The notes under the pieces: model-generated
Told to the model about the DNA's origin: nothing
Databases searched by the model: none
The model's input: the letters and a program-made list of their open reading frames with translations, nothing else
Position numbers and translations under genes: made by a program
Part shown: piece after piece, positions 1 to 64,000 of the stretch
Numbering within the stretch: position 1 is the first letter of the stretch
Layout: every line of letters starts with the position of its first letter
From: Bacillota bacterium
Lineage (GTDB): Bacteria > Bacillota > Clostridia > Christensenellales > UBA1242
Length of the DNA stretch: 64,000 bases
Reading direction: 5' to 3'
Assembly (NCBI GenBank): GCA_009784185.1
Contig: WRCD01000002.1
Span: 53,384 to 117,383, forward strand

Positions 1-249
1 TATGGCTTCCGCTACGGTTGAGCCCTCGTGTGAAATTATTACAAGGCTTTCTGCGTAGGTTGTGCCCTGAACGGGCAGCACAATCTGCAAAAACACTTCA
101 TAGCTTTCATCTGCCTTGTCTACTCCCACTGCCATTACAATTGCTTCCGTTTCGGCTTGGTTTGGCCGTGCTATTGAGCTTGGGAAAATAACAAGTGCCA
201 GCATAACAATTATCAGGCTCCAAAACTTTACTTTAGATGTTAATCTCAC
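1..249 (-). CDS. Ger(x)C family spore germination protein, N-terminal part (runs off window start)
   Basis: Manual translation from GTG at 249: MRLTSKVKFWSLIIVMLALVIFPSSIARPNQAETEAIVMAVGVDKADESYEVFLQ. The 'AIV.AVGVD' motif is typical of GerC; third gene of a gerA-gerB operon. Not in the ORF track. Confidence 0.8.
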   Translation of the reverse strand, partial: MRLTSKVKFWSLIIVMLALVIFPSSIARPNQAETEAIVMAVGVDKADESYEVFLQIVLPVQGTTYAESLVIISHEGSTVAEAI

Positions 250-1324
250 TTTTCCTGCCTCCTTTTTTGCTTACAAGCAATATTCCAATCAGAAGCAGGC
301 TAAAAGCGTAAACTCCAATGGCGGCAAACTTAGATTCTAAAAACAAATTGGTAATTCCGGCATAATTAAAATCTATAACATAAGCTGCGGCAGCTGCGGC
401 AACAAATAAAACAGCCGCGGGAATAATCGGCTTAGAAATTTTATAAGCACTTACTAACACGCTGTTTAAGGCGGTTAATATTATGCCTGCAGTCAGAACA
501 AGGCCGAAAGTCCAGGTTATTAACGCAAGCCATTCCAGGCGCACAATGTCCGAGATGTATGGTGTAACCTGAGTAAGATTTACAATGGCAAATTTAAAGA
601 ATCCCGCGGTTGTGTCAAACACGGCCGAAAATATTAAAACAAATACAACTAAGAATAATCCGCCCAGTCCGTTGAAGATAACTGCTTTTCTTAAAAACCC
701 TTTTTCAATTTTAATTTTGCCCATAAAAAACAGCAGCAGCAGGCTGTTTCCGCTCCATAACATAGTTTGCCAGACTCCGCTGAGGCTGGGAGTTATGCCA
801 AATTCAAAACCGGGCAGAATATTGGTAAGGTTTACCGACGGCAGGGCAGAGATAACAGTGATAATAAGTCCGGCTAAAACAAGGCCGAAGAAGATTTCGC
901 AAGTGCGTCCGGCGGTACGCCCGCCTTTAGCTGCCAGATAAACCGATACAAAAGCAATCGGCAGAATGAATATGGGCAGAACTAATTGGTAAAACATTGA
1001 GTTCATTAAAAATGCGTATGTTTCAATTAATATATAAACCAGTTTAGACAAAAAAAACAGAACCAATATTAAACTAATTATATGTGCTGTAATTTTGCCC
1101 AGTTTGCCGGCCACGGCTTCAAAAAAAGTGCGGTCGGGGTTTTTGATTAGAACAAACAGAACGGGCAAAAGTATTGCAAATTCAACAGCAACTGTAAACA
1201 GCATGGTGTAAACAGCATCATGCAGCGCAATTTCAGATATCAGCGAAGGAAATACCAGCAGTTTCATTCCGATTAGCAGAAATACCGATATTATGGCGGT
1301 TTGGCGGCAGTTAAGCTGTTTCAT
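233..1324 (-). CDS. GerAB/GerKB family spore germination permease
   Basis: 363 aa with about 10 TM segments, 'RLE' motif near the C-terminus, directly downstream of the GerA gene. Confidence 0.85.
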   Translation of the reverse strand: MKQLNCRQTAIISVFLLIGMKLLVFPSLISEIALHDAVYTMLFTVAVEFAILLPVLFVLIKNPDRTFFEAVAGKLGKITAHIISLILVLFFLSKLVYILIETYAFLMNSMFYQLVLPIFILPIAFVSVYLAAKGGRTAGRTCEIFFGLVLAGLIITVISALPSVNLTNILPGFEFGITPSLSGVWQTMLWSGNSLLLLFFMGKIKIEKGFLRKAVIFNGLGGLFLVVFVLIFSAVFDTTAGFFKFAIVNLTQVTPYISDIVRLEWLALITWTFGLVLTAGIILTALNSVLVSAYKISKPIIPAAVLFVAAAAAAYVIDFNYAGITNLFLESKFAAIGVYAFSLLLIGILLVSKKGGRKSEINI

Positions 1325-2760
1325 TGCTTCTGCCTCCTGTGATTGCTGTTTGGTATAACGCGCGGGCGGGTTTTTTTATCGGTAAGCGGCGAGTTGGTTA
1401 AAGCATCTTTCAGGTCAGACTTAATGCGCGGCGAAAACGGCCCCAGATACGGCGCTCCGTATGAATCCATGTTTGCCATATATGCAATTAAAAATATTGC
1501 TCCTATTACAATGCCGTATAATCCTAAAAGCCCGCCGATAACAGCAAACATAATGCGCAGCAGGCTTAACAGGTGCTGCTGGTCCGGCATGGTATACAAC
1601 ATAACGCCGGTTAGTGCTGCAATCATTATTGCTGGCGGAGTAACAAGCCCCGCTCTTACGGCGGTATCACCCAGAATCAACGCGCCCACTATAGCCAGTG
1701 CCATGCCAAGATAGCGGGGCATACGCAATGATGCTTCATACAATATTTCAAACAGCATTATAATAAACAGCATTTCCAGAAAGGGCGAAAAGGGTATTCC
1801 CTGAGTGGTGTTGACTATGGTAATTAAAAACTTTACCGGCAGTATTTTGTAATGATACAATACAACCGCTATGTAAGTGCCGGGGAGTAGTACGGCAACT
1901 ATTGTACTGAACAGGCGCAGCCACCTGAGAAACGTACCTCGTGCAGATTTCTGATAATAATCATTACTGTTTTGAAAGTCTTCCATTAAAACAAACGGCA
2001 CGGTAAGTGCAATGGGCGAGCCGTCTACCAGAATTGCAATTCTGCCTTCAAGCATTTTGCCAACAACAATATCCGGCTTTTCGGCATATCCGAACTGCTT
2101 AAACATGGTGTGGGTATGGTTTTCTAAAAAGCTTTCAATGTAGAAACTGTCCAAAACGCCGTCTATATCAATTTCTTGAATCTTTTGCTCTAATTTCTTT
2201 ACGATTTTTTTATCTGCAATACTGTTTATATAGCACAAACAGACCCTTGTTGCAGTGTACTTGCCCACTTTAAAGGACTTGATAGCAAGGTCCGGTGTCC
2301 GCAAGCGCTTTCTTATTAAACTTATATTTATCTCTAAGGTTTCTACAAAGCCCTCTCTTGGGCCGTTAATGACTGTGCTTGTTGGCGGTTCTGCCGGCAT
2401 ACGTCCCGCAAATTGGTCAATTCTGAACTGCAGAACCTGACTGGAGCCGTCTAGGAAAAGCACGGGCTGCCCGCTTAGCAGGTTTTGTATGTACTCATCT
2501 TTGTTGCCGATTTTGCTTGCGTTGGCACTTTTTACTATTTCATTGGCTAAAAGTTCAATAGTAGGCTCGGCTTCAAGCTTATAGTCGATTAGTGGACTTA
2601 TTACACCCAAGGAAAGCTGACCGATATCTGTTGCGCTGGCAAAGAAAGCTACCGCGGCCTTCTTGGTTCCTACTTTTAATTTGCGAACTACTAAATCCGG
2701 CGAATTACTAAACAGTTTTTGCAATTCAGCCACGGTTTCGTCTAGGCTTTTCTCCTGCAT
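1321..2760 (-). CDS. GerA/GerKA family spore germination protein
   Basis: Motifs EP..E/T.VI.GPREGFVE, EGRIAILVDGSP, EASLRMP, IVGALILGDTAV.AGL. Confidence 0.95.
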   Translation of the reverse strand: MQEKSLDETVAELQKLFSNSPDLVVRKLKVGTKKAAVAFFASATDIGQLSLGVISPLIDYKLEAEPTIELLANEIVKSANASKIGNKDEYIQNLLSGQPVLFLDGSSQVLQFRIDQFAGRMPAEPPTSTVINGPREGFVETLEINISLIRKRLRTPDLAIKSFKVGKYTATRVCLCYINSIADKKIVKKLEQKIQEIDIDGVLDSFYIESFLENHTHTMFKQFGYAEKPDIVVGKMLEGRIAILVDGSPIALTVPFVLMEDFQNSNDYYQKSARGTFLRWLRLFSTIVAVLLPGTYIAVVLYHYKILPVKFLITIVNTTQGIPFSPFLEMLFIIMLFEILYEASLRMPRYLGMALAIVGALILGDTAVRAGLVTPPAIMIAALTGVMLYTMPDQQHLLSLLRIMFAVIGGLLGLYGIVIGAIFLIAYMANMDSYGAPYLGPFSPRIKSDLKDALTNSPLTDKKTRPRVIPNSNHRRQKQ

Positions 2761-2882
2761 TATTATACCTCGTAAAATTATTATGCGGTTCTTACCGCGA
2801 GTTTATGCACATCATATAATACACTGGACTTTTGACTCCGGAATATTGTAAAATTTGTGTACCAAGTACAATAGGGGAAGAA

Positions 2883-4073
2883 TTGGCTGATAACTTTAAC
2901 AACAACTTAAATAGTGGCAATACGGGGGGAAATAAAACCGGTCCGCAGTTTCCCGTTCCGCCTAAAAACCTTCCTAAAACAAAAGCTGAATATGAGGCAA
3001 TGCTGGAGCGGGCAAAGGCGGCCAAAACTGCCGGAAACATACCAAAACCGCCACCGCTGCAGCCGAAAGATAACTACTCCGATAAAAAAATTGAGCAGTT
3101 GGTTAATACTAAAGCCAAAGTTCAGCACCAGCCTCAGCGGTTAAAGCCTACACGTGAAAAATATTTGCTGGTACCAAGAGACATTAATGACGATGATGAA
3201 CGGCTTCAGCTTACGCCGCATGAAAGGGCGTTGGTGCAGAATGCTGCATTAAACAGCCGCAAAATTAAGCGTATGCTTACACGTGTCAAACACCCTTATC
3301 TGTTTTCCGGCAAATGGCTTATCTCGCCCCGATTCAGAAGAAGTGCCAGAATACCAACTCCGTTATGGGGCCAAATGATGGAGGAGGTGCGTGAGGCCAG
3401 AGCAAAGCTGATACTTAAGGGCAAGCCGGTAGCAAGGAAACAAAACAGGAAGCGGCCGTTTATATTGTTTTTTGTAATTTTTTCAATACTCTCGCTTTTG
3501 GGAGCAACTACATTTGGTATAATTACCATTATAAATCAGCCGCCGCTGCCGCAGGTGGGTTATATAGCATTAAACGAGGAGCAGTTTGGAAGCTTTAGAG
3601 TAAACAACTACGAGCCGGGCGAAACGGCCAATATTGATGTATTGTGCATGAACATGAGCCAGGGCGGTCAATCTGACGGCAAAGTTGCATTGAGGTTTTT
3701 TATGTATATAGCATTGCCTCTTCCGCCCGGAGTTCAGCCGACTCCGCAGCAGCAGCTGGAGCTTGAGGAACTTCTTGTAACGTTTGTATTGCCGGATGCA
3801 AGCTCATGGATTGCCGGCACGGTTATGCAAAACGGTATGCTTGAGGCTTGTATGTATTTTGCCAGACTCATGGAGCCCAGGGAAGTTGTAAAGCTTATAA
3901 CGGGGTTTAAAGTGACTTCAAGGCACGGCGGCGTGTTTGCCTACAATTGGGAAAATCAGCGCATAAATGTTACCATTGAAGCCCAAGCACTGGAGCCGTC
4001 ATTAAATTTAGTGAACAACATCTGGTCGGATGCGCCTCTTATATGGAAGCAAACGGTTGGATTAAAAATTTAA
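2883..4073 (+). CDS. Hypothetical single-pass membrane protein with Pro/Lys-rich N-terminus
   Basis: Long ORF; TTG start after AGGGGAAG SD; one TM segment (FILFFVIFSILSLLGATTFGIITII). Confidence 0.65.
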   Translation: MADNFNNNLNSGNTGGNKTGPQFPVPPKNLPKTKAEYEAMLERAKAAKTAGNIPKPPPLQPKDNYSDKKIEQLVNTKAKVQHQPQRLKPTREKYLLVPRDINDDDERLQLTPHERALVQNAALNSRKIKRMLTRVKHPYLFSGKWLISPRFRRSARIPTPLWGQMMEEVREARAKLILKGKPVARKQNRKRPFILFFVIFSILSLLGATTFGIITIINQPPLPQVGYIALNEEQFGSFRVNNYEPGETANIDVLCMNMSQGGQSDGKVALRFFMYIALPLPPGVQPTPQQQLELEELLVTFVLPDASSWIAGTVMQNGMLEACMYFARLMEPREVVKLITGFKVTSRHGGVFAYNWENQRINVTIEAQALEPSLNLVNNIWSDAPLIWKQTVGLKI

Positions 4074-4107
4074 TATGTCATATTATAAATATTACAGGAG
4101 ATGAAAA

Positions 4108-6330
4108 ATGAGGATTACGGGTGTTATTGTTGCAGTGGTGTTCATGTTGTTTGTAGGGGGCGGCATATTTTTGGGCGTTCACTTTGCCAGTCCTATTGAT
4201 ACACCGGCCAACTTGCAGGTTTCCGGCACTACATTAAGCTGGAACAAAGTAGCCGCTGCTGAAAAGTACGAGGTGGTTGTAAACGGAACAACTGCTACAA
4301 CCTCCAACACGCAATTAAATATAGCCGGCTATTTAAAGCCCGGCGAAAATATTGCTAAAGTAAAAGCCCTTAGGGGTTCGCTTGCATTTTTCAGTAAAGA
4401 CTCAGAGTTTAGTCTGCCTTGGGAGCGGGAGCTGGATTCGGAACTGGCAAAGCCCGCTAATTTCAGAATAGAGGATTTTGGCAATGCCAAGCTTCTTAAG
4501 TGGGACGAGTCGGATGCGGCCAGCGCATATAGGATTAGTATCCAGTTAACCACCGCCGGCAGTTTTAGTACAAAAACACTTCAGACCTCGGGCAACTGGT
4601 TTGATGTTACCGAGGAGCTTGACCCGGCTGGCATTTACAGTTATAAAATCAGCGCGCTGCCGGATTTGTCCGACTCAAGCTCAACCTTTTTCCCAAGCGA
4701 CTATACTGCGCCGGTAACAGACGCTTTTTACAAGCCGCTTGCTATACCGGGCAATGTAAGTCTTACACGGGACAACCTGAACAGAATGTGGCTGCACTTT
4801 AATACCGTAAGCGGTGCAAAACATTACCTGATATCTGTTTTGGGCGGCAGTGACTTTGCTGTTACAAATGTTTCGCCGGCAAATATCACCGATTTGTTTG
4901 CGGGCGTGCCCATAACCAACGCAAGGTTTGCGTGTGTGGCGGCCATTGCGCAGGATACCGGATACAACACCAACAGCAGTTTCAGTGATTTTGCCGCGTG
5001 GTATAATACAAGTGCGCTAAACTCACTTAACACATTAAACTTTGATATGTTTGGCAGCACAATAAAATCGTCAATCAGTAACCAGGCAGAACTGAATGCC
5101 ATATGCCGGTGGGCGATATTTAACCGGATAACCGGGTTTTATATACACATTGACAACAGCTACAACCCAACAATGTCTGCAGGAAGGCTGTCGGCCGCAT
5201 CAGGCTCAAGCCTGCATAACGCAATTATGGCGTATCCGGAGATTCTGGACTTGTATGTCGGAACCGACTCAAACAGTCTGCCAAGCAGAGTGCATAAAAT
5301 AAGTTTAGAGTTCAGAAACCCGCAGAGCCCGCATAAAACCCAGACCGGCAAATACTCAACCGCCCAGGAGCAGGCAGTTGCCCCAATGCAAAATGGGGAC
5401 GGCTCATTCGTTCTGCCGATTGACAGCGTAACTAACACATATGTAGTATACAACAGCGAACAGTTGTTTTGGGCAGTTCAGGCCGGATATAAGCCGCTAT
5501 TTGCAACCGGGCACAATAGTGATGCTCAGCGGATTTATAACGAGGCCAGAACAGTGCTGGATAGTATTTTGGTTGCAGGCATGACAGATTACCAGATTGC
5601 GCTTGCTATATATCAGCACATTGTGTTTAATACCAAATACGATTATAATTTGTATAACAAGCCATCATATGGCCCCGGCAAAAGCGAATTTATTAACCGC
5701 GGTTTTTATCTGGAGGGGGTATTTTTAGATGCGGGCAATGCCGTTTGTGACGGTTTTAGCAAGGCATATTCATTGCTATGTAATATGGCAGGAGTGGAAT
5801 GCTATAAAGCAAACGGGGTAGCCGGCGGCGGAACCGACTGGGGCGGACACGCGTGGAATAAGGTAAAAATTACAACTCCTGTAAACGGAACCAGGCAATG
5901 GTATGTGGTGGACACCACCTGGGCAGATATTACTATAACAACCGGCAACCACCACGATGAAATGATGACACACAGATACTTTTTGAAGACAGATGTCGAA
6001 ATGTATTCATCTCATAGGGAAGACAATCCGCCTGCAGGTATGCCTGCTAACCCGGTTGCAAACACGACTTTCAACTATTATACTGCCACTAAATATGACG
6101 GCACAAACAGCATTGATATGAGCAACAACGGCACAAACAATTACGGTCAGCAGCAATCTGCGGTAAATTCGCTGGCAACCTGGTTTGCCGGTGTAAGTGA
6201 CACATGGATAGAGTTTAGAATAACAGCAAGTGTAAATCTGGAGTCGATATTTGACTCAAGGCTTGGAGCAGACGATTACATTATGAGAACAAACGCCGGC
6301 GGCACACTTGTTGTAGTATGGAAGGTATAA
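4108..6330 (+). CDS. Exported transglutaminase-like (Cys-His-Asp) domain protein with N-terminal FN3-like repeats
   Basis: N-terminal signal/TM; repeats like 'TPANLQVSGTTLSWNKV'; triad motifs VCDGFSKAY, HAWNKV, VVDTTW. Confidence 0.85.
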   Translation: MRITGVIVAVVFMLFVGGGIFLGVHFASPIDTPANLQVSGTTLSWNKVAAAEKYEVVVNGTTATTSNTQLNIAGYLKPGENIAKVKALRGSLAFFSKDSEFSLPWERELDSELAKPANFRIEDFGNAKLLKWDESDAASAYRISIQLTTAGSFSTKTLQTSGNWFDVTEELDPAGIYSYKISALPDLSDSSSTFFPSDYTAPVTDAFYKPLAIPGNVSLTRDNLNRMWLHFNTVSGAKHYLISVLGGSDFAVTNVSPANITDLFAGVPITNARFACVAAIAQDTGYNTNSSFSDFAAWYNTSALNSLNTLNFDMFGSTIKSSISNQAELNAICRWAIFNRITGFYIHIDNSYNPTMSAGRLSAASGSSLHNAIMAYPEILDLYVGTDSNSLPSRVHKISLEFRNPQSPHKTQTGKYSTAQEQAVAPMQNGDGSFVLPIDSVTNTYVVYNSEQLFWAVQAGYKPLFATGHNSDAQRIYNEARTVLDSILVAGMTDYQIALAIYQHIVFNTKYDYNLYNKPSYGPGKSEFINRGFYLEGVFLDAGNAVCDGFSKAYSLLCNMAGVECYKANGVAGGGTDWGGHAWNKVKITTPVNGTRQWYVVDTTWADITITTGNHHDEMMTHRYFLKTDVEMYSSHREDNPPAGMPANPVANTTFNYYTATKYDGTNSIDMSNNGTNNYGQQQSAVNSLATWFAGVSDTWIEFRITASVNLESIFDSRLGADDYIMRTNAGGTLVVVWKV

Positions 6331-6408
6331 AGCAGTATCGGCGAAGCTGACGGTGTCTGTTAGGTGCCTACGCAAATCACATCCACCGTCACTTCGCCGC
6401 CACTGCTT
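6330..6408. repeat. Long imperfect inverted repeat after the transglutaminase gene
   Basis: AAGCAGT..GGCGAAGCTGACGGTG pairs with CACCGTCACTTCGCC..ACTGCTT. Confidence 0.6.
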
Positions 6409-6413
6409 TACTT

Positions 6414-6462
6414 GGAGCGAAGCGACCAATAATTATTAAGTGTTCAATATTCATTATTCATT
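6414..6462 (-). repeat. Family C element (AATGAAT heptamers + GGTCGCTTCGCTCC), reverse copy
   Basis: GGAGCGAAGCGACC and ATTCATTATTCATT are the reverse complement of the motifs at 15534-15597 and 35791-35839. Confidence 0.65.
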
Positions 6463-6476
6463 ACACCGCGTCAGGC

Positions 6477-6505
6477 TTGACGCGGTGTGTGTTTTACATT
6501 ATAAT
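6477..6505 (+). promoter_or_regulatory. Sigma-A promoter of recD2, probably leaderless
   Basis: TTGACG-17bp-TATAAT; ATG 6 nt after the -10 box; no SD. Confidence 0.7.
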
Positions 6506-6511
6506 AGCTGT

Positions 6512-8740
6512 ATGGTCATTGAAGGCGCAATAGAGGATATTGTTTTCAGAAACGATGAAAACGGCTATACCGTAATTAATATAGATTGTTCGGGCGAGCT
6601 TATAACCGCCGTGGGCAAGTTTCCCAGCGTGTCCGAGGGGGAGTTTGTGCGCCTTAACGGGCATTATATAACGAACAGCAAATACGGCACGCAGTTTGCG
6701 GTGCAGGAATGCAAAATTCTGCCGCCTCAGAGCGAGGAGGCAATTGTAAGGTATCTCTCCAGCGGTCTTATAAAAGGCATAGGTCCGGTTACGGCAGGCA
6801 ACATTGTGGAAAAATTCGGTAAGGATACTTTAATGGTAATTGAGTTTAATCCGAGCCTGTTAAAAAACGTTAAGGGAGTTAGCAGTGCAAAGGCTGCCGA
6901 AATTGGTAAAACCTTTGGCGAGATTAAACAAATGCAAAATTCGGTTATGTTTTTGCAAAGCTACGGAGTAAGCACAGGCCTTGCGGTAAAGATATACGAT
7001 AAATACAAAGACAAAACAGAGAATACGGTAAAAAGCAATCCGTACAGACTTGTTGAGGATGTAGACGGCATTGGTTTTAAAACGGCCGACAGGATAGCGC
7101 AAAGCACCGGCATTGCGGCGGAATCTGAATTCAGAATGCGGGCAGGCATACTGCATATATTGTCCGAATCAGCTGACCGTGACGGCAATACATATCTGCC
7201 AAAGCTGCAGGTGTTTAACCTGTTGACCGAGCTTTTAGGATTGGACATGACTAAATACAGCGAGCAATTTAATGCTGTTGTTGGCAAGCTGGTTATAGAT
7301 ACGGTTATTAAAGAGCAGGAGCTTTACAACGAACCCAGTCTTATGCACAGTAAGTTTTATAGCCTTGAACGGGGTGCGGCGCAAAAGCTGGCGGTGCTGA
7401 GCCACCGCGCGCCGACCATGCACCTTAGTTTAGATACCGAAATATCAGAGTTTGAGCGGGTTAATAAAATTGAGTTTCATGCCCAGCAAAAAGAAGCAAT
7501 TAGTTTAGCCGTAAACAGTGGGGTAGCGGTAATAACCGGCGGACCCGGTACCGGCAAAACAACAATAATAAAATGTATTATTAATATTTTGCGCAGGCAG
7601 AATTTAAGTATAATGCTGCTTGCTCCAACCGGCAGGGCGGCTAAGCGAATGAGTGAATCGTGCGGGTATGATGCAAGCACAATTCACCGTGCGCTTATGG
7701 CAGGCAACGGCGGCAGCCGGATGCTTACCTTTAACGAATCAAATCCCCTGCCGGCGGATGTAATTATTGTAGATGAAGTCAGCATGGTAGATGCAGGCCT
7801 GCTTAGTATGCTTCTTAAAGCCTTGCGGGCGGGCACCAAACTGGTGTTTGTGGGGGATAAAAACCAGCTTCCGAGTGTTGGCGCGGGCAATGTGCTGGCG
7901 GATATTATTGCAAGCGGATTAATTCCGTGTGCGCATCTGACTCAGATATACCGGCAAAGTGATGCAAGCCTGATAATTAAAAACGCACACTTAATAAACA
8001 ACGGGCAAATGCCCGAGCTTGATAACAGCAGCACAGATTTCTTTTTTGAGTCGCGAGGCGATGCGGGTGTTGCCCTGCGCACAATTATTGACCTGGTGGC
8101 AACCCGGATTCCTAAGTTTAACAACTTGGCCCCGCTAAAGATTCAGGTGCTGGCACCGTTGCGCGGCGGCGTTTGCGGGGTTAATAATTTAAATTCGGAA
8201 CTCCAAAATGTGCTTAATCCGGCAAGCGTAAAAAAACCGGAAATTGTTACGGAGTACACAACCTACCGCCTGGGCGACAAGGTTATGCAAACCGAAAACA
8301 ATTACAATATTGAATGGCGCAAACGCACCGGCAATATAGAAGAGCTTGGCACAGGCGTGTTTAATGGTGACATTGGTTTTATTACGGCGGTTGATTATGC
8401 TGCCAATATAATTACGGTAACATACGAGGACGGGCGGATTGCAAACTATCCAAAAAGCGAGCTTGGCCAGTTAAGTCTGAGTTACGCAATTACGGTGCAT
8501 AAAAGCCAGGGCAGCGAGTTTGATTGTGTCATTATTCCGATACTTGGCGGCGCCCCAAGCATTTTAACCAAAAACCTATTATATACCGGCGTAACACGCG
8601 CCAAAAACATGGTGGTGCTGGTAGGCCAGAAATATATGCTGAAGAAAATGGTAGAAAACGACTACACCGCCAAACGCTACAGCGCACTTGCCGTATTCCT
8701 GCAGGAACAATTTGAAACGGTAGGCCAACTATTTAGTTAA
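6512..8740 (+). CDS. recD2: ATP-dependent RecD2-like DNA helicase
   Basis: N-terminal FRNDENGYTV, HhH 'IKGIGP', Walker A GGPGTGKT, DEVSM, YAITVHKSQGSEF. Confidence 0.95.
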   Translation: MVIEGAIEDIVFRNDENGYTVINIDCSGELITAVGKFPSVSEGEFVRLNGHYITNSKYGTQFAVQECKILPPQSEEAIVRYLSSGLIKGIGPVTAGNIVEKFGKDTLMVIEFNPSLLKNVKGVSSAKAAEIGKTFGEIKQMQNSVMFLQSYGVSTGLAVKIYDKYKDKTENTVKSNPYRLVEDVDGIGFKTADRIAQSTGIAAESEFRMRAGILHILSESADRDGNTYLPKLQVFNLLTELLGLDMTKYSEQFNAVVGKLVIDTVIKEQELYNEPSLMHSKFYSLERGAAQKLAVLSHRAPTMHLSLDTEISEFERVNKIEFHAQQKEAISLAVNSGVAVITGGPGTGKTTIIKCIINILRRQNLSIMLLAPTGRAAKRMSESCGYDASTIHRALMAGNGGSRMLTFNESNPLPADVIIVDEVSMVDAGLLSMLLKALRAGTKLVFVGDKNQLPSVGAGNVLADIIASGLIPCAHLTQIYRQSDASLIIKNAHLINNGQMPELDNSSTDFFFESRGDAGVALRTIIDLVATRIPKFNNLAPLKIQVLAPLRGGVCGVNNLNSELQNVLNPASVKKPEIVTEYTTYRLGDKVMQTENNYNIEWRKRTGNIEELGTGVFNGDIGFITAVDYAANIITVTYEDGRIANYPKSELGQLSLSYAITVHKSQGSEFDCVIIPILGGAPSILTKNLLYTGVTRAKNMVVLVGQKYMLKKMVENDYTAKRYSALAVFLQEQFETVGQLFS

Positions 8741-8759
8741 AATAAAAGCAAGCAGCAAA

Positions 8760-8846
8760 AATTCCCCCTTGATAAAGAGGTGGGCGAGCAACTCAGTAAA
8801 ATTCCCCCTTTAGCAAAGGGGGTGGTGCGAAGCGCCGGGGGTTGTG
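8760..8846 (+). repeat. Family A palindromic repeat, two tandem copies (first degenerate)
   Basis: AATTCCCCCTTGATAAAGAGGTG..., then AATTCCCCCTTTAGCAAAGGGGGTGGTGCGAAGCGCCGGGGGTTGTG. Confidence 0.85.
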
Positions 8847-8889
8847 ATAGCCTGTCTCTTTTTCTTTTCAAAAATTTTGCATTTACCTA

Positions 8890-8919
8890 TTGACTTTTGG
8901 TTAGGGGGGGGGGCATAAT
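8890..8919 (+). promoter_or_regulatory. Sigma-A-like promoter with a G10 tract in the spacer
   Basis: TTGACT-18bp (includes G x10 at 8904-8913)-CATAAT. Confidence 0.6.
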
Positions 8920-8949
8920 GTATCTATACAACAATTAAGGAGATAAAAA

Positions 8950-9534
8950 ATGGAAGATAAGGCTAAAGAAACAATGGACTGGTTTGCAAAGGAAAGGGCT
9001 GCTTATGCAGAGCGAGAGGCAAAGAAGATATCTGATTTAGGTTCGGCACTTGCTGCAATTGCGGAATCCCACAGAAGGCAGCTTGTTAAGTTGGTAAATT
9101 TTGATTTTAGTGACAATTTACAAAATAATTTTGAAGTGGCCAAGGCTGTTGTTATCAAGTGTCCGGATATTCAGTTGAAATTTGATTTGGGGGATAGAGG
9201 GCCAGAATTGGGAGTGTATCGCAACTTTGCTAAGGCGATTGAAGAAGCTGCCGAATTTTGTGCTACCGGAGAATTAATAAGTAGCAATGATCATACATAT
9301 TATGTGAAAGTAGCACTATCATATCCTGGCTATGGCAAAGACTATGATTTAATATCTCGCAAACAGAAAGGTGCAATATTTAAAGAGGTTTGTGAGGCCA
9401 AGGCAAAGGAGGCTACCCCAAACGCTACCCTAGCACGCAATTTCAGCAGATACACCGTTTTGCCAAGGGGAATTGAAATAGTTAAGGATACTTTTTTTAA
9501 GACTTATGATGCTATAAAAGCTATGGCAAAGTGA
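8950..9534 (+). CDS. Hypothetical protein
   Basis: 194 aa ORF with AAGGAG SD and its own promoter; no recognised motif. Confidence 0.7.
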   Translation: MEDKAKETMDWFAKERAAYAEREAKKISDLGSALAAIAESHRRQLVKLVNFDFSDNLQNNFEVAKAVVIKCPDIQLKFDLGDRGPELGVYRNFAKAIEEAAEFCATGELISSNDHTYYVKVALSYPGYGKDYDLISRKQKGAIFKEVCEAKAKEATPNATLARNFSRYTVLPRGIEIVKDTFFKTYDAIKAMAK

Positions 9535-9606
9535 TATTAGCTTAGGGCTGTAAAAAACCAAGTAAAAACCAGCTTGGTTTTTTGTTTTATATGATACAAT
9601 ATACTT

Positions 9607-10395
9607 ATGTACAATCCACAGAAACAAAACTTGTTCAAGCGTATTATTTTAGTGCTGTTTCCGCGGCACTTAAAGTGCGTTTGCTGTAATACCGACCTGC
9701 CGGAGAAAAGCGAATACGCTTTTTGTGAAAGTTGCGAAAAAGCCTTGCCGCTTAACAACGGCAATGTCTGCACGCGCTGCGGAGTATACCTGAGCCAAAG
9801 CGGCAGGTTATGTTTAGCCTGCAAGGCGCATACTGCTAATTACGTCGAAGCGCGCGCTCCGCTACGGTACAAAGATAAAGTGCCGACTTTAATTCGTAGG
9901 TTTAAATACGACAACCAGCAATATCTTGCAAACGTATTCGGGCGGCTTATGCTGGACTCGTATTTACTTAGCGGCTGGCAGGCAGATTGTATCATTCCGG
10001 TTCCGTTGTTTGAAAGAAGGCAAAAACGCAGAGGATATAATCAGGCGTACCTCCTGGCAAAATACATATCCGATAAAACACAAATTCCGCTTGATATAAC
10101 TAATCTTGTAAGAATAAAAGACACGCCCACTCAGGTTAAGCTTACGTACAAACAGCGCGCACAAAACCTGGAGCGTGCGTTTAAGGTCTTAAACAAGCAG
10201 GAGCTTAAAGGTAAGACTGTGCTTTTAATAGACGATGTTATTACAACCACCGCAACAATCAATGAATGCGCTTTAGCACTAAACAAAGCCGGAGTAAAAG
10301 CCGTTTACGCCCTATCTGCCGCCAGAGCCGACCAGAAAACACCAATGGCAGGCACACCAAAAGAGTCATTGCCGGTAAATGTGCTGTACAACTAG
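9607..10395 (+). CDS. comF: ComF family protein (double zinc ribbon + PRTase)
   Basis: CxxC pairs, IIPVPL, RGYNQA, LLIDDVITT. Confidence 0.92.
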   Translation: MYNPQKQNLFKRIILVLFPRHLKCVCCNTDLPEKSEYAFCESCEKALPLNNGNVCTRCGVYLSQSGRLCLACKAHTANYVEARAPLRYKDKVPTLIRRFKYDNQQYLANVFGRLMLDSYLLSGWQADCIIPVPLFERRQKRRGYNQAYLLAKYISDKTQIPLDITNLVRIKDTPTQVKLTYKQRAQNLERAFKVLNKQELKGKTVLLIDDVITTTATINECALALNKAGVKAVYALSAARADQKTPMAGTPKESLPVNVLYN

Positions 10396-10399
10396 TAAA

Positions 10400-10507
10400 A
10401 ATTCTCCCTTAAGCTAAGGGGGTGGTGCGGAGCGCCGGGGGTTGTGATAAACTAACAGAACACAACCCTCCCGCCTGCGGCGTACTCCCTTAGCTTAAGG
10501 GAGAATT
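10400..10507. repeat. Family A inverted doublet (REPIN-like)
   Basis: Forward unit 10400-10446 and reverse unit 10461-10507, 14-bp spacer. Confidence 0.9.
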
Positions 10508-10659
10508 GATACGGCGAAAATTTAAACTGTTTTAAGCTTTGGCTTGTAAGTAGCAAAATAATTACCATAAATACAAAATCCTCCCCAAGCAAGGGGGATT
10601 TTTGTTGTGCAAAACAATAGTCAATAATTAATAAATTTGGTATAATATTCTGTAGAGAT

Positions 10660-10770
10660 AATTCTTCCTTAAGCTAAGGGAGTACCGCTAGCCTAGCGGG
10701 GAGGGTTGTGTTTCATATCCTGTCACAACCCCCGGTGCTTTGCACCACCCCCTTTACTAAAGGGGGAATT
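10660..10770. repeat. Family A inverted doublet in the secA leader
   Basis: Forward 10660-10710, reverse 10724-10770; between TATAAT (10641) and the secA SD. Confidence 0.9.
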
Positions 10771-10791
10771 ATTAATTCAAGGAGAACATCA

Positions 10792-13500
10792 ATGGCTTTT
10801 TTAGGAATATTTGCCTCAGACAATGAGCGCGCGCTGAAGCAGGTTGAAAAAACTGCGCAAAAAATAGAAGCGCTTTCTGATAAATACAAGGCAATGAATG
10901 ATACCGAGCTGAGAGCAGTTACGCCTGCGCTTAAGGCTAGGCTTGAGGCGGGTGAAACATTAAACGACATCCTGCCGGATGCCTTTGCCGCAATCCGCGA
11001 AGCCAGTGTGCGTGTTATAAATCAGCGCCCTTTTCATAGTCAGGTTGTGGGCGGAATTGTGCTGCATCAGGGCAGAATTGCCGAAATGAAAACAGGTGAA
11101 GGTAAAACGCTGGTGGCAACTCTGCCGGCTTATTTAAACGCGCTTGCCGGCAAGGGAGTGCACGTAGTTACGGTAAACGAGTACCTGGCCGGCCTTGCTG
11201 CAGAATGGATGGGTAAGATTTTTAAATTTATGGGGCTTAGCGTTGGCTGCAGCTTTAGTCAGATGGACCCTATGCAAAAGCGGGATGCTTATGCCTGCGA
11301 TATTACTTATGTAACAAACAGCGAACTCGGTTTTGACTATCTGCGTGATAACATGGCGCAAAAAGCCCAGGACAGAATGCAGCGCGGGTTTAGTTTTGCT
11401 ATTGTTGACGAGGTGGACAGCATTTTAATTGATGAAGCCCGAACCCCGCTCATTATTTCCGGCCGCGGCTTTAAAAGCAGTGATACGTACACTAAGGTTC
11501 AGCGGTTTATAAAAACCTTAAAGCGCGATACCGACTACAAGGTGGACGAAGAGAAAAAAGCAATTCACTTAACCGAGGACGGGCAGGAGCGGGCAGAGCA
11601 GCATTTTGGAGTTGAAAGCTTAAGCGACATGAATGCAATGGAGCTTAACCAGCATATTATGAACGCCTTGCGAGCTAACTACATGATGCGCCGTGAATCG
11701 GATTATATTGTAAAAGACGGCGAGGTTCTGCTGGTAGACGAGTTTACCGGCCGTATTATGGACGGCAGGCGGTACTCCGACGGTTTGCATCAGGCAATTG
11801 AGGCCAAGGAAGGCGTTCAGGTAAAAGATGAGCTGCTTACGGTGGCAAGTATTACTTTACAGAACTATTTCAGAATGTATAAAAAACTATCGGGCATGAC
11901 CGGTACCGCCAAAACCGAGGAAGGCGAATTTAACAAGATTTACGGCTTGGACGTTGTTAGTATCCCGACCAACCTGCCAATGATAAGAGTAGACGAACCC
12001 GACATTGTTTATGTAAACACAGCGGGCAAGCTGAAAGCTATTGTTAACCGTATTGAAGAAGCACATACAATAGGGCAGCCGGTGCTGGTTGGCACAACAA
12101 CAATTGAAAAATCCGAAGAAATTAGCAAAATGCTGAAACAAAAGAAGATTCCGCACCATGTGCTTAACGCAAAGTACCACGAACAGGAAGCTGAAATTGT
12201 GGCACAGGCCGGAAGACACGGCGCGGTTACAATTGCTACAAACATGGCGGGCCGTGGTACCGACATCCTGCTTGGAGGAAATCCCGACTTTCTGGCTAAG
12301 CAAAGCATGATAAAATCGGGCTATAATCACGCTCAGATTGAGCTTGCAAGCAGTTATCACATTGAAGCGGCCACAGACGAAACCAGAAAAGCAAAAACTG
12401 ACTTCGGTTCGGCAATAAAGAAGTTTTCATCTGAAACACAGGAAGAAAAGAAACGGGTAGTTGAAGCGGGCGGATTGCTTATAATCGGTACCGAGCGCCA
12501 TGAGTCCAGGCGTATAGATAACCAGCTAAGGGGGCGCGCAGGACGTCAGGGCGACCCCGGCAGAAGTGTATTTTACATTTCGCTTGAGGATGACCTTATA
12601 AGGCTTTTTGGAGGCGACAGGCTTAAAAGCATATCCGGGTTCTTCAGGCTTGATGAAGACACGCCGTTTCAGATTAAAATGCTTAGTAAGCAGATAGAGA
12701 ATGCTCAGAAAAAGGTTGAGGCCAACCATTACGGCATGCGCAGACGGCTGATTGAATACGATGACGTTATGAATAAACAACGCAGCCTGATATATGAGCA
12801 GAGAAATAAGATTCTGGACGGGCACGACGTGCACAGCGAGATTGTAGATATGTTCCCCGATATTGTGCGCGAGACAATTTACAAGGCTATTGATACCGAT
12901 AAGCCTAGTTTTGAGTGGAATTTAGACGAGATTAACGACACGCTTGAGGATAAGATATTCAAAAAAGGCACACGTTTTATAACCGAGAAAGACATTGAAG
13001 ACACCGACGAACATGAGCTGGTTGATAAAATATTAGACTATATTAATACCCAATACGAAACCAAAATAAAAGAAGTTGAAGAGCTTGGTATTAAGCATGA
13101 TATGATAGAGCGGTTTATTTTGCTTAGCAATGTTGACCGGGCATGGATGGAGCATATAGACGCCATGACAACTCTCAGGCGCGAAATCGGCACATTAGCG
13201 CACGGAAACCAGGACCCGATTGTTGCATATAAGCGCGAGGCGTTTAGTAAGTTTGATGAGATGATTGCTAAAATCCGCGAGAATACCGCAACCGTGCTGT
13301 TGAACCTGGAAAAGCCAACGGTTACGGTTACGCCGGCTGCTCCGCGCCCGCCGATGCAGAATTTGCAGACAGGAACCGAAACCATGCGCGGCGAAACTCC
13401 GCGGGTAGCCAAAGGCCCAGCTAAAAGTGATAAGCTAACCGGCAGAAACAGCCCATGCCCGTGCGGCAGCGGAAAGAAGTATAAAAACTGCTGCGGCTAA
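10792..13500 (+). CDS. secA: Preprotein translocase subunit SecA
   Basis: MKTGEGKT, DEVDSILIDEARTPLIISG, IDNQLRGRAGRQGDPG, C-terminal CPCGSGKKYKNCC; start at ATG after AAGGAG. Confidence 0.98.
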   Translation: MAFLGIFASDNERALKQVEKTAQKIEALSDKYKAMNDTELRAVTPALKARLEAGETLNDILPDAFAAIREASVRVINQRPFHSQVVGGIVLHQGRIAEMKTGEGKTLVATLPAYLNALAGKGVHVVTVNEYLAGLAAEWMGKIFKFMGLSVGCSFSQMDPMQKRDAYACDITYVTNSELGFDYLRDNMAQKAQDRMQRGFSFAIVDEVDSILIDEARTPLIISGRGFKSSDTYTKVQRFIKTLKRDTDYKVDEEKKAIHLTEDGQERAEQHFGVESLSDMNAMELNQHIMNALRANYMMRRESDYIVKDGEVLLVDEFTGRIMDGRRYSDGLHQAIEAKEGVQVKDELLTVASITLQNYFRMYKKLSGMTGTAKTEEGEFNKIYGLDVVSIPTNLPMIRVDEPDIVYVNTAGKLKAIVNRIEEAHTIGQPVLVGTTTIEKSEEISKMLKQKKIPHHVLNAKYHEQEAEIVAQAGRHGAVTIATNMAGRGTDILLGGNPDFLAKQSMIKSGYNHAQIELASSYHIEAATDETRKAKTDFGSAIKKFSSETQEEKKRVVEAGGLLIIGTERHESRRIDNQLRGRAGRQGDPGRSVFYISLEDDLIRLFGGDRLKSISGFFRLDEDTPFQIKMLSKQIENAQKKVEANHYGMRRRLIEYDDVMNKQRSLIYEQRNKILDGHDVHSEIVDMFPDIVRETIYKAIDTDKPSFEWNLDEINDTLEDKIFKKGTRFITEKDIEDTDEHELVDKILDYINTQYETKIKEVEELGIKHDMIERFILLSNVDRAWMEHIDAMTTLRREIGTLAHGNQDPIVAYKREAFSKFDEMIAKIRENTATVLLNLEKPTVTVTPAAPRPPMQNLQTGTETMRGETPRVAKGPAKSDKLTGRNSPCPCGSGKKYKNCCG

Positions 13501-13968
13501 ATTCCCCTCTATAAGAGGGGTGGCGGCGGAGCCGACGGGGTGTGGATGAAAACAGAAATGCAAAACAATAAAAACTCTGATTTGCCTTGTAATATAGAAC
13601 TAAAGAAACTAGCCTCCGAGTTAAGAAAGGCAGGCAACTTGTCGGAGGCTTTGTTGTGGTTGCAAATAAAGAACCGGAAGCTTAAAGGGCTGTGCTTTGA
13701 CAGACAAAAAGTTATTGGTAATTATATAGTGGACTTTTACTGTGCGGACAAAAGAGTTGTAATTGAAATTGACGGCACAACACATGATTACAAATATGAG
13801 TACGATAAAGAACGAGATGAATATTTGAAAAGTTTTGGATTGAAGGTTGTTCACATCTTGGATATAGATGTTAAACAAAATTTGGCGGGCGTGATGCAAT
13901 TTTTGGAGGAGAATATATAATTTGTATCCACACCCCGCCCTGCGGGCACCCCTCTTATAGAGGGGAAT
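13501..13968 (+). mobile_element. Putative element: DUF559 endonuclease gene bracketed by inverted family A repeats
   Basis: The left end (13501-13547) and the reverse complement of the right end (13926-13968) share an identical outer 22 bp (ATTCCCCTCTATAAGAGGGGTG) and inner 12 bp (CGGGGTGTGGAT). Confidence 0.7.
13546..13920 (+). CDS. DUF559 (Vsr/PD-(D/E)xK-like) endonuclease domain protein
   Basis: ELRK..SEALLW, RQKVIGNYIVDFYC, VIEIDG..H, YDKERDEYL..GLKV. Confidence 0.9.
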   Translation: MKTEMQNNKNSDLPCNIELKKLASELRKAGNLSEALLWLQIKNRKLKGLCFDRQKVIGNYIVDFYCADKRVVIEIDGTTHDYKYEYDKERDEYLKSFGLKVVHILDIDVKQNLAGVMQFLEENI

Positions 13969-13986
13969 CTTTTGTTAGGTTGTTGT

Positions 13987-15510
13987 CTAATTATTCAATT
14001 CCTCAATTATTACCTTTCCGTCAAGCCAGCTGGCAAATATGCCGGATAGATTTGTTCGGCTGCCTTTGTTCATGGATTCAATTAAGCAATCCGGAGTTGC
14101 GTTTTTAAATGCGTTGGTTTTATAGTAATGCTGGAGTCCCGCCAGCATTTTCTTTTCGCCTATTGCTTCGTATACGGAGTCAAACATGAGGAGGCCGCGC
14201 ACATAGGTCATATACACATATTCCGGTTCGGTTGTATACTCGTATAAATTACGCCGCATATTGCTGTTGACAGAGCCGTAAAAACTGCTGTAAACATCAC
14301 AGAACAACAAATACGCATTAAGTGCGTTGCCAATTACTTCCTGGTAGCTGTTTTCGTACCCAGAGTTGTGCTTATAAAACAGTGCCGTGCTAAACTCGGT
14401 TAGCCCCTCATCCAGCCACGGGTGGCTTACTGCATTGCTGCCCACAAGCCCGTACCACCATTGATGCGCAATTTCGTGTATTATTACGTGCTGATATTCG
14501 CTGTCGTTAGCAATGCTGTCGGATATATAAACCAAATTAGGATATTCCATGCCTCCGTGCAGAAAATTGGCTTTAGCCACATTCAGCGTACTGTACGGGT
14601 ATTCTCCAAACAACTTGCCGAAGGTGCTAATTGCATCAATGGCAGTGTTTAAAAACTTAGCCGGATTTTCGTCATTGTAATAAAAGTAGCTTATAGTTGT
14701 ATGCTTAACTTTTTGGCTGACGGTATTAAACTTACTGCTCAGCACCATTGCAAAATCCCGCACGGCTTTTGCTTCTATTAGATAAGCGGTATTGTTGCCG
14801 GCAATTTTCACGTCTTTTATTTCGCCTGTGCTGGCTAAGACCATATTGCTGGGTGCGGCCAGTGACACGGTGTAGTTTGCTGTATCGGAATAAAACGGGT
14901 CGCCGTTGGGGCTATATGGGTCAGTGATGAACCGCCCGGACTCATACACGCAGACTATCGGATACCAGTTGCCGAGATTAGTGGTGTTGTCTCCGTATCC
15001 AAAGCGGTGAGCAATGTTGGGTATGGTCAGTGCAAAGCCGATGGTTATTTCCACCGCTGAGCCGGCAGTCAATTGATTTGGCAGGGCAACAATCAGGTAA
15101 TGCCCGTCATCTCCACCCAGCTTAACCGGCACTTGTGTGTCGCCGACCTTCAGGTGGATAATATCAATTCCGCCTTCGCTGAAACCGTTTGGGTAGGCCT
15201 TGGCAGAGCTTCCTGCATGAACGGGCTTGTTTTTAGCGGTTCCTCTATACGCATTTGGGTACAGGTGAAACAAGACAGAATCCAGCGGCACGCCGGTTTT
15301 GTTTATGTACCGCACTTCCTGCTTTGCGCTTAAAGTGTTATCACTGCCGAGAACCGCGCTGATGTTGTATTGCGTAAGATTTCTGCTGTGCTTATCCAAT
15401 AGAGAACCGCCGTCACAACTAACCAGCATAACCGTGCAAGTGCAGATGATTGCCAGAATTACGGCAAAAGAAACAACTTTTTTAAAGTTTAACTTAATGG
15501 TTGTAATCAT
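13987..15510 (-). CDS. M1 family (gluzincin) aminopeptidase, probable lipoprotein
   Basis: GGMEYP, HEIAHQWW, WLDEGLTE; signal ending MLVSC. The longer ORF-track start runs through a repeat and is rejected. Confidence 0.9.
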   Translation of the reverse strand: MITTIKLNFKKVVSFAVILAIICTCTVMLVSCDGGSLLDKHSRNLTQYNISAVLGSDNTLSAKQEVRYINKTGVPLDSVLFHLYPNAYRGTAKNKPVHAGSSAKAYPNGFSEGGIDIIHLKVGDTQVPVKLGGDDGHYLIVALPNQLTAGSAVEITIGFALTIPNIAHRFGYGDNTTNLGNWYPIVCVYESGRFITDPYSPNGDPFYSDTANYTVSLAAPSNMVLASTGEIKDVKIAGNNTAYLIEAKAVRDFAMVLSSKFNTVSQKVKHTTISYFYYNDENPAKFLNTAIDAISTFGKLFGEYPYSTLNVAKANFLHGGMEYPNLVYISDSIANDSEYQHVIIHEIAHQWWYGLVGSNAVSHPWLDEGLTEFSTALFYKHNSGYENSYQEVIGNALNAYLLFCDVYSSFYGSVNSNMRRNLYEYTTEPEYVYMTYVRGLLMFDSVYEAIGEKKMLAGLQHYYKTNAFKNATPDCLIESMNKGSRTNLSGIFASWLDGKVIIEELNN

Positions 15511-15533
15511 GCTATAGGTATATGTGCTGCTGC

Positions 15534-15675
15534 AATGAATAATGAATAATGAATAATGAATAATGAATAATGAATAATGTCGGGTCGCTTTCGCTCCGAA
15601 CAAATGCTGTCATTGCGAGCACGCACAAAATTCCCCTCTACAAGAGGGGTGCCGAGTTTGCGAGGCGGGGTGTGG
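15534..15675 (+). repeat. Mosaic repeat: (AATGAAT)x6 + GGGTCGCTTTCGCTCC + truncated family B (GTCATTGCGAGC) + family A unit
   Basis: Heptamers 15534-15575; family B head 15609-15620; family A 15629-15675. Confidence 0.85.
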
Positions 15676-15694
15676 AGAACTTTCCCAAAAACCC

Positions 15695-15750
15695 TTGACA
15701 ATAAATCTTTGTGTGTTATAATATATTATGCGATTACGCAAATACGTAAT
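15695..15750 (+). promoter_or_regulatory. Sigma-A promoter plus candidate ArsR autoregulatory operator
   Basis: TTGACA-16bp-TATAAT with extended TG; downstream palindrome ATTACG-N6-CGTAAT at 15733-15750. Confidence 0.7.
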
Positions 15751-15763
15751 TAAGGAGAAGTGT

Positions 15764-16309
15764 ATGGAAAAAGAAATTTTAAAAAGGCTTGAAGCAATGG
15801 AAGCGGAAATTAAAGTACTTAAAGGCGGCAGCAAAAGCGTGCAGCCGCAAGGCACTCAAAACGGGAAGTGGCTTGATGAAGTTAAGGCTATGCCTAAAAA
15901 CCACATTCATGTGCGCGGCAATTTTCATATGGAAGGCTCGGGCAGTGATTTTGGGGTTAACACTAACTTTGAAAATGTTTTAGCGTTTGACAACGATAAA
16001 ACGGCAAAAGTTTTAAATGCACTTAGCAGCAGTGAGCGTATTTTGATTCTTAAAGAACTATTAAAGAAAAGCAGCACGGTTGCCGAGCTTATGAAAGCTT
16101 GCAGCTTTAAAACAACGGGCCAGGCATATCATCATTTAAACGCACTTGAAAAGTCGGGGCTGATACAAAAGGATAAAGACACATACCATTTTGAGGCATC
16201 ACTAATCAGTTCGTTTCTGCTTATTTTAACCGGCGTGCAAAACTTCTTCCGCGGAAGCCCTAAAAAGGCAGAGTTTGACGTTGTTGCATTGGAAAGCCAA
16301 AAGAAGTAA
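15764..16309 (+). CDS. ArsR-family winged-helix transcriptional regulator
   Basis: AKVLNALSSSERILILKELL, TTGQAYHHLNALEKSGLI; start after AAGGAG. Confidence 0.85.
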   Translation: MEKEILKRLEAMEAEIKVLKGGSKSVQPQGTQNGKWLDEVKAMPKNHIHVRGNFHMEGSGSDFGVNTNFENVLAFDNDKTAKVLNALSSSERILILKELLKKSSTVAELMKACSFKTTGQAYHHLNALEKSGLIQKDKDTYHFEASLISSFLLILTGVQNFFRGSPKKAEFDVVALESQKK

Positions 16310-16313
16310 AAGG

Positions 16314-16354
16314 TTATGCACAGTATCCACAGCGCAATCAAAAGTCGTGGATAA
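16314..16354. promoter_or_regulatory. Cluster of three DnaA-box-like 9-mers upstream of the DnaD-domain gene
   Basis: TTATGCACA (16314), GTATCCACA (16323), CGTGGATAA (16346); each has one mismatch to TTATCCACA. Confidence 0.65.
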
Positions 16355-16437
16355 CTTTTTTCATATTCTGTTGAAATTTACGGAGCGGTTGTGATATAGT
16401 ATGTAGACCCAATTCCCCTTTGACAAGGAGCAACCAA

Positions 16438-18234
16438 ATGCCGTTTTGCAAATTTTCAACCGAGCATAAAGAGAATAACAGCGTATCAATTGAAGCGCTT
16501 TTTTTCGAGCGCTACCTGCCAGATGCTTCTGCCGAGTTTTGCAAAGTGTATTTGTACGGGCTGTATCTTTGCCAAAGCGGAGTAAGCGGCGCCAACACCA
16601 TAGACGACATGGGCAAAAAACTTAACATGGCTCCGCACGAAATAATTAAGGCATATGAATACTGGCATGAAATAGGGTTGGTGCAAATTATAAACGCCGA
16701 GCCTGTTGAGGTGCGGTATCAGCCGATTCGCGAAGTAACGCATTACAAAAAATTTAAGCCCGGCAAGTACGATGCGTTTAACAAGCAGGTTACTCTGGTT
16801 TTGGGGCGCGATATTTTGCCGAATGAATCCAATAGTTATTACGAGTTTTTAGAAACCAGCGGTATGCAGCAGGAAGCGTTGCTGATGGTTATGAAATATT
16901 GTGCAATGATTAAAAGCGACAAGGTGGGTTTTGCATATATCCTGGCGGTAGCAAAAGCGTGGGCTGCCGACGGTGTGCTCACCGCCGGTCAAGTTGAGGA
17001 GCGCTTGCAGGAATATGAACTAAGCGACAAAAACATAAAGAGCGTACTTAAGGCAATGGGAAGCAGTCGTAATGCGTATGTTGAGGAGCGGCAGCTGTTT
17101 CTTAAATGGACTCGTGACCTTGGCTTTGAGCCAAACACGATTGTGTTTGTTGCTAAATCTGTAGCTAAGGGCGGCTTTAACAGGCTGGATAATATCTTGT
17201 TAAAGTTTTACGAAATGCGGAAAACCAGCATTAAAGAAATTGAAGAATACACAAAGCTGCACGCCGAAAACACAACGCTTGCAAAAGAGATTAATAAGAC
17301 GATTGGCGTATATTACGAAAACCTTGAGCAGGTTGTTGATACATATATCGTTAAATGGCTGGAACTTGGCTATGTTGGTGCTACGCTTAAACAGATAGCA
17401 AACTTCTGTTTTTTAACCGGCGTGCGCAATCTTGCGGGCATGAACGAGGTTGTAATCAAATTGTATAAGCAAGGGCTTATAAACCAGGGTTCAATAAACA
17501 AACATATTTCCGGCATAGCTGCAAACGATGACATCATTCGCCGGATTTTAAGTCTGGCAGGTGTAGAGCGGGGCGTGTCCGTTTATGACAGAGAGAACTA
17601 TAAAACATGGAGCGAAATCTGGCATATGCCGTTGGAGGTGGTGTTGTATGCTGCCGGTCTGTCTAAGCAGAAAGCACAGCCCATGGCGTACATAAACAAA
17701 TTGCTGGCGGCTTGGTTTGAGGCTAAAATAACCGGTTTAGACCAGGCAAAAGCGCAGTATGATTCATTCAAATTTGACGACAATGTTAAAGCAGTTAAGC
17801 CGTCAGCGCCAAGCAAGCGTGAGATAACACAAAAGGCGATTAAAGAAATTGAGGCAGGCAGACTTGCAAACATCATTGCGGCAGAGGCTAATTTTAGCCT
17901 TGCAATGCAAAATAGAAAATTTGCGGATTTAGAAAAGCAAAAGCGTGAACTTACTCAAAAGCTGGCGCGGGCAGAAGGTAAAGAACTGACCGCACTTAAC
18001 AAGCAATATGCCGGATTTGAAGACGCTCAAAATGCGGAACTCATTAATCTGAATCTGACACGGTCCGACCTTGCCCCTAAGTTTAATTGTTTAGAATGTA
18101 ATGACACGGGCTACATTAACGGTAAGCTTTGCAAGTGCGCAGAAACCAAAATAAGCGGGCTGATAAAAAAAGAAAGTTTTTCCAGGCAGCAGCTTGAAGC
18201 TGCCATTGACAATTTGCCCGAAATAGAACTATAA
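16438..18234 (+). CDS. DnaD/DnaB-domain replication protein with a C-terminal DnaC-like zinc module
   Basis: N-terminal F.ERYLPDA...KVYLYG; repeated DnaD helices (YILAVAKAWAADGV, YINKLLAAWFEAKI); terminal C-LEC-NDTGYI...C-KC. Confidence 0.8.
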   Translation: MPFCKFSTEHKENNSVSIEALFFERYLPDASAEFCKVYLYGLYLCQSGVSGANTIDDMGKKLNMAPHEIIKAYEYWHEIGLVQIINAEPVEVRYQPIREVTHYKKFKPGKYDAFNKQVTLVLGRDILPNESNSYYEFLETSGMQQEALLMVMKYCAMIKSDKVGFAYILAVAKAWAADGVLTAGQVEERLQEYELSDKNIKSVLKAMGSSRNAYVEERQLFLKWTRDLGFEPNTIVFVAKSVAKGGFNRLDNILLKFYEMRKTSIKEIEEYTKLHAENTTLAKEINKTIGVYYENLEQVVDTYIVKWLELGYVGATLKQIANFCFLTGVRNLAGMNEVVIKLYKQGLINQGSINKHISGIAANDDIIRRILSLAGVERGVSVYDRENYKTWSEIWHMPLEVVLYAAGLSKQKAQPMAYINKLLAAWFEAKITGLDQAKAQYDSFKFDDNVKAVKPSAPSKREITQKAIKEIEAGRLANIIAAEANFSLAMQNRKFADLEKQKRELTQKLARAEGKELTALNKQYAGFEDAQNAELINLNLTRSDLAPKFNCLECNDTGYINGKLCKCAETKISGLIKKESFSRQQLEAAIDNLPEIEL

Positions 18235-18293
18235 TTTGGTTTACAAAGCAAGCAAAAAGTTGTATAATTGGAGCAAGTTTTAGAGGTGTAGTA

Positions 18294-19019
18294 ATGTTAA
18301 GTTATGTTTTGTTGGGAATAGCTGTTGCATTGAGCATCGGGTTTATAATATTTCAGCGTCCGAAATACCCGTTTATTTCGCTTGCCCTAAAGGGTCTGGC
18401 CAGTCTTGCGGTTGTGGCTGCGGCGCTTATCGGATTTGTGGATGCGCTGGGCAGCAGTGTTATATTAGATTCTTCCGCAATATATATTTGCTTAGGTCTG
18501 GCTGCCTGTATGCTGGGCGATGTGTTTCTGGCACAGCTTGAGTTTAACGATGCAAAATACGCCTTTAGAGTACGTGCGTTTGGAATGCTGGCCTTTACCA
18601 TAGCTATGTGCAGCTTCTTTGTATTCTTTGTGCAGTACATTGGTGACAGCGCACTGTTTGCGCTTATAGTAGGAGTTATTCTTGCGCTGCTCATATTTTT
18701 AATCAGCCAGCTGCTGGGTCTTAAATTTGGGAAGCTGTTTGCGATTGTAATTGCTTATTCCTTTGCAATCGGAACGGTTCTGGGTGCAGCAATTATTAAC
18801 CTTGTGCTCAGCCTTAAGGCGGGGATTGACTCCGTGTTTGCGCCGTTTGCAATAATCTTTGCTGCCGCCATGTTGCTGTTCCTGATATCCGACCTGGTGC
18901 TGTCGCTTATTTACTTTGGACCAAAGCAGCCGGCAAACCGAAAACTTTATTATGTAAACTACGCTTTTTATTATGCCGCAATTATTGCTATAGCATCAAG
19001 CCTGATATTTGTTCTTTAA
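18294..19019 (+). CDS. YhhN/lysoplasmalogenase-like membrane protein
   Basis: LALKGLASL, LGDVFL, LFLISDLVL; 7-8 TM segments. Confidence 0.75.
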   Translation: MLSYVLLGIAVALSIGFIIFQRPKYPFISLALKGLASLAVVAAALIGFVDALGSSVILDSSAIYICLGLAACMLGDVFLAQLEFNDAKYAFRVRAFGMLAFTIAMCSFFVFFVQYIGDSALFALIVGVILALLIFLISQLLGLKFGKLFAIVIAYSFAIGTVLGAAIINLVLSLKAGIDSVFAPFAIIFAAAMLLFLISDLVLSLIYFGPKQPANRKLYYVNYAFYYAAIIAIASSLIFVL

Positions 19020-19027
19020 GGGGTATA

Positions 19028-19468
19028 ATGGCTACCGTAAATTATTTTGCGTATGGCAGCAATATAAATGCCAATAGAATTATTAAAACCTGTCCCAGTG
19101 CCAGAAAGTTGGGCACTGGTTTTTTAGTGGACCGCAAACTGATTTTTGCGGGCAACAAGGGCAATGCAATTGCAAGTATTGTGCCCGGTAAAAAAAGCAG
19201 GGTTCCGGTAGTTTGCTGGCAGATTAACGCAGCCGAAACCGGCAAGCTTACCAATGCGGTTACGTTGCCGTATTTATATATTAAAAATCAAACCACCGCT
19301 GAAATCGGCGGCAAGATTTTAGACGGAATAGTTTATGTGCCGAGTTCTAATTTAAAGCTTTGCGTTCCCGGACAGGAATACTTAAGCATTTTGCGCCAGG
19401 GGTATGGTCAGCATGGTCTGGATGAGAAATTTATAGACAATGCTCTTTTAGAAGCATCCGTGGGGTAG
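19028..19468 (+). CDS. Gamma-glutamylcyclotransferase family protein
   Basis: YFAYGSN motif; P..EYL..L..GY. Confidence 0.8.
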   Translation: MATVNYFAYGSNINANRIIKTCPSARKLGTGFLVDRKLIFAGNKGNAIASIVPGKKSRVPVVCWQINAAETGKLTNAVTLPYLYIKNQTTAEIGGKILDGIVYVPSSNLKLCVPGQEYLSILRQGYGQHGLDEKFIDNALLEASVG

Positions 19469-19471
19469 GCT

Positions 19472-20638
19472 ATGAGTAAAGGGGAAAAAAACTTTGTGCC
19501 GCCGGACTACAATAATTGCCTGATAAACGTTTTAGCAAGCGTATCACGGCACTCCGGAATAGATACCGGTCACGCAGGCTTGCCCGAAATTGACGCGGTT
19601 CTTAAACGCAAGCCTAAAAACGTAGTTGTTATTGTGCTGGACGGGCTTGGAAGCAATGTGCTGAAAAAGACCTTGCCGGAGCGTTCGTTTCTGCGCGCCG
19701 GACATATCAGGAATCTGAAAAGTGTTTTTCCAAGCGCAACAACTCCTGCCATGATTAGTTATATTACGGGGCAGACGCCTTTAGAGCATGGCTGGCTTGC
19801 CAGAAACGCCTATTTTAAAGAGGCCGGGGCAGTGGTATCTTTATTTAACAATACCGATGCTTTCAGCCTGAAAATGGTAGGTAAAAACGTTGACGTGGCT
19901 AATTCCGTTATGCCGCATAAAAGCCTGCTGCAAGAGATTTTTGATGCCTCTAAGGGGCGGATACGCACATATACCGTAAATCCGCCGCATACCCGCGGAC
20001 CGTACGAACACACTCAATTGGTTTATAATGATTTGGAAGAAATGATGAGTTTAATCAGCGTGCTTTGCGAAACGCCGGAGCGCAAGGTGGTTTTTGCGTA
20101 TCATCATGAGCCCGACGGCGTACTGCATGATTACGGAACAAACAGCAAGTATGCTATAGATGTGGTCAGCAATATCAACAACCGGCTGGAAAAACTTGTA
20201 AGCGGCGTAAAAGATACATTGTTTATAATAACCGCCGACCATGGCTCAACTAATATAACCAAACATATTGACCTGAGCGGATACAAAGAGTTGAATGAAT
20301 TGCTTATTATGCCTCCGACTATGGAAGAGCGTATGACTAGTTTTTTTGTGCAGGCAGGCAAAGGACTGCAGTTTAGAGAGGCGTTTAACAAGCTTTTTGA
20401 GCATAAGTTTTTACTGCTTGCTAAGCATGAGCTGCTTGAGCTTGGCTGGCTGGGCACAGGCAAGCCGCACCAAAAAACAGAAGAGCTGCTGGGTGATTTT
20501 ATTGCAATAGGTATTGCGGATTGGGATTTAACGTACAGCACGATTCATGACCTGTATGAGCAGGATAAAAAAGCCAACCACGGCGGCCTGACGGCGGAGG
20601 AAATGATAATACCGCTTATAATAGTAGACAAGAAATAA
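19472..20638 (+). CDS. Alkaline phosphatase superfamily / type I phosphodiesterase
   Basis: VLDGLG, SVFPSAT, EPD..LHDYG, ITADHG, HGGLTAEEM. Confidence 0.9.
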   Translation: MSKGEKNFVPPDYNNCLINVLASVSRHSGIDTGHAGLPEIDAVLKRKPKNVVVIVLDGLGSNVLKKTLPERSFLRAGHIRNLKSVFPSATTPAMISYITGQTPLEHGWLARNAYFKEAGAVVSLFNNTDAFSLKMVGKNVDVANSVMPHKSLLQEIFDASKGRIRTYTVNPPHTRGPYEHTQLVYNDLEEMMSLISVLCETPERKVVFAYHHEPDGVLHDYGTNSKYAIDVVSNINNRLEKLVSGVKDTLFIITADHGSTNITKHIDLSGYKELNELLIMPPTMEERMTSFFVQAGKGLQFREAFNKLFEHKFLLLAKHELLELGWLGTGKPHQKTEELLGDFIAIGIADWDLTYSTIHDLYEQDKKANHGGLTAEEMIIPLIIVDKK

Positions 20639-20658
20639 TGGAAAGACTGCAAGACAAA

Positions 20659-20778
20659 AATTCCCCTCTATAAGAGGGGTGTCACGAAGTGACGGGGTGT
20701 GGTTGCTTACAGCAGCTTTTGCTCTATCCACACCCCGTCAAACCTGACGGTTTGCCACCCCTCTTATAGAGGGGAATT
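20659..20778. repeat. Family A inverted doublet ('empty' form of the DUF559 element)
   Basis: Both ends read AATTCCCCTCTATAAGAGGGGTG, as in the DUF559 flanks; about 25-bp spacer. Confidence 0.92.
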
Positions 20779-20816
20779 TTATTGCAATTAATGCTGGGAT
20801 TTGTTATACTTGCTCT

Positions 20817-21605
20817 ATGAAACTGATAGTTCTGGCCAGCGGAAGTAAGGGTAATGCAACATATATAGAAACCGAAAACGCTAAAATTTTAATAGATGCG
20901 GGCCTGAGCCTATCCGACCTTGAGGCGCGTATGCGTCTGGTTGGCATTAATCCGCACGAGCTCAGCGGTGTGCTGGTTACGCATGAGCACATTGACCATA
21001 TAAAAAGTGTAGGCGCATTATCGCGTAAATACGGAATTGATGTGTATGCGCATGAAGACGTTTGGGAACACATAATCAGGCGTTCCGGTTTTGTGGGGGT
21101 TAAAAACCAGAAAATAATATCCGAGCGGGGCTTTTATATAAACGACTTGGACGTGTCTCCGTTTGAGGTTCCGCATGACTCGGTGCATTGCTTTGGCTTT
21201 TCGTTGTTTAATAATAATAACAAAATCAGCCTTGCTACCGATATTGGGCAGGCTGATGACAGAACGCTGAAGGCAATGTCGCGCAGCGACCTGATTGTGC
21301 TGGAGTCTAACCACGACCCGCATATGCTGAGTTGTACTAAGCGTCCGGAGCAGATTAAAACCCGGATATTGTCCAGCCGCGGTCACCTTAGCAATGCCGC
21401 GTGTGCCGAAACTCTAAAGCAATTATTGAATCAAAATGTGCGCGGGGTAATTTTAGCGCATATCAGCGAAGAGGCCAACACGCCGGAACTTGCGTATCAG
21501 TCTGCCGTTGCCGCACTGGAAAGTGTGGGGGCAGGCAGAGATGTACATATAGGTATTGCGCCGCAGCGCCATGTGGGCAATGTTTATAAACTAAAGAATA
21601 GATAA
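20817..21605 (+). CDS. MBL-fold metallo-hydrolase, YycJ/WalJ-like
   Basis: LASGSKGNA, THEHIDH, LESNHD, GHLSN, LAHISEE. Confidence 0.9.
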   Translation: MKLIVLASGSKGNATYIETENAKILIDAGLSLSDLEARMRLVGINPHELSGVLVTHEHIDHIKSVGALSRKYGIDVYAHEDVWEHIIRRSGFVGVKNQKIISERGFYINDLDVSPFEVPHDSVHCFGFSLFNNNNKISLATDIGQADDRTLKAMSRSDLIVLESNHDPHMLSCTKRPEQIKTRILSSRGHLSNAACAETLKQLLNQNVRGVILAHISEEANTPELAYQSAVAALESVGAGRDVHIGIAPQRHVGNVYKLKNR

Positions 21606-21628
21606 AAAACCGCCTCTCAGGCGGTTTT
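21604..21628. terminator. Bidirectional intrinsic terminator
   Basis: AAAAAACCGCCTCTCAGGCGGTTTT between convergent genes. Confidence 0.75.
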
Positions 21629-22432
21629 AACTTGCTCCCGGGCCGCATTTCTTGCTGCCACACGTTCTCTCTGTCTTTGGTGAAAACCCGATGGGGCAGC
21701 TCCGTAAAAATGCTGCGACTGACCAAGGTTTACGCTTTCAATGTGTTTTTCGTTTCGTTGAGTGTTAGCTTCCGTTTTTTGTTTTTGCCGTAAGCCAATT
21801 GCGTTTATCATAGCCGTACCGTCCACAGGCTTACGGGCATATCCTGTGCTGCCGGGCGGCCGGCTGTATATCTTGGCACTTTCAATTTCCGCTAAAGGCG
21901 AGCCATGCAGCACAACATGAGCATTATTGATGTTAAACAGGTATTGATTCATCTTATCAAACCTGTATGAATCAAGACCGTTTTCTTTTGTGTCAATTTC
22001 TCTGTAGCGCATTGCTGACATGGCCACTTGCTTTGTTTTGCCATTTGAGTATCCGGTAGTAAGCAACACGCCCTCCTGCACACTTGCGGTTATAGTTGTT
22101 CTGCCTGAGGTGCACAATAATGCCGGCAGGTGCTGAGGCAGCAAATCCTCGTGCAACCTTGACTTTAGGTTGCGCTCGGGAAACTGGACGGGCGAGATAT
22201 GCACATACGCACTATTGCCTGGCTGGCCGTTTTGTACGAGACTGATTTTTGCAAAATAGTCGTAATAAAAATCCGGGCAGCTTTTATGCTTTTCCATAAT
22301 CTCTATAGCCTCGTTATTGTTGTTAAGCGGCACAAGGGTTCTTTCGTTGCTTGCAACATCTATTACTTTCAAAAACAGTTCAACCTGAACTGCAATTTCC
22401 TGAATTGGTAAAATTACTTTTTTGCGTGGCAT
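21617..22432 (-). CDS. Hypothetical protein (paralog of 22453-23325)
   Basis: 271 aa, AGGAG SD; shares VQVELFL, DY.AK, YRFDK and GAAP motifs with its neighbour. Confidence 0.8.
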   Translation of the reverse strand: MPRKKVILPIQEIAVQVELFLKVIDVASNERTLVPLNNNNEAIEIMEKHKSCPDFYYDYFAKISLVQNGQPGNSAYVHISPVQFPERNLKSRLHEDLLPQHLPALLCTSGRTTITASVQEGVLLTTGYSNGKTKQVAMSAMRYREIDTKENGLDSYRFDKMNQYLFNINNAHVVLHGSPLAEIESAKIYSRPPGSTGYARKPVDGTAMINAIGLRQKQKTEANTQRNEKHIESVNLGQSQHFYGAAPSGFHQRQRERVAARNAAREQVKTA

Positions 22433-22452
22433 TTTGGTCTCCTAAATTGATT

Positions 22453-23325
22453 TTATTTTAAGTGGGTTAATGTTGAGTTATCTCCCTCTGCCGCTGTTTT
22501 TTTGTCTGCACGTTTTTTATCGTTCTCTCTCCGCCATGCGGCATATGCGCCGGGTGCTGCGCCAAAATAATGCCTGGGCTCGTCTAAGCTGAACGAACGA
22601 TTAAGTCCTTGATTGCCCGCTACAATAAACTTGCTTGAGTCATCCCGCTGCATTTTTCTGAAAGTAAATCCGTCAATTACGGTCTGTCCGGGCTCGATTC
22701 CGGGCCGCTTTTCTTTATCTACAAAATCAAGATTATAAAGCCGTACTTTCTGTCCCGGCTCCGTTGGCCCGCTGTATAGGCTAACGGGCTTATCACCAAC
22801 GTTAAAACTGAACTCTTTGATTTTATCAAACCTGTAGCCGGTCAGAGTTTTATCATATCCGTTTATTTCCTGCAGCCTGATATGATTCATGGCTCTAGTG
22901 GATGCCTTGCCGACTTTATGAAAGGTTGTCAGTTTTACCAGGTCTTTTGCATTTGCGGTTAAATTTACTGTCCCGCTTGTTTGTAATATTTCGGGCAGTT
23001 TTAGCAAATCGTCTGCAAGGCCGTTATATACATTTCTGGCGGGATTCATATGAGATGCAATATGCACGAAAGCCGCATCGCCGGCAAGGCCGTTTTCAAG
23101 CAAAGTAAGCTTGGCGTAATAATCAAAGACCCATTGGCGTTTGGATGGCTTGCCGTTTGCCGATTTGTGGCGCGGCTCGGAATTTATTATTTCTATGGCG
23201 TGCAGATTGTTTCTTACCGCGTGTGTTGCCACTTCTTTAAGCGTAAGTCTGTCTTCAACATACAAAAACAGTTCAACCTGAACCATTATGTCTTGCGGTG
23301 ATGTTATGATTACCGGCTTCGGCAT
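22453..23325 (-). CDS. Hypothetical protein (paralog of 21617-22432)
   Basis: 290 aa, GGAG SD; shares motifs with its neighbour. Confidence 0.8.
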   Translation of the reverse strand: MPKPVIITSPQDIMVQVELFLYVEDRLTLKEVATHAVRNNLHAIEIINSEPRHKSANGKPSKRQWVFDYYAKLTLLENGLAGDAAFVHIASHMNPARNVYNGLADDLLKLPEILQTSGTVNLTANAKDLVKLTTFHKVGKASTRAMNHIRLQEINGYDKTLTGYRFDKIKEFSFNVGDKPVSLYSGPTEPGQKVRLYNLDFVDKEKRPGIEPGQTVIDGFTFRKMQRDDSSKFIVAGNQGLNRSFSLDEPRHYFGAAPGAYAAWRRENDKKRADKKTAAEGDNSTLTHLK

Positions 23326-23441
23326 TTAAATTTCTCCCGGATTGTTATGTATTAATGATACCATAATTGATTGATACAGTCAATAGTCAGGCAATTTATT
23401 TTAGGTATTGACAAATTTCTAATTTGTGCTAAACTAATGCC

Positions 23442-24167
23442 ATGGACAAAACAACAGACATAAGGGGCAGTGCAGCCGATATAATGTTAAAGTACGTAAG
23501 CACGGTAGGCGGTGCTACTAAGGCGTGTCGTGCCAGGCTTCGCGAAATATCTGACGGGGGGGGGCGCGAAGCAACTGAGCTGCTGGCTAAGCTTGCGGAA
23601 ACGGAAGCCAAGGCAGACGGGGCCGCTCCGTTTAATGTTGTTAAGACTTTTAAAGACTTAGCGCAATACTTTAACAAAAAGAGCCGCAAGTTTGAGTTTG
23701 TTGAAAACACGCTGATTATTGCCAGCCCGCCGGAGGGTAATATTGTGCAACGTGGCGGCATATCGGGAGTGGGCATGGGGCATTGCTTAGAGATAGAGGC
23801 GTTAGGTTCGCTGGGCATTGTTTGTGATATAAGTGATAGGATTTGGAGCGATGTTACGGCGTACGATGACCTGATGATTGCAGGGTACGAGGTTAATGTG
23901 GCAGGAAAAGTGAATGTTGTGGACGGCTCGCTTACGGTGTTGCCGGTTGACAAGGGCGAGGCTGCAAGAGGAATTGAGTTTAGTAAAAGCACAACGGTTC
24001 AGGATGGTTTAAATATTGACCCGCGGTTTGCTCCGGATACAGAGTACAGAACCTTAGTGCGCTTTTACGAGCAATCTGATTTAAGAGTGTTGGGCAGGGC
24101 GTGCGACCCGAACAAACTCAGCAACGCGCATCACTTTTGCCCAACAGAAACTGCGGTAAGGAGATAA
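23442..24167 (+). CDS. Hypothetical protein (paralog of 24171-25046), probably leaderless
   Basis: TTGACA-16-TAAACT promoter 6 nt before ATG; shares EAKAD..PF, ENTLIIA, RGGIS and NIDPR with its neighbour. Confidence 0.8.
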   Translation: MDKTTDIRGSAADIMLKYVSTVGGATKACRARLREISDGGGREATELLAKLAETEAKADGAAPFNVVKTFKDLAQYFNKKSRKFEFVENTLIIASPPEGNIVQRGGISGVGMGHCLEIEALGSLGIVCDISDRIWSDVTAYDDLMIAGYEVNVAGKVNVVDGSLTVLPVDKGEAARGIEFSKSTTVQDGLNIDPRFAPDTEYRTLVRFYEQSDLRVLGRACDPNKLSNAHHFCPTETAVRR

Positions 24168-24170
24168 TAA

Positions 24171-25046
24171 ATGAATAAAATAGTTGATGTCATGATGGCA
24201 TATATAAATACGGTTTCTCCGCACGCAAAAGCTTATTGGGCTAAGCGGAGAGAAATGGTGGAAGAAGAAAACTATTTTAGAAACGAAGCCAACAAGCAAA
24301 GCCTCGACTTTTACTTAAAAGACCAGGAAACCATAATGAAACGCCTTAGGCAGGATAAAATCAGATTGCATGAAGAGTTTGTTTATGCCGAAGCAAAGGC
24401 GGACCTGGAAACTCCGTTTATTGTTTTAAAAACGTATGAAGACCTGGCGAAGTGTTTTGATAAAAATGCCAGTAAATACGTGTTTCCCGAAAATACGCTT
24501 ATAATTGCGGCAGCACCGGAAAACGATGTTGTAATGCGGGGCGGAATATCCAGCATTGGGCTTGGTTCGTGCAATACCGAAGCGCACAAGTCGCTGGCTA
24601 TCTATTTTGACAGAAGCGATAGTTTGTGGAATGATTTTACCGTTGCAGGCGACTTTGTTATTGCTGGAAAAGAAGTAAACGTGCTGGGCAATGTAAATGT
24701 TGGAGGCTCTCTCCACCTTTTGCCGATTTATATGTTTGACCAGGAAGGGATAAGTTTCCGTAAGCAAGTCGTGGCGGATGGGGATATAAATATTGACCCA
24801 AGGATTTCTCCGAATCGAGATACCTGGTGGGGGAGGCCGGTACACTTTCTGCGCAGCTGCTCTCTAAACGCTGGCGGCAAAATAAACGACCCCGAAAAGT
24901 TGAGCAACTTTTATGGAGGAAGTGTGCATGAGGGCTCAGCTAGCGGTGCAGTTGGAACGCGCATTGGCGACAAAGGTCCGGCAGGCAACCGCGGCAACCT
25001 TACCGACTTAGAAGGCGGCGAGCCTGAGATGGGTGGTAAAAATTAA
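24171..25046 (+). CDS. Hypothetical protein (paralog of 23442-24167)
   Basis: 291 aa, AAGGAG SD; shares motifs with its neighbour. Confidence 0.8.
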   Translation: MNKIVDVMMAYINTVSPHAKAYWAKRREMVEEENYFRNEANKQSLDFYLKDQETIMKRLRQDKIRLHEEFVYAEAKADLETPFIVLKTYEDLAKCFDKNASKYVFPENTLIIAAAPENDVVMRGGISSIGLGSCNTEAHKSLAIYFDRSDSLWNDFTVAGDFVIAGKEVNVLGNVNVGGSLHLLPIYMFDQEGISFRKQVVADGDINIDPRISPNRDTWWGRPVHFLRSCSLNAGGKINDPEKLSNFYGGSVHEGSASGAVGTRIGDKGPAGNRGNLTDLEGGEPEMGGKN

Positions 25047-25048
25047 TC

Positions 25049-25073
25049 AAAAAGAGCCGTAACGGCTCTTTTT
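25049..25073 (+). terminator. Intrinsic terminator
   Basis: AAAAGAGCCGTAACGGCTCTTTTT. Confidence 0.8.
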
Positions 25074-25268
25074 ATTTTAGTAAAATATTTAAAATAGTAG
25101 TTGACACTAGCAACTAGCTATGCTATAATTAAAAATCTGATATTATTTAGTTGTGGTGTGGTTGACTATTGGTTTGCAAAAAATTTAATTGTAATTTACT
25201 CTCCAAATCGTTTTAGCCGAGCGGAGCAAATGCTTGTTTTTATACGGCATTTTTTTGTGTTTTACAGT

Positions 25269-25311
25269 GTCATTGCGAGCAATTCTATTCCGGATTCCAA
25301 CGAAGCAATCC
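25269..25311 (+). repeat. Family B repeat in the rpoB leader
   Basis: GTCATTGCGAGCAATTCTATTCCGGATTCCAACGAAGCAATCC, nearly identical to 35850-35892. Confidence 0.85.
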
Positions 25312-25448
25312 CCCGGTTAGAAGTTCAATCCATCTTGCAAAGACAAAATCTTTACCACCAAGCCACAGCCCCATGGTATCAAAATTAATTACATATGGCA
25401 ACTAAATTTTAGCAAGTTTTAAAAATAAATATTTTTAGGAGAGTATCA

Positions 25449-28400
25449 ATGCCTGCAGCTCAAACAAAACCAGCACCTGCGTTTAAAAAGATTAAATGCG
25501 GAAGCAAAACCGAGAGATTAAGTTTTGCCAGAATTCAGGAGCCGATTGAGGTTCCGTACTTGATTGCAATTCAGAAGGATGCCTACAAACGCTTTTTAGA
25601 AGAGGGAATTGGGCAGACCATTAAGGAATTTTCTCCCATAGAGGACTTCAGCGGAAAGGCTGAGCTTCACTTTTTAGACTACCGGTTGGACGGTGCCCCC
25701 AAGTACGACATTCAGGAATGCCGCAGAAGGGGACTTACTTACTCGGTGCCTATTAAAGTAAGCGCACGGCTTATTAATAAAGAAACCGGTGAAGCAATTG
25801 ACCAAAACGTGTTTTTGGGTGATGTACCTCTTATGACCGAAGAAGGTTCCTTTCTTATTTCAGGTGTAGACAGAGTTATCGTCAGCCAGATTGTGCGCAG
25901 CCCAGGTGTTTATTACGAGCTTTTAGACGACAAAAACACAGGCAAGCAAACTTATAAAAACACATTAATTCCAACCCGCGGCACCTGGCTGGAGTTTGAA
26001 CAGACTCAGCTTGACACCATGCGTGTAATTATTGACCGCGGCGTTAAGGTTTCGGTTGGTTTATTATTAAAGGCGTTTGGTCTTGGCGAAGAGGCCGAGA
26101 TTAACAAGCTGTTTAACAACCACCCGATGATTGCTGAAACCTTGAAAAAAGAAACTCAGAAAACGCAGGAAGATGCTTTAATTGAACTCTCTAAAAAGCT
26201 TAAGCCAAGCGAGCTGCCCAGTGCTGAGGCAATAAAAACATATATCAACAATCTATTTTTTACCGAGCTAAGATACGACCTGGCGCGTGTAGGCAGATAC
26301 AAATTTGACAAAAAGCTGAATTTGTCTACCCGGTTAATAGATAAAACTTTGGCCGAGGACTTAAAACTGGCTGACGGTACTGTGCTTAAGTCCGGAGTTG
26401 AGTTAACTCGTGAGCAGGCAAAAGCCATACAGAACAGCGGCATAAACCGTGTTGTAATAGAACTGGACAGCGGCAAAAAGCACCTGATGATTGGAAATAA
26501 CCGTGTTGCACTTGACGCTATTATTAAATGCGACCCTAAAGAGCTGGGTGTACTGGAGCAGGTTTATTATCCGGCATTGCTTGAGCTGTTTAAAGGGCAG
26601 AAGACAAATGCTGCCAAACTTGAAGTTATAAAGACCAATGCCGCCAAACTGATTAACCGCAGCGTAACTTTAGACGACATTATTGCAAGTATCAGTTACT
26701 TATTAGACCTTAGCGAGGGAATTGGCGAAACCGACAACATTGACCATCTTGCCAACCGCAGAATAAGTACTGTTGGCGAGCTTATGAGCATTGCGCTTCA
26801 TAGCGGAATGGCTAAGCTTGCTACTTTAGCTCGTGAAAGTATGCAGGGCCAGGATTTGACAACCGCCAGCCCGACAAGCATTATAAACGCGCGTCCGATT
26901 AATAAAGCAATTATGGACTTTATGAAAAGCTCGCAGCTGTCTCAAAACATGGACCAGGTTAACCCGCTTAGCGAGCTTACGCAAAAGAGAAAGGTTTCCG
27001 CTGTTGGCCCGCGCGGTGTGCGCAAAGAACGTGCCGGCGAAGAAGTGCGTGACATACATTACACTCATTACGGCAGGCTATGTGCTATTGAAACACCTGA
27101 AGGTCAATCAATCGGACTTATAAATACTCTTGCTACATACGCAAGGGTTAACGAATACGGATTTTTAGAGGCTCCTTACCGCAGGGTGGACAAAAACACA
27201 GGTAAGGTTACCGATACCGTAGACTACCTTATGGCAGACGTTGAGGAGACTTACAAGATTGCCGAGGCCACCGAGGTGCTTGACAGTGAAGGCAGATTTG
27301 ACCACGAAAACATTGTTTGCAGATATAAGGACAGATTTATTGAGGTAAACAAAAAACAAGTTGATTACATTGACGTTAGTCCACGTCAGTTTATTTCTGC
27401 TGCAACCAGTTTAATTCCGTTTTTAGAGAACGACGACACCCCGCGTGCGCTTATGGGCGCTAACATGCAGCGTCAGGCTGTTCCGCTGTTGCGTACCGAG
27501 GCTCCCATTGTGGGCACAGGGTATGAGCACCTTATTGCCAGAGACAGCGGCGCAGTGGTGCTGGCTAAAAATGACGGTGAAGTAAAATATGTTGATGCTA
27601 ACGAAATTATAGTAAAAACGGCTGCCGGTGAAGACAAATATAAGTTGCTGAAGTTTAACAAGACCACAAAAGACACCTGTCTTAACCAGAAACCGATTGT
27701 TAAGGCCGGCGAAAAAGTTAAGGCGGGAGACTCTATAATTGACGGGTTCTCAACCAAAGACGGTGAGCTTGCCTTAGGTAAAAACATGCTGGTTGCGTTT
27801 ATGAACTGGGAAGGCTACAACTACGAGGACGCAATTTTGATTAGTGAGCGCCTGGTTAAAGATGATGTTTACACTTCTATCACGCTGCGCGTTGAAGAGC
27901 AAAAAAGCCGAAGCACAAAACTTGGTAACGAAGAGATTACAAGAGATATTCCAAACTTAAGTGACGATGCTCTTAAAAACCTGGACGAAGACGGAATTGT
28001 CAGAATTGGTGCCGAGGTTCGCCCCGGTGATATTTTGGTAGGTAAGGTCACTCCCAAAGGAGAAACCGAGCTTACGCCCGAAGAAAGGCTGCTTAGAGCC
28101 ATATTCGGCGAAAAAGCAAGAGAAGTTAGGGACACCAGTCTCCGCGTTCAGCACGGACGCGGCGGTGTGGTTGTTGACGTTCAGGTATTCAGCCGGGCTA
28201 ATAAGGACGAGCTTGAAGCAGGCGTAAACCAGCTTGTTAAGGTATATGTTGCTCAAAAGCGTAAGCTTAGCGTGGGTGACAAAATGGCAGGCCGTCACGG
28301 AAACAAGGGTATTGTGTCACGTGTGCTGCCGGTAGAGGATATGCCGTTTATGGCAAACGGACAGCCGGTTGATATCGTTCTTAACCCGCTGGGTATACCA

Positions 28401-29162
28401 AGCCGTATGAACGTAGGGCAGATGCTGGAGTGTCATTTGGGGCTTGTGGCAAAAACTCTTGGCTGGAAGGTAGCCACTCCGGTTTTTGACGGAGCAAACG
28501 AGCGGCTTATTCAGGAACTGTATAAAGAAAACAGTATGCCGCTTGACGGAAAGATGCAGCTCTTTGATGGGCGTACGGGTGAGGCGTTTGAAAACCGCGT
28601 TACGGTTGGATACAAATATATGCTTAAGCTTGACCATATGGTAGACAGCAAAATGCACGCAAGAAGCACCGGACCGTATGCGCTGGTTACCGCTCAGCCG
28701 CTTGGCGGAAAGGCCATGTTTGGCGGACAGAAGTTTGGTGAAATGGACGTATGGGCGCTTGAAGCGTATGGCGCAGCAAGCTTGCTGCAGGAAATGCTTA
28801 CGGTTAAGAGTGACGACATTGCGGGCAGAACAAAAGTATACGAAAGTATTGTTAAGGGTCAGCCGATTGCCGAACCGGGCATACCCGAGAGCTTTAAGGT
28901 ATTGATAAAAGAATTGCAGAGCCTGGGGCTGGATATGAGGATTTTAACCGAAGACAGCCGCGAAATTGCAATTACCGAGCTGACTAACGATGAGGTTGAT
29001 ATAATAATACCTCAGGGCAGACGAGAGACAAAAGAAAAAGACTTAGACTTAGACTTTACAGCGGCTACGGAAAGCAATGACATTGTAAGCAAAGATGAAT
29101 ACGAAGCAGAGCAAGCGGACGCGTTTAGCGCGGGCAACCTGTTTGATGACTTTGATGAATAG
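25449..29162 (+). CDS. rpoB: DNA-directed RNA polymerase subunit beta
   Basis: [46 protein letters not shown]. Confidence 0.99.
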
Positions 29163-29183
29163 GATTAAGGGAGAAAAAATTAA

Positions 29184-32100
29184 ATGTTTGAACTAAATAA
29201 CTTTGATTCAATCCGGATAAGCATCGCAAGCCCTGAAAAAATCAGGGAATGGAGTCACGGAGAGGTTACTAAGCCGGAGACCATTAACTACAGGACGCTT
29301 AAGCCCGAAATAAACGGGCTGTTTTGCGAGCGTATATTTGGGCCTAGAAAAGACTTTGAATGTCATTGCGGCAAGTATAAACGAATCAGATACAAAGGAC
29401 ACCATTGTGAAAAGTGCGGCGTGGAAATAACCCGCAGCAAGGTGCGCCGCGAGCGCATGGGGCACATTGAACTTGCAACCCCTGTCAGCCACATCTGGTT
29501 TGTGCGGGGCGTGCCCAGCAGAGTTGGCAGTATATTGGAGCTTACGGCAAAAAGCCTGGAGCAGGTGCTGTATTATGCCAGCTATATTGTGCTGGACCCG
29601 GGCACAACCAAGTTTACTAAAAAGCAGATTATTTCCGATAAGGAATATCGCGAGGCTCTTGAAGAGTTTGGATACAAAAGCTTCAGAGCCGGCATGGGCG
29701 GAGAAGCTGTACGTGAACTGCTTAGTGAAATTAACCTTGAGGCTGAGGCTGCCGTTTTACGTGAGCAGATGACCACTACTAAGGGCCAGAAGAAGCTTAA
29801 AGCAATTAAAAAACTGGACATAGTAAACTCGTTTTTAAAGAGCGGCAACAATCCGCGCTGGATGATTTTGGACGTGCTGCCGGTTATTCCGCCGGAGCTT
29901 AGGCCAATGATTCAGCTGGACGGCGGCAGATACGCAAGCAGCGACCTTAACGACCTGTATCGCCGGGTTATTAACAGAAACAACAGGCTTAAAAAACTGA
30001 TTGACCTTGGCGCGCCCGATGTTATTGTACGTAACGAAAAACGTATGTTGCAGGAAGCGGTTGATGCGCTCATCGACAACGGCAAGCGCGGCAAGCCTGT
30101 ACAGGGTGCTAAGCAGAGAGAGCTTAAATCACTTACAGCTATGATTAGCGGAAAGCAGGGCCGGTTTAGGCAAAACCTGCTTGGTAAGCGTGTAGACTAT
30201 TCCGGCCGTTCGGTTATCGTGGTTGGACCTGAACTTAAATTGTATCAATGCGGAGTGCCTAAAGAAATGGCACTGGAGCTGTTTAAGCCGTTTGTAATGA
30301 AAAAGCTGGTAGAGCTTAACTTTACCCAGAACATAAAAAGCGCAAAACGTATGGTAGAGCGCGAAAAACCGCAGGTTTGGGATATCTTGGAAGAGGTTAT
30401 TAAAGACCACCCGGTTATTTTAAACCGTGCGCCAACCCTTCACAGGCTTAGCATTCAGGCGTTTGAGCCGGTGCTGGTAGAGGGCAGAGCTATTAAATTG
30501 CATCCTTTAGTGTGCCCGGGCTTTAACGCCGACTTTGACGGTGACACCATGGCTATTCATGTACCATTAAGTTTGGAGGCTCGAAGCGAAGCCCGTCTCC
30601 TTATGCTTGCCAGCAACAACATCCTTAAGCCGGCTTCGGGAGCTCCCGTAGTTACTCCTAACCAGGATATTATCCTTGGCTCATATTACCTGTCATTAGA
30701 AAAAGATGGCGCAATAGGCGAAGGTACAATGTTTACCAGCGAAGACGAGGCGCTGCTGGCTTACCAGGACAAGGTTATTGAGCTTCAGGCAAAAATCTGG
30801 GTGCGAAGAACGGTTGAGTTTGAGGGCAAAAATTACACCGGCAGAACTCAGACTACAACCGGAAGAATAATACTAAACCGTGTTGTTAGTCAGGATCTTG
30901 GTTTTGTTGACAGAACCAAAAAAGAAAACATATTCATGTACGAGATTCATTTTCCGGTTGGAAAAGGCAAAATGGGCGAGATTACTGGTGCTGCGTATGC
31001 TAAGCACGGAACAACAGCCACCGCATCAATGCTGGATAAAATAAAAGAAATCTGCTTTAAGTTCAGCACGGTGGGTGCGGCAACGGTAAACGTGTTTGAT
31101 ATGAAGATGCCGGAAGAGAAAGCCAAAATTATTGCCGAGTATCAGGAAATGGCTACCAAAAACGAAAAGTTGTTTGACCGCGGACTGATTACACGTGACG
31201 AAAAGGTTAACAAAAATGTTGAGCTTTGGAACGCTGCAACCCAAAAGATTAAAGCGGTTGTGGTTGCCGGTATGGACAAGTTTAACCCTATTAAGATGAT
31301 GGTAGACAGTAAGGCCAGGGGAACCGAAGAACAGCTTAACCAGCTTTGCGGAATTCGTGGAATTATTGCAAACGCTTCAGGTAAAAAGGTTGATATTCCG
31401 GTATTGTCCAGCTTTAGAGAAGGCCTTAGCAGCCACGAATACTTTATGTCTGCGCGCGGCGGACGTAAGGGTCTGGCCGACACGGCACTTAAAACGGCCG
31501 ACGCAGGATACTTAACCCGAAGGCTGGTTGACATAGCTCACGGTGTAGTGGTTGTGGAAGATGACTGCTTTAAGGCGGCGGGTGAAACTGTTAAGGGTCA
31601 GGTTGTTTCTGATATGGTAAACGGTGACCAGGTGATTGAAAAACTTGAAAACCGTATTGTAGGCAGGGTTAGCGTTGAAGATATTATTAACCCTAAAACC
31701 AGACAGCCGTTTGTTAAAGCAGGCGAACTTATATCTAAGGCTGCCGCAGATGCAATTGTTGCAGCCGGAATTAAGAGTGTAAATATAAGAACAATTCTTA
31801 CCTGCAGAAGCAAAAACGGTGTATGTGCAAAATGCTACGGACGTGACCTTGGCAGCACCGGCCTTGTTGAAGTGGGCGAAGCTGTTGGTGTAATTGCCGC
31901 TCAAAGCGTAGGCGAGCCCGGCACCCAGCTTACAATGAGAACCTTCCACACAGGTGGTATTGCCTCTGCTGCCGACATGACTCAAGGTCTGCCGCGTGTA
32001 GAAGAAATATTTGAAGCACGAAGGCCGGGCGGTGTGGCCATGGTCAGCGAGGGCGCCGGCCGGGTTACGGTACGCGATGTTGATAAACGTAAAGAAGTTG

Positions 32101-32789
32101 TAATTAAAAACGGTGACGGTGAAGTTAGTTACTTGCTTCCCGCAAGAAGTATTATTAAGGTTAAAACCGGTGACAACGTTGAATCAGGCACGCCTTTAAC
32201 CGAAGGCGCATTATACCCGCAGGATATTTTGCGTACTAGAGGGCTTAAAGATGTTCAGGAATACCTGCTTAAAGAAGTTATATCGGTTTATAAAAGTCAG
32301 AGCGTTGACATCAACCCTAAGCACGTAGAAATTATTATCAGGCAGATGCTGAGAAAAGTTAAAATCGACTCAAGCGGCGATACGCAATACATCCCCGGTG
32401 ATATGGTTGACATAAACGATTATGAGGAAGTTAACCAGAAAATTATTATGGATGGCGGAGTGCCGGCTACGGCAAAACGAATTCTGTTGGGCGTAACAAA
32501 GTCGAGTCTTACCACAACCTCGTTCTTGTCGGCAGCCAGCTTCCAGGAATCAAGCAGAGTGCTGACTGAAGCTGCAATTAAGGGTAAGGTAGACAGACTT
32601 GTAGGACTAAAGGAAAACGTTATTATTGGTAAACTTATTCCGGCAGGAACCGGCCTGAAGCAATATACTTCGGTTATGCCCGCCAACAGCGTAGACAGTA
32701 AAAGTGCAGCCAGCAAGTTTTTAAGCGGATTTAACAACCAGACAGCCGACGACGATTACGAAATAGCTAAGCAAGAATACAGTGACTAA
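29184..32789 (+). CDS. rpoC: DNA-directed RNA polymerase subunit beta'
   Basis: [42 protein letters not shown]. Confidence 0.99.
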
Positions 32790-32791
32790 TT

Positions 32792-32817
32792 AAAAAACTC
32801 CCAGACGGGAGTTTTTT
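32792..32817 (+). terminator. rpoBC intrinsic terminator
   Basis: AAAAAACTCCCAGACGGGAGTTTTTT. Confidence 0.85.
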
Positions 32818-32826
32818 GTATTAACT

Positions 32827-32869
32827 CCACACCCCCCACTTCGTGGCACCCCTCTTATAGAGGGGAATT
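32827..32869 (-). repeat. Family A singlet (reverse)
   Basis: CCACACCCCCCACTTCGTGGCACCCCTCTTATAGAGGGGAATT. Confidence 0.88.
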
Positions 32870-32907
32870 TTCTTGCTATTTAATTCCAACTGCGCTATAC
32901 TGTATTA

Positions 32908-33984
32908 ATGAAGTTTAAGCGGGACTATTATAATCCGGAGGATTCCGGAATCGGGTTTGTTGCCGGGGTGGTTGCACCTCAGATTATTATATTTGCCTTA
33001 GGAATAATTCTTGTTATTGTGGCTGCAATTGCCGGCGTAACTTACAACGAAATTATTACCACCGCACCGGCATTGTTTATTAGTGCGGCACTTGCCGAAC
33101 TCAGCTTTTATTTTGTATATTTAATTATTACAAAAGCCCGCAGAATAAACGGCGTAAAAGCCGCGTGGCTTAATAAAGGCGTAAATTTCAAAACCGTTGC
33201 GGTGCTGATTTGTCTTGGTGCGGCCATGACCGTGCTATTTTCTCCGATAATCGGAATACTGGATTATGTTATTTCGCTGACGGGTTATGAGTTAGCGGGC
33301 TTAAATCTTCCGCTTGATAATTTTGGATATTATCTGCTGGCCGTTTTGCTTATGGCTGCGCTTCCTGCTTTCTGTGAGGAATTTCTCTTTAGGGGAATTA
33401 TTTTAAACGGCTTGCGCAAATACGGAATGTGGGCAAGCGTGCTTATAAGTGCGCTATGTTTTATGCTGATGCACGGAAACATTCAGCAGACTGCATACAC
33501 GTTTTTTCTGGGCATAATGCTTGGGTATGTGGTATACAAAACCCGCAGCTTGTGGGCGGGAATTATATTGCACTTTGTAAACAACTTTATTGTTATTACC
33601 TTTATGTATTTGCACGAAATTGGCGTGCTGGAAGCTGAAGTTATGACTTCTGTCAGTTGGGCAGATGCGGGCTATGCGGTTGGGGCAATGATTATTGGTG
33701 CCGGAGCGGTTTGGCTTGCGGTATGGCTGATTAAAAAATGGAACACACCATCCGTCACTGCGAGTGTCTCTGGAGACGGATTCAAACGAAGCAGTCCCAT
33801 GGATAAAACTTCTGCCGAGGGGATTGCTTCGCCTGAAGATGTCTCGGGTGAGTCTCGCAATGACAGAGTGCCGCTAAAAGACTTGTTTAAATCCCCGTTT
33901 ACGGTGCTGATGTTTGCGGCAGGTCTTGCTATAGGTTTGGCGCTTTGGTTATATAACTTTATATATAAAGCATTTATTATTTAG
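32908..33984 (+). CDS. CPBP (Abi/CAAX) family intramembrane metalloprotease, with an in-frame repeat insertion
   Basis: PAFCEEFLFRG, FMLMH, ILHFVNN. Confidence 0.9.
   Translation: MKFKRDYYNPEDSGIGFVAGVVAPQIIIFALGIILVIVAAIAGVTYNEIITTAPALFISAALAELSFYFVYLIITKARRINGVKAAWLNKGVNFKTVAVLICLGAAMTVLFSPIIGILDYVISLTGYELAGLNLPLDNFGYYLLAVLLMAALPAFCEEFLFRGIILNGLRKYGMWASVLISALCFMLMHGNIQQTAYTFFLGIMLGYVVYKTRSLWAGIILHFVNNFIVITFMYLHEIGVLEAEVMTSVSWADAGYAVGAMIIGAGAVWLAVWLIKKWNTPSVTASVSGDGFKRSSPMDKTSAEGIASPEDVSGESRNDRVPLKDLFKSPFTVLMFAAGLAIGLALWLYNFIYKAFII
33754..33864. repeat. Family B inverted doublet inside the CPBP CDS
   Basis: GTCACTGCGAG...CGAAGCAGTCCC / GGGATTGCTTCG...CTCGCAATGAC, 111 bp. Confidence 0.85.
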
Positions 33985-33999
33985 GAGAGCAGAAAGCAA

Positions 34000-34107
34000 A
34001 ATTCCCCTTTGCTCCGCTAAGGGGTGGCAGGCGAAGCCTGACGGGGTAGTTGCTTGCGTTATCACATACCCCGCCCTTCGGGCACCCCTTTATCTTAAAG
34101 GGGAATT
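34000..34107. repeat. Family A inverted doublet
   Basis: AATTCCCCTT..AAGGGGTGGCAGGCGAAGCCTGACGGGGT ... ACCCCGCCCTTCGGGCACCCCTTT..AAAGGGGAATT. Confidence 0.88.
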
Positions 34108-34128
34108 AATTACAACACAGGAGTTAAC

Positions 34129-35334
34129 TTGGAAAACAACACCACAAAACAACCGTTAATAAAAAACAAACTGCTATTTTACACGGGGCTGGCTTATTTT
34201 ATTATTCTGCTGCTGTTTATTGGTCTCAGGGTGGCGTTTTTACTTATTGACTTTGGTGATATGCCGCTTGTATGGAAGGACAGGCTGTTTACAATCTGCA
34301 CTCAGATAATAATTATGGGTGCTGTACCCGTATTGCTTATATGGTGGTTCACCAGACCAACAAAGCAGGAATTTGTAAAAAGATTTTCGCTTAATACCGT
34401 AAACTGGCAATCCATATTATATACAATAGCTCTGGGTGTTTGTTTTTACTTTCTGACTATTGCAATTTCCAGTTTCTTTAACGGAATTATAGGTATGCTG
34501 GGCTATGCGCCGCCGGAGCCGGTTAAGGCAGATGTAACTGAGTCGCCGGCAGTCTATTTTTTGCTGGCGGTGCTGTTTACCGCAATTCTGCCGGGCATAT
34601 TTGAGGAGGTTTCGCACCGCGGAATGCTGCTTGGCGGGTTAAAAAGCCAGGGCAGTAACCTGCGTGCCGTAATACTCTGCGGATTGCTGTTTGGACTTAT
34701 GCACTTAAACATAACGCAGTTTTTCTATACTGCAATTATCGGTATGCTGCTGGCTCAGCTTACCATAATTACTAAGAGCATAATCCCCGCTATTATCATA
34801 CATATTGTAAGCAACTTTCTGGGCACGTATTTTTCACACGCAGACAAAAACGATTGGTGGCTGGGCGGCTTTTACGATTCAATAAACGGCTTTTTTGCCA
34901 GCAACAACGTTTTTGTGGTATTTATAGCAGTGTTTTTAATAATGTCACTTATTGTTTTTGTAATTCTGGGATTATTTATAAGGCTGTTTATTGAGCGCGG
35001 AAACAAAGACTTTAAAGATTTTGTTAAAAAGTTTAAAGCCAAAATGCAAGCCGACGGGCAGGCGGATGGAATTGACTTTAACAACCAGGCGTTAATGCTA
35101 AGCTATTACCGTCAGGTACAATTATTAAAACGGCAGTCGGAAGCACAGGCAAACGGCATGACCGATAGCGAATATGGCGCATATTTAAAAAAGCACGGTA
35201 TGCTGAATGTAATGCTGGCGGATGAGCGGGTGAGCATGGCTAAACCTTCGTTTTGGGAGAACTTCTTTTTTTACGCTTCAATTACGCTTGGGGTAATTGT
35301 AACCATATTTACATTTGTTTGGGGAGTATTGTAA
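34129..35334 (+). CDS. CPBP (Abi/CAAX) family intramembrane metalloprotease
   Basis: PGIFEEVSHRG, FGLMH, IIHIVSN; TTG start after AGGAG. Confidence 0.9.
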   Translation: MENNTTKQPLIKNKLLFYTGLAYFIILLLFIGLRVAFLLIDFGDMPLVWKDRLFTICTQIIIMGAVPVLLIWWFTRPTKQEFVKRFSLNTVNWQSILYTIALGVCFYFLTIAISSFFNGIIGMLGYAPPEPVKADVTESPAVYFLLAVLFTAILPGIFEEVSHRGMLLGGLKSQGSNLRAVILCGLLFGLMHLNITQFFYTAIIGMLLAQLTIITKSIIPAIIIHIVSNFLGTYFSHADKNDWWLGGFYDSINGFFASNNVFVVFIAVFLIMSLIVFVILGLFIRLFIERGNKDFKDFVKKFKAKMQADGQADGIDFNNQALMLSYYRQVQLLKRQSEAQANGMTDSEYGAYLKKHGMLNVMLADERVSMAKPSFWENFFFYASITLGVIVTIFTFVWGVL

Positions 35335-35790
35335 ATGCTGGAACTGAGAATTATTTGTGTAGGCGGGCTTAAAGAAAACTACTTTAAGCAAGCCGTAGAG
35401 GAATACACCAAACGCCTTAGCGCATGGTGCAATGTAAATATTATTGAGGTAGCGGAAGCTGCACCTGCAGGGAACGACCCGAGCCCGGCGGAGGCGGAGA
35501 GAATTGCCAGGCACCTGAAGGGCTATGTAATAGTCGGTGATATTGGCGGCAAAGCGTATACCAGCCCGCAGCTATCGGAAACAATAAACGATGTAATGTC
35601 CGGCGGAAACTCATGTATCAGTTTTGTAATCGGCGGTTCATGGGGCTTAAATGACACAATTAAGAAAAGAGCAGACCTGCGCCTGTCATTCGGAAGTTTT
35701 ACTTATCCGCACCAGTTGTTTAGAGTAATGGCGCTGGAGCAATTCTACCGAGTGTTTACTATTTTGAACGGTACGCCGTACCATAAGTAG
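35335..35790 (+). CDS. rlmH: 23S rRNA (pseudouridine1915-N3)-methyltransferase
   Basis: EYTKRLS, FVIGGSWGL, LSFGSFTYPHQL, EQFYR, PYHK. Confidence 0.95.
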   Translation: MLELRIICVGGLKENYFKQAVEEYTKRLSAWCNVNIIEVAEAAPAGNDPSPAEAERIARHLKGYVIVGDIGGKAYTSPQLSETINDVMSGGNSCISFVIGGSWGLNDTIKKRADLRLSFGSFTYPHQLFRVMALEQFYRVFTILNGTPYHK

Positions 35791-35892
35791 AATGAATAAT
35801 GAATAGTGAATAATGAATAATGTCGGGTCGCTTCGCTCCAGGAAGTGCTGTCATTGCGAGCATTTCTATTCCGGATTCAAACGAAGCAATCC
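35791..35892 (+). repeat. Mosaic repeat: (AATGAAT)x4 + GGGTCGCTTCGCTCC + complete family B unit
   Basis: Same order of modules as 15534-15620. Confidence 0.85.
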
Positions 35893-36071
35893 GCTGGACA
35901 GAAGTCAAGAGTTGTAGGTGCACAAAGCAAAATTACCCAATTCCTTCGGGGCGGAAAGACGGAGTAACAGCGGTCAAAGAAGAGTCCGTGCTGTTGGCCG
36001 CGGCAAGGCCGCGACTAGCCGCTTGGCGTTAGCCGAGCGCAAAAAACAAGTACAATTCATATATGTTTTGT

Positions 36072-37043
36072 ATGAAACACAACCAGTTAGAGCAACAGAT
36101 TTTAGAGTTCAAAAACTCCGGCATCAAAGTGTTCAGCATCGGTAAGTCTGTGCTGGGAAGAAACATCTGGTGCGTGGCGGTGGGGAGCGGTGAGCCAAGT
36201 GTCATCATTCAATATGCTATTCACGCCAGGGAGTACATAACTGCTTATTTGGCGATAGAGCATATCAAACTTTCGTTTGGCTACCCCGTCTGTCTCGCTG
36301 GCGCAAAATCTAACCATTGCCATTGCGAGACGGCACCAATAATTCCCCTCTTGAGAGGGGTGGCACGAAGTGACGGGGTGTGTTTAGCGAAGCAATCCCT
36401 TGGGTTGGGTGCAATTTACTTTATCCCATGTGCTAATCCCGATGGAGTTGCTCTTGCGCTGGATGGAGGAAGTGACTTCAGCCTATGGAAGGCAAATGCA
36501 AATGCTGTTGACCTTAACCGCAACTTTGATGCCAAATGGGGACAGGGTACGGACAATAAGTTTGAACCAGCCTCAGAAAACTATATTGGCAAACACGCTC
36601 ATAGCGAGCCGGAGACCAGGGCACTGGCGGAATTTACCTTAAAAGTAAAACCCAAACTTACAATCAGTTATCACTCCAAAGGAGAGGAAATATATTACGA
36701 GTTCGGACAAACAGGCGTTCGCCTGGAGCGGGATAGGAAAATAGCGGAAGCTATATCCGGCATAACCGGCTATACAATTAAATCCACGCCCGGCAATACC
36801 GGAGGCTATAAAGACTGGTGTATGCAAAAATTAAAAATCCCCGCCTTGACAATTGAAGTTGGTAATGATATTCTTAACCACCCGATAGGAGTGGAACACC
36901 TGCCGGAAATTTTAGCCCAAAACAAAAATGTGCCGGCAAAGGCACTGGATATTGCAAATAAAATTCCCCTCCTTGGAGGGGTGCCCAAAGGGCGGGGTGG
37001 TTTAAAAAGGAGAAAGCAATGGAAAACGAGAAAGCATTATTAA
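36072..37043 (+). CDS. M14 family zinc carboxypeptidase (gamma-D-glutamyl-mDAP peptidase-like), with repeat-derived segments
   Basis: GKSVLGR, HAREYIT, NPDG, VDLNRNF, SEPET, SYHSKG, TIEVG. Confidence 0.88.
   Translation: MKHNQLEQQILEFKNSGIKVFSIGKSVLGRNIWCVAVGSGEPSVIIQYAIHAREYITAYLAIEHIKLSFGYPVCLAGAKSNHCHCETAPIIPLLRGVARSDGVCLAKQSLGLGAIYFIPCANPDGVALALDGGSDFSLWKANANAVDLNRNFDAKWGQGTDNKFEPASENYIGKHAHSEPETRALAEFTLKVKPKLTISYHSKGEEIYYEFGQTGVRLERDRKIAEAISGITGYTIKSTPGNTGGYKDWCMQKLKIPALTIEVGNDILNHPIGVEHLPEILAQNKNVPAKALDIANKIPLLGGVPKGRGGLKRRKQWKTRKHY
36319..36398 (+). repeat. Family A unit (36341-36382) nested inside a family B unit, inside the M14 CDS
   Basis: GCCATTGCGAG...[AATTCCCCTCTTGAGAGGGGTGGCACGAAGTGACGGGGTGTG]...CGAAGCAATCC. 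Confidence 0.85.
36962..37000 (+). repeat. Family A singlet forming the C-terminal codons of the M14 gene
   Basis: AATTCCCCTCCTTGGAGGGGTGCCCAAAGGGCGGGGTGG. Confidence 0.85.
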
Positions 37044-37480
37044 CAGACCCGGAAGTTAAACCAACAAACAAAATTATAGCCGCAGGTCTTGGCGGGGCAA
37101 GTGCGGCATACAACAACTTTCTTAGCGGGCTAAACGTACAGGACATCTCGCTTATGGAATGGCGGTACTATAACGACGGCAAGGCGTGGCTCTCTAAAGG
37201 CGAATACAAATGGACGACCCCGCGAGGGGCAAACAAGGTAAAGCCGCTGTTTTGGCTTTCCATCTGGGAAGGGTTTTTTAAAACGGCGTTTTTCTTTTCG
37301 GAGAAGCTTAGAGGGGACTTGCAAAACTTGCCATTAAGTAAAGAAACAAAGGAATTGATAGCAAACACCAAGCCAATGGGCAAAACAATGCGGTTTCTTC
37401 CGGTTGTGCTGGATATAAAGAGTGAAAAACAGCTTGCGGATGTTTATATGCTTGCGGAATTTAAAAAAGCCCAAATTTAA
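37019..37480 (+). CDS. DUF3788-like protein
   Basis: LLTDPEVKPT, EWRYYNDGKAWL.K, FWLSIWEG.FK; AGGAG SD. Confidence 0.7.
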   Translation: MENEKALLTDPEVKPTNKIIAAGLGGASAAYNNFLSGLNVQDISLMEWRYYNDGKAWLSKGEYKWTTPRGANKVKPLFWLSIWEGFFKTAFFFSEKLRGDLQNLPLSKETKELIANTKPMGKTMRFLPVVLDIKSEKQLADVYMLAEFKKAQI

Positions 37481-37491
37481 AGGGGAGAACT

Positions 37492-38298
37492 ATGGAAAGG
37501 AAACAGGAACAACTTTATTATAAAAACAAGAAACACATTGCATCAAGGGTGCAAAAAGAGCCGCAGCCTGATGAGGACAAGATTTTAGCATATCTTAAAA
37601 GCGGCAATTGCTTCGTAGCTTCGCCTGGAATTGCTGATGATATTTTTGCGCCTGAAAAACGCATTCTTGGCCCGTACTGTTATACCGATGGCGAGTGGGA
37701 CTGGGACAGTGCGCTAGTCTATTACATAGAAAACTACCACTTCAGAATCTCAGACGAATTTCTTGCGCATATAAAGGCTAAAAACTGGAAGTGTCATAGA
37801 ATGTCAAAAAAAGAGATATATGGATTTTGCAAGGCAGATTATATGGAAACATTAATGCGTATAGCTCTTGTTGAAGCCAAAAAGGCTGCTGCTGCCGACG
37901 AAGTGCCGGTGGGTGCTGTGGTTGTTAGAGACGGAGAGATTGTTGCGCGGGCACATAACTGTAAAATAAAAAACAACTCGGCATTTGCGCACGCCGAGCT
38001 AATAGCAATGACCAAAGCCGCAAAAAAACTGGGGGATTGGCGCCTTAACGAGTGTACGCTTTTTGTAACGTTAGAGCCATGCCCCATGTGCGCGGGTGCA
38101 ATAATAAACGCCAGAGTAAAGGAAGTGGTGTTTGGGGCATACGACCCCAAAGCCGGCTGCTGCGGCACGCTGTATAACTTGCCGGAAGATAAGCGCTTTA
38201 ACCACCGAGCAAAAGTAACCGGCGGAGTGCTGGAAGAAGAATGCGGCAGGATACTGACAGAGTATTTTAAAACGAAACGGAAAAATTCCCCTCTATAA
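37492..38298 (+). CDS. tadA: tRNA adenosine(34) deaminase TadA with an extra N-terminal domain of about 117 aa
   Basis: EVPVGAVVV, AHAEL, VTLEPCPMCAGA, YDPKAG; TadA core begins at ATG 37843. Confidence 0.88.
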   Translation: MERKQEQLYYKNKKHIASRVQKEPQPDEDKILAYLKSGNCFVASPGIADDIFAPEKRILGPYCYTDGEWDWDSALVYYIENYHFRISDEFLAHIKAKNWKCHRMSKKEIYGFCKADYMETLMRIALVEAKKAAAADEVPVGAVVVRDGEIVARAHNCKIKNNSAFAHAELIAMTKAAKKLGDWRLNECTLFVTLEPCPMCAGAIINARVKEVVFGAYDPKAGCCGTLYNLPEDKRFNHRAKVTGGVLEEECGRILTEYFKTKRKNSPL

Positions 38299-38328
38299 GA
38301 GGGGTGCCCGCATTGGGGCGGGGTGTGG
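38284..38328 (+). repeat. Family A singlet; supplies the tadA stop codon and is the left bound of the cargo block
   Basis: AATTCCCCTCTATAAGAGGGGTGCCCGCATTGGGGCGGGGTGTGG. Confidence 0.88.
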
Positions 38329-38521
38329 GCAATTGAGAATAAAATTCGTAGGTCAGAAAGACCCTGCTAATGGTGGTGAAAATGAGTAAAAAACCACAGG
38401 ATGCGTGGGGAAAAGTGGCAAATTTCAGCCCACCTACGAACTTAATAGTTCATACGACTAATTCACTATGCACCCACAATATGGCAACCGCATACTGCCA
38501 CAATATCAAAAGGAGAAAAAT

Positions 38522-39091
38522 ATGACTGAAATTTGTTATCAAGTTTTTGAAACAGTGGATGCTGTAAAAGAAAAGCTGAGAGAGGCTGGTTTCATTTTTT
38601 CTGAGTCATACGATAACCACGATTCATATTTCACGAGATTTGGCAAAGAAGAAGCGAAAAATCTTGAATATAAAAAATTGTTGGATAGTTCATTAATTGT
38701 TCGCTGGATTAAGAGTGAAAACTGGGAAGTGAAAAACATTCTTCATAAGACAAGAATTTTAGATAAAAAAGGGAATGTTATTAGTGAAGAAAAAACCAAG
38801 ATAGCTTGCAGTGACACAATTAAAGCTAAAATGATTTTTATTGATGCGGGTCTTAATTGTTGGTGCGATTTTGTTGTTCAAAACAATGAGTACAAAAAAG
38901 ACGATATTATTATAAATCTACAAGTTGTTGACAATTTAGGTGTGTTTATTGAAATAGAAGAATGCGATTCTATAAAAAACTATTCAGATAATGCTAAGTT
39001 GTATTACTTAAAAGAAATCATACAAAAGTTAAAAATAGAAACGGGAGAAGACTTCAGTTGCAAAAAACCCTATATGTTTCTGAACAGATGA
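38522..39091 (+). CDS. CYTH-domain (adenylate cyclase/triphosphatase-like) protein
   Basis: D.YF, LIVRW, EEKT, VVDNLGVFIEIEE; start after AAGGAG; AT-rich. Confidence 0.7.
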   Translation: MTEICYQVFETVDAVKEKLREAGFIFSESYDNHDSYFTRFGKEEAKNLEYKKLLDSSLIVRWIKSENWEVKNILHKTRILDKKGNVISEEKTKIACSDTIKAKMIFIDAGLNCWCDFVVQNNEYKKDDIIINLQVVDNLGVFIEIEECDSIKNYSDNAKLYYLKEIIQKLKIETGEDFSCKKPYMFLNR

Positions 39092-39093
39092 AA

Positions 39094-39156
39094 CCACCTT
39101 ACCAATCGACCTACTTCAGGGCAGTCACCCTACCAATCGACCTACGGAAACAGTTG
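39094..39156. repeat. Family D cassette-boundary motif, two tandem copies
   Basis: CCACCTTACCAATCGACCTAC and CACCCTACCAATCGACCTACGGAAACAGTTG. Confidence 0.8.
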
Positions 39157-39310
39157 AAGACAAAGTTCGACAAAAAATTTGACGCAGCATGTAGTGGAGG
39201 AGAGAAAAAATGAAACACAACATACAGGGGTTGAAAAGTGGATTACACAAACTCTGCACTCCTTGCCGGAAAAGTGGTATACACCAGCGATATGAAAAGG
39301 GAGAAAACAT

Positions 39311-40156
39311 ATGAAACTAATTGGTGAAGGACGAGAAAGTAGTGCTTATTTTCTTGATGGTAAAACAGTTTTGTTGGTAGGGAAGAATAAAACTGCCATA
39401 GATAATTACAAAAAGCAAAAAACAATCTATAACATACTTGATGGCAAAGTCAAATGCGTAAAGATTCCAGAGAATGCTAATCTAATTGAACCATGCGAAA
39501 AGCATCCTTTTGGTGCTATGACAATTTCATATGTAGCGGGGGAGCCGTTAGATATAAAAGTTTTAACAGACGAACAAAAAATTAAAATAGGAAAACAAAT
39601 TGCACAGTTTGTTTATGAGTTTCAAAAAGTTGGTGAAAAACTAGGCAAAGAAGAGATAAAAAAGCTTCAAGAAATACAAATCAAAACAGATGCCAAAGCC
39701 GTAAGAGAATGTTTAGAACTTGTTAAGGTGCACTTTAGTGACGACGAGTATAGCAGGCTTGTAGAAGTTGCAAAACGATATAATGCAAAAATTAAGAATC
39801 GAACGCATATTTTACATCAAGGCGATTTGGGCGGCAGTAATCTTCTGACTGACAAAGACAGAAACCTTATCGGTATAATTGACTTTGAAGAAGTTGGTTT
39901 TTATATTCCAGAATATAAATTTAAGGGTCAGGGTCTTAGGAAAGATAAAATATTGTTCGATTCCTTGGTAAAGGAGTATCACAAACTTAGCGGGATACTT
40001 GTTAATGATACGGACTTTATGGATGTTTGTGAAATTATAACAATGATTTTGCATCTAAGACGTTTTTATTGTCTTGGGAGTCCTCAAATAGAAATGAGAG
40101 TAGGGATAATTAAAAAACTGCTGCAAGATTATTTTAATGGTGCGGTGGTAAAATGA
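39311..40156 (+). CDS. Aminoglycoside phosphotransferase (APH)/kinase-like protein
   Basis: IGEGRES glycine-rich loop, HQGDLGGSNLL, GIIDFE. Confidence 0.85.
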   Translation: MKLIGEGRESSAYFLDGKTVLLVGKNKTAIDNYKKQKTIYNILDGKVKCVKIPENANLIEPCEKHPFGAMTISYVAGEPLDIKVLTDEQKIKIGKQIAQFVYEFQKVGEKLGKEEIKKLQEIQIKTDAKAVRECLELVKVHFSDDEYSRLVEVAKRYNAKIKNRTHILHQGDLGGSNLLTDKDRNLIGIIDFEEVGFYIPEYKFKGQGLRKDKILFDSLVKEYHKLSGILVNDTDFMDVCEIITMILHLRRFYCLGSPQIEMRVGIIKKLLQDYFNGAVVK

Positions 40157-40165
40157 AATTACACA

Positions 40166-40197
40166 AATCAACCTGTGGAAACAACTTGTTGCACGCG
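40166..40197. repeat. Family D cassette-boundary motif
   Basis: AATCAACCTGTGGAAACAACTTGTTGCACGCG, 9 nt after the stop codon. Confidence 0.75.
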
Positions 40198-40242
40198 CCA
40201 AGAATGAAACATTAGCGCGAGAAGAATATTTAAAATGGAGGA

Positions 40243-40938
40243 ATGCAAGAAATGGTTGATATAAAAAAGCTTATAACTGAACTTGAAAACGACAATTTAG
40301 AGAAAGTAGACAGAAAATATTTTACACAAACTCAAATGGAGCGGGCAGCTTGTTGGGGCTACCCTAAAGGCCTTAGAATAATTAAGAGGTTGCTCAAATT
40401 GGGGGTTATTAAAAACATTAAACCCGGGTATGCACATTATGAAACGACTAAAAAATTTGAAACTTGGCAGGCAAGTATTATTGATATGGTTGCCAGTCTC
40501 TTAAGCGTACATTTTGGTGAACATAAGAGAATAAGCAGCAGTGCATATACAGCATTGAGGTCAGAAAAGGCTAAAATTTATGAATTTAATACCAAACTTG
40601 TTATAACCGGAGAACGGTATATGTTTTCGCTTTATCTAACGGAAGATGAAGAGGGTTGCAATTTAGAATTTCCGCTGTGGACAATGGAAGCTGACGGGTA
40701 TAGCATTGATATTGACAAACTGTCTGATAACAGCAGAAATTTGTTTGATAAGATACTGGATTTTCATAGTATAGATTTGGATGATATTAAAGGTTTATAT
40801 TACATAGCTTCACCTATTCAAGCCAATGCAATGAATGTGAGGCATGTTGTTTCAAGGATGTTATCGGTTGTTTTATTCTTGCCTGTGCTTGAAAACGGAG
40901 AATTTGAGGCAGTAGACCGGAAAAGACAAAAAGCCTAA
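40243..40938 (+). CDS. Hypothetical protein
   Basis: 231 aa AT-rich ORF with GGAGG SD (start could be ATG 40252). Confidence 0.7.
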   Translation: MQEMVDIKKLITELENDNLEKVDRKYFTQTQMERAACWGYPKGLRIIKRLLKLGVIKNIKPGYAHYETTKKFETWQASIIDMVASLLSVHFGEHKRISSSAYTALRSEKAKIYEFNTKLVITGERYMFSLYLTEDEEGCNLEFPLWTMEADGYSIDIDKLSDNSRNLFDKILDFHSIDLDDIKGLYYIASPIQANAMNVRHVVSRMLSVVLFLPVLENGEFEAVDRKRQKA

Positions 40939-40946
40939 ATAAATCG

Positions 40947-41017
40947 CAGCCCACCTTGCCAATCGACCTGCGGAAACAACTTGTCGCACGCGGGCACCCC
41001 TTTGGAGAAGGGGAATT
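40947..41017. repeat. Family D motif joined to a partial reverse family A unit (right bound of the cargo block)
   Basis: CAGCCCACCTTGCCAATCGACCTGCGGAAACAACTTGTCGCACGCG followed directly by GGCACCCCTTTGGAGAAGGGGAATT. Confidence 0.8.
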
Positions 41018-41058
41018 TTGGCTTGACTATTTCCTTGCAGTTATGCTAAACTCTCTAC

Positions 41059-41880
41059 ATGGAAAAGTTGGTTTTAAGTGAGCAGGTTGAGCGGGCGCTT
41101 GATATTGAGCCCCGGTTTGCCGTACAAAAAGAAATACTGGATGATGATGTTGCGGTGATAATTTTAAAAACGCACAATCCCGCTTTTGGCATATCCGGCA
41201 AATCATATGAAATTAAGCTCTGGGGAAGAACCAGCTATGAGTGGCTGGCTCTGGCCTTTGATATGTGCCCGATTGAGTATATAGAGTGCGGTATGGAAAG
41301 CGATATATTAACCGTAATTAAGCCGCATTTAACGGACAAGAAATACACAGCAGTGTTTTATGCTGATACTCCGCTAATTACCCGCAAAACCTTTTTATCT
41401 ATCATGGACTATGTAAAAACAAAACGCCTGAATGTGGCAAAGCTCCCAAGAGGTTACGTTTTTGTAACCGATTTTGTGCGCGGGGCAAGTAATATATATT
41501 CTAATCAGAGTATTTACTCGGACGAAGCTGAGTTTATGCCGGTGCTGAATCTGAACAGCTTAGCAGAGGCAAGCAAGGTGCTTCATGACAGGATTATTGA
41601 ATTTCACCGGGGCAGCGGTGTTTTGATTGTTGACGCCGCTTCCGTCTTTATTGATGCGGATGTAATAATCGGCAGGAATACTGTTATAAATCCAAACAAT
41701 ATTATCAGCGGCCTCTCCGTAATTGGTGACAGTGTTATGTTAAACTCCGGCAACAATATAATTAACAGCAAGCTCGGTTCAAACGCAGTTGTAAGCTATA
41801 GCGTAATTGAAGGCTCGGTTATTTTGCCCGCCGCCGTGGTTTTGCCTTTTACACATATAATCGGAGGCAAAAAGAAGTGA
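41059..41880 (+). CDS. Degenerate, short GlmU-like protein
   Basis: YADTPLIT, GVLIVDAASVFIDADVIIGRNTVINP hexapeptide start; syntenic with pth; lacks the LAAGxGTRM motif. Confidence 0.75.
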   Translation: MEKLVLSEQVERALDIEPRFAVQKEILDDDVAVIILKTHNPAFGISGKSYEIKLWGRTSYEWLALAFDMCPIEYIECGMESDILTVIKPHLTDKKYTAVFYADTPLITRKTFLSIMDYVKTKRLNVAKLPRGYVFVTDFVRGASNIYSNQSIYSDEAEFMPVLNLNSLAEASKVLHDRIIEFHRGSGVLIVDAASVFIDADVIIGRNTVINPNNIISGLSVIGDSVMLNSGNNIINSKLGSNAVVSYSVIEGSVILPAAVVLPFTHIIGGKKK

Positions 41881-42398
41881 AACTGATAGCAGGACTTGGC
41901 AACCCCGAACCCAGATTTAACGGCACGCCTCATAATGTAGGCTTTGCCGCGATTGACGTTTTATGTCAGCGGCTGGGAGTTAGCAAAACCAAACACAAAA
42001 AGGGCGCAGAAGTGATTTTTGCCGAATACGAAGGCGCAGAATTAATATTGGCAAAGCCGTTAACCTACATGAACTTAAGCGGGCTAAGCATAAGAAAACT
42101 GGTTAAAAAATACAAAATTGCATTAAATGACATTGTGGTTCTGGTAGACGATATTAGCGTAAAGCCGGGCCAGGTAAAGCTTAAAGAACAGGGGAGTGCA
42201 GGAAGCCACAACGGTTTAAAAAACATTGCGGCCGAACTTAACTCGCTGGATTTTAAGCGCCTTAGAATTGGTGTGGGTGAGCCCGCGCCGGGGCAGGACT
42301 TAAGTGATTATGTTTTGGGCAAGCTTCCCGCAGGGATAAAAGCACAAGTTGAAGAGGGAATCTGCCTGGCGGCGGATTTGGCTTTAAAACAAGTTTAA
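41877..42398 (+). CDS. pth: Peptidyl-tRNA hydrolase
   Basis: LIAGLGNP, HNVGF, KPLTYMNLSG, GSHNGLK, RLRIGVG. Confidence 0.95.
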   Translation: MKLIAGLGNPEPRFNGTPHNVGFAAIDVLCQRLGVSKTKHKKGAEVIFAEYEGAELILAKPLTYMNLSGLSIRKLVKKYKIALNDIVVLVDDISVKPGQVKLKEQGSAGSHNGLKNIAAELNSLDFKRLRIGVGEPAPGQDLSDYVLGKLPAGIKAQVEEGICLAADLALKQV

Positions 42399-42495
42399 AT
42401 AAAGGCGGTCAGTTAATAATTAAACTGCCTTTAAGTGATTGATTTTTTCCTGCGCTTGTATTATAATGGTGTATTGTAAAAGGAGTAGGCTTGCT

Positions 42496-44166
42496 TTGCT
42501 TAAGATATTTAAGAAACTCAGTTTGGCGTTTGCGGTAATTATGCTTAGTGTGGCTGTGCTTTCGGGCTGCAGTCTGTGGACGCTTAATATAAACAATTAC
42601 CTTAATCAGGTTGTTGCCCAGATTGGCAACAATATTACTATTACTAAAGAAGACCTCAGAAGGGGCTGGTTCAGTTTCGGCTACCAGTTTGTGGAGCAAG
42701 GCCAGACGGTTGAGCAGGCTGTAAGGCGCACGCTGGACATTTTAATAGACAGGGCGTTTGTTTTGGATTACGCACAAAACACGAATGATAAAGATGCGGC
42801 AGGCAATGACAGAAAAGTAATTCTAACACAGGCACAGGAAAACGATGTGTGGCAATCGGTATACGATTATTTCAACGGTGAAATTCAGAAGCAAGAGCGC
42901 GAGGTTATGAGAGAAAGAAACATGACCGAGGCTAAAATTACAGACGGCAACGCAGCGGACACGGGAGTGGTTTATGCTCCGTACAAAAAGAGTTATATAA
43001 TAGATAAAGACGGGCAGCTGCAAAAAATTTCTGTTGACGTTAGGATAGACAATCACAGCATTGCTCCCGGAAGCACGGCTGCAGAGATTTTTAACAACTT
43101 TAAAAACAAGTACTGGGTATATATAAACAACTCTGTAAGGCAGGAGGCACTGGGCAATTATATTACACAGCTTAGAAACAACGAGCGCGACCGCGGCTTT
43201 AGCACTATAGATGCCGAGGTGTTTCAGCGCGAGCTGCAAAAGGCACATAGGGTTTATCGTGAAAACAAGATACTGGAAGCTTTTCAGGAGAACTTTACCA
43301 AAAACGTAACTGTAACAAATGAGCTGGCGGTAAGATATTTTATAGATACTTTCAACTCTCAGGCAGCTCAACACGCAAACTGGATGCAGGGGTACAACGA
43401 TGCAATGCGCAGCAATGCAGGAGATTTGTTTTATACGGCAAATCTGGACTGGTTCAGGGTGTCGCATATATTGCTGCCTTTTTCGGAAGCGGATAAGTTG
43501 AAAATGAGCAATCTGAAAACCGCTTTGGACAACATGAAAATTTTGCAGGCTGATTACGATATTGAACTGCAGAAAATATATGACAACATTGAAGTGGTTG
43601 AGTACAATGAAGACGGCGAAAAGGTTGGGACCAAGCTTGCTACTACGGTTTTGACTGAGTTAAAGCAAAAGTTAACCGGCAAGGACTATTTTACCAGAAC
43701 CGCAATTTTTAACGAATTTATTTACAGATACAACACCGACCCGGGCGTGCAGAATGCTGAGTTTAACTATTACATTCCGGTTAATTCTGATTTTGATACC
43801 ATGGTTGAGCCGTTTGCCAACGAAAGCCGGGTATTACACGACAATGGCTTTATGGGGGCTATATCCGACCTGGTTGAAACCGATTACGGATTCCATATTA
43901 TATTCTATGTTGGAGGATTGGAGATTCCGAGTCCGTCATGGTTAACAAGTGTAAACGAAGTTACAAAGGAAATTATTTACCATGTATACCCGCTTGATGC
44001 ATATAGACTAAATGCGCTTTCACCTGCAAAAACCTACCTGGATAAAGCAATAGAGGGCGTGGCGCTGGATAGTTATTACGATTATGAAACCTTGCTGGTG
44101 CGTTCGCTTAAAGCAAAGCATGAAGTAAAAATCTGGGAAGCATATATAAAAGATATGTGGCAATAG
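42496..44166 (+). CDS. PrsA/SurA-like parvulin peptidyl-prolyl isomerase lipoprotein
   Basis: Lipobox LSGC, RVSHILL, TDPG, MVEPF, VETDYGFHII; start codon approximate. Confidence 0.8.
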   Translation: MLKIFKKLSLAFAVIMLSVAVLSGCSLWTLNINNYLNQVVAQIGNNITITKEDLRRGWFSFGYQFVEQGQTVEQAVRRTLDILIDRAFVLDYAQNTNDKDAAGNDRKVILTQAQENDVWQSVYDYFNGEIQKQEREVMRERNMTEAKITDGNAADTGVVYAPYKKSYIIDKDGQLQKISVDVRIDNHSIAPGSTAAEIFNNFKNKYWVYINNSVRQEALGNYITQLRNNERDRGFSTIDAEVFQRELQKAHRVYRENKILEAFQENFTKNVTVTNELAVRYFIDTFNSQAAQHANWMQGYNDAMRSNAGDLFYTANLDWFRVSHILLPFSEADKLKMSNLKTALDNMKILQADYDIELQKIYDNIEVVEYNEDGEKVGTKLATTVLTELKQKLTGKDYFTRTAIFNEFIYRYNTDPGVQNAEFNYYIPVNSDFDTMVEPFANESRVLHDNGFMGAISDLVETDYGFHIIFYVGGLEIPSPSWLTSVNEVTKEIIYHVYPLDAYRLNALSPAKTYLDKAIEGVALDSYYDYETLLVRSLKAKHEVKIWEAYIKDMWQ

Positions 44167-44201
44167 CAAACAAAAAACACCTGTAGGTGTTTTTTGTTTG
44201 C
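44166..44201 (+). terminator. Intrinsic terminator
   Basis: GCAAACAAAAAACACCTGTAGGTGTTTTTTGTTTGC. Confidence 0.8.
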
Positions 44202-44202
44202 A

Positions 44203-44362
44203 ATGAAGTGCCTGCAGCATGAAGATATGAAGACACTTACGTTTATGAAGAGCCAGCGAGTTGGCATTATAGCAAAATTAAATGGCACTTCTCTTCATGT
44301 TGTGTGAGCAACACTTCATAAGGCGAAGCCGGCTTCGTGAGCAAGCGCGCTTGCGTCTTCAT
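44203..44362. repeat. Family E element (ATGAAG x4 ... CTTCAT/CTTCGT x4 with mini-hairpin spacers)
   Basis: Related copy at 45601-45750; both start ATGAAGTGCCT and share ACTTCATAAGGCGAAGCCG. Confidence 0.75.
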
Positions 44363-44407
44363 AAAAAGTCTGCTTCCCTAATATACTACTCCTATAAGGA
44401 GATAGGT

Positions 44408-44683
44408 ATGGAATCAGAGATTAAAAAATCATTGCCCGTTAATCACAAACTTATATTAGATAACCGCAAGGCCTTAAGCCTGACGGGCATTACCAAAATG
44501 GACAGTATAAACGAAACGCATTGCGAATGCAGTATAGGCAGTCAGTTTTTGAGTGTAACCGGCAGCGGTATACATATTGTTAAACTGGATGTGGAGCAGG
44601 GCGTATTAGAACTGGAGGGCAGTATTGACGGCGTAAGGTATTCCGGTGAGCGCAAGAGCGTATTAAAAAGGCTGTTTAAATAA
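44408..44683 (+). CDS. yabP: YabP/YqfC family sporulation protein
   Basis: HKLILDNRK.LSLTGI, L.VTG.GIHI.KLDVEQG.LELEG.ID; synteny. Confidence 0.88.
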   Translation: MESEIKKSLPVNHKLILDNRKALSLTGITKMDSINETHCECSIGSQFLSVTGSGIHIVKLDVEQGVLELEGSIDGVRYSGERKSVLKRLFK

Positions 44684-45178
44684 TTGCTGTATACAACTCT
44701 TGGGCAGGGGTATGTTTTTCTGGCGCTTTTAGCATTGGGTGCGGGGGCAAGTTTAGCCTGCCGTCCGCTTTTGCTATATGTCAAATTAAAATTCCCCTCA
44801 GGGCCGGACAAAAAACATACAGATACGAGAGCTGTCATTGCGAGCCTGGCTAGCGGAGCCAACAAACGAAGCAATCTTCAATATAGTACTCATTTATTTA
44901 AAAAAGGGCTTGTTTTTACTGTGGACCTACTGGTCTGCCTGTTTTTTGCAGGCGTGTTCTGGTTTGGGCTTTTGCTTTTTCATTTTGGGGAGTTCAGGCT
45001 TTTTTGTTTGCTGGGGTTTTTAACCGGAATTTTACTGGAAAAACTATTGCTGGCAAAAACAGTTGATTTTTTATTATTAAAAGCGTATACTCTGCTGGCT
45101 AAGATAGTTTTAAGATTGAGGTCTAAGCTATGCAGAAAACCAAAACCAAAACAGGATTTAAACTCGGCAAAACAATGA
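44684..45178 (+). CDS. yabQ: Spore cortex protein YabQ-like, with a repeat-derived loop insertion
   Basis: Q..VFL, DLL, GEFRLF..LGF..G; lies between yabP and the divIC-like gene. Confidence 0.75.
   Translation: MLYTTLGQGYVFLALLALGAGASLACRPLLLYVKLKFPSGPDKKHTDTRAVIASLASGANKRSNLQYSTHLFKKGLVFTVDLLVCLFFAGVFWFGLLLFHFGEFRLFCLLGFLTGILLEKLLLAKTVDFLLLKAYTLLAKIVLRLRSKLCRKPKPKQDLNSAKQ
44834..44876 (+). repeat. Family B unit inside yabQ
   Basis: GTCATTGCGAGCCTGGCTAGCGGAGCCAACAAACGAAGCAATC. Confidence 0.8.
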
Positions 45179-45414
45179 TTTTTGGCCTTATTGGCGTTGG
45201 GGCGTTTGTTTTGGTGCTGCTTGGCCAGTTTATAACCATGGGGGTGCTAAACGCAAAAGAAGCGGCCCTTAGGGCAGAGTTGGAGCGGGTGCGGGCACTG
45301 GAAGAACAGTACATGGCAAGTTTAAGCGAAGAAGAGCTTAAAGCATATCTCCTGCAAAAGCTGCTGGAGGCCGGGTACGGAACGGACGGTGCACCATATC
45401 TGCAAGAAGACTAA
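45130..45414 (+). CDS. DivIC/FtsB-like septum formation initiator (TM + coiled coil)
   Basis: Basic N-terminus, single TM, coiled coil; position after yabQ. Confidence 0.6.
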   Translation: MQKTKTKTGFKLGKTMIFGLIGVGAFVLVLLGQFITMGVLNAKEAALRAELERVRALEEQYMASLSEEELKAYLLQKLLEAGYGTDGAPYLQED

Positions 45415-45486
45415 ACTGATTTTATTTTGCATTTTCTATTGACATTGATGGTTTTATAATATAAACTATGATAGTTTTCTTTATAT

Positions 45487-45563
45487 CGCGGGGTGGAGCA
45501 GTTCGGCAGCTCGTTGGGCTCATAACCCAAAGGTCGTAGGTTCAAATCCTACCCCCGCTACCA
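45487..45563 (+). tRNA. tRNA-fMet (CAT), initiator
   Basis: Unpaired C1, three G-C pairs in the anticodon stem (TTGGG-CTCATAA-CCCAA), TTCAAAT T-loop, CCA end; TTGACA promoter upstream. Confidence 0.95.
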
Positions 45564-45600
45564 TTAAAATAAAAAAGCCGGAAGACTTTTTTATTTTAAA

Positions 45601-45750
45601 ATGAAGTGCCTAGCGGCATGAGGGTATGAAGCAGCTAACGCTATGAAGTGCAGACAAGTCTGCATGACGGATAAATTTAAAGGCGCTTTACTTCATATTG
45701 CAAAGCAATACTTCATAAGGCGAAGCCGTCTTCATAAGCGAAGCGACTTC
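45601..45750. repeat. Family E element, second copy (between tRNA genes)
   Basis: ATGAAG/ATGAGG/ATGAAG/ATGAAG/ATGACG then CTTCAT x3 + CTTC, separated by small hairpins. Confidence 0.75.
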
Positions 45751-45760
45751 TCTAAAACGT

Positions 45761-45837
45761 GGCGGCGTAGCTTAGTTGGTTATAGCGGCCGGTTCATACC
45801 CGGCAGGTCGATGGTTCGAATCCATTCGCCGCTACCA
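45761..45837 (+). tRNA. tRNA-Met (CAT), elongator
   Basis: GGCGGCG acceptor, GCCGG-TTCATAC-CCGGC anticodon arm, CGCCGCTACCA end. Confidence 0.9.
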
Positions 45838-45892
45838 TTTCAAATTACACCCTTATGTTTCATGTTTCTCGTTTCACCTTTCACGTAAACAT

Positions 45893-45967
45893 GGCCCCTT
45901 GGTCAAGCGGTTAAGACACCACCCTTTCACGGTGGTAACACGGGTTCGAGTCCCGTAGGGGTCACCA
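45893..45967 (+). tRNA. tRNA-Glu (TTC)
   Basis: GGCCCCT acceptor, CCACC-CTTTCAC-GGTGG anticodon arm, GTTCGAG T-loop, CCA end. Confidence 0.95.
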
Positions 45968-46083
45968 TAGTAAATTAAGCATTTAGTCTGTTTTTGAAAA
46001 TGGTAAATTTGGGCGTTTTTTGACCCGAATTTACCATATTTCGATTTTTCATGTTATAATGGTTTCATAAAAGGGAGGGAAAA

Positions 46084-46878
46084 ATGCCAAAAGAAACAAC
46101 CTCTTTTTATGATTGGTGCATTGAACACAAGAAATCAGAATTGCTTAAGGAATGGAATTATAAAAAGAATAAAGACATCTCGCCAAAAGATTATGCCCGA
46201 GGCTCGGACAAGAAAGTCTGGTGGATATGCGAACATGGACACGAATGGCAAGCAGGCATTGGCTATAGAACAGCATTTGGTATCCCTTGCCCAGTGTGCA
46301 ACAAAACGCACACCTTGGTTTCAGGCGTTAATGATTTAGCAACATTAAATCCTGCACTTGCAAGGGAATGGGATTATTATAGAAACAGCGGACTAAGACC
46401 AACAAAAATTATGCCGCGTTCGATGAAGAAGGTTTGGTGGAAATGTGAAGAAGGTCATAGTTACCAAGCTATTGTAAACAACAGGTCGCAGGGAAGTGGT
46501 TGTCCGATTTGTGCAGGAAGAAACGAAATTTCAAAAAAGATAAACTTAAAAATTCAAAATCCTAAGATAGCCGATGAGTGGAATTACCAAAAGAATTTAA
46601 AAGGTCCAGAGTCTATTTCAAGTTCGAGCAATAAAATAGTTTGGTGGAAGTGTAGTAAGTGCGGGCATGAATGGGAAGAAAAAGTTAGCAGCAGACTGGG
46701 TAAAAATAGAGAATGCCCCGAGTGCAGTAGAATCAGCAAAAAGGATTTGAACAAATTTGAGGATGCATTTTTAGATGCAATATTTAAAGATTTGTTAAAT
46801 CAAAAGTTGATAACAACCGAAGAACTAATGCAAATGAAAGCTGACATGAAGAAAAAGCCTAATAAAGAGAGCGAATAA
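46084..46878 (+). CDS. Repeated zinc-ribbon domain (DUF4379-like) protein
   Basis: Three repeats of EW.Y.KN...KVWW.C..GH.W/Y...CP.C. Confidence 0.85.
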   Translation: MPKETTSFYDWCIEHKKSELLKEWNYKKNKDISPKDYARGSDKKVWWICEHGHEWQAGIGYRTAFGIPCPVCNKTHTLVSGVNDLATLNPALAREWDYYRNSGLRPTKIMPRSMKKVWWKCEEGHSYQAIVNNRSQGSGCPICAGRNEISKKINLKIQNPKIADEWNYQKNLKGPESISSSSNKIVWWKCSKCGHEWEEKVSSRLGKNRECPECSRISKKDLNKFEDAFLDAIFKDLLNQKLITTEELMQMKADMKKKPNKESE

Positions 46879-46910
46879 CTAGCGGAAATTTTCAAAATGT
46901 GGTAAAATGT

Positions 46911-47822
46911 ATGAGTATGGAAAAGATAGTGCAACAAATCATAGAACAGCATCAAGAGTTATTTGGTACACAGCCTGCAGTCAGCAAAATAAACGCAGGT
47001 TTTACAAATACAATTTTTTCAGTAGCGGATAAGTTCATTCTGAAAATTTGCCATGATGCCGGCAACGAAGAAGAGTTTGCAGTAGAAATAGATTTTTATT
47101 TGAGGAACAAGGAAAAGCCTTATATGCTAGAACTGCTTGCTTATTCGACTGACAAGACGAAATCTCCTTTCTATTACACAGTGATAGAAAAAGCGAATGC
47201 ACCATCGTTATACGACATTTGGCATACATTCACGGAAGAGCAAAGAGAAGAAGTTGTTTGTAAAATCTGCAACATTATGAAAGACTTCCATAAACACAAA
47301 GGAAAGTCGTTAAACTGGGGTGAGTACATTAAAGGATACTACGAAGAACACCTTGCCGTTTTGATAAAACAAAAACAACTTACGGAAGATGAGATTTTGC
47401 TTGTGCGAGAAGCAATGGAAAAGTTTGGTTTTTACCTTAAAAGCAATGACTTCGTTTTAATTCATAATGATATGCATTTCGATAACATTTTTTACAAAGA
47501 CGGTAACCTAAAACTCATCGACTTTGAAAGTAGCAGATTCAATCCAGTAGATAAGGAACTTGAGATAATTTATTACATGGCTGAAATGCCGTGGAAACAT
47601 GCCAGTGAAGAGAATGAGAAGTTTGTAAAGGCGGAAGACTACACAACACTTATCCATTACTTCAAAAAGCATTACCCAGAAATGTTTGATGTTCCATACT
47701 TGGAAAAGCGAATAGCTATCTACCACTTGCGAGATGCCTTAGACCAGTACGGAAGATTTACAAAGGCAAATGAACTGCACGAACGGATAATCAAACTGTC
47801 AAGATTTATAGGTAAAGAATAA
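46911..47822 (+). CDS. Aminoglycoside phosphotransferase/choline kinase-like protein
   Basis: GFTN, ILKI, HNDMHFDNI, LIDFE; start may be 46917. Confidence 0.85.
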   Translation: MSMEKIVQQIIEQHQELFGTQPAVSKINAGFTNTIFSVADKFILKICHDAGNEEEFAVEIDFYLRNKEKPYMLELLAYSTDKTKSPFYYTVIEKANAPSLYDIWHTFTEEQREEVVCKICNIMKDFHKHKGKSLNWGEYIKGYYEEHLAVLIKQKQLTEDEILLVREAMEKFGFYLKSNDFVLIHNDMHFDNIFYKDGNLKLIDFESSRFNPVDKELEIIYYMAEMPWKHASEENEKFVKAEDYTTLIHYFKKHYPEMFDVPYLEKRIAIYHLRDALDQYGRFTKANELHERIIKLSRFIGKE

Positions 47823-47949
47823 ATCGCAAAATCAAAACTTATTGAAATCAAAATCGCAAATTCAAACAGGGAATAATCAAAAATGATGGGTGTCGCAAAA
47901 TCAAATCAAAAAATCAAAAGCAGACATCATGGTGTGCAAGCCCAAAAAA

Positions 47950-48877
47950 GTCACGGGGACGGAGGTGTTGACACAGAAAACAGTTGACAACGTCCACAAA
48001 AACTCTTACAATCTAAATTGTAGGAGTTTTTGTTTATGCCAAGGAAAGCAAGAAAAGATACAGATGGAAAGTTTTTCCATGTAATGGTGCAGGGGATTGG
48101 TAAAGAATATATTTTTCCTGATGACGATTGCAAAGGCTATTATCTATCCTGTTTGAAGAAAAGTAAAACCAAGCTTCCCGCTAAAATACTTGCTTATTGC
48201 GTGATGGGCAACCATGCGCATGTTTTGGTGAGTGTTCAAAATGCGCAGGAGCTAGCTTTGTTTTTAAGGCAAGCAAACGGAGATTACGCCAGATATTATA
48301 ACAACACTCGCAACAGGGTGGGCTACGTGTTTAGAGACAGGTATCGGAGCGAAGTGATTCAAGATGAGCGATATTTAATACATTGTGTGGCATACATACA
48401 CAACAACCCGTTAAAGGCGGGGTTGGTGGAACGTGCAGAAAACTATAAATATTCAAGCTATGTTAATTACTTAACCAAGAAGGGCATGGTAGATTTTGAT
48501 GAGGCGGCTAAGTTGTTTGATACAAGTGAGAGAAGCATGAGAGCTATCATGTTGGAAAAAACCGGAGCGAACTGGCTGGAGCATGACGACAAAGAATATG
48601 AAGACAAACACAAAGTATTGACTGAATTAATAAAAAAGTATAATATATCGTCAAAGGCATCGGTTAGAAACGAAGAACTTGCTAAGGCGCTGACTATGGA
48701 GTTGCAAGAGAGAAGCGGTGTCAGTTTGCGGGAAGTCGCAATATTATTGGAGGTTAGCCGAGAATGGTTAAGAAGAGTTGTGTCAACACCCCCGTCCCCC
48801 TGACCATCCCCGTGACCACCCCCGTCCCCCTGACCATCCCCCTGACCACCCCCGTCCCCCTGACCATCCCCCTGACC
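47950..48877 (+). mobile_element. RAYT-like Y1 transposase element with 25-bp inverted ends and a tandemly amplified right end
   Basis: 47950-47974 and 48780-48804 are inverted repeats (23/25 match); a 30-bp unit is repeated three times at 48787-48876. Confidence 0.8.
48036..48803 (+). CDS. REP-associated tyrosine transposase (IS200/Y1_Tnp HUH family)
   Basis: MPRKAR, FHVMVQG, AYCVMGNHAH (HUH), GYVFRDRYRS, YIHNNPLKAG, YKYSSY, C-terminal HTH. Confidence 0.92.
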   Translation: MPRKARKDTDGKFFHVMVQGIGKEYIFPDDDCKGYYLSCLKKSKTKLPAKILAYCVMGNHAHVLVSVQNAQELALFLRQANGDYARYYNNTRNRVGYVFRDRYRSEVIQDERYLIHCVAYIHNNPLKAGLVERAENYKYSSYVNYLTKKGMVDFDEAAKLFDTSERSMRAIMLEKTGANWLEHDDKEYEDKHKVLTELIKKYNISSKASVRNEELAKALTMELQERSGVSLREVAILLEVSREWLRRVVSTPPSP

Positions 48878-49330
48878 ATGGACAAAAAAGAGTTTTTCAG
48901 AATTACGCAGGAAGTCTTTGCTGAATATGGGTTTAAGGTGGATGGGAAGTATTTTTATTTAGATTTGTCAGAGGTTCATATTACTGCAGTCCTTGCAAAA
49001 GCACATGGCATTTATTTCTTGGGGTATAATTTTAGTATTAAAGCAATACATGAAGGGGAAATTAAGCCTAGAGACGAATTTGCCGGACACGACAGTCACT
49101 TGATAAACATGAGCAATTATAAAAATGAACGGTGGCTTGAATATGAAAACATGCCAAAAGAGACGTACATTAATGACCTAAAAGAAATGCTTCCAAGATA
49201 TTTTAATCCGTACAAAAAAGATGCTATAGGTTACATTAAAAAAATTGCTGTTATACCGGGCGTTATTTACAAAAAAGACATAGTGGTAATCTTCAAAGAA
49301 GCGCAGGCATATTTAGGAATCAAGTATTAA
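48878..49330 (+). CDS. Hypothetical protein
   Basis: ATG right after the tandem repeats; the longer ORF-track start translates the repeats. Confidence 0.65.
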   Translation: MDKKEFFRITQEVFAEYGFKVDGKYFYLDLSEVHITAVLAKAHGIYFLGYNFSIKAIHEGEIKPRDEFAGHDSHLINMSNYKNERWLEYENMPKETYINDLKEMLPRYFNPYKKDAIGYIKKIAVIPGVIYKKDIVVIFKEAQAYLGIKY

Positions 49331-49352
49331 TAGTAACAGAGGGAGAGAGTTT

Positions 49353-49826
49353 TTGAGCAATATTTTAGTTATTAAAAATCCTAGCATGAATAATGAAACT
49401 TTTAAAAAGTTCATTATTGATTTGAGTAAAGAGGCATTACAAGACGGGGCTTTATCAGACCCACGAGTTTACATAGAAAATGATAATCCTGATAAAGTTG
49501 GCGATTGGTTTATCTTCCCCATGCCATCAAACAATGATGAGGAAAAAATTAGTTCTTGGAAATTCATGCTAGATTACATAAAAAACACCAACCGAACGCA
49601 ATTGTATTTTGCTGGAGATTTCCACTCTACACAAATTGACACAGGCAAAAAGAGCAGTTCTTTAATCGTCTTATATGCAGATGACAAAGGGATTTACGAA
49701 GTACACAGCATTCCATATGAAAGAAAACTTTTCAAAGGCATAACTTTCGGGGAAATGCAAGCAAGTAATATGGAATTTTGGTGGCTGAAAGACCTGCTTG
49801 ATTTTTGGAAAAACAATAATAAATGA
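49353..49826 (+). CDS. Hypothetical protein
   Basis: 157 aa AT-rich ORF; TTG start after GGGAG. Confidence 0.65.
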   Translation: MSNILVIKNPSMNNETFKKFIIDLSKEALQDGALSDPRVYIENDNPDKVGDWFIFPMPSNNDEEKISSWKFMLDYIKNTNRTQLYFAGDFHSTQIDTGKKSSSLIVLYADDKGIYEVHSIPYERKLFKGITFGEMQASNMEFWWLKDLLDFWKNNNK

Positions 49827-49882
49827 CAAGGCGAGAAGCAGTAATTACTACTGCTTTCTTAATTTCTGAAAAGGAGCAAGAA

Positions 49883-50080
49883 ATGAAAAATACAAACACT
49901 ATGCCTCACGGAATATCCGTGATTTATTTTAACGAGCCACATAGAAACATATATGCAAAACCGCCACCGGACAGAGAGCAGGCAAAACGGCTGGCAAAGC
50001 GAATTTATAAAGACGCTATGACAGCCGTTGCAGGAGAGAAAGCAAATGTCAAGTTACTTTGCCAAGCTATTGCCGGATAG
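49883..50080 (+). CDS. Small hypothetical protein
   Basis: ATG after AAGGAG SD inside ORF 49823-50080. Confidence 0.45.
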   Translation: MKNTNTMPHGISVIYFNEPHRNIYAKPPPDREQAKRLAKRIYKDAMTAVAGEKANVKLLCQAIAG

Positions 50081-50333
50081 TCTATAATCCGACAATGGAA
50101 AATCCACTTGTAAATAATAGTAAAACCTGTTATACTGTACCAAAGTGGTGTGCGTGTTTAACGCAACCCGCTTCACCAATCGCGAGTGAGTCGAGCCATG
50201 GCAGCTCGACTCCCACGCAGTCGTTCACCACAGTTCGACTAGAAACTCAAAAATTCGTACTGGTAATTAGCCGTGGCAGTTTTTGTTTATTGCAGTTTGA
50301 CAATGATAAATAGTGGGAGTATGATAAATAATC

Positions 50334-50969
50334 ATGACAAGGAAAGCAAACATTTGGCTGATATGTAGCATCTCAGTTGTTGCTGTTGCAGTCATTGCGA
50401 CTGTGGGTGGTGTACTGTTGGCAATGTATTTTCCAAGTATGAATTTCAAACTTGGATTGGTGTTTAAACTTGAAGATAAAAATATGTACATGATGGCTCT
50501 TGATGCCCACATAGATAACGGTGGCGGCGAGGGCGGCGGCGGTGTTCAAAACGATAACGATGCTATACATATCCATCCGAAAAATCTTAACGACTACTTT
50601 ATCGTTTATGCGCCTATTTCGGGTACAGTAAAAATCGAATACGGAACAATTCAAAACGAAGCAAACCAACCAAAAAACCACATGGTAAATATAAGCATAT
50701 GCCCCAAACTTGGCATAGAAATCCATTTTTCTTATGAACCATATACAAACACCCAACAAGACTTGGAATTAATAAAAGAACTTATGTACGCCAAGAACGG
50801 TAAAAAAGTAAAACAAGGCGACCCGCTTTTCAAGTTTGTTTCTGTTGGAAGTTATGCGCATGTTTGCTTTTCTGTTTTTACAACCAGCGGAAAGCGGTAT
50901 CACCCTTTTGACTTTATGACAGACGAAACAAAAGGATATTACGAAAGCATATCCATTCCGAAACCTTAA
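50334..50969 (+). CDS. Membrane-anchored M23/LytM-fold-like protein (degenerate metal motifs)
   Basis: N-terminal TM, VYAPISGTV, GKKVKQGDPL, AHVCFSV, HPFDF. Confidence 0.6.
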   Translation: MTRKANIWLICSISVVAVAVIATVGGVLLAMYFPSMNFKLGLVFKLEDKNMYMMALDAHIDNGGGEGGGGVQNDNDAIHIHPKNLNDYFIVYAPISGTVKIEYGTIQNEANQPKNHMVNISICPKLGIEIHFSYEPYTNTQQDLELIKELMYAKNGKKVKQGDPLFKFVSVGSYAHVCFSVFTTSGKRYHPFDFMTDETKGYYESISIPKP

Positions 50970-51130
50970 CTATGCTCTTTTCGTTTAGGGCATCATAGTC
51001 AAAGCCGTTGTCTTTTAGCGATTGTTTAACTTCGTCAAAGGTCAACGGTTTTTTGTTGCATTGCAAAAAGTGTAGTGTTATAATAAGTGCATACTAAAGG
51101 AAAGTAAAAAGATAAAAGGAGAAATTGAAA

Positions 51131-52537
51131 ATGACGTTTAAGAAAGGTAATCTCAAAGGAGTTCAAAAACTGCTTGGCTTAATGGTCGTTTCGTCGCTTG
51201 TATTACTTTGCGGAATTACATTCGCAACTGCGGGCATGCCGGGGAACAAAGGCATCGGAACTGTGCACGCGTCGGCGCCAACCGGCTCTGTTACCTGGGA
51301 ATTTACGGCTGCAACTCCAAACGCAAGCGGCATCAACGATACGCACTTCAACGGGACTTACGCTTGGGACAGAGACTCGCTAACCTTGACCTTGGAAAAC
51401 TTTGTCTATTCATCTTCGGCAGCACGTACGCTTATGTTGCCCGATGGTGCAACCTTAACTTGTAAAGGTGTCAACACGCTGATAAACACAAACATGTACA
51501 TCGGTCCAGAGATTGCAGATTCAGTCGTTATATTCGTTGCAGCAGGTCGTGCGTTAACAATTAACGGCAGCGGAACTTTGAGTGCCTATTGTATCGGAAG
51601 TGTTGATTGGTATTCCGCGGCTATTGAAGGCCGTCAGGATAGTGTCATTACTATAACCGGTGATGTTACCGTAAATGCAAAAGGCGGGACCACTATGTTT
51701 GGCGTCGATACTTTTGTGGGCCATCGCAGTAGTGGCATTCTGTATGCAGACCTTATTATCAGCGGAAATGCAAAAGTTACGGCAACCGGAGGGACAAGTG
51801 TTTCTTGGAGTTATGGTATACAGTATAGTGGTTCCGGCTCGTCTGTGACAATTTGTGATTCGGCCTCTTTGATTGCAACGGGCGGTACTTTGGTTGTTGA
51901 TTCAAGCAACTATAGCGTTGGTGTTTATTCCCCTAACGCCACTCTTACTGTTAATGATTCAGCATCTTTAATTGCCAAAGGCGGCACAGGCCATCAAAGC
52001 GCGGGTATTATATTCGGTGGCGGCATTCTTACTATCAATGATTCAGCATCTGTGATTGCCGATGGCGGCGCAGGTCGTGAGAACATAGGTATTATAAATG
52101 ACGGCACTGCCGCTATTGCAATTAACGGCGGTTCACTTGAGGCGTTTGGCGACGATAGGGCTTTTATTAGACCTTATACCGTTCCGAATGATTTCAAGTA
52201 TTCATTCAGCGGGAACATAGACGGAAGCAACCCTGCCACGGGCACTAGTAATGGCAGTTTTTCTATTGGCAACTCGTCTCAATATAAGTGGGCGAAAATC
52301 TGGAAACATGTCGAAACGACGGGCGGCGGCGGTGACGGCGGAGATGGTGATGGCGGAGATGGCGGAGATGGTGACGGTTCGGGCGGCGGTTCAGACGGCG
52401 ATGGTACAGAACCCGGTGGTAATGGTGGTTTGAGCACCGGCGCGGTTGTAGGTATTGCTGTAGGTTCTTCGGCAGCGGCGGCGGGCGTAACATTTGGAAT
52501 TTGTTGGTTTTTGTTAAGAAAAAGGAAAGTGGTGTAA
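51131..52537 (+). CDS. Surface beta-helix repeat protein with signal peptide, Gly/Asp linker and C-terminal TM anchor
   Basis: Repeats 'TINDSASLIA.GG...S.GI', GGDG linker, GLSTGAVVGIAVG...FLLRKRK. Confidence 0.8.
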   Translation: MTFKKGNLKGVQKLLGLMVVSSLVLLCGITFATAGMPGNKGIGTVHASAPTGSVTWEFTAATPNASGINDTHFNGTYAWDRDSLTLTLENFVYSSSAARTLMLPDGATLTCKGVNTLINTNMYIGPEIADSVVIFVAAGRALTINGSGTLSAYCIGSVDWYSAAIEGRQDSVITITGDVTVNAKGGTTMFGVDTFVGHRSSGILYADLIISGNAKVTATGGTSVSWSYGIQYSGSGSSVTICDSASLIATGGTLVVDSSNYSVGVYSPNATLTVNDSASLIAKGGTGHQSAGIIFGGGILTINDSASVIADGGAGRENIGIINDGTAAIAINGGSLEAFGDDRAFIRPYTVPNDFKYSFSGNIDGSNPATGTSNGSFSIGNSSQYKWAKIWKHVETTGGGGDGGDGDGGDGGDGDGSGGGSDGDGTEPGGNGGLSTGAVVGIAVGSSAAAAGVTFGICWFLLRKRKVV

Positions 52538-52554
52538 ATAAAGGAGGCTAGCGA

Positions 52555-52893
52555 ATGTTTTTAGCAATATTGTTTCTTTTAGCCGAAATTATTTTAATCC
52601 TGACCATTGTGTTTTCTGTTATGTTTTTGCCGGTATCCGTTACATTTACCTGCTTGTTTTTTCCGCTGCGGAAAAAGAATCTTAAAGAACTAAGCCCCAA
52701 ACAAAAGAAAATGGCCGGGCAAAGTTTTGATAGATTTAAAAATTCAAAAAAAGGCAAAAAAACACCGGACTTGAAAATAGAACAATACTTGCCTATTCTT
52801 GCCAAGCGCGGTAAAAAATATCTGATTGTATCAATTGTTTTTGCGGTTTATCTCATTGCGGCAATCGGTTTGTATGCGGGGGTGTTCCAATGA
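52555..52893 (+). CDS. Small membrane protein
   Basis: Two hydrophobic segments flanking a basic loop; AAGGAGG SD. Confidence 0.65.
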   Translation: MFLAILFLLAEIILILTIVFSVMFLPVSVTFTCLFFPLRKKNLKELSPKQKKMAGQSFDRFKNSKKGKKTPDLKIEQYLPILAKRGKKYLIVSIVFAVYLIAAIGLYAGVFQ

Positions 52894-53699
52894 AGTTAAC
52901 GAAATACGCGGGAACAATGGTTGCTTATATTTCAATTTTTGTTTTAGTATTTGGCGGGCTGTCGGGGTTTTTCCTGTTTGGCAACAGCGGCAAGCTTGTA
53001 ATTTATAATCTTGGCATAGATATGGCGGCTTATGCTGACCCTAACCCGAACAGAAACGAGCATATTATTTCGTTTAGTGGTTTTGGTATGGTAGACGAAA
53101 GCGGTCAGATTCAAGCGTGCTTTAAGTTTTATACAAAAGAAGATGCAATTGTTCGTGCTCCGTGTGACGGAGTGATTATGAACGTGGAGTGGCAAGAGGA
53201 GAGCAATGATTACTCCGTTATGATTAAGCCAAAAGTGAAACGCTTTCTTAATTTCGGCAGGGTGGATTGGTTTATTGATATGGACCATGTAAGAAACATA
53301 GGCAGCATAAAAGTCGGCGACAAAGTTAGTGCCGGCGACCCCTTGGGCAACCCCGGCTACTTTCAGAGAAGCAATGATTTTATAGCGGAAGATTGCTATA
53401 TGTTTGAAGTTGATATTCAAGTTTTGGTTGGAGCAACTCATTACGCGCCGTTCTTATTCCTTGATAGTTCTGTTAAAGACAAGTATGACAAGGAAGTAAC
53501 TCAGCTGATGCAAGATTTGGATGCCCGTGCTGCGGGCGGACGGCTGCTTTACAAAGATAGAACCACCGGTGAAACAACACCGTGGTTTGATTATGACGCT
53601 ATGGCTGCAGCCGGTGTCGGCGCAGGGTGTTTACTAGAAAAGATTCCGGAGAAATGGTACAGGGACCCAAGCCAAACTGACTATTACAGAGGCGGCTGA
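52890..53699 (+). CDS. Membrane-anchored M23/LytM-fold-like protein (degenerate metal motifs)
   Basis: N-terminal TM, VRAPCDGVI, DHV, KVGDKVSAGDPLG. Confidence 0.65.
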   Translation: MKLTKYAGTMVAYISIFVLVFGGLSGFFLFGNSGKLVIYNLGIDMAAYADPNPNRNEHIISFSGFGMVDESGQIQACFKFYTKEDAIVRAPCDGVIMNVEWQEESNDYSVMIKPKVKRFLNFGRVDWFIDMDHVRNIGSIKVGDKVSAGDPLGNPGYFQRSNDFIAEDCYMFEVDIQVLVGATHYAPFLFLDSSVKDKYDKEVTQLMQDLDARAAGGRLLYKDRTTGETTPWFDYDAMAAAGVGAGCLLEKIPEKWYRDPSQTDYYRGG

Positions 53700-53759
53700 T
53701 ATGAAATTGAAAGTGAAAGCACTTATTGTATTTTACAAGTATCTTAAGGAGGAAGGATT

Positions 53760-55181
53760 ATGCCGGTTATAACCTTAATCTGTCCGCAATGCGGCGGGCA
53801 AGTCGGTCTGGATGATTCTAAGGAAATAGGTTTTTGTAATCATTGCGGAACCAAAATGATTATTAAAGACGAAATAACAAACAATACATACAACACAACC
53901 CACAATGTTACACGCAGTACAAATGTTAAGCAAAACATTACAAAAGTAATTCATGGCAATGTGTACGGTGCGGAAGCCGATAAAACTACAGAAGAACTAA
54001 TGGCGGATGGTTACAGACTTTTAAAAACAGACCGCACTAAGGGCCTTGAAAAGTTTTGGCAGGCGGTAGAGGCCGACCCCGACAATTACCACACGTGGCT
54101 TACTTACGCAAGAGTCAGCGATGAGCGCGATGATAAACGCTGCTCGCCTTATTACAATTCCACTCCTGTTAAAGAGCTGAAAAAAGCGTGGGAACTGGCT
54201 GACGGGGCAGGAAGGGAAGAGATGCGCGAAGACATTATAGCAGGCATTGAAACCTGCCGCAAAGACGAAGGGTATTGCTATCAAAAACAAGAGCCTAAAT
54301 TTTGGGAAAGCCAGGCAAAAAGCTGCCCGCAAAATTGTTATATACAACTCGCTATTGAGCTTGGCGGAGAGATTGGGGTTGTTGGTTTGCGTGCAAAAAT
54401 TGAAAAACTGATTGCGTGCAGCAAAACCTTAGCCGGATATGAAGCGCAACGTTTCTTTTATGACGAGATAGAAAGAGAACACGAAAAAATTAAAGCGCTT
54501 AATACAGATGCTAAAATTAAAGAGGAATTTGAAAAGTTCCGCAACAAGATGTGGAATGAGCGTTTTGATGAGTTCATTGAAAACGAAATTGACGGGGGCA
54601 GCCTTAGCCGATTGAGTCATGTTGACATAAGCGACAAAGACCTGTATTTCTACCATGTAGATTTTTATAAGAAAGCAGCCGAACGAATGTTGGAGGCAAG
54701 GCCAGATGATTACCGCTCGCATTTGTTTATGGCAAAGGTATTTTGCAGCAATAACAAATACTGGAAGGAAATATATGGAATTCTTTCTATAAAGCATAAA
54801 GATGCGGAAGAGGCTGAGGCCGCGGTTTTAAGGGCTTATGACATGGCCGATGAAGAGGGCAAGGAGCTGGTTAACAGATTTATTGATGAAAATCCAGGTA
54901 TAGATAATCCTATTGCGGCAAGAGAGGCAGGAAAAAGGGAGGATGATTTAAAGAGCTCCTTATCTAAACTGGTTGAGGAATACAAAGAAATAATACAAAG
55001 CGGAAATGCTAAAGCAGAGAAGCAATTTTTCTCTCGCAACAGTTCCTTTATGGCAACACAGTTTGGTATCAAAAGAATTAAAGAGTCACAAAAAGCCGCC
55101 CAAAAATTTGCAAAAGTTGCAAACAGGGGTGGGGTGGATTGGGACTTGTTTGCGTCCGTGATTTTGCAATATTGGAAGTAG
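53760..55181 (+). CDS. N-terminal zinc-ribbon protein with TPR-like helical region
   Basis: CPQCGG...FCNHCGT; QAVEADPDNYHTW; AAGGAGG SD. Confidence 0.75.
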   Translation: MPVITLICPQCGGQVGLDDSKEIGFCNHCGTKMIIKDEITNNTYNTTHNVTRSTNVKQNITKVIHGNVYGAEADKTTEELMADGYRLLKTDRTKGLEKFWQAVEADPDNYHTWLTYARVSDERDDKRCSPYYNSTPVKELKKAWELADGAGREEMREDIIAGIETCRKDEGYCYQKQEPKFWESQAKSCPQNCYIQLAIELGGEIGVVGLRAKIEKLIACSKTLAGYEAQRFFYDEIEREHEKIKALNTDAKIKEEFEKFRNKMWNERFDEFIENEIDGGSLSRLSHVDISDKDLYFYHVDFYKKAAERMLEARPDDYRSHLFMAKVFCSNNKYWKEIYGILSIKHKDAEEAEAAVLRAYDMADEEGKELVNRFIDENPGIDNPIAAREAGKREDDLKSSLSKLVEEYKEIIQSGNAKAEKQFFSRNSSFMATQFGIKRIKESQKAAQKFAKVANRGGVDWDLFASVILQYWK

Positions 55182-55226
55182 TCTGAAAGCTTTGCAGTAA
55201 ACCGCTTTTTATGCTACAATAAGCCC

Positions 55227-56036
55227 ATGCATGACATATTGGTATTTTTAAGCAGCACAATGACCACTCCAACGCCGTTTGGATGGTTTCATATTATGTG
55301 GCTGGTAATTACGGTTGCGGCAACGGTGCTGCTATGCGTGTTTTTCCGGAAATGCACCGATAAGCAATACCGGTGGATAATGCTTACAATCGGCATCATC
55401 TGCATTTTAATGGAGGTTTATAAGCAGGTGGTTGTCTCATACAATATAGGCACTCAAACCTGGAGTTACAAGTGGCATATCTTTCCGTTTTTAATGAGTT
55501 CAACTCCTATATACGCTTGTTTGATTATCGGCTTTGTTAAGAATATTTCTTTCAGAAACTGGCTGACCGCGTATTTGGCAACTTTTATCATGTTTGGCGG
55601 ATTTGGGGTAATGGTTCAACCGGGGCAGGTGTTTACGGCTACAATCGGCGTAAACATTCAAACCATGTTTTTGCATGGCGCAATGTTTGTGGTTGGCGTG
55701 TTTACAATAGTATCAGGCAAGTGTGGAGTAGATTGGCGGAGCAGCTGGAAAACAATACTTAAGGGCATGGCGGTTTTTGCTGTATGTGTAGCCATAGCAT
55801 TGGCGCTTAATCTTATTACCTGGGCAGCTGAAATCGGGCAATATTTCAATATGTTTGAAATCAGCCCGTATTACCCAAACAGATGGCCGATACTGGCCGG
55901 CATCTGGGAGAACCAGCACTATGTGGTGTTTCTGCTGGCATATTATGCAATAATGTCATTCTTTGCCGCACTGTTTTATTACATGGTGCTCGGCATTAAA
56001 ACCGGAGTTGCAAAGTTGGCGCAGAAACGCAGTTAG
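55227..56036 (+). CDS. YwaF/TMEM164-like integral membrane protein
   Basis: FGWFH, E.YKQ, W..FPF..SS, QTMFLHG, FNMF.ISPY. Confidence 0.7.
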   Translation: MHDILVFLSSTMTTPTPFGWFHIMWLVITVAATVLLCVFFRKCTDKQYRWIMLTIGIICILMEVYKQVVVSYNIGTQTWSYKWHIFPFLMSSTPIYACLIIGFVKNISFRNWLTAYLATFIMFGGFGVMVQPGQVFTATIGVNIQTMFLHGAMFVVGVFTIVSGKCGVDWRSSWKTILKGMAVFAVCVAIALALNLITWAAEIGQYFNMFEISPYYPNRWPILAGIWENQHYVVFLLAYYAIMSFFAALFYYMVLGIKTGVAKLAQKRS

Positions 56037-56043
56037 AACAAAC

Positions 56044-56066
56044 AAAAACCACCGATTAGGTGGTTT
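56044..56066. terminator. Bidirectional terminator
   Basis: AAAAACCACCGATTAGGTGGTTT between convergent genes. Confidence 0.7.
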
Positions 56067-56070
56067 ATTG

Positions 56071-56778
56071 TTATTCTACATTTTCGTTTAAGCTGTTCAT
56101 GTAATCTAAAAAGAGCTTTAAAATTTCTTCTTTACTGTTGGTTTTAGCCAGTTCTCTGTAATACATCGGCTTGCCTATAGTAATCTGTTTTTTGTTTGCG
56201 CGTGTGTAATGCACTGTGTAAATGGGCAGGTCAATTCCGTGTTTGGTGTAATATATTTTGGCCAGCTGTAAAAATCCCGGCCATAATTTCTCTATTTTTT
56301 CATTATAGCCTTTGCTGCTGTCCTCGGGAAAGATTAATACAGGAACCTCGGCGTTGAGGCAATCTATTGAGTATTCAAAAGTGTGGCGCAGACGGTCGTC
56401 ATAATAAACCGGCACTACTCCAACAGAAGCGTATACAAATCCGGCAACCAGACCGAACAATGTGGCAACCACAAATGCGCGCGGCTTTTTCCAGCCCAGC
56501 TTCTGGCGGTAAAAAACATAGTATAGGTATTTCCAGCGGCTGATAAAGCCCTCGCACATCTGGTGTGCACCCCATGGCATATAATACTTGCCCAGATACG
56601 CGCCCTGGCTGACCGGTCCGCCGGCTCCGTTGTGGTTGCTTATTATTATACACTTATCGGGCAGAGGAGAATCGTTTAGGTTTACAAGCTTTATTTTTGC
56701 TTTAAAGGTTTTAACAAAAAACCTGATTAATTTTGCAAACCAGCCGAGCTCCTTTCTAACCTTAAACTTTCTTTTCAT
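56071..56778 (-). CDS. PlsC-like (LPLAT) acyltransferase
   Basis: IIISNH, VVPVY, VLIFPED, IGKP. Confidence 0.75.
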   Translation of the reverse strand: MKRKFKVRKELGWFAKLIRFFVKTFKAKIKLVNLNDSPLPDKCIIISNHNGAGGPVSQGAYLGKYYMPWGAHQMCEGFISRWKYLYYVFYRQKLGWKKPRAFVVATLFGLVAGFVYASVGVVPVYYDDRLRHTFEYSIDCLNAEVPVLIFPEDSSKGYNEKIEKLWPGFLQLAKIYYTKHGIDLPIYTVHYTRANKKQITIGKPMYYRELAKTNSKEEILKLFLDYMNSLNENVE

Positions 56779-56953
56779 TTGAAAACCGCCAGTTGTTTGT
56801 TATGTAATATTGCCATTATAGTCTAGTTTATGATTTTGTCCAAATGTTTTGTCATGGTTTCTTTCAATTCCCTGTCTATTCGTGAAAAACAGGCAAAGAA
56901 TGCGGTTTTGCCGGGGGTGCCGGCAAAGGAGAAAGGATGTATACTTTTCCTAA

Positions 56954-57000
56954 CCACACCCCGTCGGCTGACGCTGATACCCCTCTTGCAGAGGGGAATT
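56954..57000 (-). repeat. Family A singlet (reverse) in the spoIIE leader
   Basis: CCACACCCCGTCGGCTGACGCTGATACCCCTCTTGCAGAGGGGAATT. Confidence 0.85.
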
Positions 57001-57018
57001 TATTTTGGAGGACACGGA

Positions 57019-59307
57019 TTGGAGAACAGCAAGCTATTATTTAATATACTTAAATACGCGGCATTTTTTGCATTGTTTTATGCTTTGCATCTGGCAAACA
57101 TAAGCGGCGTTTATGCGTTTGCTTTCGGTATGCTGTTTGCTCTGGTTTGGTGTAATCAGAAACTATACATATTGGCACCGCTGTATATTATAGCCGCATT
57201 TCTGGCGTTTTTCACCTTGGAAGCAGTTATTATTGCCGGCGCAACGGCGGCTGTGTTTGCTCTTGCGTATCTGGCGCATTACAAATTAAAGCGCCCGCTC
57301 AATCTGTGGCTGATAGGCCTGTACGCGCTGCTCAGTCAGGGCGTGTTTTTGTACTTTAACCTTACCAGCCCGGAGAGCATAGTTGCCTGTATAATTACGT
57401 TAGTGCTGGGTATGATTTGCATGGCGGCATATCTTCATATATTCCAGAATGTTTTACTTAAAGGCTTGAAGCGCAGGTTTACTATAGATGAACTTGTATC
57501 GGGCGGAATATTTTTGCTGGCGGTTGGAATCGGGCTGTCATGTGTGCCGGAAATAGGGTTGTGCCTGGTTAAGTTTGCTGCGGTGTTTGCGGTGCTGATA
57601 GCGTGCTTTTTGTTTAGCGCGCCTGCCGGGATATTTGTTGGAGTTATACTTGGTGCGGGCGCAAGCCTAGCTGCCATGGATATAAGTTTTATGAGTACAT
57701 TTACGTTGTACGGCCTGGTAGCGGGAGCATTTAAAACCACAAACAAAGCATATGCCGCAGCGGCGGTGGTGCTGATAGATATATTTATGGGGCTGTTTTT
57801 TTCTACAGGGCTGCTGCTTAATTATTGGATGGCCGCACCGGCAATTTTAGCGGCATTGCTGGTTGCGGCAATCCCCAACAAAACCATAAAACGCTTGGCC
57901 GGAGTTTTAATATCGGATGACAGCGGCACGGCAGAGCGCAGCATAATCAATCGCAGCAGAGAAGCACTTTGCAGGCGTCTGTTGGAAATAAGCGAAGTGT
58001 TTTTGGAAATGCAGCACGTGTTTCGCGGTATGGTTAAGGGCACGCTTCCTATTGAAGAAGCAAAAGACTACCTTGCGGGCGAGGTGGTGGATAAGTTGTG
58101 CAAAAACTGCCCCGAGCGCACAAGGTGCTTAATGGGCGGCGGAGGCGAAACAAAGCGGGTGCTGACAGAGCTTATGGGTGCTGCGTTTTTAAAAGGCAAA
58201 ATAACCCTCCTGGATGTTCCGCATTTCTTATCGGCCAAATGCACTAAAGTAAATGTTGTAATAGGCACAATAAATCAGATAGTGACCGAGTACCGCGGAT
58301 ATGTTAAAGCAACAAACAATATAGATGCCTCGCGTGTGTTAATAGGCGAGCAGCTGCTGGGCGTGAGTCATTTAATGCTTTCGCTTGCCGATGAAGTTAA
58401 GCGCAACATTACATTTGACACCAGCAAAGAAAGTAAAATAATAGAAGACTTATTATACAAGAATATTACCTGTACTCAGGCGGTGGTGTATGAGCAGAGC
58501 AGAGACGTTTGTTCTGTTACGCTTGTAGTTAAAAACCGGGATGTAACCAGTCAGATTATTCCGCAGGTTGTAGGCGGCATTGTTGGAAGCAAAATGCTGG
58601 TAACGGGCGCTAACATATCCGATAAGGCTACATACAGCGTAGTTGACCTGCGGACCGCTCCCAAACTGGATATGGTGTTTGGCTCTGCAGGCGCCAAAAA
58701 GCATGGCTCTAAAATAAGCGGCGATACACATAGCATCCTCAGAATAAACGACGACAAATACCTGCTGGCGTTATGTGACGGAATGGGCAGCGGCGAAAAG
58801 GCCGAAAAAACCAGCGCACTTGCTATATCGCTGATAGAAAACTTTTACAAGGCCGGCTTTGACAGCGGGCTGATACTCAGCAGCGTAAATAAGCTGTTGG
58901 GGCTTGGGCATGACGAAACGTTTTCGGCGGTAGATGTAAGCGTGGTAAATTTGCGGAACGGATTATGCGATATTATTAAGGTTGGTGCGCCGGTCGGGTT
59001 TATTAAGCACACGGATAATGTTGAGATTGTTGAGTCCGGCGCACTCCCGCTTGGAATTTTAGACAGCGTTGCGCCTGCCGTAACCTCCGCATTGCTTAGT
59101 GACACCGATATGCTGGTGTTGTGCACCGACGGGCTGATAGATTCGTTTGCCGACATTAACGAATTAGGTAATTTTATAAACAATGTGCGCACAACCAATC
59201 CGCAGACACTTGCGGATGCATTACTTGATGAAGCGCTTAAATTATGCAAATCTGCGCCCAAAGATGATTTAACGGTGCTTGTTGGCAGAGTGTTTAATAA
59301 AAACTAA
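57019..59307 (+). CDS. spoIIE: Stage II sporulation protein E (PP2C phosphatase)
   Basis: About 10 TM segments, C..C...C regulatory domain, SGDTHS, LCDGMGSG, CTDGL, DDLTV; TTG after GGAGG; upstream of tilS. Confidence 0.92.
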   Translation: MENSKLLFNILKYAAFFALFYALHLANISGVYAFAFGMLFALVWCNQKLYILAPLYIIAAFLAFFTLEAVIIAGATAAVFALAYLAHYKLKRPLNLWLIGLYALLSQGVFLYFNLTSPESIVACIITLVLGMICMAAYLHIFQNVLLKGLKRRFTIDELVSGGIFLLAVGIGLSCVPEIGLCLVKFAAVFAVLIACFLFSAPAGIFVGVILGAGASLAAMDISFMSTFTLYGLVAGAFKTTNKAYAAAAVVLIDIFMGLFFSTGLLLNYWMAAPAILAALLVAAIPNKTIKRLAGVLISDDSGTAERSIINRSREALCRRLLEISEVFLEMQHVFRGMVKGTLPIEEAKDYLAGEVVDKLCKNCPERTRCLMGGGGETKRVLTELMGAAFLKGKITLLDVPHFLSAKCTKVNVVIGTINQIVTEYRGYVKATNNIDASRVLIGEQLLGVSHLMLSLADEVKRNITFDTSKESKIIEDLLYKNITCTQAVVYEQSRDVCSVTLVVKNRDVTSQIIPQVVGGIVGSKMLVTGANISDKATYSVVDLRTAPKLDMVFGSAGAKKHGSKISGDTHSILRINDDKYLLALCDGMGSGEKAEKTSALAISLIENFYKAGFDSGLILSSVNKLLGLGHDETFSAVDVSVVNLRNGLCDIIKVGAPVGFIKHTDNVEIVESGALPLGILDSVAPAVTSALLSDTDMLVLCTDGLIDSFADINELGNFINNVRTTNPQTLADALLDEALKLCKSAPKDDLTVLVGRVFNKN

Positions 59308-59390
59308 GCCGGTTTTTACCGGTTTTTTATTTGACATAAAACCGATAAAACTGCTAAACTTATTTAAACTAAAGATAAGGGGAAAGGCGT

Positions 59391-61949
59391 ATGCAGCAAT
59401 ATGTAAACAAACCAATAAGTATTGCGGGGGTAGTTGCCTTTTTGTTTGCATTAATTGTAACGCCGCTTATGGTGTTTTTTGTAGGTAATACTTTAGCAAA
59501 CGAAGGCATATGGGACGGCAGCATAGCAAGCAGTTTTGCGGGTGGCAACGGGACTTCTGCCAACCCTTACCTTATAAGCAACGGGGCGCAGCTTGCATAT
59601 TTAGCACAGGTGGTAAACGCAAACACTAACGATACAGCTAACGGCGGTAGATTTAATCAGTCCAGCAAGCATTATGCGCTTACAAGAAGCATTGCTTTAA
59701 ATAATGCGGCCGGGTGGCAGGGCTGGAACGCAACAACTACAGGCTTAAATCAATGGACACCGATTGGGGGCAATGGCTTTTGGGCAAACTTGGATGGCAG
59801 AAATAATGTAATCACCGGCCTGTTTATCGGCAGCAGTCCATTTCAAGCGGGGTTGTTTGGGGATTTAAGAGGAAGTGTTTCCAATCTGGGCGTAAAACAA
59901 AGTTTTGTGAGCGGCAGTACGGTCGGAATGATTGCAGCACGGAACGAGGGCGTAATAAACAATTGCTACAATGAAGGCACAGTTGCCGGCGGTCACTCAG
60001 GCGGAATTGTAGGAAGTAATCAGAACGGTGGTTCTGCGGGAAGAATAAATAATTGTTATAACAAAGGAACCGTAACATCAGACGGCGTGAGCGGTGGTAT
60101 TGTGGCGCAAGGCGGAGAAGTGTTAAATAGTTATAATACCGGCAATGTAACGGCAACGCCAATAATCATCTCATATGTCGGTGGAATTTCAGGCGGCGTG
60201 ACAAATGTGTTAAATTGTTACAACACAGGAACTATAACAGCAGATGGATATGCCGGCGGCATTTTGGGGTATACTGGTCAGGGGAGCTATATAGTAAATA
60301 GTTACAACACAGGAAATATTATTGCCGCCCCACGCCCTGACCAACCATTCGTTGGTGCTACTGCGGGCGGAATTGTTGGCTCTATGAGTTCTTCCACAAG
60401 TGCCGCAAGCATGGTGTTGAATTGCTACAACAGCGGCACAATAACCGCAAACACCAACGGGACCAGAATGGCAGGCGGAATTGCCGGCGTGGTATTTGTA
60501 GGGACTTCTTTTTCTAACATTATAGCAAACTCCTACAACACAGGCGCAATAACCGGCACGGGCACCGGCACAGCCCAGCTTGGAGGGCTGATAGGCAGAA
60601 ACGATGACGGGCAAGCGCTGGATTACGGATATTGGCTTAACACAACTGCCGCTGCCGCAATTGGAAACAGCACTACAAGCGGGGCATATACGTTTAACTC
60701 AACAGGCGGCGGACTGAGCGTAACAATTGGCGGAGCAGTGCGGACCACCTTGCTTTCTGCATTAAATGCCTATACAAACAGTCCAAGCCAAACAGCTCCG
60801 GCCGGCACATATTATGCAAAATGGATTAACCAAGTGTATCCGAAACTGGTGCCATGGCTGGGACAAGGCACTCAGCTTGACCCGTATTTAATATCCAATA
60901 AAGGCCAGCTGGAATTCTTTAGAGATGTAATAAACAGTAATATTTCGGACCCCAACGGCGGAATGTATAACAGTAACACCAAGTTCTACGCCATGACCAA
61001 CGATATTTACTTAAACGACACAACCGGCTGGGAAAGCTGGGGTAATTCAACAGCCGGACTTAGTGCGTGGACGCCAATCGGCACCGACACAAACCGATTT
61101 ACCGCCAATTTTGACGGTAAAGGCTTTGCAGTATCCGGCATATGGATGTATTTAAACGCGGCTTCTTCTGCAGGAGGGCTTTTCGGGTATGTAAATAATG
61201 CCAATATACTTAACACCGGCGTAGAAAAAAGCTATATAAGTGTTGGCGGCAGCGGAAGCGGGGCTGGTGGTATTGCGGCTCATTCGTTTGGTACTACTAC
61301 AATATCCGGTTGTTACAACAGAGGTACAATAATTGGCTCCAATCCTGCCGGAGGAATAATAGGTGCCGCAAACAATTCAACAATAGTTAATACCTGCTAC
61401 AATACAGGCCTAATAACCGGCACCGGCGGAACCGGGAGTTATACCGGCGGAATAGTTGGTAATCTTGCAAATTCTGCTCAAATTACCAACTGTTACAACA
61501 CCGGCCTGATTACCGCCAACGCAACCAATGCAGGCGGCATAGTAGGTTTAAACAACTCCACAGTTGGAGTATCCAACTGCTACAATACCGGCACGGTAAC
61601 CGGCACTGGCACTAATATAGGCGGACTTGTGGGCGACAGCCGAGGGCCTTTAGCCAGCAGCTATAATGTTGGTGCCATAACCGGCACCGCTACCAACCGC
61701 GGCGGTGTAGCAGGAATACGCCCAAGCGGTACCATATCAAACTGCTATTACAGTTCAACTGCGTTTAGCGGGTCTCAGATTGGTAACGTGACCGGAACCA
61801 CCGGCGCACTTACAATGAGCCAGATGCTGGCAACCGATACGCTGACATTATACATGGTTAACATGGGCAATGCGTGGGCGAAAAGGATTAATACTGCTAC
61901 ACAATCGTATTATCCGGAGCTTAAGGTATTTGCAACAGACTTAACTTAA
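59391..61949 (+). CDS. Exported GLUG-motif/beta-helix repeat protein (two duplicated modules)
   Basis: Signal peptide; PYLISN..QL and WTPIG each occur twice; many NCYNTG.I....AGGIVG repeats. Confidence 0.85.
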   Translation: MQQYVNKPISIAGVVAFLFALIVTPLMVFFVGNTLANEGIWDGSIASSFAGGNGTSANPYLISNGAQLAYLAQVVNANTNDTANGGRFNQSSKHYALTRSIALNNAAGWQGWNATTTGLNQWTPIGGNGFWANLDGRNNVITGLFIGSSPFQAGLFGDLRGSVSNLGVKQSFVSGSTVGMIAARNEGVINNCYNEGTVAGGHSGGIVGSNQNGGSAGRINNCYNKGTVTSDGVSGGIVAQGGEVLNSYNTGNVTATPIIISYVGGISGGVTNVLNCYNTGTITADGYAGGILGYTGQGSYIVNSYNTGNIIAAPRPDQPFVGATAGGIVGSMSSSTSAASMVLNCYNSGTITANTNGTRMAGGIAGVVFVGTSFSNIIANSYNTGAITGTGTGTAQLGGLIGRNDDGQALDYGYWLNTTAAAAIGNSTTSGAYTFNSTGGGLSVTIGGAVRTTLLSALNAYTNSPSQTAPAGTYYAKWINQVYPKLVPWLGQGTQLDPYLISNKGQLEFFRDVINSNISDPNGGMYNSNTKFYAMTNDIYLNDTTGWESWGNSTAGLSAWTPIGTDTNRFTANFDGKGFAVSGIWMYLNAASSAGGLFGYVNNANILNTGVEKSYISVGGSGSGAGGIAAHSFGTTTISGCYNRGTIIGSNPAGGIIGAANNSTIVNTCYNTGLITGTGGTGSYTGGIVGNLANSAQITNCYNTGLITANATNAGGIVGLNNSTVGVSNCYNTGTVTGTGTNIGGLVGDSRGPLASSYNVGAITGTATNRGGVAGIRPSGTISNCYYSSTAFSGSQIGNVTGTTGALTMSQMLATDTLTLYMVNMGNAWAKRINTATQSYYPELKVFATDLT

Positions 61950-62021
61950 AATAATTTTTACAAAACCTATTGAAAAAGTTTCGGTTTTAGCGTATAATAA
62001 CTCCGGATAAAGGAGTTGTTA

Positions 62022-63359
62022 ATGGAAAAAGCGTTTAACTCTATAAAAAAGAACAGATTGTTTAAAAGCGGCGAGACTGTTGGTATTGCCTGCAGCGGCG
62101 GAGCGGACAGCATGGCGCTTCTGCATTTCTTAAATGCAAACAAAGATAAATTGGACATTGATATTATGGTGGTTCATGTTGACCATGCCACGCGTGAGTT
62201 TGATGCAAGAGATGCGGCGTTTGTGGCCGACTACTGCAAACAGAGCGGTATTAAGTTTTATAAGTTTAAAGTTGAATCCGCAGTGCTTGCCCGTCAAAAA
62301 GGCTTTAGTCTGGAACAGGCTTGCCGTGAAGGCAGGTACGGTCTTTTTGAGAGTTTGTTAAAGCGTCAGCTATGCGACAAAATTGCGCTTGCTCACCACA
62401 TGGGTGACCAGGCCGAAACAATTCTTTTAAACATATTACGCGGCAGCGGGCTTAAAGGCGCGCAGGGCATGGAGCCCTTAAGAGACGGTGTTTACGCACG
62501 TCCGTTTTTGGACCTTACTAAGCAGGAACTGCTTAACTATTGTTATCAAAACGACGTGCCGTTTGTTGAAGATGAAACCAACAGTGACAACAACTTTGCG
62601 CGAAACTTTTTGCGCAATGTAATTTTGCCCGAAATAAGAAAGCAATGGCCGAATGCGGACGAGAACCTTGTGGCTTTTGGAGCAATTGCTAAAACAGACG
62701 ATGAGTTTATTAATGCGCTTATGAACTTTGATGCCATTATTTACGGCGAACAAACAGTAAAAATTCCGCTTAACTATTTTGTGTATCAATCAAGCTTGGT
62801 TAACCGTATGCTGATACGGGCTTTAGCACATCTTAATGCTGCCGGTTATGAGTCTAAACATATGGTGCTGTTGTCTGATTTGGCCAAAAACGGCAGCAAC
62901 GGCGCAAAATTAAACCTGCCGGATAAGGTTACGGCGTACCGTGAATATGACTATCTGACCTTAACCCGCAAAAAGGTCAAGGAAAAAATTGCCGAAGAAT
63001 ATCCGTTTAAGCTGGGGCAGATAAAGTTTAACGACTACGGCAAGTTAAAAATTAAGCTGGCTAAGCCGATAGAAAAACCGCTGAGCGGTCTGCTGATAGA
63101 TGCCGGTAAAGTTCCGGCAGAAGCCGTTTGGCGCCTTAGGGCAGAAGGCGACTACATTACAAAGTTTGGAGGCGGCACCAAAAAGCTGAAACAGTTTCTG
63201 ATAGATAAAAAAGTACCCGCCAGAATGCGTGATATGATTCCTGTGCTGGCCGTAGGCAGCAATGTGCTGGCGGTTGCGGGCGTGGAAATAAGTGACAGCC
63301 TGAAAGTGGACCAAGCCTCACGCAGGGCAGCGGTTGTTGAATATGAATTGTTTGATTAA
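62022..63359 (+). CDS. tilS: tRNA(Ile)-lysidine synthase
   Basis: SGGADSMAL, AHHMGDQAET, RGSGLKG, DETN, RNFLR. Confidence 0.95.
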   Translation: MEKAFNSIKKNRLFKSGETVGIACSGGADSMALLHFLNANKDKLDIDIMVVHVDHATREFDARDAAFVADYCKQSGIKFYKFKVESAVLARQKGFSLEQACREGRYGLFESLLKRQLCDKIALAHHMGDQAETILLNILRGSGLKGAQGMEPLRDGVYARPFLDLTKQELLNYCYQNDVPFVEDETNSDNNFARNFLRNVILPEIRKQWPNADENLVAFGAIAKTDDEFINALMNFDAIIYGEQTVKIPLNYFVYQSSLVNRMLIRALAHLNAAGYESKHMVLLSDLAKNGSNGAKLNLPDKVTAYREYDYLTLTRKKVKEKIAEEYPFKLGQIKFNDYGKLKIKLAKPIEKPLSGLLIDAGKVPAEAVWRLRAEGDYITKFGGGTKKLKQFLIDKKVPARMRDMIPVLAVGSNVLAVAGVEISDSLKVDQASRRAAVVEYELFD

Positions 63360-63433
63360 TGGTTTGCATACTTGTTAAAAATAGTGTACAATGGGGGTCA
63401 TAAACGACCTCCATATTTTTTAAAAGGCAACAA

Positions 63434-64000
63434 ATGGCCGAAAGCGAAAACAATCAAAGGTTAAAAAACTTAACAACCCCGCTTGTTAAAAAACGCAGGC
63501 GTTCTTTAGATATCTACAGGCAGAGTTACGGTAAGTGGCGTCTGCTTAAACTTAAGCTTAATAAATTCTATTTCAAACAGGTAAAGCCCAAAACCGCACC
63601 AATTTACGATGAGCTTCATACCGAAAGCAAGTTTGAAGGCGCAAAAAAGGCCGTGGGTGCTCAAAAAAGCAAAAAGAAGCGCCTATTAAGTTTTTTGTTT
63701 TTTGCTATTAATCTGGCTATAGTAGCCGGAATAATTATATATCAGTTCAGCACAGATGACGTAACGCTTGGTGATTTGTTTAGCACATCAATCAATTGGT
63801 GGTGGTTTGTTGCGGCGGTTGCATTGTTTTTTGTAACTATGGGAATAGATAGTTTAAGGTTGTTTATTTTGATAAAACACTCTACCAAGCGTACCAGGGC
63901 ATATTTAAGTTATAAAACTACGGCGCTCGGCCTGTTTTACGACAGAATTACACCTATGTTTACCGGCGGGCAGCCGTTTCAGATGTATTATATGAACAAA
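63434..64000 (+). CDS. Lysylphosphatidylglycerol synthase TM-domain (UPF0104) protein, partial
   Basis: Manual translation stays open to the window end and finishes ...FYDRITPMFTGGQPFQMYYMNK, a typical family motif. Confidence 0.8.
   Translation, partial: MAESENNQRLKNLTTPLVKKRRRSLDIYRQSYGKWRLLKLKLNKFYFKQVKPKTAPIYDELHTESKFEGAKKAVGAQKSKKKRLLSFLFFAINLAIVAGIIIYQFSTDDVTLGDLFSTSINWWWFVAAVALFFVTMGIDSLRLFILIKHSTKRTRAYLSYKTTALGLFYDRITPMFTGGQPFQMYYMNK

What the first reader, a model, noticed from the sequence alone, without database searches (positions are those of the whole stretch)
8760..57000. About 19 copies of a two-hairpin repeat conserved in structure rather than sequence, with C-GNA-G triloops
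Seen: units start at 8760, 8800, 10400, 10461, 10660, 10724, 13500, 13926, 15629, 20659, 20728, 32827, 34000, 34063, 36341, 36962, 38284, 40991 (partial) and 56954. Hairpin 1 shows compensatory changes (CCCCTCT/AGAGGGG, CCCCCTTT/AAAGGGGG, CCCTT/AAGGG, CCCCTCC/GGAGGGG). Hairpin 2 changes stem sequence freely but usually keeps a three-base loop when read in element orientation: GTCAC-GAA-GTGAC, CGGC-GGA-GCCG, GCCC-GCA-GGGC, CAGGC-GAA-GCCTG, CCAC-GAA-GTGG, GCCC-AAA-GGGC. Known: d(C-GNA-G) triloops form exceptionally stable DNA mini-hairpins. Inference: selection acts on a folded single-stranded DNA substrate on one particular strand.
Basis: partly seen in the sequence, partly recalled or inferred. 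Interest (0 to 1): 0.75.

Follow-up and report, generated by a model that had tools for sequence, protein, structure and literature searches.

The report
Triplex-folding repeats flanking a small nuclease
The repeats are real and belong to a family found across many bacterial phyla, whose conserved parts fit a folded DNA triple helix and which in many genomes bracket a small nuclease gene.

Summary

First, there is a third conserved segment, a 3' G/T box. It covaries with hairpin 1 as a mirror image, not as a complement. G in the purine arm goes with G in the box, and A goes with T or A. This is the rule of an antiparallel purine-motif triple helix. At the two variable positions, 394 of 405 cells fit, against a shuffled mean of 258. 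Hairpin 2 is only the connector and is missing in some copies.

Second, the family is not specific to this genome. A capped scan returned 128 loci from many phyla. The only recurrent neighbouring gene is a DUF559 Vsr-like nuclease, lying between two inverted copies. The window has this arrangement at 13497-13972. Such cassettes often sit in frame inside host genes, especially restriction-modification genes.

The closest known relatives are the E. coli BoxC/PIT/TMECO intrastrand-triplex repeats (PMC4666352). No mobility gene was reported for those.

Triplex folding and nuclease action on the element are inferred, not shown.

The parts
8760..8799 (+). Degenerate partial copy: 5' AATT and an imperfect hairpin 1 only
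   Evidence: Not found by model R1.
8797..8844 (+). Full copy, subfamily B (CCCCCTTT / AAAGGGGG / box GGGGGTTG). Hairpin 2 is GTGC-GAA-GCGC.
   Evidence: 40.8 bits
10397..10444 (+). Full copy, left half of a tail-to-tail pair
   Evidence: 31.2 bits
10462..10510 (-). Full copy, subfamily C (R-arm TAAGGGAG, box GAGGGTTG), right half of the pair
   Evidence: 14.9 bits
10657..10705 (+). Subfamily C copy, left half of a pair upstream of secA
   Evidence: 8.5 bits, weak
10726..10773 (-). Subfamily B copy, right half of the pair
   Evidence: 40.9 bits
13497..13544 (+). Left end of the DUF559 cassette. It overlaps the secA stop codon (13498-13500).
   Evidence: 53.1 bits
13546..13920 (+). DUF559 (Vsr-like PD-(D/E)xK) nuclease gene. 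Its ATG follows directly after the 3' box.
   Evidence: Pfam DUF559 2.5e-29. PDB 3HRL 3.9e-14. 1699 homologues at E<=1e-10. Invariant D63, E74, D76, H80.
13929..13972 (-). Right, inverted end of the DUF559 cassette
   Evidence: 48.5 bits
15626..15674 (+). Solo copy between divergent genes
   Evidence: 44.3 bits
20656..20701 (+). Left half of a pair (27-nt spacer)
   Evidence: 57.8 bits
20729..20781 (-). Right half of the pair. Hairpin 2 has a GTCA loop.
   Evidence: 49.7 bits
32828..32872 (-). Solo copy after rpoC, antisense to the flanking genes
   Evidence: 43.6 bits
33997..34050 (+). Left half of a pair (14-nt spacer), CCCCTTT type with box GGGGTAG
   Evidence: 44.9 bits
34065..34110 (-). 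Right half of the pair, box GGGGTAT
   Evidence: 50.1 bits
36338..36382 (+). Copy lying in frame inside the M14 peptidase ORF, nested in a second repeat
   Evidence: 51.4 bits
36959..37001 (+). Copy that encodes the C-terminus of the same ORF
   Evidence: 56.5 bits
38281..38327 (+). Copy that supplies the stop codon of the deaminase ORF 37492-38298
   Evidence: 52.9 bits
40950..41020 (-).
   Evidence: 25.2 bits
56955..57003 (-). Solo copy upstream of spoIIE
   Evidence: 35.3 bits

Best explanation
The repeat is a roughly 45-55-nt interspersed element with a fixed order of parts:
- AATT
- a pyrimidine arm (CCCCTYY)
- a short loop
- a purine arm (RRAGGGG)
- a T
- a mini-hairpin connector
- a G/T-rich third segment (GGGGTRK)

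On the element strand as single-stranded DNA, hairpin 1 and the third segment can fold back into a 7-triad antiparallel purine-motif triple helix. The triads are C-G*G, T-A*T and T-A*A. In the published nomenclature this is a class II intrastrand triplex. Hairpin 2, with its C(GNA)G loop and a G.A mismatch at its base, is a stable and freely variable turn.

Two inverted copies, with their 3' boxes facing inward, form the ends of a tiny cassette. Its only gene is a DUF559 Vsr-like nuclease. Pairs and solo copies without the gene, which make up most of the window's copies, are gene-less relatives in the manner of MITEs.

Shown: the family, its spread across phyla, the mirror covariation, the strand-specific features, the cassette layout, and in-frame cassettes inside host genes.

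Inferred:
- The triplex forms in the cell when the strand is exposed.
- The DUF559 nuclease recognises or cuts the folded or paired ends.
- Spread is by break-and-copy (homing-like) recombination, using the repeats as homology.
For: Family and spread:
They come from Bacteroidota, Bacillota, Pseudomonadota, Verrucomicrobiota, Planctomycetota, Cyanobacteria, Chlamydiota, Acidobacteriota, Patescibacteria and others.
- Of 159 unique pattern matches, 149 have at least 2 further hairpin-1 pairs.
- Model R1 gives 218 matches, 207 of them unique.

Triplex rule (207 unique copies):
- Position 5: T-A with box T in 196; C-G with box G in 3.
- Position 6: C-G with G in 141; T-A with A in 50.
- Position 7: C-G with G in 134; T-A with T in 38; T.G with G in 23.
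- Positions 6-7 fit in 394 of 405 cells. Shuffled boxes give a mean of 258, with a maximum of 286 in 2000 shuffles.
- Extra haplotypes also obey the rule: window subfamily C (TAAGGGAG with GAGGGTTG), subfamily B (GGGGG with GGGGG) and L093:420-465 (GGAGGAG with GAGGTGG).
- 13 sources hold at least 2 purine-arm haplotypes. In 8 of them every haplotype has a matching box (L057, L039, L074, L024, L010, L083, L128 and the window). Four hold a mismatched one (L079, L032, L003, L040) and L081 has a gap.
- In the window, an automatic parse gives 110 of 116 triads compatible.
- Copies with only CA between the purine arm and the box exist in L047 and L048.
- A triplex of the same class was shown in vitro, by CD and NMR on single strands, for E. 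coli TMECO. Purine-motif triplexes are stated not to form in RNA (PMC4666352, sections read).

Nuclease link:
- tblastn with the window's DUF559 protein hits 13 of 128 loci. The Y1 transposase-like ORF of the window hits none.
- In all-against-all clustering of 1130 ORFs from the loci, DUF559 is the only family seen in more than 3 loci (14 loci).
- The layout 'copy, gene, inverted copy' is seen in the window and in L121, L012, L093, L071, L074, L032 and L047.
- 26 of 120 homologues and 69 of 147 representatives carry peptides translated from the element at their ends.
- Catalytic-type residues are invariant in 52 sequences.

In-frame cassettes:
- 36 of the 47 long representatives scanned have a named host domain besides DUF559/MTES_1575. 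These include Type_ISP_C (14), Methylase_S (7), Eco57I/MmeI types, QueA, FumC, Mur ligase, iPGM and Aminotran_5.
- Where Pfam shows the host domain on both sides, or the junctions were read, DUF559 lies inside the host protein.
- This is confirmed on DNA in L047, L012 and L093.
Against: - No experiment shows the triplex or the nuclease activity.
- For the E. coli relative, the published in vivo footprint and the double-stranded DNA spectra did not show a triplex (PMC4666352, Discussion).
- No target-site duplication was seen outside the AATT ends in 39 tail-to-tail units.
- A PD-(D/E)xK nuclease alone cannot join strands, so true transposition is not explained.
- The DUF559 gene was not found on 72,556 plasmids (E<=1e-15) or 50,697 phages (E<=1e-10).
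- For cassettes at one site in Type ISP genes, the host part and the nuclease part are equally diverged (63.7% and 63.6%, r=0.39). This fits old co-inheritance as well as homing.
- Only about 10% of sampled loci hold the gene.
- The haplotypes may be few old lineages, so the number of independent covarying events is smaller than the cell counts suggest.
- The model and the scan pattern fix the G and C runs, so only positions 5-7, and position 2 in rare types, are informative.
Confidence: 0.5

Rival explanations
1. The repeats are passive intrastrand-triplex or hairpin motifs with no dedicated enzyme. They would spread and decay through replication slippage and recombination, as proposed for E. 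coli TMECO. The DUF559 gene would be a separate selfish homing-endonuclease-type gene that lodges between repeat pairs, or is often bracketed by them.
For: - About 90% of sampled loci have no DUF559 gene.
- Tail-to-tail pairs can hold other contents, with spacers of 97, 121 and 325 nt in L047 and L048.
- The published E. coli work found no mobility genes near TMECO.
- DUF559 is classed with the EDxHD homing endonuclease I-Bth0305I (PMC3424549, Table 1 passage; PMC9403480 passage).
Against: - The gene's start abuts the 3' box, and its 3' end often runs into the inverted box (the '...HPAL' ends). This holds across phyla.
- It is the only recurrent neighbour.
- That precision is hard to reconcile with chance bracketing.
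Confidence: 0.25
2. The copies act at the RNA level, as bidirectional intrinsic terminators or as 3'-end stabilisers of transcripts. Structure would then be selected in RNA.
For: - Read on the opposite strand, hairpin 1 followed by AATTTT is flagged as terminator-like at 8 window copies.
- Copies are intergenic or at gene ends.
- Tail-to-tail pairs would terminate transcription in both directions.
Against: - The strand-specific features lie on the strand that is not the terminator strand: GNA loops, G.A mismatches, T.G wobbles and the third segment.
- A terminator does not predict the mirror covariation.
- Copies in the forward orientation follow genes as often as reversed ones.
- The T run is short.
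- E. coli PIT elements are reported to lack promoter and terminator activity (PMC4666352 introduction).
- Many copies are translated inside ORFs.
Confidence: 0.12
3. They are REP/REPIN elements mobilised by a RAYT (Y1 HUH transposase), such as the Y1 transposase-like ORF at 48030-48803.
For: - They are short, structured extragenic repeats that often occur in inverted pairs.
- A Y1 transposase-like ORF is present in the window (Pfam Y1_Tnp 4.1e-10; NCBIfam REP_Tyr_transpos 79.3 bits against a cutoff of 80).
- Its flanks hold G-rich motifs that loosely resemble the 3' box.
Against: - tblastn of that ORF against 128 loci gives 0 hits.
- No copy of the element flanks it. The best model match nearby scores 9.7 bits at E=1.5.
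- There is no GTAG or CGTC tag at the 5' end.
- The two halves of a pair differ in hairpin 2, so they do not form a REPIN-type long hairpin.
Confidence: 0.04
4. The inverted copies are recombination sites of an invertible switch that flips the DUF559 segment. When the cassette lies in frame, flipping would switch the host gene on and off.
For: - 'DUF559 domain-containing protein' is listed as 14.3-fold enriched among predicted programmed-inversion targets, next to restriction-modification genes (PMC9881135, table passage only).
- Cassettes sit in frame in restriction-modification genes.
Against: - No recombinase gene recurs near the copies.
- Inversion does not explain solo copies, or the triplex rule within a single copy.
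- The enrichment may simply reflect the flanking inverted repeats.
Confidence: 0.07

Closest known systems
BoxC / PIT / TMECO intrastrand triplex repeats of E. coli and other Proteobacteria (Holder et al. 2015, PMC4666352; earlier work by Hoyne and Maher is cited there)
   Same: - The order of parts is the same: 5' pyrimidine arm, loop, purine arm, loop, 3' G/T reverse-Hoogsteen arm (class II purine motif).
- Both are G/C-rich, intergenic, found in both orientations, often in inverted pairs, and present in many copies.
- Single-strand triplex formation was shown in vitro for TMECO.
   Different: - Sequence differs: 7-triad CCCCTYY arms against 9-triad CCCTCNCCC arms. Model R1 does not detect TMECO no. 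9.
- Here the second loop is usually a 10-24-nt mini-hairpin.
- This family spans many phyla.
- It is linked to a DUF559 nuclease cassette, whereas that paper reports no mobility genes.
- One lead: E. coli ycjD (DUF559) ends 168 nt from TMECO no. 9.
REP / REPIN elements with RAYT transposases
   Same: - Both are short, structured extragenic repeats in high copy.
- Both occur singly, in inverted pairs and in clusters.
- For both, a single-stranded fold on one strand is thought to be the active form.
   Different: - No RAYT is associated (0 of 128 loci).
- There is no GTAG or CGTC tag.
- A third, triplex-type segment is present.
- The associated gene is a PD-(D/E)xK nuclease, not an HUH enzyme.
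Homing endonuclease genes of the EDxHD / Vsr-like group (I-Bth0305I), and inteins as in-frame selfish inserts
   Same: - DUF559 is placed in the same PD-(D/E)xK group as Vsr and I-Bth0305I.
- Cassettes recur at the same position of homologous host genes and keep the host frame open.
   Different: - There is no intron and no Hint or intein domain.
- The ends are structured DNA repeats that are translated as Pro/Gly-rich linkers.
- Homing is not shown, and the divergence data are ambiguous.
Rickettsia palindromic elements and other MITEs that insert in frame into genes (recalled, not looked up)
   Same: Both are short palindromic repeats found both between genes and in frame within ORFs (window 36338; L047).
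   Different: This family has a different sequence, a triplex-type third segment, and an associated nuclease cassette.

Membership tests
Class II purine-motif intrastrand triplex motif (as defined in PMC4666352) | Order of parts: 5' pyrimidine-rich arm, then purine-rich arm, then 3' reverse-Hoogsteen arm | tested here: met
   Alignments A2-A4. All 17 parsed window copies show this order.
Class II purine-motif intrastrand triplex motif (as defined in PMC4666352) | Triads limited to C-G*G, T-A*T and T-A*A along the stem | tested here: met
   593 of 607 cells fit at positions 5-7, and 394 of 405 at positions 6-7, against a shuffled mean of 258. Positions 1-4 are nearly invariant C-G*G.
Class II purine-motif intrastrand triplex motif (as defined in PMC4666352) | Both loops short (1-6 nt in the ITxF search) | tested here: not met
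   The second connector is 8-24 nt or more in the pattern-matched copies. Only short forms such as those in L047 and L048, with loop CA, meet this feature.
Class II purine-motif intrastrand triplex motif (as defined in PMC4666352) | Triplex formation by the isolated strand | not testable with these tools
   Needs CD, NMR or melting experiments. Only the E. coli relative has such data.
TMECO / BoxC sequence family | Pattern CCCTCNCCC N3-6 GGGNGAGGG N3 GGGNGAGGG | tested here: not met
   The arms differ. R1 scores at most 7.5 bits on the K-12 locus that holds TMECO no. 9. An element-plus-gene query finds no match in 5,426 E. coli genomes.
REP / REPIN-RAYT system | An associated RAYT (Y1 HUH) gene flanked by the repeats | tested here: not met
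   0 of 128 loci. The window's Y1-like ORF is not flanked by copies.
REP / REPIN-RAYT system | A conserved GTAG or CGTC tetranucleotide next to the hairpin (recalled definition) | tested here: not met
   The 5' end is (A)ATT. GTAG occurs only inside the box of GGGGTAG-type copies.
MITE | Terminal inverted repeats shared with a gene-bearing parent element | tested here: met
   Tail-to-tail pairs with 13-55-nt spacers and gene-bearing units with 325-506-nt spacers share the same ends.
MITE | Target-site duplication | tested here: inconclusive
   No direct repeat is seen outside AATT in 39 units. AATT itself is palindromic and could hide a duplication.
Homing endonuclease gene (EDxHD / Vsr-like) | A nuclease of the family with intact catalytic residues | tested here: met
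   Pfam DUF559 2.5e-29. 3HRL 3.9e-14. D63, E74, D76 and H80 are invariant in 52 sequences. The grouping with I-Bth0305I is taken from PMC3424549. A fold prediction could not be run.
Homing endonuclease gene (EDxHD / Vsr-like) | Insertion at the same site of homologous genes, with cleavage of the empty site | tested here: inconclusive
   8 cassettes lie at Type_ISP_C profile position ~168-190 and 6 at ~269-287. QueA has cassettes at ~36 and ~250. Host and nuclease parts are equally diverged. Cleavage is not testable here.
Intrinsic terminator | G+C-rich hairpin followed by a T run on the transcribed strand | tested here: inconclusive
   Met only on the antisense strand of the element, with a short run (AATTTT). 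Forward copies behind genes do not meet it.
Any Rfam family | Match at the gathering score | tested here: not met
   Only 3 tRNAs reach gathering score in the window. On a pair and on 8 loci, only weak miRNA-like hairpin matches appear.

The most novel reading that the evidence does not exclude
DUF559 proteins are structure-specific nucleases for intrastrand DNA triplexes. Together with triplex-forming ends they would make a new class of mobile cassette. Such a cassette would spread by break-and-copy, and could live in frame inside genes, especially restriction-modification genes, as an intein-like domain insert. The same partnership would explain the long-unexplained BoxC/PIT/TMECO repeats of E. 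coli, through ycjD.
Probability: 0.25. Interest if true: 0.9.

Novelty: new variant of a known kind. Interest (0 to 1): 0.8.

Why it matters
- Intrastrand-triplex repeats have been known in E. coli since the 1990s, without a function, a partner protein or evidence that the triplex matters in cells.
- This family offers natural three-way covariation across phyla, which is the kind of evidence that established RNA structures.
- It also offers a candidate partner enzyme that can be purified and tested.
- It shows that current triplex searches, which assume short loops, miss a large family.
- It gives a testable function for DUF559, a large family of unknown function (30,787 representatives at E<=0.001).
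- It explains many odd 'fusion' proteins and Pro/Gly-rich tails in gene predictions.
- It points to restriction-modification genes as a habitat for an in-frame selfish cassette.

Tried and rejected
- **RAYT link.** tblastn gave 0 of 128 loci. Rejected.
- **Rfam.** No family matched.
- **Literature by sequence strings.** 83 papers held one of six strings; none of the 20 listed was relevant.
- **Literature by keywords.** I searched 'DUF559' (25 papers), 'EDxHD / I-Bth0305I', and 'ycjD / Vsr-like / miniature inverted-repeat / triplex'. No listed title or abstract, and none of the five DUF559 passages I opened, linked DUF559 to repeats or triplexes. RepRanger (PMC12306157) has no matching motif in its main text.
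- **Plasmids and phages.** No DUF559 homologue at the thresholds used.
- **E. coli.** The element-plus-gene query found nothing. ycjD is present in 3378 of 5426 genomes at one locus. The ycjD-less allele of IAI39 is a larger rearrangement, with no clean empty site.
- **Target-site duplication.** None seen.
- **Homing or co-inheritance at the Type ISP site.** Inconclusive.
- **Spacers of window pairs compared with the cassette interior.** Only a weak resemblance by eye; not relied on.
- **Orientation against genes in the loci.** A crude ORF method gave 51 sense and 35 antisense, with no clear bias.
- **Supplement of PMC4666352.** Could not be searched. It may list short-loop members of this family.

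Full report
**1. The observation**

The sequences at all 19 listed positions are copies of one element. In element orientation the window consensus is AAAATT-CCCCTCT-ATA-AGAGGGG-TG-[hairpin 2]-(C)GGGGTGTGG.

I built a covariance model (R1) from 74 copies and ran it without filters over the window.
- It finds 16 full-length matches at E<=2e-6.
- It finds two weaker matches from a divergent subfamily (10462-10510 minus, 10657-10705 plus).
- It finds no other convincing copy.
- The copy at 8760 is a degenerate partial.

A plain 11-mer from the 5' end is also far above chance: 15 matches against 3.05 +/- 1.84.

Ten copies lie on the plus strand and eight on the minus strand. Four short tail-to-tail pairs exist: 10397/10462, 10657/10726, 20656/20729 and 33997/34065. 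In each, the AATT ends point outward. A fifth pair, 13497/13929, encloses a gene.

The copies are intergenic or overlap gene ends. Copy 36338 is the exception: it lies in frame inside a peptidase ORF.

**2. Hairpin 2**

Six window copies share an identical 9-nt 3' part and a 23-nt 5' part that differs only at the first base of 13929. Yet they have six unrelated hairpin-2 sequences.

Over 194 parsed copies from all sources:
- There are 144 different hairpin-2 connectors.
- 129 have triloops: 96 GNA and 22 ANA.
- 122 of the 129 triloops are closed by C-G.
- A G.A mismatch sits next to the outer G-C pair in 63 copies. By eye there are also forms with tandem GA/AG mismatches; I did not count these.

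On 114 distinct copies, 94.6% of cells pair, against 55.6-66.1% when partners are slid.

**3. The third segment**

The 3' box was not part of the finding, but it carries the strongest signal. It varies with hairpin 1 as a mirror image:

| Pyrimidine arm / purine arm | 3' box |
|---|---|
| CCCCTCC / GGAGGGG | GGGGTGG |
| CCCCTCT / AGAGGGG | GGGGTGT |
| CCCCTTC / GAAGGGG | GGGGTAG |
| CCCCTTT / AAAGGGG | GGGGTAT |

Read against the purine arm in antiparallel register, G always faces G, and A faces T or A. These are the canonical triads of a purine-motif (reverse-Hoogsteen) triple helix.

The counts on 207 unique copies are. At the two variable positions, 394 of 405 cells fit. Shuffling boxes among copies gives a mean of 258 and at most 286 in 2000 trials.

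Further points:
- Rare types obey the rule at other positions. These are window subfamily C (TAAGGGAG with GAGGGTTG), subfamily B (five G with five G) and L093:420-465 (GGAGGAG with GAGGTGG).
- Where hairpin 1 has a T.G wobble, the box matches the purine arm in 24 cases, against 3 that go the other way. This is as expected if the third strand reads the purine strand.
- 13 sources hold two or more purine-arm types. In 8 of them every type has a matching box. Four hold a mismatched type and one has a gap.
- Some copies have only CA between the purine arm and the box (L047, L048). So hairpin 2 is an elaborated turn, not a core part.
- On the complementary strand, the T at box position 5 (196 of 207 copies) becomes A. 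This does not fit the pyrimidine-motif rule.
- Neither a Watson-Crick pairing nor a direct repeat explains the pattern. This last point is my own reasoning from the four haplotypes.

Caveat: the haplotypes may be few old lineages. The cell counts therefore overstate the number of independent events.

**4. DNA or RNA**

- The strand-specific features all sit on the element strand.
- The element strand is more stable than its complement in 188 of 201 copies with DNA parameters, and in 123 of 201 with RNA parameters.
- Copies occur in both orientations relative to neighbouring genes. In a crude count of 118 copies, 51 were sense and 35 antisense between co-directional ORFs.
- PMC4666352 states, citing Semerad and Maher 1994, that purine-motif triplexes do not form in RNA.
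- Against this, hairpin 1 followed by AATTTT on the opposite strand is terminator-like. A side role in transcription cannot be excluded.

**5. Distribution**

One scan of genome contigs was made, with a pattern that fixed only AATTCCCC, GGGGTG and GGGGT.

Nearly all hits are true members: 149 of 159 unique matches have at least two further hairpin-1 pairs.

The hosts include Chryseobacterium, Pedobacter, Flavobacterium, Serratia, Daejeonia and many metagenome-assembled genomes. Phyla represented include Bacteroidota, Bacillota, Pseudomonadota, Verrucomicrobiota, Planctomycetota, Cyanobacteria, Chlamydiota, Acidobacteriota, Nitrospirota and Patescibacteria.

Model R1 adds partner copies that the pattern missed, for 218 matches in all. 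Neighbouring copies are tail-to-tail in 41 cases, head-to-head in 25 and tandem in 22.

**6. The associated gene**

The window pair 13497/13929 encloses a 124-aa DUF559 protein.
- tblastn with it hits 13 of the 128 loci at 48-65% identity. The Y1 transposase-like ORF of the window hits none.
- Clustering all 1130 ORFs of the loci shows DUF559 as the only family present in more than three loci.
- The layout is constant. A copy in gene orientation lies just upstream, and an inverted copy lies just downstream. This is seen in the window and in L121, L012, L093, L071, L074, L032 and L047.
- The gene often runs into the inverted box, giving the common '...HPAL' ends.
- Among 120 close homologues, 26 carry peptides translated from the element. 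Among 147 cluster representatives, 69 do.
- The family is large: 1699 proteins at E<=1e-10 in one search, and 259 representatives at E<=1e-30 in another.
- D63, E74, D76 and H80 are invariant in 52 sequences.
- PMC3424549 groups DUF559 with Vsr and the homing endonuclease I-Bth0305I.

**7. In-frame cassettes**

Of the 147 representatives, 51 are 290 aa or longer. I scanned 47 of these against Pfam, and 36 show a named host domain besides DUF559/MTES_1575:

| Host domain | Number of proteins |
|---|---|
| Type ISP specificity domain | 14 |
| HsdS (Methylase_S) | 7 |
| Eco57I / MmeI-type enzymes | 5 |
| QueA | 3 |
| DNA methylases (N6_N4_Mtase) | 2 |
| Mur ligases | 2 |
| iPGM | 2 |
| FumC | 1 |
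| Class V aminotransferase | 1 |

In the cases read, the junctions are translated copies of the element.

On DNA, three loci confirm this:
- L047 holds a 952-aa methyltransferase-type ORF that stays open through seven copies and the nuclease gene.
- L012 holds a Type ISP gene split at the same site as seven of the representatives.
- L093 holds an HsdR-like gene.

The same sites recur. Type ISP has cassettes at profile positions ~168-190 (8 cases) and ~269-287 (6 cases). QueA has them at ~36 and ~250.

For seven cassettes at the first Type ISP site, the host and nuclease parts are equally diverged (63.7% and 63.6%, r=0.39). So old co-inheritance and homing cannot be told apart.

A table in PMC9881135 lists DUF559 proteins as 14.3-fold enriched among predicted inversion targets. 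This fits the flanking inverted copies.

**8. Comparison with what is known**

No Rfam family matches.

The closest described system is the BoxC/PIT/TMECO repeat of E. coli (PMC4666352; I read the abstract, sections 15, 16 and 20, and passages).
- It is a class II purine-motif intrastrand triplex with 9-nt arms and 3-nt second loops.
- It forms a triplex as an isolated strand in vitro.
- It did not show a triplex in double-stranded DNA or in an in vivo footprint.
- It has no known function or mobility gene.

The present family has the same architecture. It differs in sequence, in having a hairpin as its second loop, in its much wider host range, and in its nuclease cassette.

As a lead only: E. 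coli ycjD, a DUF559 gene, ends 168 nt from TMECO no. 9, with TM-like remnants at its stop codon. ycjD is present in 3378 of 5426 complete E. coli genomes.

In the library I searched, no listed title or abstract, and none of the DUF559 passages I opened, links DUF559 to these repeats.

**9. Verdict**

- The repeat is real and under strong structural constraint.
- The constraint fits a folded single-stranded DNA with a triple helix better than two independent hairpins.
- The family is the end structure of a small DUF559 cassette, with many gene-less relatives.
- Triplex formation in cells, the nuclease's substrate and the way copies spread remain inferred.
- No target duplication was found, and no plasmid or phage carrier.

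Noticed in passing
window 48030-48803 (+), with flanks 47930-48030 and 48792-48893: A Y1 transposase-like ORF lies here (Pfam Y1_Tnp 4.1e-10; NCBIfam REP-associated tyrosine transposase 79.3 bits against a cutoff of 80). It is followed by a C-rich tandem array (five overlapping 42-nt windows, spacing 12/18 nt) and preceded by a related G-rich motif. It is not linked to the two-hairpin element.
   Followed up: partly
window 15603-15627, 25263-25324, 35844-35905, 44828-44880, 33777-33837 (-), and around 36300-36400: A second interspersed repeat has conserved ends GTCATTGCGAGC ... CGAAGCAATCC. One copy is split by element 36338, so the two repeat families are nested.
   Followed up: no
window 15531-15600, 35791-35840, 6402-6465 (-): Tandem AATGAATAATG runs are followed by GTCGGGTCGCTTCGCTCC. 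They lie next to copies of the second repeat.
   Followed up: no
window 36063-37043 (+): The M14 peptidase ORF stays open through an insert of about 45 aa, made of the second repeat plus element 36338. Its last residues are encoded by element 36959.
   Followed up: partly
window 13498-13500 and 38296-38298: The secA stop codon overlaps the 5' end of element 13497. The DUF559 cassette continues in the same frame after that stop. The deaminase ORF 37492-38298 ends inside the loop of element 38281.
   Followed up: partly
L047 277-3132 (contig JANJUO010000033.1): A 952-aa MmeI/Eco57I-type methyltransferase ORF stays open through an array of seven element copies, two translated spacers and a DUF559 gene. 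This looks like a cassette array inside a gene.
   Followed up: partly
L129 (E. coli K-12 NC_000913.3 1349800-1352000): ycjD (DUF559) ends 168 nt from TMECO no. 9. It has a partial duplication of its own 3' end and TM-like remnants in between. ycjD is absent from 2048 of 5426 complete E. coli genomes.
   Followed up: partly
loci L002, L007, L013, L026, L030, L033, L044, L058, L067, L072, L076, L077, L107, L108, L124: In Chryseobacterium and its relatives, hairpin 2 is a long A/T-rich stem (CAAAAATTC-AAA-GAATTTTTG) that is nearly constant across species. Few of these loci share flanking ORFs with any other locus in the clustering. In the window's genome, by contrast, hairpin 2 differs in almost every copy.
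   Followed up: no
window 45487-45964: Three tRNA genes lie in a cluster.
   Followed up: no
window 59391-61949 and 51903-52070: Large ORFs carry internal repeats with a period of 81-108 nt. One of them has a GLUG motif.
   Followed up: no

Follow-up and report, generated by a model that had tools for sequence, protein, structure and literature searches.

The stretch of DNA analyzed here (hereafter the window; 64,000 nucleotides, G000:C2:53384-117383) comes from a 1.16-Mb bacterial assembly (G000; 19 contigs, 44.3% GC, 94% complete) and carries, between the convergent genes for secA and an M1 peptidase, a single small open reading frame of the DUF559 family (Table 1). This gene encodes 124 aa, or 126 aa if an alternative GTG start at 13540 is used, and has a GC content of 35.2% vs 44.3% for the genome. 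It is bracketed by two inverted, double-hairpin units of ~46 bp each, such that its ATG adjoins the inner motif of the left unit, and its stop codon falls 7 nt short of the inner motif of the right unit. Read directly, both arms take the form AATTCCCCTCTATAAGAGGGGTG - variable hairpin - CGGGGTGTGGAT, with their differences confined to the middle hairpin. Specifically, the left end consists of AAATTCCCC, a first hairpin (CCCCTCT-ATA-AGAGGGG), TG, a variable second hairpin (GCGGCGGAGCCGAC), and the inner motif CGGGGTGTGG. The inverted arms comprise one pair of 32 nt (13501-13532 / 13937-13968) and a second of 17 nt (13536-13552 / 13921-13937), each 88% complementary. On the plus strand, the right end presents hairpin 1 followed by AATCTTTTGT, which scores as terminator-like, and no promoter-like site was found upstream of DUF559 inside the element.

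Units of the same kind recur throughout the window, where the outer 21-mer of the DUF559 ends has eight matches at ≤3 mismatches vs none in 100 shuffles, and it has 82 matches genome-wide. The DUF559 ends have a counterpart in a gene-less doublet in which two family A arms face each other across an unrelated spacer of ~25 nt, and for which folding as a single strand (-45 kcal/mol, z -10.4) predicts a four-way junction. The window also contains the single RAYT-like gene detected in the genome (Y1_Tnp, E 4e-10), the inverted flanks of which differ from the units and carry a motif with only four occurrences in the genome. An earlier note on this DNA, made from the letters alone, had described a lone, AT-rich DUF559 gene between convergent neighbors, inverted family A flanks with constant outer and inner parts and a differing hairpin, a doublet with these ends but no gene, more diverged doublets elsewhere, and a RAYT with different flanking repeats; each of these was recovered in our analysis. 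Among public sequencing runs, one DNA run, available as contigs only and probably the source sample, was found to contain this region, and no RNA run was listed; its contigs are broken at repeats in the window region. A joint from 13524 to 13929 in these contigs was rejected as evidence of excision, since on the shorter side it has only 24 letters and it probably represents a further doublet.

Table 1. Genes and repeat units in the window, in window coordinates.
Feature	Position	Strand	Remark
Gene-less family E doublet	10400..10507		hairpin 1 CCCCC...GGGGG, inner motif GGGGGTTGTG
Second family E doublet	10660..10770		just upstream of secA
secA	10708..13500	+	
Left end, family A unit	13499..13545	+	directly after the secA stop codon
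DUF559 (Vsr-like PD-(D/E)xK) gene, 124 aa	13546..13920	+	Pfam PF04480 E 2.5e-29
Right end, family A unit, inverted	13921..13970	-	hairpin 2 differs: GCCCGCAGGGC
M1 peptidase gene	13987..15603	-	
Solo family A unit	15629..15676	+	just past the M1 peptidase gene start
Gene-less A/A doublet	20659..20778		outer and inner motifs as in the DUF559 ends, other hairpin-2 sequences
Solo family A unit	32820..32869 (extent approximate)	-	outer 21-mer match
Mixed doublet	34000..34107		family D arm (inner GGGGTAG) facing family B arm (inner GGGGTATGTGA)
Solo family A unit	38284..38335 (extent approximate)	+	outer 21-mer match
RAYT-like gene	48036..48803		
Diverged family A unit	56950..57000 (extent approximate)	-	outer 21-mer with 3 mismatches

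The product of the bracketed gene matches PF04480 at 101.8 bits (cut-off 20.6), and the six full paralogues encoded in the genome score 88-106 bits. At the sequence level, it also matches PDB entry 3hrl (E 3e-19). An AlphaFold model (pLDDT 80.5) retrieved 3hrl (E 1.9e-5), 3r3p (E 2.8e-4), and 1vsr (E 1.8e-2) in Foldseek searches, and its TM-score to 3r3p, the catalytic domain of I-Bth0305I, was 0.74 when normalized to the target. The modeled protein has a Vsr-type restriction-endonuclease-like fold, and it belongs with the DUF559, Vsr, and EDxHD nucleases as these are described in PMC3424549 and PMC3239194. Among the six paralogues, 50 alignment columns are invariant, including E34, D76, H80, D106, and D108, and D63, in a VDF motif, is retained in five of the six and replaced by E in the C10 copy; judging by spacing, these residues may correspond to E25/D51/H69/D97 of Vsr. 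Pfam searches found no separate DNA-binding domain in the 124-aa protein. A defense assignment by PADLOC was rejected, given weak partial matches only (DpdF, E 3.7e-4; PDC-S69, E 2e-3), as was NCBIfam PRK09767, for which the score fell far under its cut-off.

Across the genome, the units retain a fixed order of parts: an A-rich lead-in (A in 90-96% of cases at positions -1 and -2 and in 72-76% at -3 and -4), hairpin 1 (CCCC...GGGG), TG followed by hairpin 2, and GGGGT as the inner motif. In a generic search, 319 hairpin-1 units were recovered, and a stricter pattern, AATTCCCCTN{5,13}AGGGGTG, recovered 266, with none for the reversed control. Families were set by the tight linkage of hairpin-1 sequence with inner motif; specifically, among units with a readable inner motif, GGGGTGTGG was present in 67 of 72 hairpin-A units, GGGGTAT in 37 of 38 hairpin-B units, and GGGGTGGT in 30 of 33 hairpin-C units. 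In hairpin 2, both sequence and length are free to vary as long as the pairing is kept; it often has a C-GNA-G triloop (GNA triloops form very stable DNA mini-hairpins), and identical variants of it recur across families. A single unit is predicted to fold into two DNA hairpins, with z about -4 (-4.09 for the left end in Table 1, relative to 200 shuffles). Where neighboring units are <150 bp apart, 55 pairs face inward vs 5 that face away, and 265 of the 319 units (83%) lie outside open frames of at least 250 aa, which cover 75% of the genome. Solo hairpin-1 sites resembling terminators are also present. The units are insertions relative to orthologous genes, as exemplified by mnmE, in which two single units lie in frame as insertions of 16 and 40 aa that are absent from seven orthologues. 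No direct target-site duplication of 2-5 bp was detected in any of 63 pairs, an absence that fits several mechanisms and identifies none.

Within this genome, the gene and the repeats are tightly linked. Searches with tblastn and the Pfam profile revealed six full DUF559 paralogues and one truncated copy, each of which is enclosed by units that face inward and directly adjoin the start and stop codons. The full genes are all AT-rich (34-38% GC), and their products are 56-70% identical, except for one pair (the two B copies) at 95%. The two arms are of the same family around each of the six full copies (A/A, A/A, B/B, B/B, C/C, and D/D, two of the right arms being cut by contig ends), vs 17 of the 52 gene-less doublets, none of which is B/B or C/C; if drawn like gene-less doublets, six of six same-family pairs would be expected by chance with a probability, by simple arithmetic, of about 0.001. 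The two B copies, which occupy separate loci, become similar precisely at AATTCCCC and have unrelated flanks outside; the unit of homology for this pair is the element from end to end, and the hairpin-2 sequences differ between the copies. Further, in all 15 paralogue pairs pS was 0.74-0.96 (saturated) vs a pN of 0.18-0.30, the B pair being the only unsaturated one (dS 0.21, dN 0.02, dN/dS 0.10). The low pN relative to pS indicates that the proteins are maintained by purifying selection. The protein tree inside this genome does not follow the end family: the A-type pair is 66% identical, and C3_A and C16_C are 70% identical. We thus rejected co-divergence of protein and end family within the genome, and a cognate specificity of each protein for its own ends is unsupported at this scale.

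The association extends to other genomes. The unit pattern was absent from 29 of 30 relatives, vs 266 occurrences in G000, and the one exception (G029, a genome only 51% complete) has six units, which face outward, together with a strong DUF559 match. No stand-alone DUF559 was found in 18 genomes of the same family, four of which have weak matches only, inside open frames of 719-1562 aa. In a sample of 400 genomes from the phylum, at least two units were present only in G376 (64), G063 (29), and G290 (2). Matches to the subfamily profile at E 1e-40 or better were restricted, in the same sample, to G290 and G376, and G063 has an N-terminal DUF559 fragment beside tandem units, such that this DUF559 subfamily is present, as two full genes and one fragment, in exactly the three genomes with at least two units. 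Units of this type are absent from four genomes that carry other subfamilies of DUF559, some of which have other hairpin repeats. Nine genomes in the phylum sample have a single pattern match each and no gene; most of these matches look chance-like, and that in G046 looks canonical.

Beyond the phylum, a scan of species-representative genomes yielded 80 loci that encode proteins 55-68% identical to that in the window. These loci, which are the most query-similar ones and not a random sample of DUF559, derive from Dojkabacteria, Atribacterota, Bacteroidota, Ignavibacteria, Nitrosomonas, Methylotenera, Desulfobulbaceae, Cloacimonadota, and others. Ten were too near contig ends for a flank test, and among the 70 testable loci, 51 had a flank inverted-repeat score of at least 15 (19 scored lower), which none of 603 control windows, obtained by shifts inside these loci, attained; the medians were 21 and 8, respectively. 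The flanks are of the same unit type, for example, AATTCCCCTCCTTTGGAGGGGTG - hairpin - CGGGGTGGT. On the protein tree, with 70 of its 86 rows used (16 had no single end class and were excluded), end class changes 11 times, compared with 24-33 times when the labels were shuffled 500 times; as kin have labels in common, this shows co-inheritance of protein and end type, not independent events. The six G000 copies cluster with one copy (L060) labelled 'Bacillota bacterium' (SH-aLRT 80). Five complete chromosomes with one gene each contain 1, 2, 7, 2, and 81 units, and, with the exception of one chromosome, the units all or nearly all adjoin the gene. This suggests that the units are primarily the gene's own ends and that their dispersal is an occasional burst. 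Most of the other genomes have a single cassette copy without dispersed units, and activity is not evident in those genomes.

In 46 of the 80 loci, the cassette lies within an open reading frame that extends ≥60 aa beyond it in both directions, and in 23 the cassette stands alone, as it does in G000. Eight of the 46 host frames were scanned, and seven proved to be restriction-modification genes, with hosts including an N6_N4 methylase, type ISP enzymes, an Eco57I/TaqI_C type IIG enzyme, N6_Mtase with Methylase_S, and an HsdS-like protein; the remaining one encodes an AP_endonuc_2 protein. In the type ISP host, the Type_ISP_C domain is split in two, and several type ISP cases from different phyla share one site, just before FAPID(I/L)LDYIYAVLHSP. 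Many in-frame cases have a host-gene site in common, which may be due to the host gene having been transferred and not to insertion having occurred repeatedly.

We consider it somewhat more probable than otherwise that positions 13499-13970 represent a self-propagating nuclease cassette, the ends of which gave rise to REP/MITE-like repeats. The element would be a compact, selfish cassette of ~470 bp, in which two inverted, ~46-bp, double-hairpin ends enclose one 124-aa nuclease gene. Having no promoter of its own, it would be read through from secA, and transcription would probably stop at the right-hand hairpin. The candidate nuclease would propagate both the cassette and, in trans, gene-less singles and doublets, similar to MITEs and REPINs. 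It may recognize the constant parts of each end, namely, hairpin 1 and the inner GGGGT motif, with hairpin 2 required as a structure only, and paired ends might adopt a four-way junction on extruded or single-stranded DNA. A nick or cut would then be made at the outer boundary, next to AA|TTCCCC, and the element would be copied or moved into A/T-rich sites with no target-site duplication; the Vsr-like enzyme may be a nickase, as is Vsr. Nuclease activity, specificity for the ends, and the driving of mobility are what we infer for this protein. Mixed doublets and solo units require the extra assumption that single ends can move alone. Further, at a confidence that stops a little short of even, this DUF559 subfamily may comprise the mobilizing enzymes of a prokaryotic mobile-element class that has not been recognized previously, with an autonomous form of ~0.45-0.55 kb, and the cassette may spread across phyla, in frame in restriction-modification and housekeeping genes, with occasional bursts to hundreds of units.

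One alternative is that DUF559 is a homing endonuclease gene, copied into a cut, empty target during repair, to which the hairpin ends are accessory. Its targets would be a conserved restriction-modification site or the spacer of a hairpin doublet, the ends would act as translatable linkers, insulators, or terminators, and the ~300 gene-less units would have been spread by something else. We regard this as unlikely. The nearest characterized structural relative of the modeled protein is the I-Bth0305I catalytic domain (PMC3239194), the modeled catalytic fold is that of EDxHD homing endonucleases and Vsr, with a putative E/D/H/D set in the paralogues, and the gene is likewise AT-rich, selfish-looking, and inserted in conserved genes. 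As described in PMC3239194, I-Bth0305I has an N-terminal NUMOD/HTH region joined to its Vsr-like catalytic domain, whereas the protein studied here has no such DNA-binding region, lies in no intron or intein, and is accompanied by terminal inverted hairpin repeats and gene-less derivatives. The many homologues in frame in long ORFs (46/80), the type ISP site shared across phyla, and the missing target duplication (0/63) are each compatible with homing, as is an in-frame, non-splicing homing insertion reported in a phage methylase (PMC11855218). Yet homing needs no terminal inverted repeats, and the ends accompany the gene in genomes that have no other units, which indicates more than a simple invasion, by the gene, of doublets already in place. 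In addition, the B/B and C/C pairs occur only around the gene, and the solo mnmE units and the abundance of units are left unexplained by homing.

A second alternative, which we consider quite improbable, is that another factor (a RAYT-like Y1 enzyme acting in trans, host replication or repair, or an unassembled transposase) moves the units and that DUF559 is cargo, retained for some other function, whether selfish or defensive. Y1_Tnp matches are present in four of the five unit-bearing genomes (G000, G376, G063, with 10 matches, and G290) vs 3 of 29 unit-free relatives, but the fifth (G029, with its low completeness) has units and no Y1_Tnp match was found in it, and none of the six Y1_Tnp loci in G376, G063, and G290 has a unit in the 1.8-2.7 kb around the gene. 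RAYTs are defined by their own flanking REPs, and the RAYT-like gene in the window has unrelated flanks, on which we rejected it as the cognate enzyme, retaining it only within this weak alternative. The hairpin ends and the missing target duplication resemble HUH single-strand transposition, of which both are typical, and the comparison with IS200/IS605 elements and MITEs extends to subterminal hairpins, very small size, and abundant non-autonomous relatives. The IS200/IS605 mechanism uses distinct left and right ends, unlike the symmetric inverted repeats here, and no TnpA or TnpB is associated with the units. Searches of the assembly returned no matches to OrfB_IS605, rve, or DDE_Tnp_1; at 94% completeness, this is an assembly from which repeats and IS elements may be missing, as they often fail to assemble. 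The missing target-site duplications and the lack of rve or DDE_Tnp_1 matches also set the units apart from DDE-type IS elements and their MITEs. Lastly, the retention, in different phyla, of matched ends directly against the start and stop codons is not what one would expect of a cargo gene. A third alternative, that the units are host-serving structures (bidirectional terminators or mRNA-stabilizing hairpins) linked to DUF559 as a by-product of repeat recombination, would suit the 83% of units that lie outside long open frames, the reading of hairpin 1 followed by AATTTT as an intrinsic terminator, and the solo terminator-like sites, but is very improbable, because it leaves unexplained the bracketing of 7/7 DUF559 copies, the conservation of gene and ends across phyla, the absence of units from 29/30 relatives, and the in-frame mnmE insertions.

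Under the preferred reading of a self-propagating cassette, the closest parallel in layout is with REPIN/RAYT systems, an analogy that the earlier note had drawn and that holds in part. Dispersed, intergenic palindromic units, commonly inverted doublets with a spacer, are found in both, as are a candidate enzyme gene flanked by inverted units and gene-less doublets that outnumber the gene copies. The pairing of gene and repeat that the note had suggested stands, with all seven copies in G000 bracketed and with units and subfamily co-occurring across genomes; the enrichment of inverted repeats in homologue flanks, which it had put forward as a check, was found as well, and family A flanking a RAYT, the opposing observation that it had named, was not seen, whether judged from the four copies of the RAYT flank motif or from the six Y1_Tnp loci. 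Where the analogy fails is in the enzyme, which in RAYTs is an HUH Y1 transposase and here a Vsr-like PD-(D/E)xK nuclease, and in its inheritance. RAYTs are typically single-copy, according to PMC5581495, in contrast to the six diverged copies in this genome and a cassette that is common to many phyla; the flanking repeats and dispersed doublets of a RAYT/REPIN system are thus present, and the Y1 enzyme and single-copy vertical inheritance are not. The gene is multi-copy and, by its appearance, horizontally spread, in place of the single, domesticated copy of the RAYT model. The repeat is dispersed in G000, whereas in most genomes the units are only the ends of the gene, and the cassette is often found in frame in a restriction-modification gene. 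Finally, each unit here is a double hairpin with a freely varying second hairpin, in a further departure from REPINs.

In-frame insertion itself has precedents. Rickettsia palindromic elements also insert in frame inside protein genes, as the units do in mnmE, and to our knowledge they encode no enzyme. ShiLan, as described in PMC11855218, is a nuclease-bearing, in-frame insertion, as are the cassettes found here in restriction-modification hosts of other phyla; it differs in that an out-of-frame HNH gene is hidden inside and in that no hairpin ends are described for it. In PMC9881135, the annotation 'DUF559 domain-containing protein' shows a 14-fold enrichment in a table of targets predicted for programmed inversion, and flanking inverted repeats of the kind described here would produce such an enrichment. 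In the literature covered (main texts outside subscription journals), we found no published link of DUF559 or Vsr-like nucleases to flanking repeats, nor of DUF559 to terminal hairpins or to dispersed repeats derived from them.

Thus far, the enzymes connected with dispersed palindromic repeats in bacteria have been of a single class, that of the HUH tyrosine transposases (RAYTs). Our results link a nuclease of a different superfamily to a repeat family just as tightly, through several independent lines of evidence, namely, the anatomy within one genome, co-occurrence across genomes, the conservation of gene and ends across phyla, and purifying selection. For annotation, the translated hairpin ends inflate ORFs and make apparent fusion proteins. 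If the nuclease does move the repeats, the cassette would define a novel type of mobile element and rank with the smallest DNA elements that propagate themselves, and REP-like repeats would gain a second, non-HUH origin. This would also give a role to a long-standing domain of unknown function, explaining part of the large DUF559 family, would account for the unusual nuclease insertions seen in many restriction-modification enzymes as annotated, and would make a very small DNA-cutting module with structure specificity available for study.

The two B-family cassettes of the source genome, in each of which a DUF559 (Vsr-like) nuclease gene lies between two inverted double-hairpin repeat units, carry an entirely different hairpin 2 (13 nt in one vs 16 nt in the other) within ends that are otherwise near-identical; hairpin 2 seems to have been exchanged as a block, rather than altered by stepwise mutation. 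In both, the contig ends within the right-hand end. The truncated DUF559 copy on contig C1 resembles a cassette that has either degenerated or undergone recombination.

Coordinates of repeat-associated features in the source genome (G000; C, contig)
Feature	Location	Description
B-family cassettes (two)	C10:47-493; C1:278880-279251	dS 0.21 between them
Truncated DUF559	C1:178409-178800	about 50 codons, then stop; arms from two different families (F and E)
Further repeat family	C1:70421; C1:72113; C3:72805; C6:22423; C7:19990; C7:27359; C9:4947	hairpin 1 in common
RAYT-like gene	window 48036-48803 (region 47940-48885)	Y1_Tnp plus C-terminal HTH-like tail
mnmE (L120)	C1:54263-55927, outside the window	two single repeat units in frame

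The further repeat family in the source genome has a different, longer interior after hairpin 1 (CGCGACGCGTAAAGCAAACAGCG...GCTGTTTGTAGCC...). In G029, a genome from the same order, units flank a DUF559 gene (L009:430-960) with their outer hairpins toward it, the opposite of their orientation in the source genome. Another genome, G435, holds 81 dispersed units, mostly a variant without hairpin 2 (GGAGGGGCAGGGGTG) and often arranged as short tandem arrays, and its single DUF559 lies within a 1287-aa open reading frame. The RAYT-like gene is flanked on both sides by its own inverted motif, GGGGACGGAGGTGTTGACAC, which occurs four times genome-wide; a tandem repeat of approximately 30 bp (CCCCGTCCCCCTGACCA...) comes next and overlaps the beginning of the following open reading frame.

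At 13498-13546 of the window, the cassette begins directly after the secA stop codon. Its open frame, translated left end included, shares the reading frame of secA. The single units inside mnmE, which are reminiscent of Rickettsia palindromic elements, add 16 and 40 amino acids that are missing from seven orthologues in relatives. DUF559 cassettes, their hairpin ends translated, lie in frame within restriction-modification genes of several types (L019, L039, L042, L048, L065, L080, and other loci), where the Type_ISP_C domain is divided into two parts. The “fusion” proteins recorded in databases, in which restriction-modification enzymes carry DUF559, may have arisen by insertion.

What the first reader, a model, noticed from the sequence alone, without database searches (positions are those of the whole stretch)
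33754..33864. 111-bp palindromic family B doublet inserted in-frame in a CPBP protease gene
Seen: a full inverted doublet (GTCACTGCGAG...CGAAGCAGTCCC / GGGATTGCTTCG...CTCGCAATGAC) spans exactly 37 codons. It encodes a hydrophilic stretch (VTASVSGDGFKRSSPMDKTSAEGIASPEDVSGESRND) between two TM helices. Intergenic copies of the same family are at 25269 and 35850. Known: Rickettsia palindromic elements create new peptide segments this way. Inference: the same process operates in this Firmicute.
Basis: partly seen in the sequence, partly recalled or inferred. Interest (0 to 1): 0.7.

Follow-up and report, generated by a model that had tools for sequence, protein, structure and literature searches.

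The report
Palindromic repeat read through inside genes
A 111-base palindromic repeat sits in frame inside a membrane-protease gene, and copies of the same repeat sit in frame inside about eighteen other everyday genes of this small gut-bacterium genome, as is known from Rickettsia.

Summary
Window 33754-33864 is a 111-nt inverted doublet, in phase with codons 283-319 of a 358-aa CPBP/Rce1-like ORF. It belongs to a real repeat family: 82 half-units forming 63 elements, 19 of them doublets, in a 1.16-Mb genome.

In this gene the orthologue gap test is inconclusive, because the loop is hypervariable in all relatives. Genome-wide, 20 elements lie inside 18 Pfam-supported genes, including LeuRS, ValRS, MnmE, MnmA, MutL and MurD. 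Six insertion sites were tested in well-aligning proteins. All are gaps in the orthologues, 9 of 9 at five sites and 8 of 9 at one. No gene split by an element was found.

The repeat is more than an analogue of Rickettsia elements. Its two boxes, GTCATTGCGAG and CGAAGCAATC, occur in many phyla. There are 460 copies in a Ca. Tisiphia genome and 79 in a Rickettsia endosymbiont. They carry the ATGAC and CGTC marks published for RPE-4/6/7 and for CGTC-tagged REPs.

This genome holds a derived variant: the inner hairpin is lost and the CGTC tag is mostly lost. How the element moves is unknown. A single RAYT-like gene is present but is not supported as the mobiliser. Verdict: a new member or variant of a known kind.

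The parts
33754..33864 (.). 111-nt inverted doublet of repeat family B, equal to codons 283-319 of the host ORF
33754..33796 (+). left half-unit (GTCACTGCGAG-N21-ACGAAGCAGTC), with 2 box mismatches to the family consensus
33822..33864 (-). right half-unit (GTCATTGCGAG-N21-GCGAAGCAATC), with boxes identical to the consensus
33797..33821 (.). centre of symmetry (CCATGGATAAAACTTCTGCCGAGGG); the family consensus here is CCC-N-GATAGAA-S-TTCTATC-N-GGG
32908..33984 (+). host gene: CPBP / Rce1-like intramembrane protease, 358 aa. The frame runs unbroken through the element, and the C-terminal helix follows in the same frame.
33331..33591 (+). Pfam Rce1-like core (residues 142-228). Family-invariant E157, E158, R162, H189, H222 and N226 all lie upstream of the insert.
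25269..25310 (+). single half-unit of family B. It is intergenic; only an unsupported 95-aa ORF spans it.
35850..35891 (+). single half-unit of family B, intergenic, just after the stop of the 151-aa ORF 35335..35790
44834..44876 (+). single half-unit of family B inside a 164-aa ORF (window 44684-45178) with a YabQ match below Pfam's cut-off. Its status as coding is unresolved.
48030..48803 (+). the genome's only Y1_Tnp (PF01797) match, a 257-aa RAYT-like ORF. It is a candidate mobiliser, but no family B boxes flank it.

Best explanation
The 111 nt are one copy of a short, non-coding-by-origin palindromic repeat (family B). Each half-unit is TGTCATTGCGAG, about 21 nt, then ACGAAGCAATCCC, and two inverted half-units meet at a TAGAA-S-TTCTA centre.

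The copy landed in the hypervariable loop between the last two membrane helices of a CPBP protease gene. It survived there for three reasons. The full doublet is 37 codons long. The family is intrinsically poor in stop codons. The site tolerates any hydrophilic linker.

The gene is therefore read through the element and should give a protease with an extra, disordered 37-residue loop. The insert is a tolerated passenger, not a functional domain. The same filter, in which insertions in genes are kept only if they preserve the frame and fall in loops or linkers, explains the other in-gene copies.

Shown: family membership, frame continuity, gaps in the orthologues of other host genes, and restriction of the family to this lineage. 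Inferred: that the insert is translated, that it is neutral, and that the DNA moved by transposition-like copying. The agent is unknown.
For: Family: 82 half-units, 63 elements and 19 doublets, of which 10 are exactly 111 nt. nhmmer finds 89 half-units, adding only 7 partial ones.

Lineage-specific: 78 pattern matches in this genome, 3 in one other genome, and 0 in the remaining 59 of the 61 genomes of the taxonomic family searched. None was found in the 19 orthologous CPBP loci.

Frame: the ORF is unbroken. The closest homologues (49% and 47% identity) share the PLKELFK motif and the final helix downstream of the insert.

Other hosts: 20 elements lie at least 20 aa from either end inside 18 genes with Pfam domains. 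Orthologues lack the segment in LeuRS and ValRS (9 of 9 each), MnmE (9 of 9), MnmA at two sites (9 of 9 each, and also against solved MnmA structures), and a P-type ATPase (8 of 9).

Recurrent peptide: the CPBP, GNAT and MutL doublets all read V-x-A-S...RS(S/N)P...IAS.E..SG..RND in the same element frame.

Stop-poor design: intergenic single units are open in 88-92% of forward frames, against 47.5% for shuffled windows. Intergenic doublets are open in 50-75% of frame 1, against 14%.

Selection: about 91% of the genome is ORF by a crude call, yet only about 20-24 of 63 elements are in genes. In 20 intergenic regions with 42 flanking ORFs, no pair looks like one gene split by an element.

Structure: the AlphaFold model has mean pLDDT 88.6. 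The insert is the only long low-confidence coil (pLDDT 42-55 over residues 281-320), away from the catalytic core.
Against: For this gene there is no empty site. The nearest relatives with DNA in hand are only 31-38% identical, and all have a variable loop here. Insertion is therefore inferred from family membership, not seen directly.

Without the 37 aa, the loop would be only about 13-15 aa, shorter than in most relatives. Part of an older loop may therefore have been replaced.

The loop of homologue P0002 reads ...VTAES...ATKDR..., which could be a decayed older copy at the same place. Its DNA could not be fetched.

No RNA or protein data exist: no RNA run is listed and only DNA contigs were laid.

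Two of seven in-gene doublets measure 113 nt box to box and one measures 123 nt, so the true ends and any target duplication are undefined.

The -59 kcal/mol hairpin inside an mRNA could hinder translation or attract RNases. This was not tested.
Confidence: 0.85

Rival explanations
1. The gene is dead or truncated. The element broke a CPBP gene, the open frame across it is luck, and the downstream helix is a relic.
For: Doublets are open in frame 1 in 50-75% of intergenic copies, so an open frame across one element is not rare in itself. A second CPBP paralogue lies directly downstream at 34129..35334 and could cover the function.
Against: The frame after the element is the one that encodes the PLK(D/E)LFK motif and the last helix, both shared with homologues. 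All invariant catalytic residues are intact. The model is confident on both sides of the insert. The same read-through is seen in essential genes such as LeuRS, ValRS and MurD, which cannot be dead.
Confidence: 0.05
2. The element is removed before the protein is made, or after translation, so the mature protease lacks the 37 residues. Routes could be RNA processing at the long hairpin, or translational bypass.
For: The RNA hairpin is very stable (z -6.9). The boxes are conserved far beyond what a neutral passenger needs.
Against: No Rfam family, intron or ribozyme matches it. Excision would need re-ligation, for which nothing here argues. The length classes and the lack of stops point to selection on translation. 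According to a passage in PMC3733652, RPE-1-decorated Rickettsia proteins are expressed in vivo.
Confidence: 0.05
3. The segment is a native, selected protein module, a hydrophilic linker that spread among genes by recombination. The intergenic copies would then be its debris.
For: The doublet peptides in CPBP, GNAT and MutL resemble each other. Box conservation in in-gene copies is no worse than in intergenic ones (0.41 against 0.70 mismatches, p 0.11).
Against: All three forward frames and two reverse frames are used in different hosts: VIAS...SLR.., CHCE....IAS...RND. Conservation is therefore at the DNA level. Most copies are intergenic. The palindromic symmetry and the boxes are shared with non-coding copies in many phyla. 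The insert is predicted to be disordered.
Confidence: 0.04
4. The element is a REPIN-type repeat copied by the genome's single RAYT-like tyrosine transposase (window 48030-48803).
For: The architecture of inverted doublets plus orphan singlets is that of REPINs. There is exactly one PF01797 match in the genome, in a 257-aa ORF with an H-A-H motif and YIHNNP. That these motifs mark RAYTs is recalled, not tested here.
Against: No family B box flanks the gene. There is no GTAG tag. The two Rickettsiaceae genomes with 460 and 79 copies of the box pair have no PF01797 match. In the own family, 11 of 60 other genomes have PF01797 matches but none of these has the repeat, and G051, which has 3 pattern matches, has no PF01797 match.
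Confidence: 0.12

Closest known systems
Rickettsia palindromic elements, especially the RPE-4 / RPE-6 / RPE-7 group (Ogata 2000 and 2002, recalled and not held; PMC3767692, passages read; review PMC10969869, passages read)
   Same: Both are short palindromic repeats found between genes and in frame inside housekeeping genes, tRNA synthetases included, in a small host-associated genome. Both encode hydrophilic segments in exposed places. Both share an ATGAC/GTCAT terminal motif. The exact box pair is amplified in a Ca. Tisiphia genome (460) and in a Rickettsia endosymbiont (79). In the latter, one copy lies in the PrmC/TrmB fusion gene, and a gene of that name carries RPE-6/7 in the R. japonica table.
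   Different: The host is a termite-gut Firmicute, not an alphaproteobacterium. The local variant has lost the inner GC hairpin (median z +0.5 against -1.9). It mostly lacks the CGTC tag (10 of 82 units against 51 of 86 elsewhere). Direct comparison with published RPE consensus sequences was not possible, because they are printed in none of the texts held.
CGTC-tagged REP superfamily (Di Nocera, De Gregorio, Rocco 2013, PMC3733652; abstract, passages and section 6 read; figures not held)
   Same: Both are stem-loop repeats with a 4-nt tag and a short C-rich tail. Both are mostly arranged as inverted dimers and found in several phyla. Both have intragenic in-frame copies in repair and tRNA genes. 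R. conorii RPE-4 and RPE-6 are filed in this superfamily.
   Different: The published units are 8-9 bp stems with 4-5 nt loops. Here the unit is about 55 nt, with two conserved boxes around a 21-nt middle. Which part corresponds to the published REP could not be settled without the paper's Figure 2.
REPIN / RAYT systems and MITEs in general
   Same: Both show inverted doublets forming long hairpins, orphan single units, terminal inverted repeats of 12 nt, lineage-specific bursts, and no coding capacity of their own.
   Different: There is no GTAG tag. The RAYT-like gene is not flanked by the repeat. No target-site duplication could be defined, and no parent insertion sequence with the same ends was found.
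PARCELs (palindromic amphipathic repeat coding elements of Mollicutes and others; PMC2996958; search listing and abstract start only)
   Same: Both are palindromic repeat DNA that is translated within genes of small-genome bacteria.
   Different: Per that abstract, PARCELs are intragenic tandem repeats of surface proteins. Family B is dispersed, mostly intergenic, and inserted singly into unrelated housekeeping genes.

Membership tests
Dispersed repeat family B of this genome | Both boxes (GTCATTGCGAG, CGAAGCAATC) at the family spacing, in inverted doublet form with the shared centre | tested here: met
   both arms are found by the pattern, the length of 111 nt matches 10 of 19 doublets, and the centre aligns with the family's
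Rickettsia palindromic elements (RPE-4/6/7 group) | Palindromic repeat inserted in frame in protein-coding genes, absent from orthologues outside the lineage | tested here: met
Rickettsia palindromic elements (RPE-4/6/7 group) | ATGAC as part of the palindrome (PMC3767692) | tested here: met
   The outer box is GTCATTGCGAG / CTCGCAATGAC; the criterion comes
Rickettsia palindromic elements (RPE-4/6/7 group) | Sequence similarity to the published RPE consensus or HMMs | not testable with these tools
   Ogata 2000 and 2002 are not held and no consensus is printed in the texts read. The indirect evidence is the same box pair in two Rickettsiaceae genomes.
Rickettsia palindromic elements (RPE-4/6/7 group) | Occurs in Rickettsia or Rickettsiaceae (the family is named for the genus) | tested here: not met
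   The host carries sporulation genes and its kin are labelled Clostridia
CGTC-tagged REPs | Terminal tag CGTC (or TGTC / CCTC) | tested here: inconclusive
   TGTC precedes ATTGCGAG in the consensus. CGTC next to the middle segment is present in only 10 of 82 local units, against 51 of 86 in other phyla.
CGTC-tagged REPs | Stem of 8-9 bp beginning with A-T pairs, and a loop of 4-5 nt | tested here: not met
   The local middle segment does not fold better than shuffles (median z +0.5). ATTGC/GCAAT gives only 5 bp around about 30 nt.
CGTC-tagged REPs | Mostly inverted dimers | tested here: inconclusive
   19 of 63 elements are doublets, and 3 more singles have a decayed second arm. Singles are the majority.
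REPIN / RAYT | A RAYT gene flanked by its REPs, and a GTAG tag | tested here: not met
MITE | Terminal inverted repeats, target-site duplication, and a related autonomous element | tested here: inconclusive
   TIRs are present. No empty site is available to define a duplication. No parent element was found: PF07282 gave no match and PF01797 matched only the RAYT-like gene. Other transposase families were not searched.
CPBP / Rce1-like proteases (host gene) | PF02517 match with the conserved EExxxR, FxxxH and HxxxN residues | tested here: met
   81.6 bits against a cut-off of 22.4; E157, E158, R162, F185, H189, H222 and N226 invariant in 24 sequences

The most novel reading that the evidence does not exclude
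One superfamily of palindromic repeats, defined by two near-invariant boxes (GTCATTGCGAG and CGAAGCAATC) around a freely varying hairpin, spans well over a dozen bacterial phyla and includes the ATGAC/CGTC-type Rickettsia elements. Conservation of 21 box bases across such distances would imply a shared, still unknown trans-acting partner that is not a RAYT, or frequent horizontal spread. In small, gene-dense, host-associated genomes (Rickettsiaceae, and this termite-gut Firmicute) the element repeatedly evolves into a stop-free form able to live inside essential genes. This genome would be an independent, second natural experiment in protein evolution by selfish palindromes.
Probability: 0.3. 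Interest if true: 0.75.

Novelty: new member of a known kind. Interest (0 to 1): 0.55.

Why it matters
In-frame colonisation of essential genes by palindromic repeats is best known from Rickettsia. A 2024 review (PMC10969869, passages read) calls its frequency there unusual and only supposes that it happens elsewhere.

This is a clear second case in an unrelated, small-genome gut Firmicute. It involves tRNA synthetases, tRNA-modifying enzymes and a mismatch-repair protein. A second repeat family appears to do the same.

The element shares its boxes with Rickettsiaceae repeats and with copies in many phyla. The case therefore offers a way to ask two open questions: what moves these elements, and why reduced genomes tolerate them inside proteins.

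For annotation, it warns that 37-aa 'hypothetical loops' and many short ORFs in such genomes are repeat-encoded.

Tried and rejected
- Orthologue gap test on the CPBP gene itself: uninformative, because the loop is hypervariable. The same holds for the MutL linker.
- Closer relatives: the best database homologues are 49% and 47% identical.
- Rfam at gathering threshold and at E up to 1, on the window and on nine canonical copies from other phyla: only tRNAs and chance-level hits.
- Literature by sequence: no paper in the held library prints the boxes. All 12 and 28 hits were unrelated papers in which the strings occur. The search 'Rickettsia palindromic element + RPE-1 + consensus' gave 0 papers. 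The supplements of PMC3733652 do not hold the boxes.
- Earlier findings of this scan: not open.
- Sequencing runs: no RNA holder is listed.
- Laid contigs: a contig of the probable source run covers 32849-34048 without a difference. A second termite-gut study holds seven short identical pieces of the laid stretch. No contig bridges an empty site, so this gives no evidence on polymorphism or expression.
- RAYT as mobiliser: not supported by flanks or by co-occurrence.
- TnpB-type (PF07282): no match. The only GIY-YIG match lies in a 663-aa frame and was not followed up.
- In-gene copies older than intergenic ones: no difference in box mismatches (p 0.11). Detection is truncated at 2 mismatches per box.

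Full report
**1. The observation**

It lies in the ORF 32908..33984 (+, 358 aa). The ORF translation contains ...KKWNTPS VTASVSGDGFKRSSPMDKTSAEGIASPEDVSGESRND RVPLKDLFKS.... The element starts 846 nt (282 codons) after the start codon and is 111 nt long, so it is exactly codons 283-319.

The repeat finder reports arms 33751-33798 and 33820-33867: 48 nt, 73% complementary, 21 nt apart. As RNA the stretch folds at -58.9 kcal/mol. Shuffles give -34.9 +/- 3.5, so z is -6.9 and none of 200 shuffles folds as well.

The outer box with up to one mismatch occurs 7 times in the window, against 0.25 expected. The inner box alone is not significant in the window: 5 matches against 2.6 expected.

The host is a CPBP/Rce1-like protease (PF02517, residues 142-228, E 5e-23). 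A paralogue follows at 34129..35334.

**2. The family**

The window is contig C2:53384-117383 of a 1.16-Mb, 19-contig, 44% G+C genome with an estimated completeness of 94%.

The pattern GTCATTGCGAG, 12-34 nt, CGAAGCAATC, with up to 2 substitutions per box, finds 82 half-units. A profile search finds 89, the 7 extra being partial.

They group into 63 elements. 19 are inverted doublets and 44 are singles. Three of the singles have a decayed second arm. Doublets measure 111 nt in 10 of 19 cases. The others measure 110 (3 cases), 112 (2), 113 (2), 123 and 138 nt.

The aligned half-units give the consensus cTGTCATTGCGAG, about 21 variable nt, (A/G)CGAAGCAATCCC, N4, ATAGAA. Singles end at what is the centre of symmetry in doublets. 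Doublets fold into long hairpins in which the outer and inner boxes pair and the middle segments form an internal loop.

A further single is at 44834.

**3. This gene: the proposed test does not decide**

I collected the orthologous ORF from 19 genomes of the same taxonomic family, at 26-49% identity over the aligned parts. None carries the repeat in the locus.

In the alignment, every relative has a hydrophilic stretch between the penultimate and last helix. It ranges from about 10 to about 90 residues and cannot be aligned.

The large protein database gives two closer homologues, at 49% and 47% identity. They share KK/KR before and PLKELFK after the loop, but have 20- and 50-residue loops of their own.

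So relatives without the repeat often have an equally long loop, though not a homologous one.

The following does hold:
- The frame downstream of the element is the conserved one.
- All invariant catalytic residues are intact.
- An AlphaFold model is confident throughout (mean pLDDT 88.6, pTM 0.86) except for residues about 279-322 (pLDDT 42-55).
- That segment is modelled as coil between helices 251-278 and 323-356.

**4. The decisive evidence comes from other genes**

Long ORFs span many elements. Pfam shows that these ORFs are ordinary genes:
- MnmE
- a P-type ATPase
- MutL
- an ABC/FtsX fusion
- two Gate-domain membrane proteins
- MurD
- MnmA (two sites)
- TruB
- LeuRS
- ValRS
- a radical-SAM enzyme
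- RsmE
- a GTPase
- a GNAT
- a YtxC-like protein
- a DUF4097 protein

In all, 20 elements lie at least 20 residues from either end of 18 Pfam-supported genes. Four more lie in three ORFs with no Pfam support or only weak support. A few touch gene ends: the ATPase C-terminal tail, and doubtful N-terminal extensions of a MiaB-like gene and of adenylate kinase.

The family is nearly confined to this genome. There are 78 pattern matches here, 3 in one other genome, and none in the remaining 59 of the 61 family genomes searched. Orthologues should therefore show gaps, and they do.

| Host protein | Extra segment in this genome | Orthologues lacking it |
|---|---|---|
| LeuRS | about 34 aa, VIASPTSEANKRSNP... 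| 9 of 9 |
| ValRS | 17 aa, VSLRDAPDTTSNEAIP | 9 of 9 |
| MnmE | about 30 aa made of two units | 9 of 9 |
| MnmA, site 1 | 11 aa | 9 of 9 |
| MnmA, site 2 | 15 aa | 9 of 9 |
| P-type ATPase | about 100-aa composite | 8 of 9; the ninth has a shorter unrelated insert |

The two MnmA gaps also appear against solved MnmA structures. MutL, like CPBP, carries its doublet in a variable linker and is uninformative.

The hosts use all three forward frames (VIAS.., .SLR.., CHCE..) and the reverse frame ..IAS...RND. Conservation is therefore at the DNA level.

**5. In-frame against disruptive insertions**

A crude ORF call covers about 91% of the genome, yet only about a third of the elements are in genes. 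I examined 20 intergenic regions holding elements. Their 42 flanking ORFs were scanned against Pfam. They are complete, different genes or full paralogues, and no pair looks like one gene split by an element. This examined 20 regions, not all 39 non-genic elements.

The family is intrinsically poor in stops. Intergenic singles are open in 88-92% of forward frames, against 47.5% for shuffled windows. Intergenic doublets are open in frame 1 in 50-75% of cases, against 14%. One frame per strand is closed by the TGA in CTCGCAATGAC.

Box conservation does not differ between in-gene and intergenic copies.

**6. What it is related to**

The loci come from many phyla, and two Rickettsiaceae are among them.

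In those copies the middle forms a GC-rich hairpin with different stems. An inverted copy often follows 15-25 nt later.

Whole-genome counts with up to 1 mismatch:

| Genome | Copies |
|---|---|
| Ca. Tisiphia | 460 |
| Rickettsia endosymbiont | 79 |
| Omnitrophica | 111 |
| Caldatribacterium | 12 |
| Flavihumibacter | 6 |

In the Rickettsia endosymbiont, 22 copies in 20 sampled regions were examined. Three are spanned by ORFs of at least 150 aa: one sits inside a PrmC/TrmB fusion gene, one inside a 753-aa glycosyltransferase ORF, and the third sits near an ORF's start.

The R. japonica genome paper (PMC3767692, passages read) lists a tRNA (guanine-N7)-methyltransferase gene among those carrying RPE-6/RPE-7. 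It names ATGAC as the palindromic signature of RPE-4, -6 and -7.

Di Nocera et al. (PMC3733652; abstract, passages and section 6 read) place RPE-4 and RPE-6 in a CGTC-tagged REP superfamily. That superfamily was found in five phyla, mostly as inverted dimers, with intragenic copies in several species.

The boxes here contain GTCAT/ATGAC. In other phyla, 51 of 86 units read GACGAAGCAATC, which is CGTC on the other strand next to the hairpin.

In this genome only 10 of 82 units do. Here the middle segment folds no better than shuffles (median z +0.5 against -1.9). So this is a derived variant.

I could not compare it with the published consensus sequences. Ogata 2000 and 2002 are not held, and figures are not held.

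No Rfam family matches. No paper in the held library prints the boxes.

**7. Mechanism of spread**

The mechanism is unknown, as it is for RPEs.

The genome has one PF01797 match, a 257-aa RAYT-like ORF in this window at 48030..48803. The repeat does not flank it. The two Rickettsiaceae genomes richest in the box pair have no PF01797 match. Within the own family, 11 of 60 other genomes have PF01797 matches but not the repeat. I give this partner about 0.12.

**8. Habitat and data**

The stretch is held by a termite-gut metagenome run that may be the source of the assembly. A contig of that run covers 32849-34048 without a difference. Seven short pieces of the laid stretch, all identical, occur in a second termite-gut study. 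No RNA holder is listed, and no contig shows an empty site.

**9. Verdict**

It is a new member of a known kind, arguably a new variant: RPE-like / CGTC-type palindromic repeats that are read through inside genes. Translation of the insert, its neutrality and its mobility are inferred, not shown.

Noticed in passing
window 33995-34105, and genome-wide: A second and more abundant palindromic family ('A') has the boxes AATTCCCCT / AGGGGAATT, GGGGTG / CACCCC and CGGGGTA / TACCCCG. There are 355 terminal boxes in 264 clusters in the genome. 41 clusters or single boxes lie inside ORFs of at least 200 aa; this is an upper bound, because some are chance 9-mers. Family A sequence makes up the 40-aa insert of MnmE at residues 217-256 (a gap in 9 of 9 orthologues), part of the LeuRS insert, and much of the roughly 100-aa ATPase insert.
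   Followed up: partly
L076-L155 (genome-contig loci), G077-G081: The box pair GTCATTGCGAG...CGAAGCAATC occurs in many phyla with a varying hairpin between the boxes. Of the 80 loci of about 340 nt, 21 have at least one frame open over the whole locus (25 such frames). At least two look like real in-frame insertions: a KsgA/RsmA-like methyltransferase in a Patescibacteria genome (L087) and a polytopic membrane protein in a gammaproteobacterium (L112). The gene names are my reading of the translations and were not tested.
   Followed up: partly
window 48030-48803 and 48790-48880: The RAYT-like ORF ends in, and is followed by, a tandem repeat of about 27-30 nt (ACCCCCGTCCCCCTGACCATCCCC...). This repeat also forms the N-terminus of the next ORF (48764..49330). 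Upstream of the RAYT-like ORF there are three AATCGCAAAATCAAAA-like direct repeats.
   Followed up: no
G000 C1:68876-72094 and C1:72023-72235: A composite block of about 65 aa inside the P-type ATPase (residues 482-546) recurs at 78% identity on the opposite strand just past the gene's 3' end. Larger mosaics of families A and B are therefore copied as units.
   Followed up: no
window 34129-35334: The neighbouring CPBP paralogue (401 aa) has a long, charged C-terminal extension before its last helix but no family B element. Tandem CPBP pairs are conserved in the relatives.
   Followed up: no
window 15609-15680: A hybrid repeat: the family B outer box GTCATTGCGAGC runs directly into family A sequence (AAAATTCCCCTCTACAAGAGGGGTGCC...). 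The same B-to-A junction is seen in the LeuRS, RsmE and GTPase copies.
   Followed up: no
window 30000-46000 (laid runs): Summed contig depth rises 10- to 100-fold in the bins that hold repeats (33738-34271, 35340-35873, 36942-37475) in all four termite-gut runs. Related repeats may therefore be common in other members of those communities.
   Followed up: no

Follow-up and report, generated by a model that had tools for sequence, protein, structure and literature searches.

In the 64,000-nucleotide stretch of contig C2 analysed here (the window), a block at positions 38284-41017, present as a single copy in the genome, encloses three co-oriented AT-rich genes between inverted ends of a short repeat, family A, and is, by comparison with related genomes, an insertion at the 3' end of tadA (Table 1). 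Our best reading of the block is stepwise assembly at a reused site: a split family A MITE would have received three separately acquired modules, and the copies of a motif found past each stop codon would be scars left by, or handles used in, a series of joinings at short homologies. We hold this reading tentatively, at somewhat less than an even chance, and its support as a whole comes from the insertion, the recurrence of cargo-loaded family A elements, the separate origins of the genes, their composition, the uniqueness and nesting of the motif, a parallel array on contig C8 and the logic of expression. The features originally noticed are confirmed, their placement being correct to within a few bases, and the interpretation given to them, a cassette-like array built up gene by gene, is partly supported.

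Table 1. Features of the block and of its flanking genes (window coordinates)
Feature	Position	Strand	Remarks
tadA (left flank)	37492..38298	+	Pfam deaminase families, E 9e-42
Left family A half	38284..38330	+	AATT, hairpin 1 (38288-38304), hairpin 2, GGGGTGTGG (38320-38328)
Stem-loop in first connector	38339..38446	+	closed by TTCGTAGGT / ACCTACGAA; holds partial motif copy 38420-38445
Small ORF	38370..38525	+	51 aa, or 47 aa from 38382; putative; TGA overlaps gene 1 ATG (ATGA)
Gene 1, CYTH-like / class IV adenylate cyclase-like	38522..39091 (alternative start 38468)	+	189 aa, GC3 0.28
Two small ORFs between genes 1 and 2	39088-39213 (41 aa), 39210-39314 (34 aa)	+	ATGA-chained
Motif copies A1 (39095-39114, truncated) and A2 (39126-39152)	39095..39152	+	31 nt start to start
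Gene 2, APH-family (aminoglycoside/choline kinase-like) phosphotransferase	39311..40156	+	281 aa, GC3 0.27
Motif copy B	40157..40197	+	within 20-aa small ORF 40153-40215
Gene 3, orphan	40252..40938 (alternative start 40243)	+	228 aa
Motif copy C, longest	40941..40992	+	abuts right family A end
Right family A end	40990..41017	-	stops after first 28 nt of half; inner half missing
GlmU-like hexapeptide gene (right flank)	41059..41880	+	adjoins tadA directly in relatives

The interval between tadA and the GlmU-like gene

The block is an insertion: tadA lies directly beside the GlmU-like gene in three of the four same-family loci retrieved, and removal of the block in silico restores a compact junction. 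The two reading frames are 2 nt apart in genome G018 and lie within ~12 nt of each other, by tblastn coordinates, in G008 and G004; the exception is G021, where pth comes after tadA. When 38288-41017 is deleted on paper, tadA reads on as far as a TAA at 41047-41049, which leaves 9 nt to the GlmU-like ATG; the stop codon it has now falls in the left family A hairpin, within the loop. Homologues of genes 1-3 occupy this interval in none of the ten related loci recovered, and the motif is placed non-randomly with respect to gene ends, as the original prediction implied.

Six low-GC islands were found, and only this block has family A on both sides. Searches of the region returned nothing with PADLOC, nothing below E 0.08 with PHROGs and, with Rfam (37400-42000), one sub-threshold match located on the family A hairpin. 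The strain-level comparison was made with the contigs of four metagenome runs, the genus being represented by no second genome in the collection. These contigs, which can hide rare variants, contained no empty site, cassette loss, cassette variant or circle junction, and none joined across the block or between motif copies, the uncovered parts in runs X2-X4 being uninformative; the only joints encountered were repeat-induced ones with sides of 20-37 nt.

Family A ends and their cargo

Both ends of the block match the family A pattern with 0 mismatches in the inverted orientation that had been predicted (38284-38311, plus strand; 40990-41017, minus strand), among seven matches in the window vs 0.00 expected, and they form inverted arms of 30 nt with 80% complementarity. 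The left half is complete, with its inner half present, and its layout matches that of 59 short elements; the reverse unit was correctly called partial, as a family A half is present in it for its first 28 nt only. Read on the plus strand, this right end resembles a terminator, with a hairpin (40997-41013) and AATTTT after it. The outer flanks, AA/AATT...AATT/TT, are common to the block and the 59 short elements, and no duplication beyond AATT was found at either. With about 307 units in 1.16 Mb, and with 145 matches in this genome vs 0 in 18 same-family genomes, family A is a lineage-specific hairpin MITE.

Among the convergent family A pairs, 59 measure 106-195 bp and 20 measure 237-2896 bp, and because the latter enclose DNA in place of the usual ~70-nt centre, cargo-loaded family A elements are an architecture that recurs in this genome. 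Both inner halves are kept in 15 of these 20 long pairs, four of them contain intact DUF559 genes, and one holds a fragment that, read by eye, resembles the start of a host tRNA-modification GTPase. The proposal that the block is a cargo-loaded version of a DUF559-type element agrees with the recurrence of gene-enclosing family A pairs, DUF559 copies included. At spacings of 200-3500 bp, convergent pairs (20) are rarer than those in the other orientations (++ 28, -- 30, -+ 63), and enclosure alone is therefore not statistically special. Among the papers listed on DUF559 with inverted repeats and, for 10 of 156, on MITEs of termite-gut bacteria or reduced genomes, we found no such element described, which is weak evidence of absence.

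The block shows inverted ends as in the short element, the same flank signature and absence at this site in relatives; as regards movement of the loaded element, there is no second copy, no empty-site contig and no transposase tied to family A. The loaded element may itself have transposed: its ends would have been recognised in trans, and all 2.7 kb would have travelled together as a composite bounded by MITE ends, resembling the integron mobilization unit (IMU). This would account for the outer ends and flanks shared with the 59 short elements, for the compact gene junction obtained on removal and for the cargo in other family A pairs. We consider it quite unlikely, since only one copy of the block exists, its right end lacks the inner half, no transposase is tied to family A, the DUF559 genes encode nucleases, and any family A unit is at least about 7 kb away from the single Y1 (RAYT-like) gene, none lying between 41017 and 56980.

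The IMU of Enterobacter cloacae is described as a MITE-bounded composite element (PMC3184786). The block resembles it in that two inverted short non-autonomous repeats bracket a few kb of cargo and in that the repeat is abundant as a short element; it differs in that its ends are two halves of one centre-split element, one of them truncated, rather than two whole MITEs, and in that its cargo is not an integron; no transposase is known for it, and no second copy exists.

Family A as a whole might be an integrase-free gene-capture platform, its palindrome broken or cut at the centre, perhaps by a DUF559 nuclease, and ORFs or host-gene fragments stitched in via short templated repeats. A DUF559 nuclease occupies the centre in four to six family A copies, and the nested motif copies and the repeated terminator of the C8 array would be the stitches. 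This extension is improbable in our estimation; if true, it would give a reduced 1.2-Mb genome a new way to collect and express single foreign genes.

Three genes and a boundary motif

The three genes had been predicted as co-oriented and AT-rich, one CYTH-like, one APH-like and one unassigned, which is borne out by plus-strand ORFs, a GC of 0.29-0.37 and profile matches. Gene 1 gives a weak full-length match to TIGR00318 (E 4.4e-9) that, at 36.4 bits, falls short of the 57.95-bit cut-off, and its homologues at 50-54% identity carry PF01928; gene 2 scores 39.8 bits with Pfam APH (E 5.7e-10), where the cut-off is 23.2 bits. For gene 3, whose start at 40252 agrees with a GGAGG at 40237-40241 and with the length of the database record, profile searches gave no family, an exhaustive HMMER search only one marginal 71-aa match (E 5.8e-4) and an Atlas search no usable match, and its AlphaFold2 model (pLDDT 39.7) was unusable. 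Truncation of gene 1 at the motif junction was considered and rejected, the C-termini of its homologues being variable and some ending at the same place.

The low GC within the block stands against 0.41-0.51 outside, and GC3 is 0.27-0.32 in the three genes vs 0.46-0.50 in the flanking genes; the connectors IG0 and IG1, at GC 0.43, are host-like. Intergenic DNA at donor-like loci is, by eye, very AT-rich, unlike IG0 and IG1. Homologues of gene 1 (33-54% identity) were examined at 19 loci, where the motif was absent and where none of gene 2, gene 3, tadA and the GlmU-like gene lay within 4 kb. Homologues of gene 2 were present in 8 of 400 family genomes, at no more than 54% identity, and the eight loci retrieved were devoid of gene 1, gene 3 and motif. 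The three genes are thus unlinked in any other genome examined, which fits separate acquisition.

These data bear on whether the block arrived in one piece, as a ready-made three-gene operon put together elsewhere (in the same lineage's plasmids or phages, for instance) that landed once in or beside a resident family A element and kept the motif for a function, as a regulator site or as coupling frames. Such an arrival would agree with the identical block pieces present in two other low-coverage runs from two studies, no variant being seen, with the truncated right family A half expected of an imprecise insertion, with five ATGA overlaps that chain all frames and suggest an operon tuned for coupling, and, by our own reading, with three A2/C differences that are all synonymous in one frame. 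It is countered by the lack of linkage at the 19 and 8 loci, by tblastn searches of gene 1 and gene 3 that found no phage match, by the absence of the motif from genome, viral and metagenome collections, by GC values that are host-like in IG0 and IG1 but not in the genes, by changes in copy B that we read as non-synonymous in every frame and by the mostly non-synonymous changes of a relative in run X4. Taken together, we place arrival en bloc on the unlikely side, while treating it as a serious contender.

The motif, 27-41 nt in length, lies after all three stop codons, its core beginning 10, 7 and 20 nt past them (counted from the sequence), so that its predicted position just beyond each stop is confirmed; upstream of gene 1 there is a fifth copy, which is partial. 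Its 20-mer has three matches at <=3 mismatches and its 5' half another three (39095, 39126 and 40952), each vs 0.00 expected, and a repeat search groups four copies (39095, 39126, 40157 and 40952). As had been noticed, CAGCCCACCT occurs at 38426 and 40947, exactly twice in the window vs 0.08 expected. The copies at 40166 and 40961 have 32 nt in common at 91% identity. Copy C agrees with the partial copy in its 5' 16 nt, with A1/A2 in its core and with B in its 3' part; the copies have nested extents and not one core with fixed edges. An inverted pair reported near 38345/38432 is real (38339-38353 / 38432-38446; 15 nt, 87% complementary), and the fold of 38299-38440 reaches -43.8 kcal/mol (z -2.24). 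The three motif regions (39085-39200, 40150-40245 and 40930-41025) share no structure on either strand, with z between -1.55 and +1.52 (+1.52, +0.35 and -1.55, not better than shuffles).

Within the genome, motif copies are confined to 38420-40992. The 20-mer has 0 matches in the genome_contigs and 0 in the viral_contigs collection; a single match in metagenome_contigs, inside a high-GC coding region, was dismissed as chance. An 18-nt degenerate pattern found no exact match outside this genome among 400 family genomes, and 14 one-mismatch matches were discarded as their flanks have no similarity. Derivation from the ancestral tadA/GlmU-like junction was likewise rejected, no similarity to that junction being found in three relatives. 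That the motif codes for a peptide family has low odds; small frames similar to its own were found neither beside the homologues of gene 2 nor in the rest of the genome, and the changes in the X4 variant are mostly non-synonymous.

In integrons, attC is an imperfect palindrome folding into a bulged hairpin, and integron arrays, like the attC clusters without integrase known as CALINs, consist of co-oriented, trimmed, promoterless ORFs, each followed by a recurring site. The block likewise has co-oriented, tightly trimmed and apparently promoterless unrelated ORFs with a recurring site (promoter-like sites number 13 vs 11.4 expected, so that internal promoters are not above chance), and this part of the predicted integron-like array stands. 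It differs in having no IntI, no hairpin-forming imperfect palindrome and no wider cassette pool, and in a site conserved in sequence rather than in structure. The best TIGR02249 match in the 94% complete assembly reaches 32.9 bits vs a 265-bit cut-off, and PF00589 (tyrosine recombinase) matches lie on contigs C3, C4, C8 and C16 only, none on this contig. Lacking IntI and an attC-like fold, the block is not an integron. A recombinase encoded elsewhere might still move gene-plus-site circles at the motif: each unit has one co-oriented ORF and one site 7-20 nt past the stop, every gene has a motif copy on both sides, and several tyrosine recombinase genes are available on other contigs. The missing integrase, the folds and the variable extents of the copies make such a cassette system very unlikely, as does the absence of the motif from the rest of the genome, the 400 family genomes and three public collections, which leaves no visible pool of cassettes.

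On the minus strand the motif begins with GTAG, and its resemblance to REPs had been pointed out. As in REP/BIME systems with a RAYT, short extragenic repeats lie just 3' of genes and the window holds a Y1 transposase-like gene (Y1_Tnp, 48030-48803, single in the genome). The motif is nevertheless not a REP, being neither palindromic nor dispersed and confined to one 2-kb stretch; the dispersed palindromic repeat here is family A, which does not flank the RAYT-like gene, and no motif copy lies beside that gene. Spread of the motif by a RAYT is scarcely credible.

Assembly, expression and a parallel array

Under stepwise assembly, the reading we prefer, the block would be one insertion footprint, a copy of the family A MITE whose centre was replaced by three unrelated single-gene modules. 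These would have been horizontally acquired and joined by connectors, the first two host-like, each carrying a differing extent of one ~50-nt sequence found nowhere else. The motif copies would be junction scars or handles and not sites of a dedicated recombinase, and joining may have proceeded by Campbell-type integration of circles or by template switching during repair at the palindrome centre; we identified no enzyme for it. The block would now most likely be a promoterless extension of the tadA transcript, in which short overlapping frames hand ribosomes on from one gene to the next and the family A hairpin on the right serves as terminator. The insertion and its family A ends, the unique motif and its placement, the unlinked state of the genes elsewhere and their contrasting composition are shown by the data; how and in what order the parts were joined, and whether they are co-transcribed and translationally coupled, is inferred.

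Five consecutive ATGA overlaps connect the reading frames, among them that of the 20-aa ORF with the gene 2 stop; an ATGA chain requires merely an A ahead of each TGA. In the one relative available, from run X4, changes in the small frames are mostly non-synonymous, so that coding by 39088-39213 and 39210-39314 is doubtful.

Several observations speak against stepwise assembly in place. Mobility or variation was not seen in the contigs of the four runs; the truncated right half fits an island landing in or beside a resident MITE, with deletion, as well as it fits a moved loaded element; and assembly could have occurred in an unknown donor of similar composition.

The usual view of reduced gut-symbiont genomes is that they seldom gain genes, and then via classical integrases. 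In this termite-gut bacterium, a lineage-specific burst of family A seems to provide landing places, and two or more small arrays, made up of single genes unrelated to one another, lie at the centre of split family A elements, each array with its own boundary repeat. If the joining mechanism were shown, it would amount to a cassette-building route independent of integron integrases and to a bacterial counterpart of the modular shuffling of T4-type phages; otherwise, the block still illustrates cleanly that MITEs mark, and perhaps cause, small insertions.

The PeSL cassettes of T4-type phages, of which each genome has many, combine a promoter with a terminator stem-loop, and recombination between them is presented as a way in which modules are gained and lost and small circles arise (PMC2839356, PMC4122927). 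The block is similar in having a short conserved sequence at the boundary of each non-essential gene, and different in that its motif has neither promoter nor terminator stem-loop and is confined to one array. Much closer to PeSLs is the second family A-bounded three-gene array of the same genome (contig C8, 28010-30403), whose boundary repeats are an identical terminator hairpin in three copies and a promoter in two. This array also contains a 19-nt duplicated stretch (28901/29668), which corresponds in our reading to the start of one array gene and which we read as the kind of long duplication left by a single crossover.

Layout of the block and its place at the tadA/GlmU-like site

The genome under study (1.16-Mb assembly, 19 contigs, 44% GC; the window is C2:53384-117383) had no second representative of its genus in the collection, and the public runs containing the window are labelled as termite gut metagenome. 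Our analysis confirmed and extended the observation of the original prediction that three co-oriented AT-rich genes, accompanied by a boundary motif, lie between inverted ends of the hairpin repeat family A (38284-41017). GC content is 0.29-0.37 inside this block compared to 0.41-0.51 outside. The left family A half is complete; the right half ends after 28 nt and adjoins the last motif copy, three nucleotides (GCG) being compatible with either sequence. Gene 1 gave a full-length, weak match to TIGR00318, and PF01928 is present in its homologues. For gene 3, word-based and exhaustive HMMER searches returned only the protein itself and one marginal match of 71 aa, and its fold model was unusable.

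Features of the block and of related elements in the genome under study (plain positions refer to the window; C numbers are contigs of this genome, G000)
Feature	Position	Strand	Remarks
Left family A copy	38284-38311	+	AATT, CCCC...GGGG hairpin, TGCCCGC
Right family A copy, inverted relative to left	40990-41017	-	AATT, CCCC...GGGG hairpin, TGCCCGC
Gene 1	38522-39091	+	CYTH / class IV adenylate cyclase-like
Gene 2	39311-40156	+	APH-family kinase
Gene 3	40252-40938	+	orphan
Motif copy A1	39095-39114		core only (part common to A1, A2 and C)
Motif copy A2	39126-39152		core + GGAAACA
Motif copy B	40157-40197		3' part of core + 14 further nt
Motif copy C (last)	40952-40992		longest of the copies
DUF559-filled family A elements	13500-13969; C3:52888-53391; C4:108206-108763; C16:6902-7361
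Poly-G promoter-like module, 8 copies	C1:151758; C1:204953; C1:207130; C3:127763; C3:22707; C8:30310; C8:29625; C12:5894

Among genomes of the same family, the tadA ORF is separated from the GlmU-like ORF by 2 nt in G018 and by no more than ~12 nt in G008 and G004 (tblastn coordinates), while pth follows tadA in G021. The comparison of this interval in relatives, as originally proposed, revealed homologues of genes 1-3 in 0 of 10 related loci. When 38288-41017 is deleted on paper, tadA remains open until a TAA (41047-41049) that precedes the GlmU-like ATG by 9 nt, which corresponds to the compact junction seen in relatives. Since the deletion restores this junction, the outer ends delimit one insertion footprint: the block is an insertion.

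Six low-GC islands were found in the genome, and family A is present on both sides only at the block. Two of the others are, in our reading, neighbours of tyrosine recombinase genes. One, a 13-kb island (GC 0.31; C3:78973-92038) whose start is ~0.4 kb away from the recombinase gene (79425-79967) and which adjoins a 35-nt tRNA-like sequence present twice (78973 and 79205), looks like a classical integrase-mediated island, unlike the block; the other has its end ~0.5 kb from such a gene.

The boundary motif and the integron and REP analogies

Four motif copies, varying in extent, are located 3' of the stop codons of the three genes, where shuffled sequence gives none, and the window has exactly two occurrences of the 10-mer CAGCCCACCT (38426 and 40947) against 0.08 expected. 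A partial fifth copy upstream of gene 1 shares 16 nt, corresponding only to the 5' part, with the last copy, and each gene therefore has a motif copy on both sides. No copy folded better than shuffled sequence, no structure was common to the copies, and the motif had no match in Rfam. The suggested genome-wide search for the motif revealed no copy in this genome outside the block. Across 400 family genomes, no exact match was obtained outside the genome under study, and the 14 one-mismatch matches have unrelated flanks. The motif 20-mer was likewise absent from genome_contigs and viral_contigs, and its sole metagenome match, which sits in a high-GC coding region, was dismissed as chance. A 789-nt contig of the metagenome run X4 is 86% identical over 39151-39288, and the match starts at the 3' edge of copy A2; this single contig fits a motif that would mark a module boundary.

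The likening of the block to an integron array did not hold: no integron integrase was found (best 32.9 bits compared to a 265-bit cut-off), no tyrosine recombinase is encoded on the contig of the block, the motif regions have no attC-like fold, and there is no wider cassette pool. Similarly, the proposed resemblance to REPs was not sustained, as the motif lacks a palindromic structure and is not dispersed. The RAYT sought beside the motif was not encountered either, the one Y1 transposase-like gene of the window (48030-48803) having no motif beside it and no family A unit within ~7 kb. This RAYT-like gene (257 aa) is adjoined by a second APH-family kinase-like gene (46899-47822, 307 aa), with neither motif nor family A unit near; GC content around the pair is lowered, at 0.33-0.39 across most of 46.5-49.5 kb.

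Family A elements and a parallel array

A genome scan yielded ~307 family A hairpin units in 1.16 Mb, including 59 convergent pairs of 106-195 bp with one layout (hairpin 1, hairpin 2, GGGGTGTGG or GGGGTAGCC, variable centre, mirror image), which identifies family A as a MITE-like nested palindrome. Its flanks read AA/AATT...AATT/TT, any duplication being limited to AATT. The family A pattern matched 145 times in this genome compared to 0 in 18 same-family genomes, and three one-mismatch matches were found in 2 of 12 same-order genomes; this distribution indicates a lineage-specific burst. Within the window, units are located at 13500, 13949, 15629, 20659/20758, 32849, 34000/34085, 36341, 36962, 38284, 40997 and 56980.

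A further 20 convergent pairs, 237-2896 bp long, look like elements split centrally by an insert; both inner halves are kept in 15 of the 20. Among the inserts are four intact DUF559 genes, a helix-turn-helix / pentapeptide-like gene and multi-gene blocks (names read from translations). At spacings of 200-3500 bp, convergent pairs (20) are fewer than ++ (28), -- (30) and -+ (63) pairs, so that enclosure by family A alone is not statistically special. The original suggestion that the block may be a cargo-loaded element is, for family A, supported at the level of architecture. The block can be likened to MITE-bounded cargo, such as the integron mobilization unit described in PMC3184786, and to repeat-mediated modular arrays.

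The intact DUF559 genes (Vsr-like nuclease fold, 120-137 aa; one of them at 13546-13920) occupy the exact centre of complete family A elements, and DUF559 matches number seven across the genome, one being broken by a stop. The DUF559 form may be the autonomous form of family A, or DUF559 may be a homing-type nuclease gene targeting the centre of the palindrome. A 547-bp pair (C1:54450-54996) contains a 160-aa open frame that reads like the N-terminal part of a host tRNA-modification GTPase (MnmE-like), and its cargo would be a host-gene fragment. Two units (36341-36360 and 36962-36981) lie within a 326-aa frame (36063-37043), two stretches of which match Peptidase_M14: family A may be in-frame within a gene, or this gene may be disrupted. 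The contig depth peak at this frame is due to the repeat.

A comparable arrangement is found at C8:28010-30403, where family A halves bound three co-oriented genes, with an identical 34-nt terminator hairpin downstream of each (28080, 28973 and 29706). A strong promoter-like module with a TTGACA box, a TATAAT-like box and, in the spacer between them, a run of ~9-12 G recurs upstream of two of these genes; a family A half directly adjoins several of its eight genomic copies. A longer or shorter G run would shift the distance between the boxes, suggesting possible phase variation. A 19-nt stretch, which we read as the start of one array gene, is duplicated at 28901 and 29668, and a duplication of such length, spanning terminator and 19-nt stretch, is what a single circle-array crossover would leave. 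The array resembles the PeSLs of T4-type phages, promoter/stem-loop cassettes which, according to PMC2839356, mediate modular shuffling and form mini-circles.

Origin, mobility and expression of the block

Nineteen loci with gene 1 homologues (33-54% identity; Clostridia MAGs, Candidatus Onthoplasma and Christensenella sp. MAGs) had no gene 2, gene 3, tadA or GlmU-like gene within 4 kb and no motif at <=4 mismatches, and a sample of 150 genomes of the order yielded no gene 1. Gene 2 homologues, at most 54% identical, were present in 8 of 400 family genomes, one with two in-frame stops; gene 1, gene 3 and the motif were absent nearby at all eight retrieved loci, and the homologue in G002 has a different context. 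GC3 is 0.27-0.32 for genes 1-3 compared to 0.46-0.50 for flanking genes, and GC content of the connectors is 0.43 (IG0), 0.43 (IG1) and 0.38 (IG2); IG0 and IG1 are therefore host-like and the genes foreign. As intergenic DNA is also AT-rich at very AT-rich loci with gene 1 homologues, the host-like IG0 and IG1 argue against wholesale import of genes together with spacers from a donor of this type. We infer stepwise gene addition at a repeated site, as the most parsimonious account of the genes being unlinked elsewhere, the host-like IG0 and IG1 and the nested motif copies.

Contigs of four runs contained no empty site, module loss or circle junction, and the joints listed in run contigs, whose sides measure 20-37 nt, all involve repeats of family A. 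Runs X2 and X3 (two studies, 2-3x depth) contained pieces identical to 38297-38447 and 39745-40242. The block thus looks fixed where visible, although contigs conceal rare forms and the genus is represented by a single genome in the collection.

Promoter-like sites inside the block show no excess (13 compared to 11.4 expected). On the + strand, the right family A unit resembles a terminator (hairpin 40997-41013, then AATTTT) and the left one does not. Five ATGA overlaps form a chain in which one small frame precedes gene 1, two lie between gene 1 and gene 2, and one follows gene 2; this chain would permit coupled translation on a transcript starting at tadA. It provides weak support for coupling, because each TGA needs just a preceding A and because changes in the small frames of the X4 relative are mostly non-synonymous. 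Finally, the first connector (38299-38440), which matched no Rfam family, has a predicted fold (-43.8 kcal/mol, z -2.24) in which TTCGTAGGT and ACCTACGAA close a long stem-loop.
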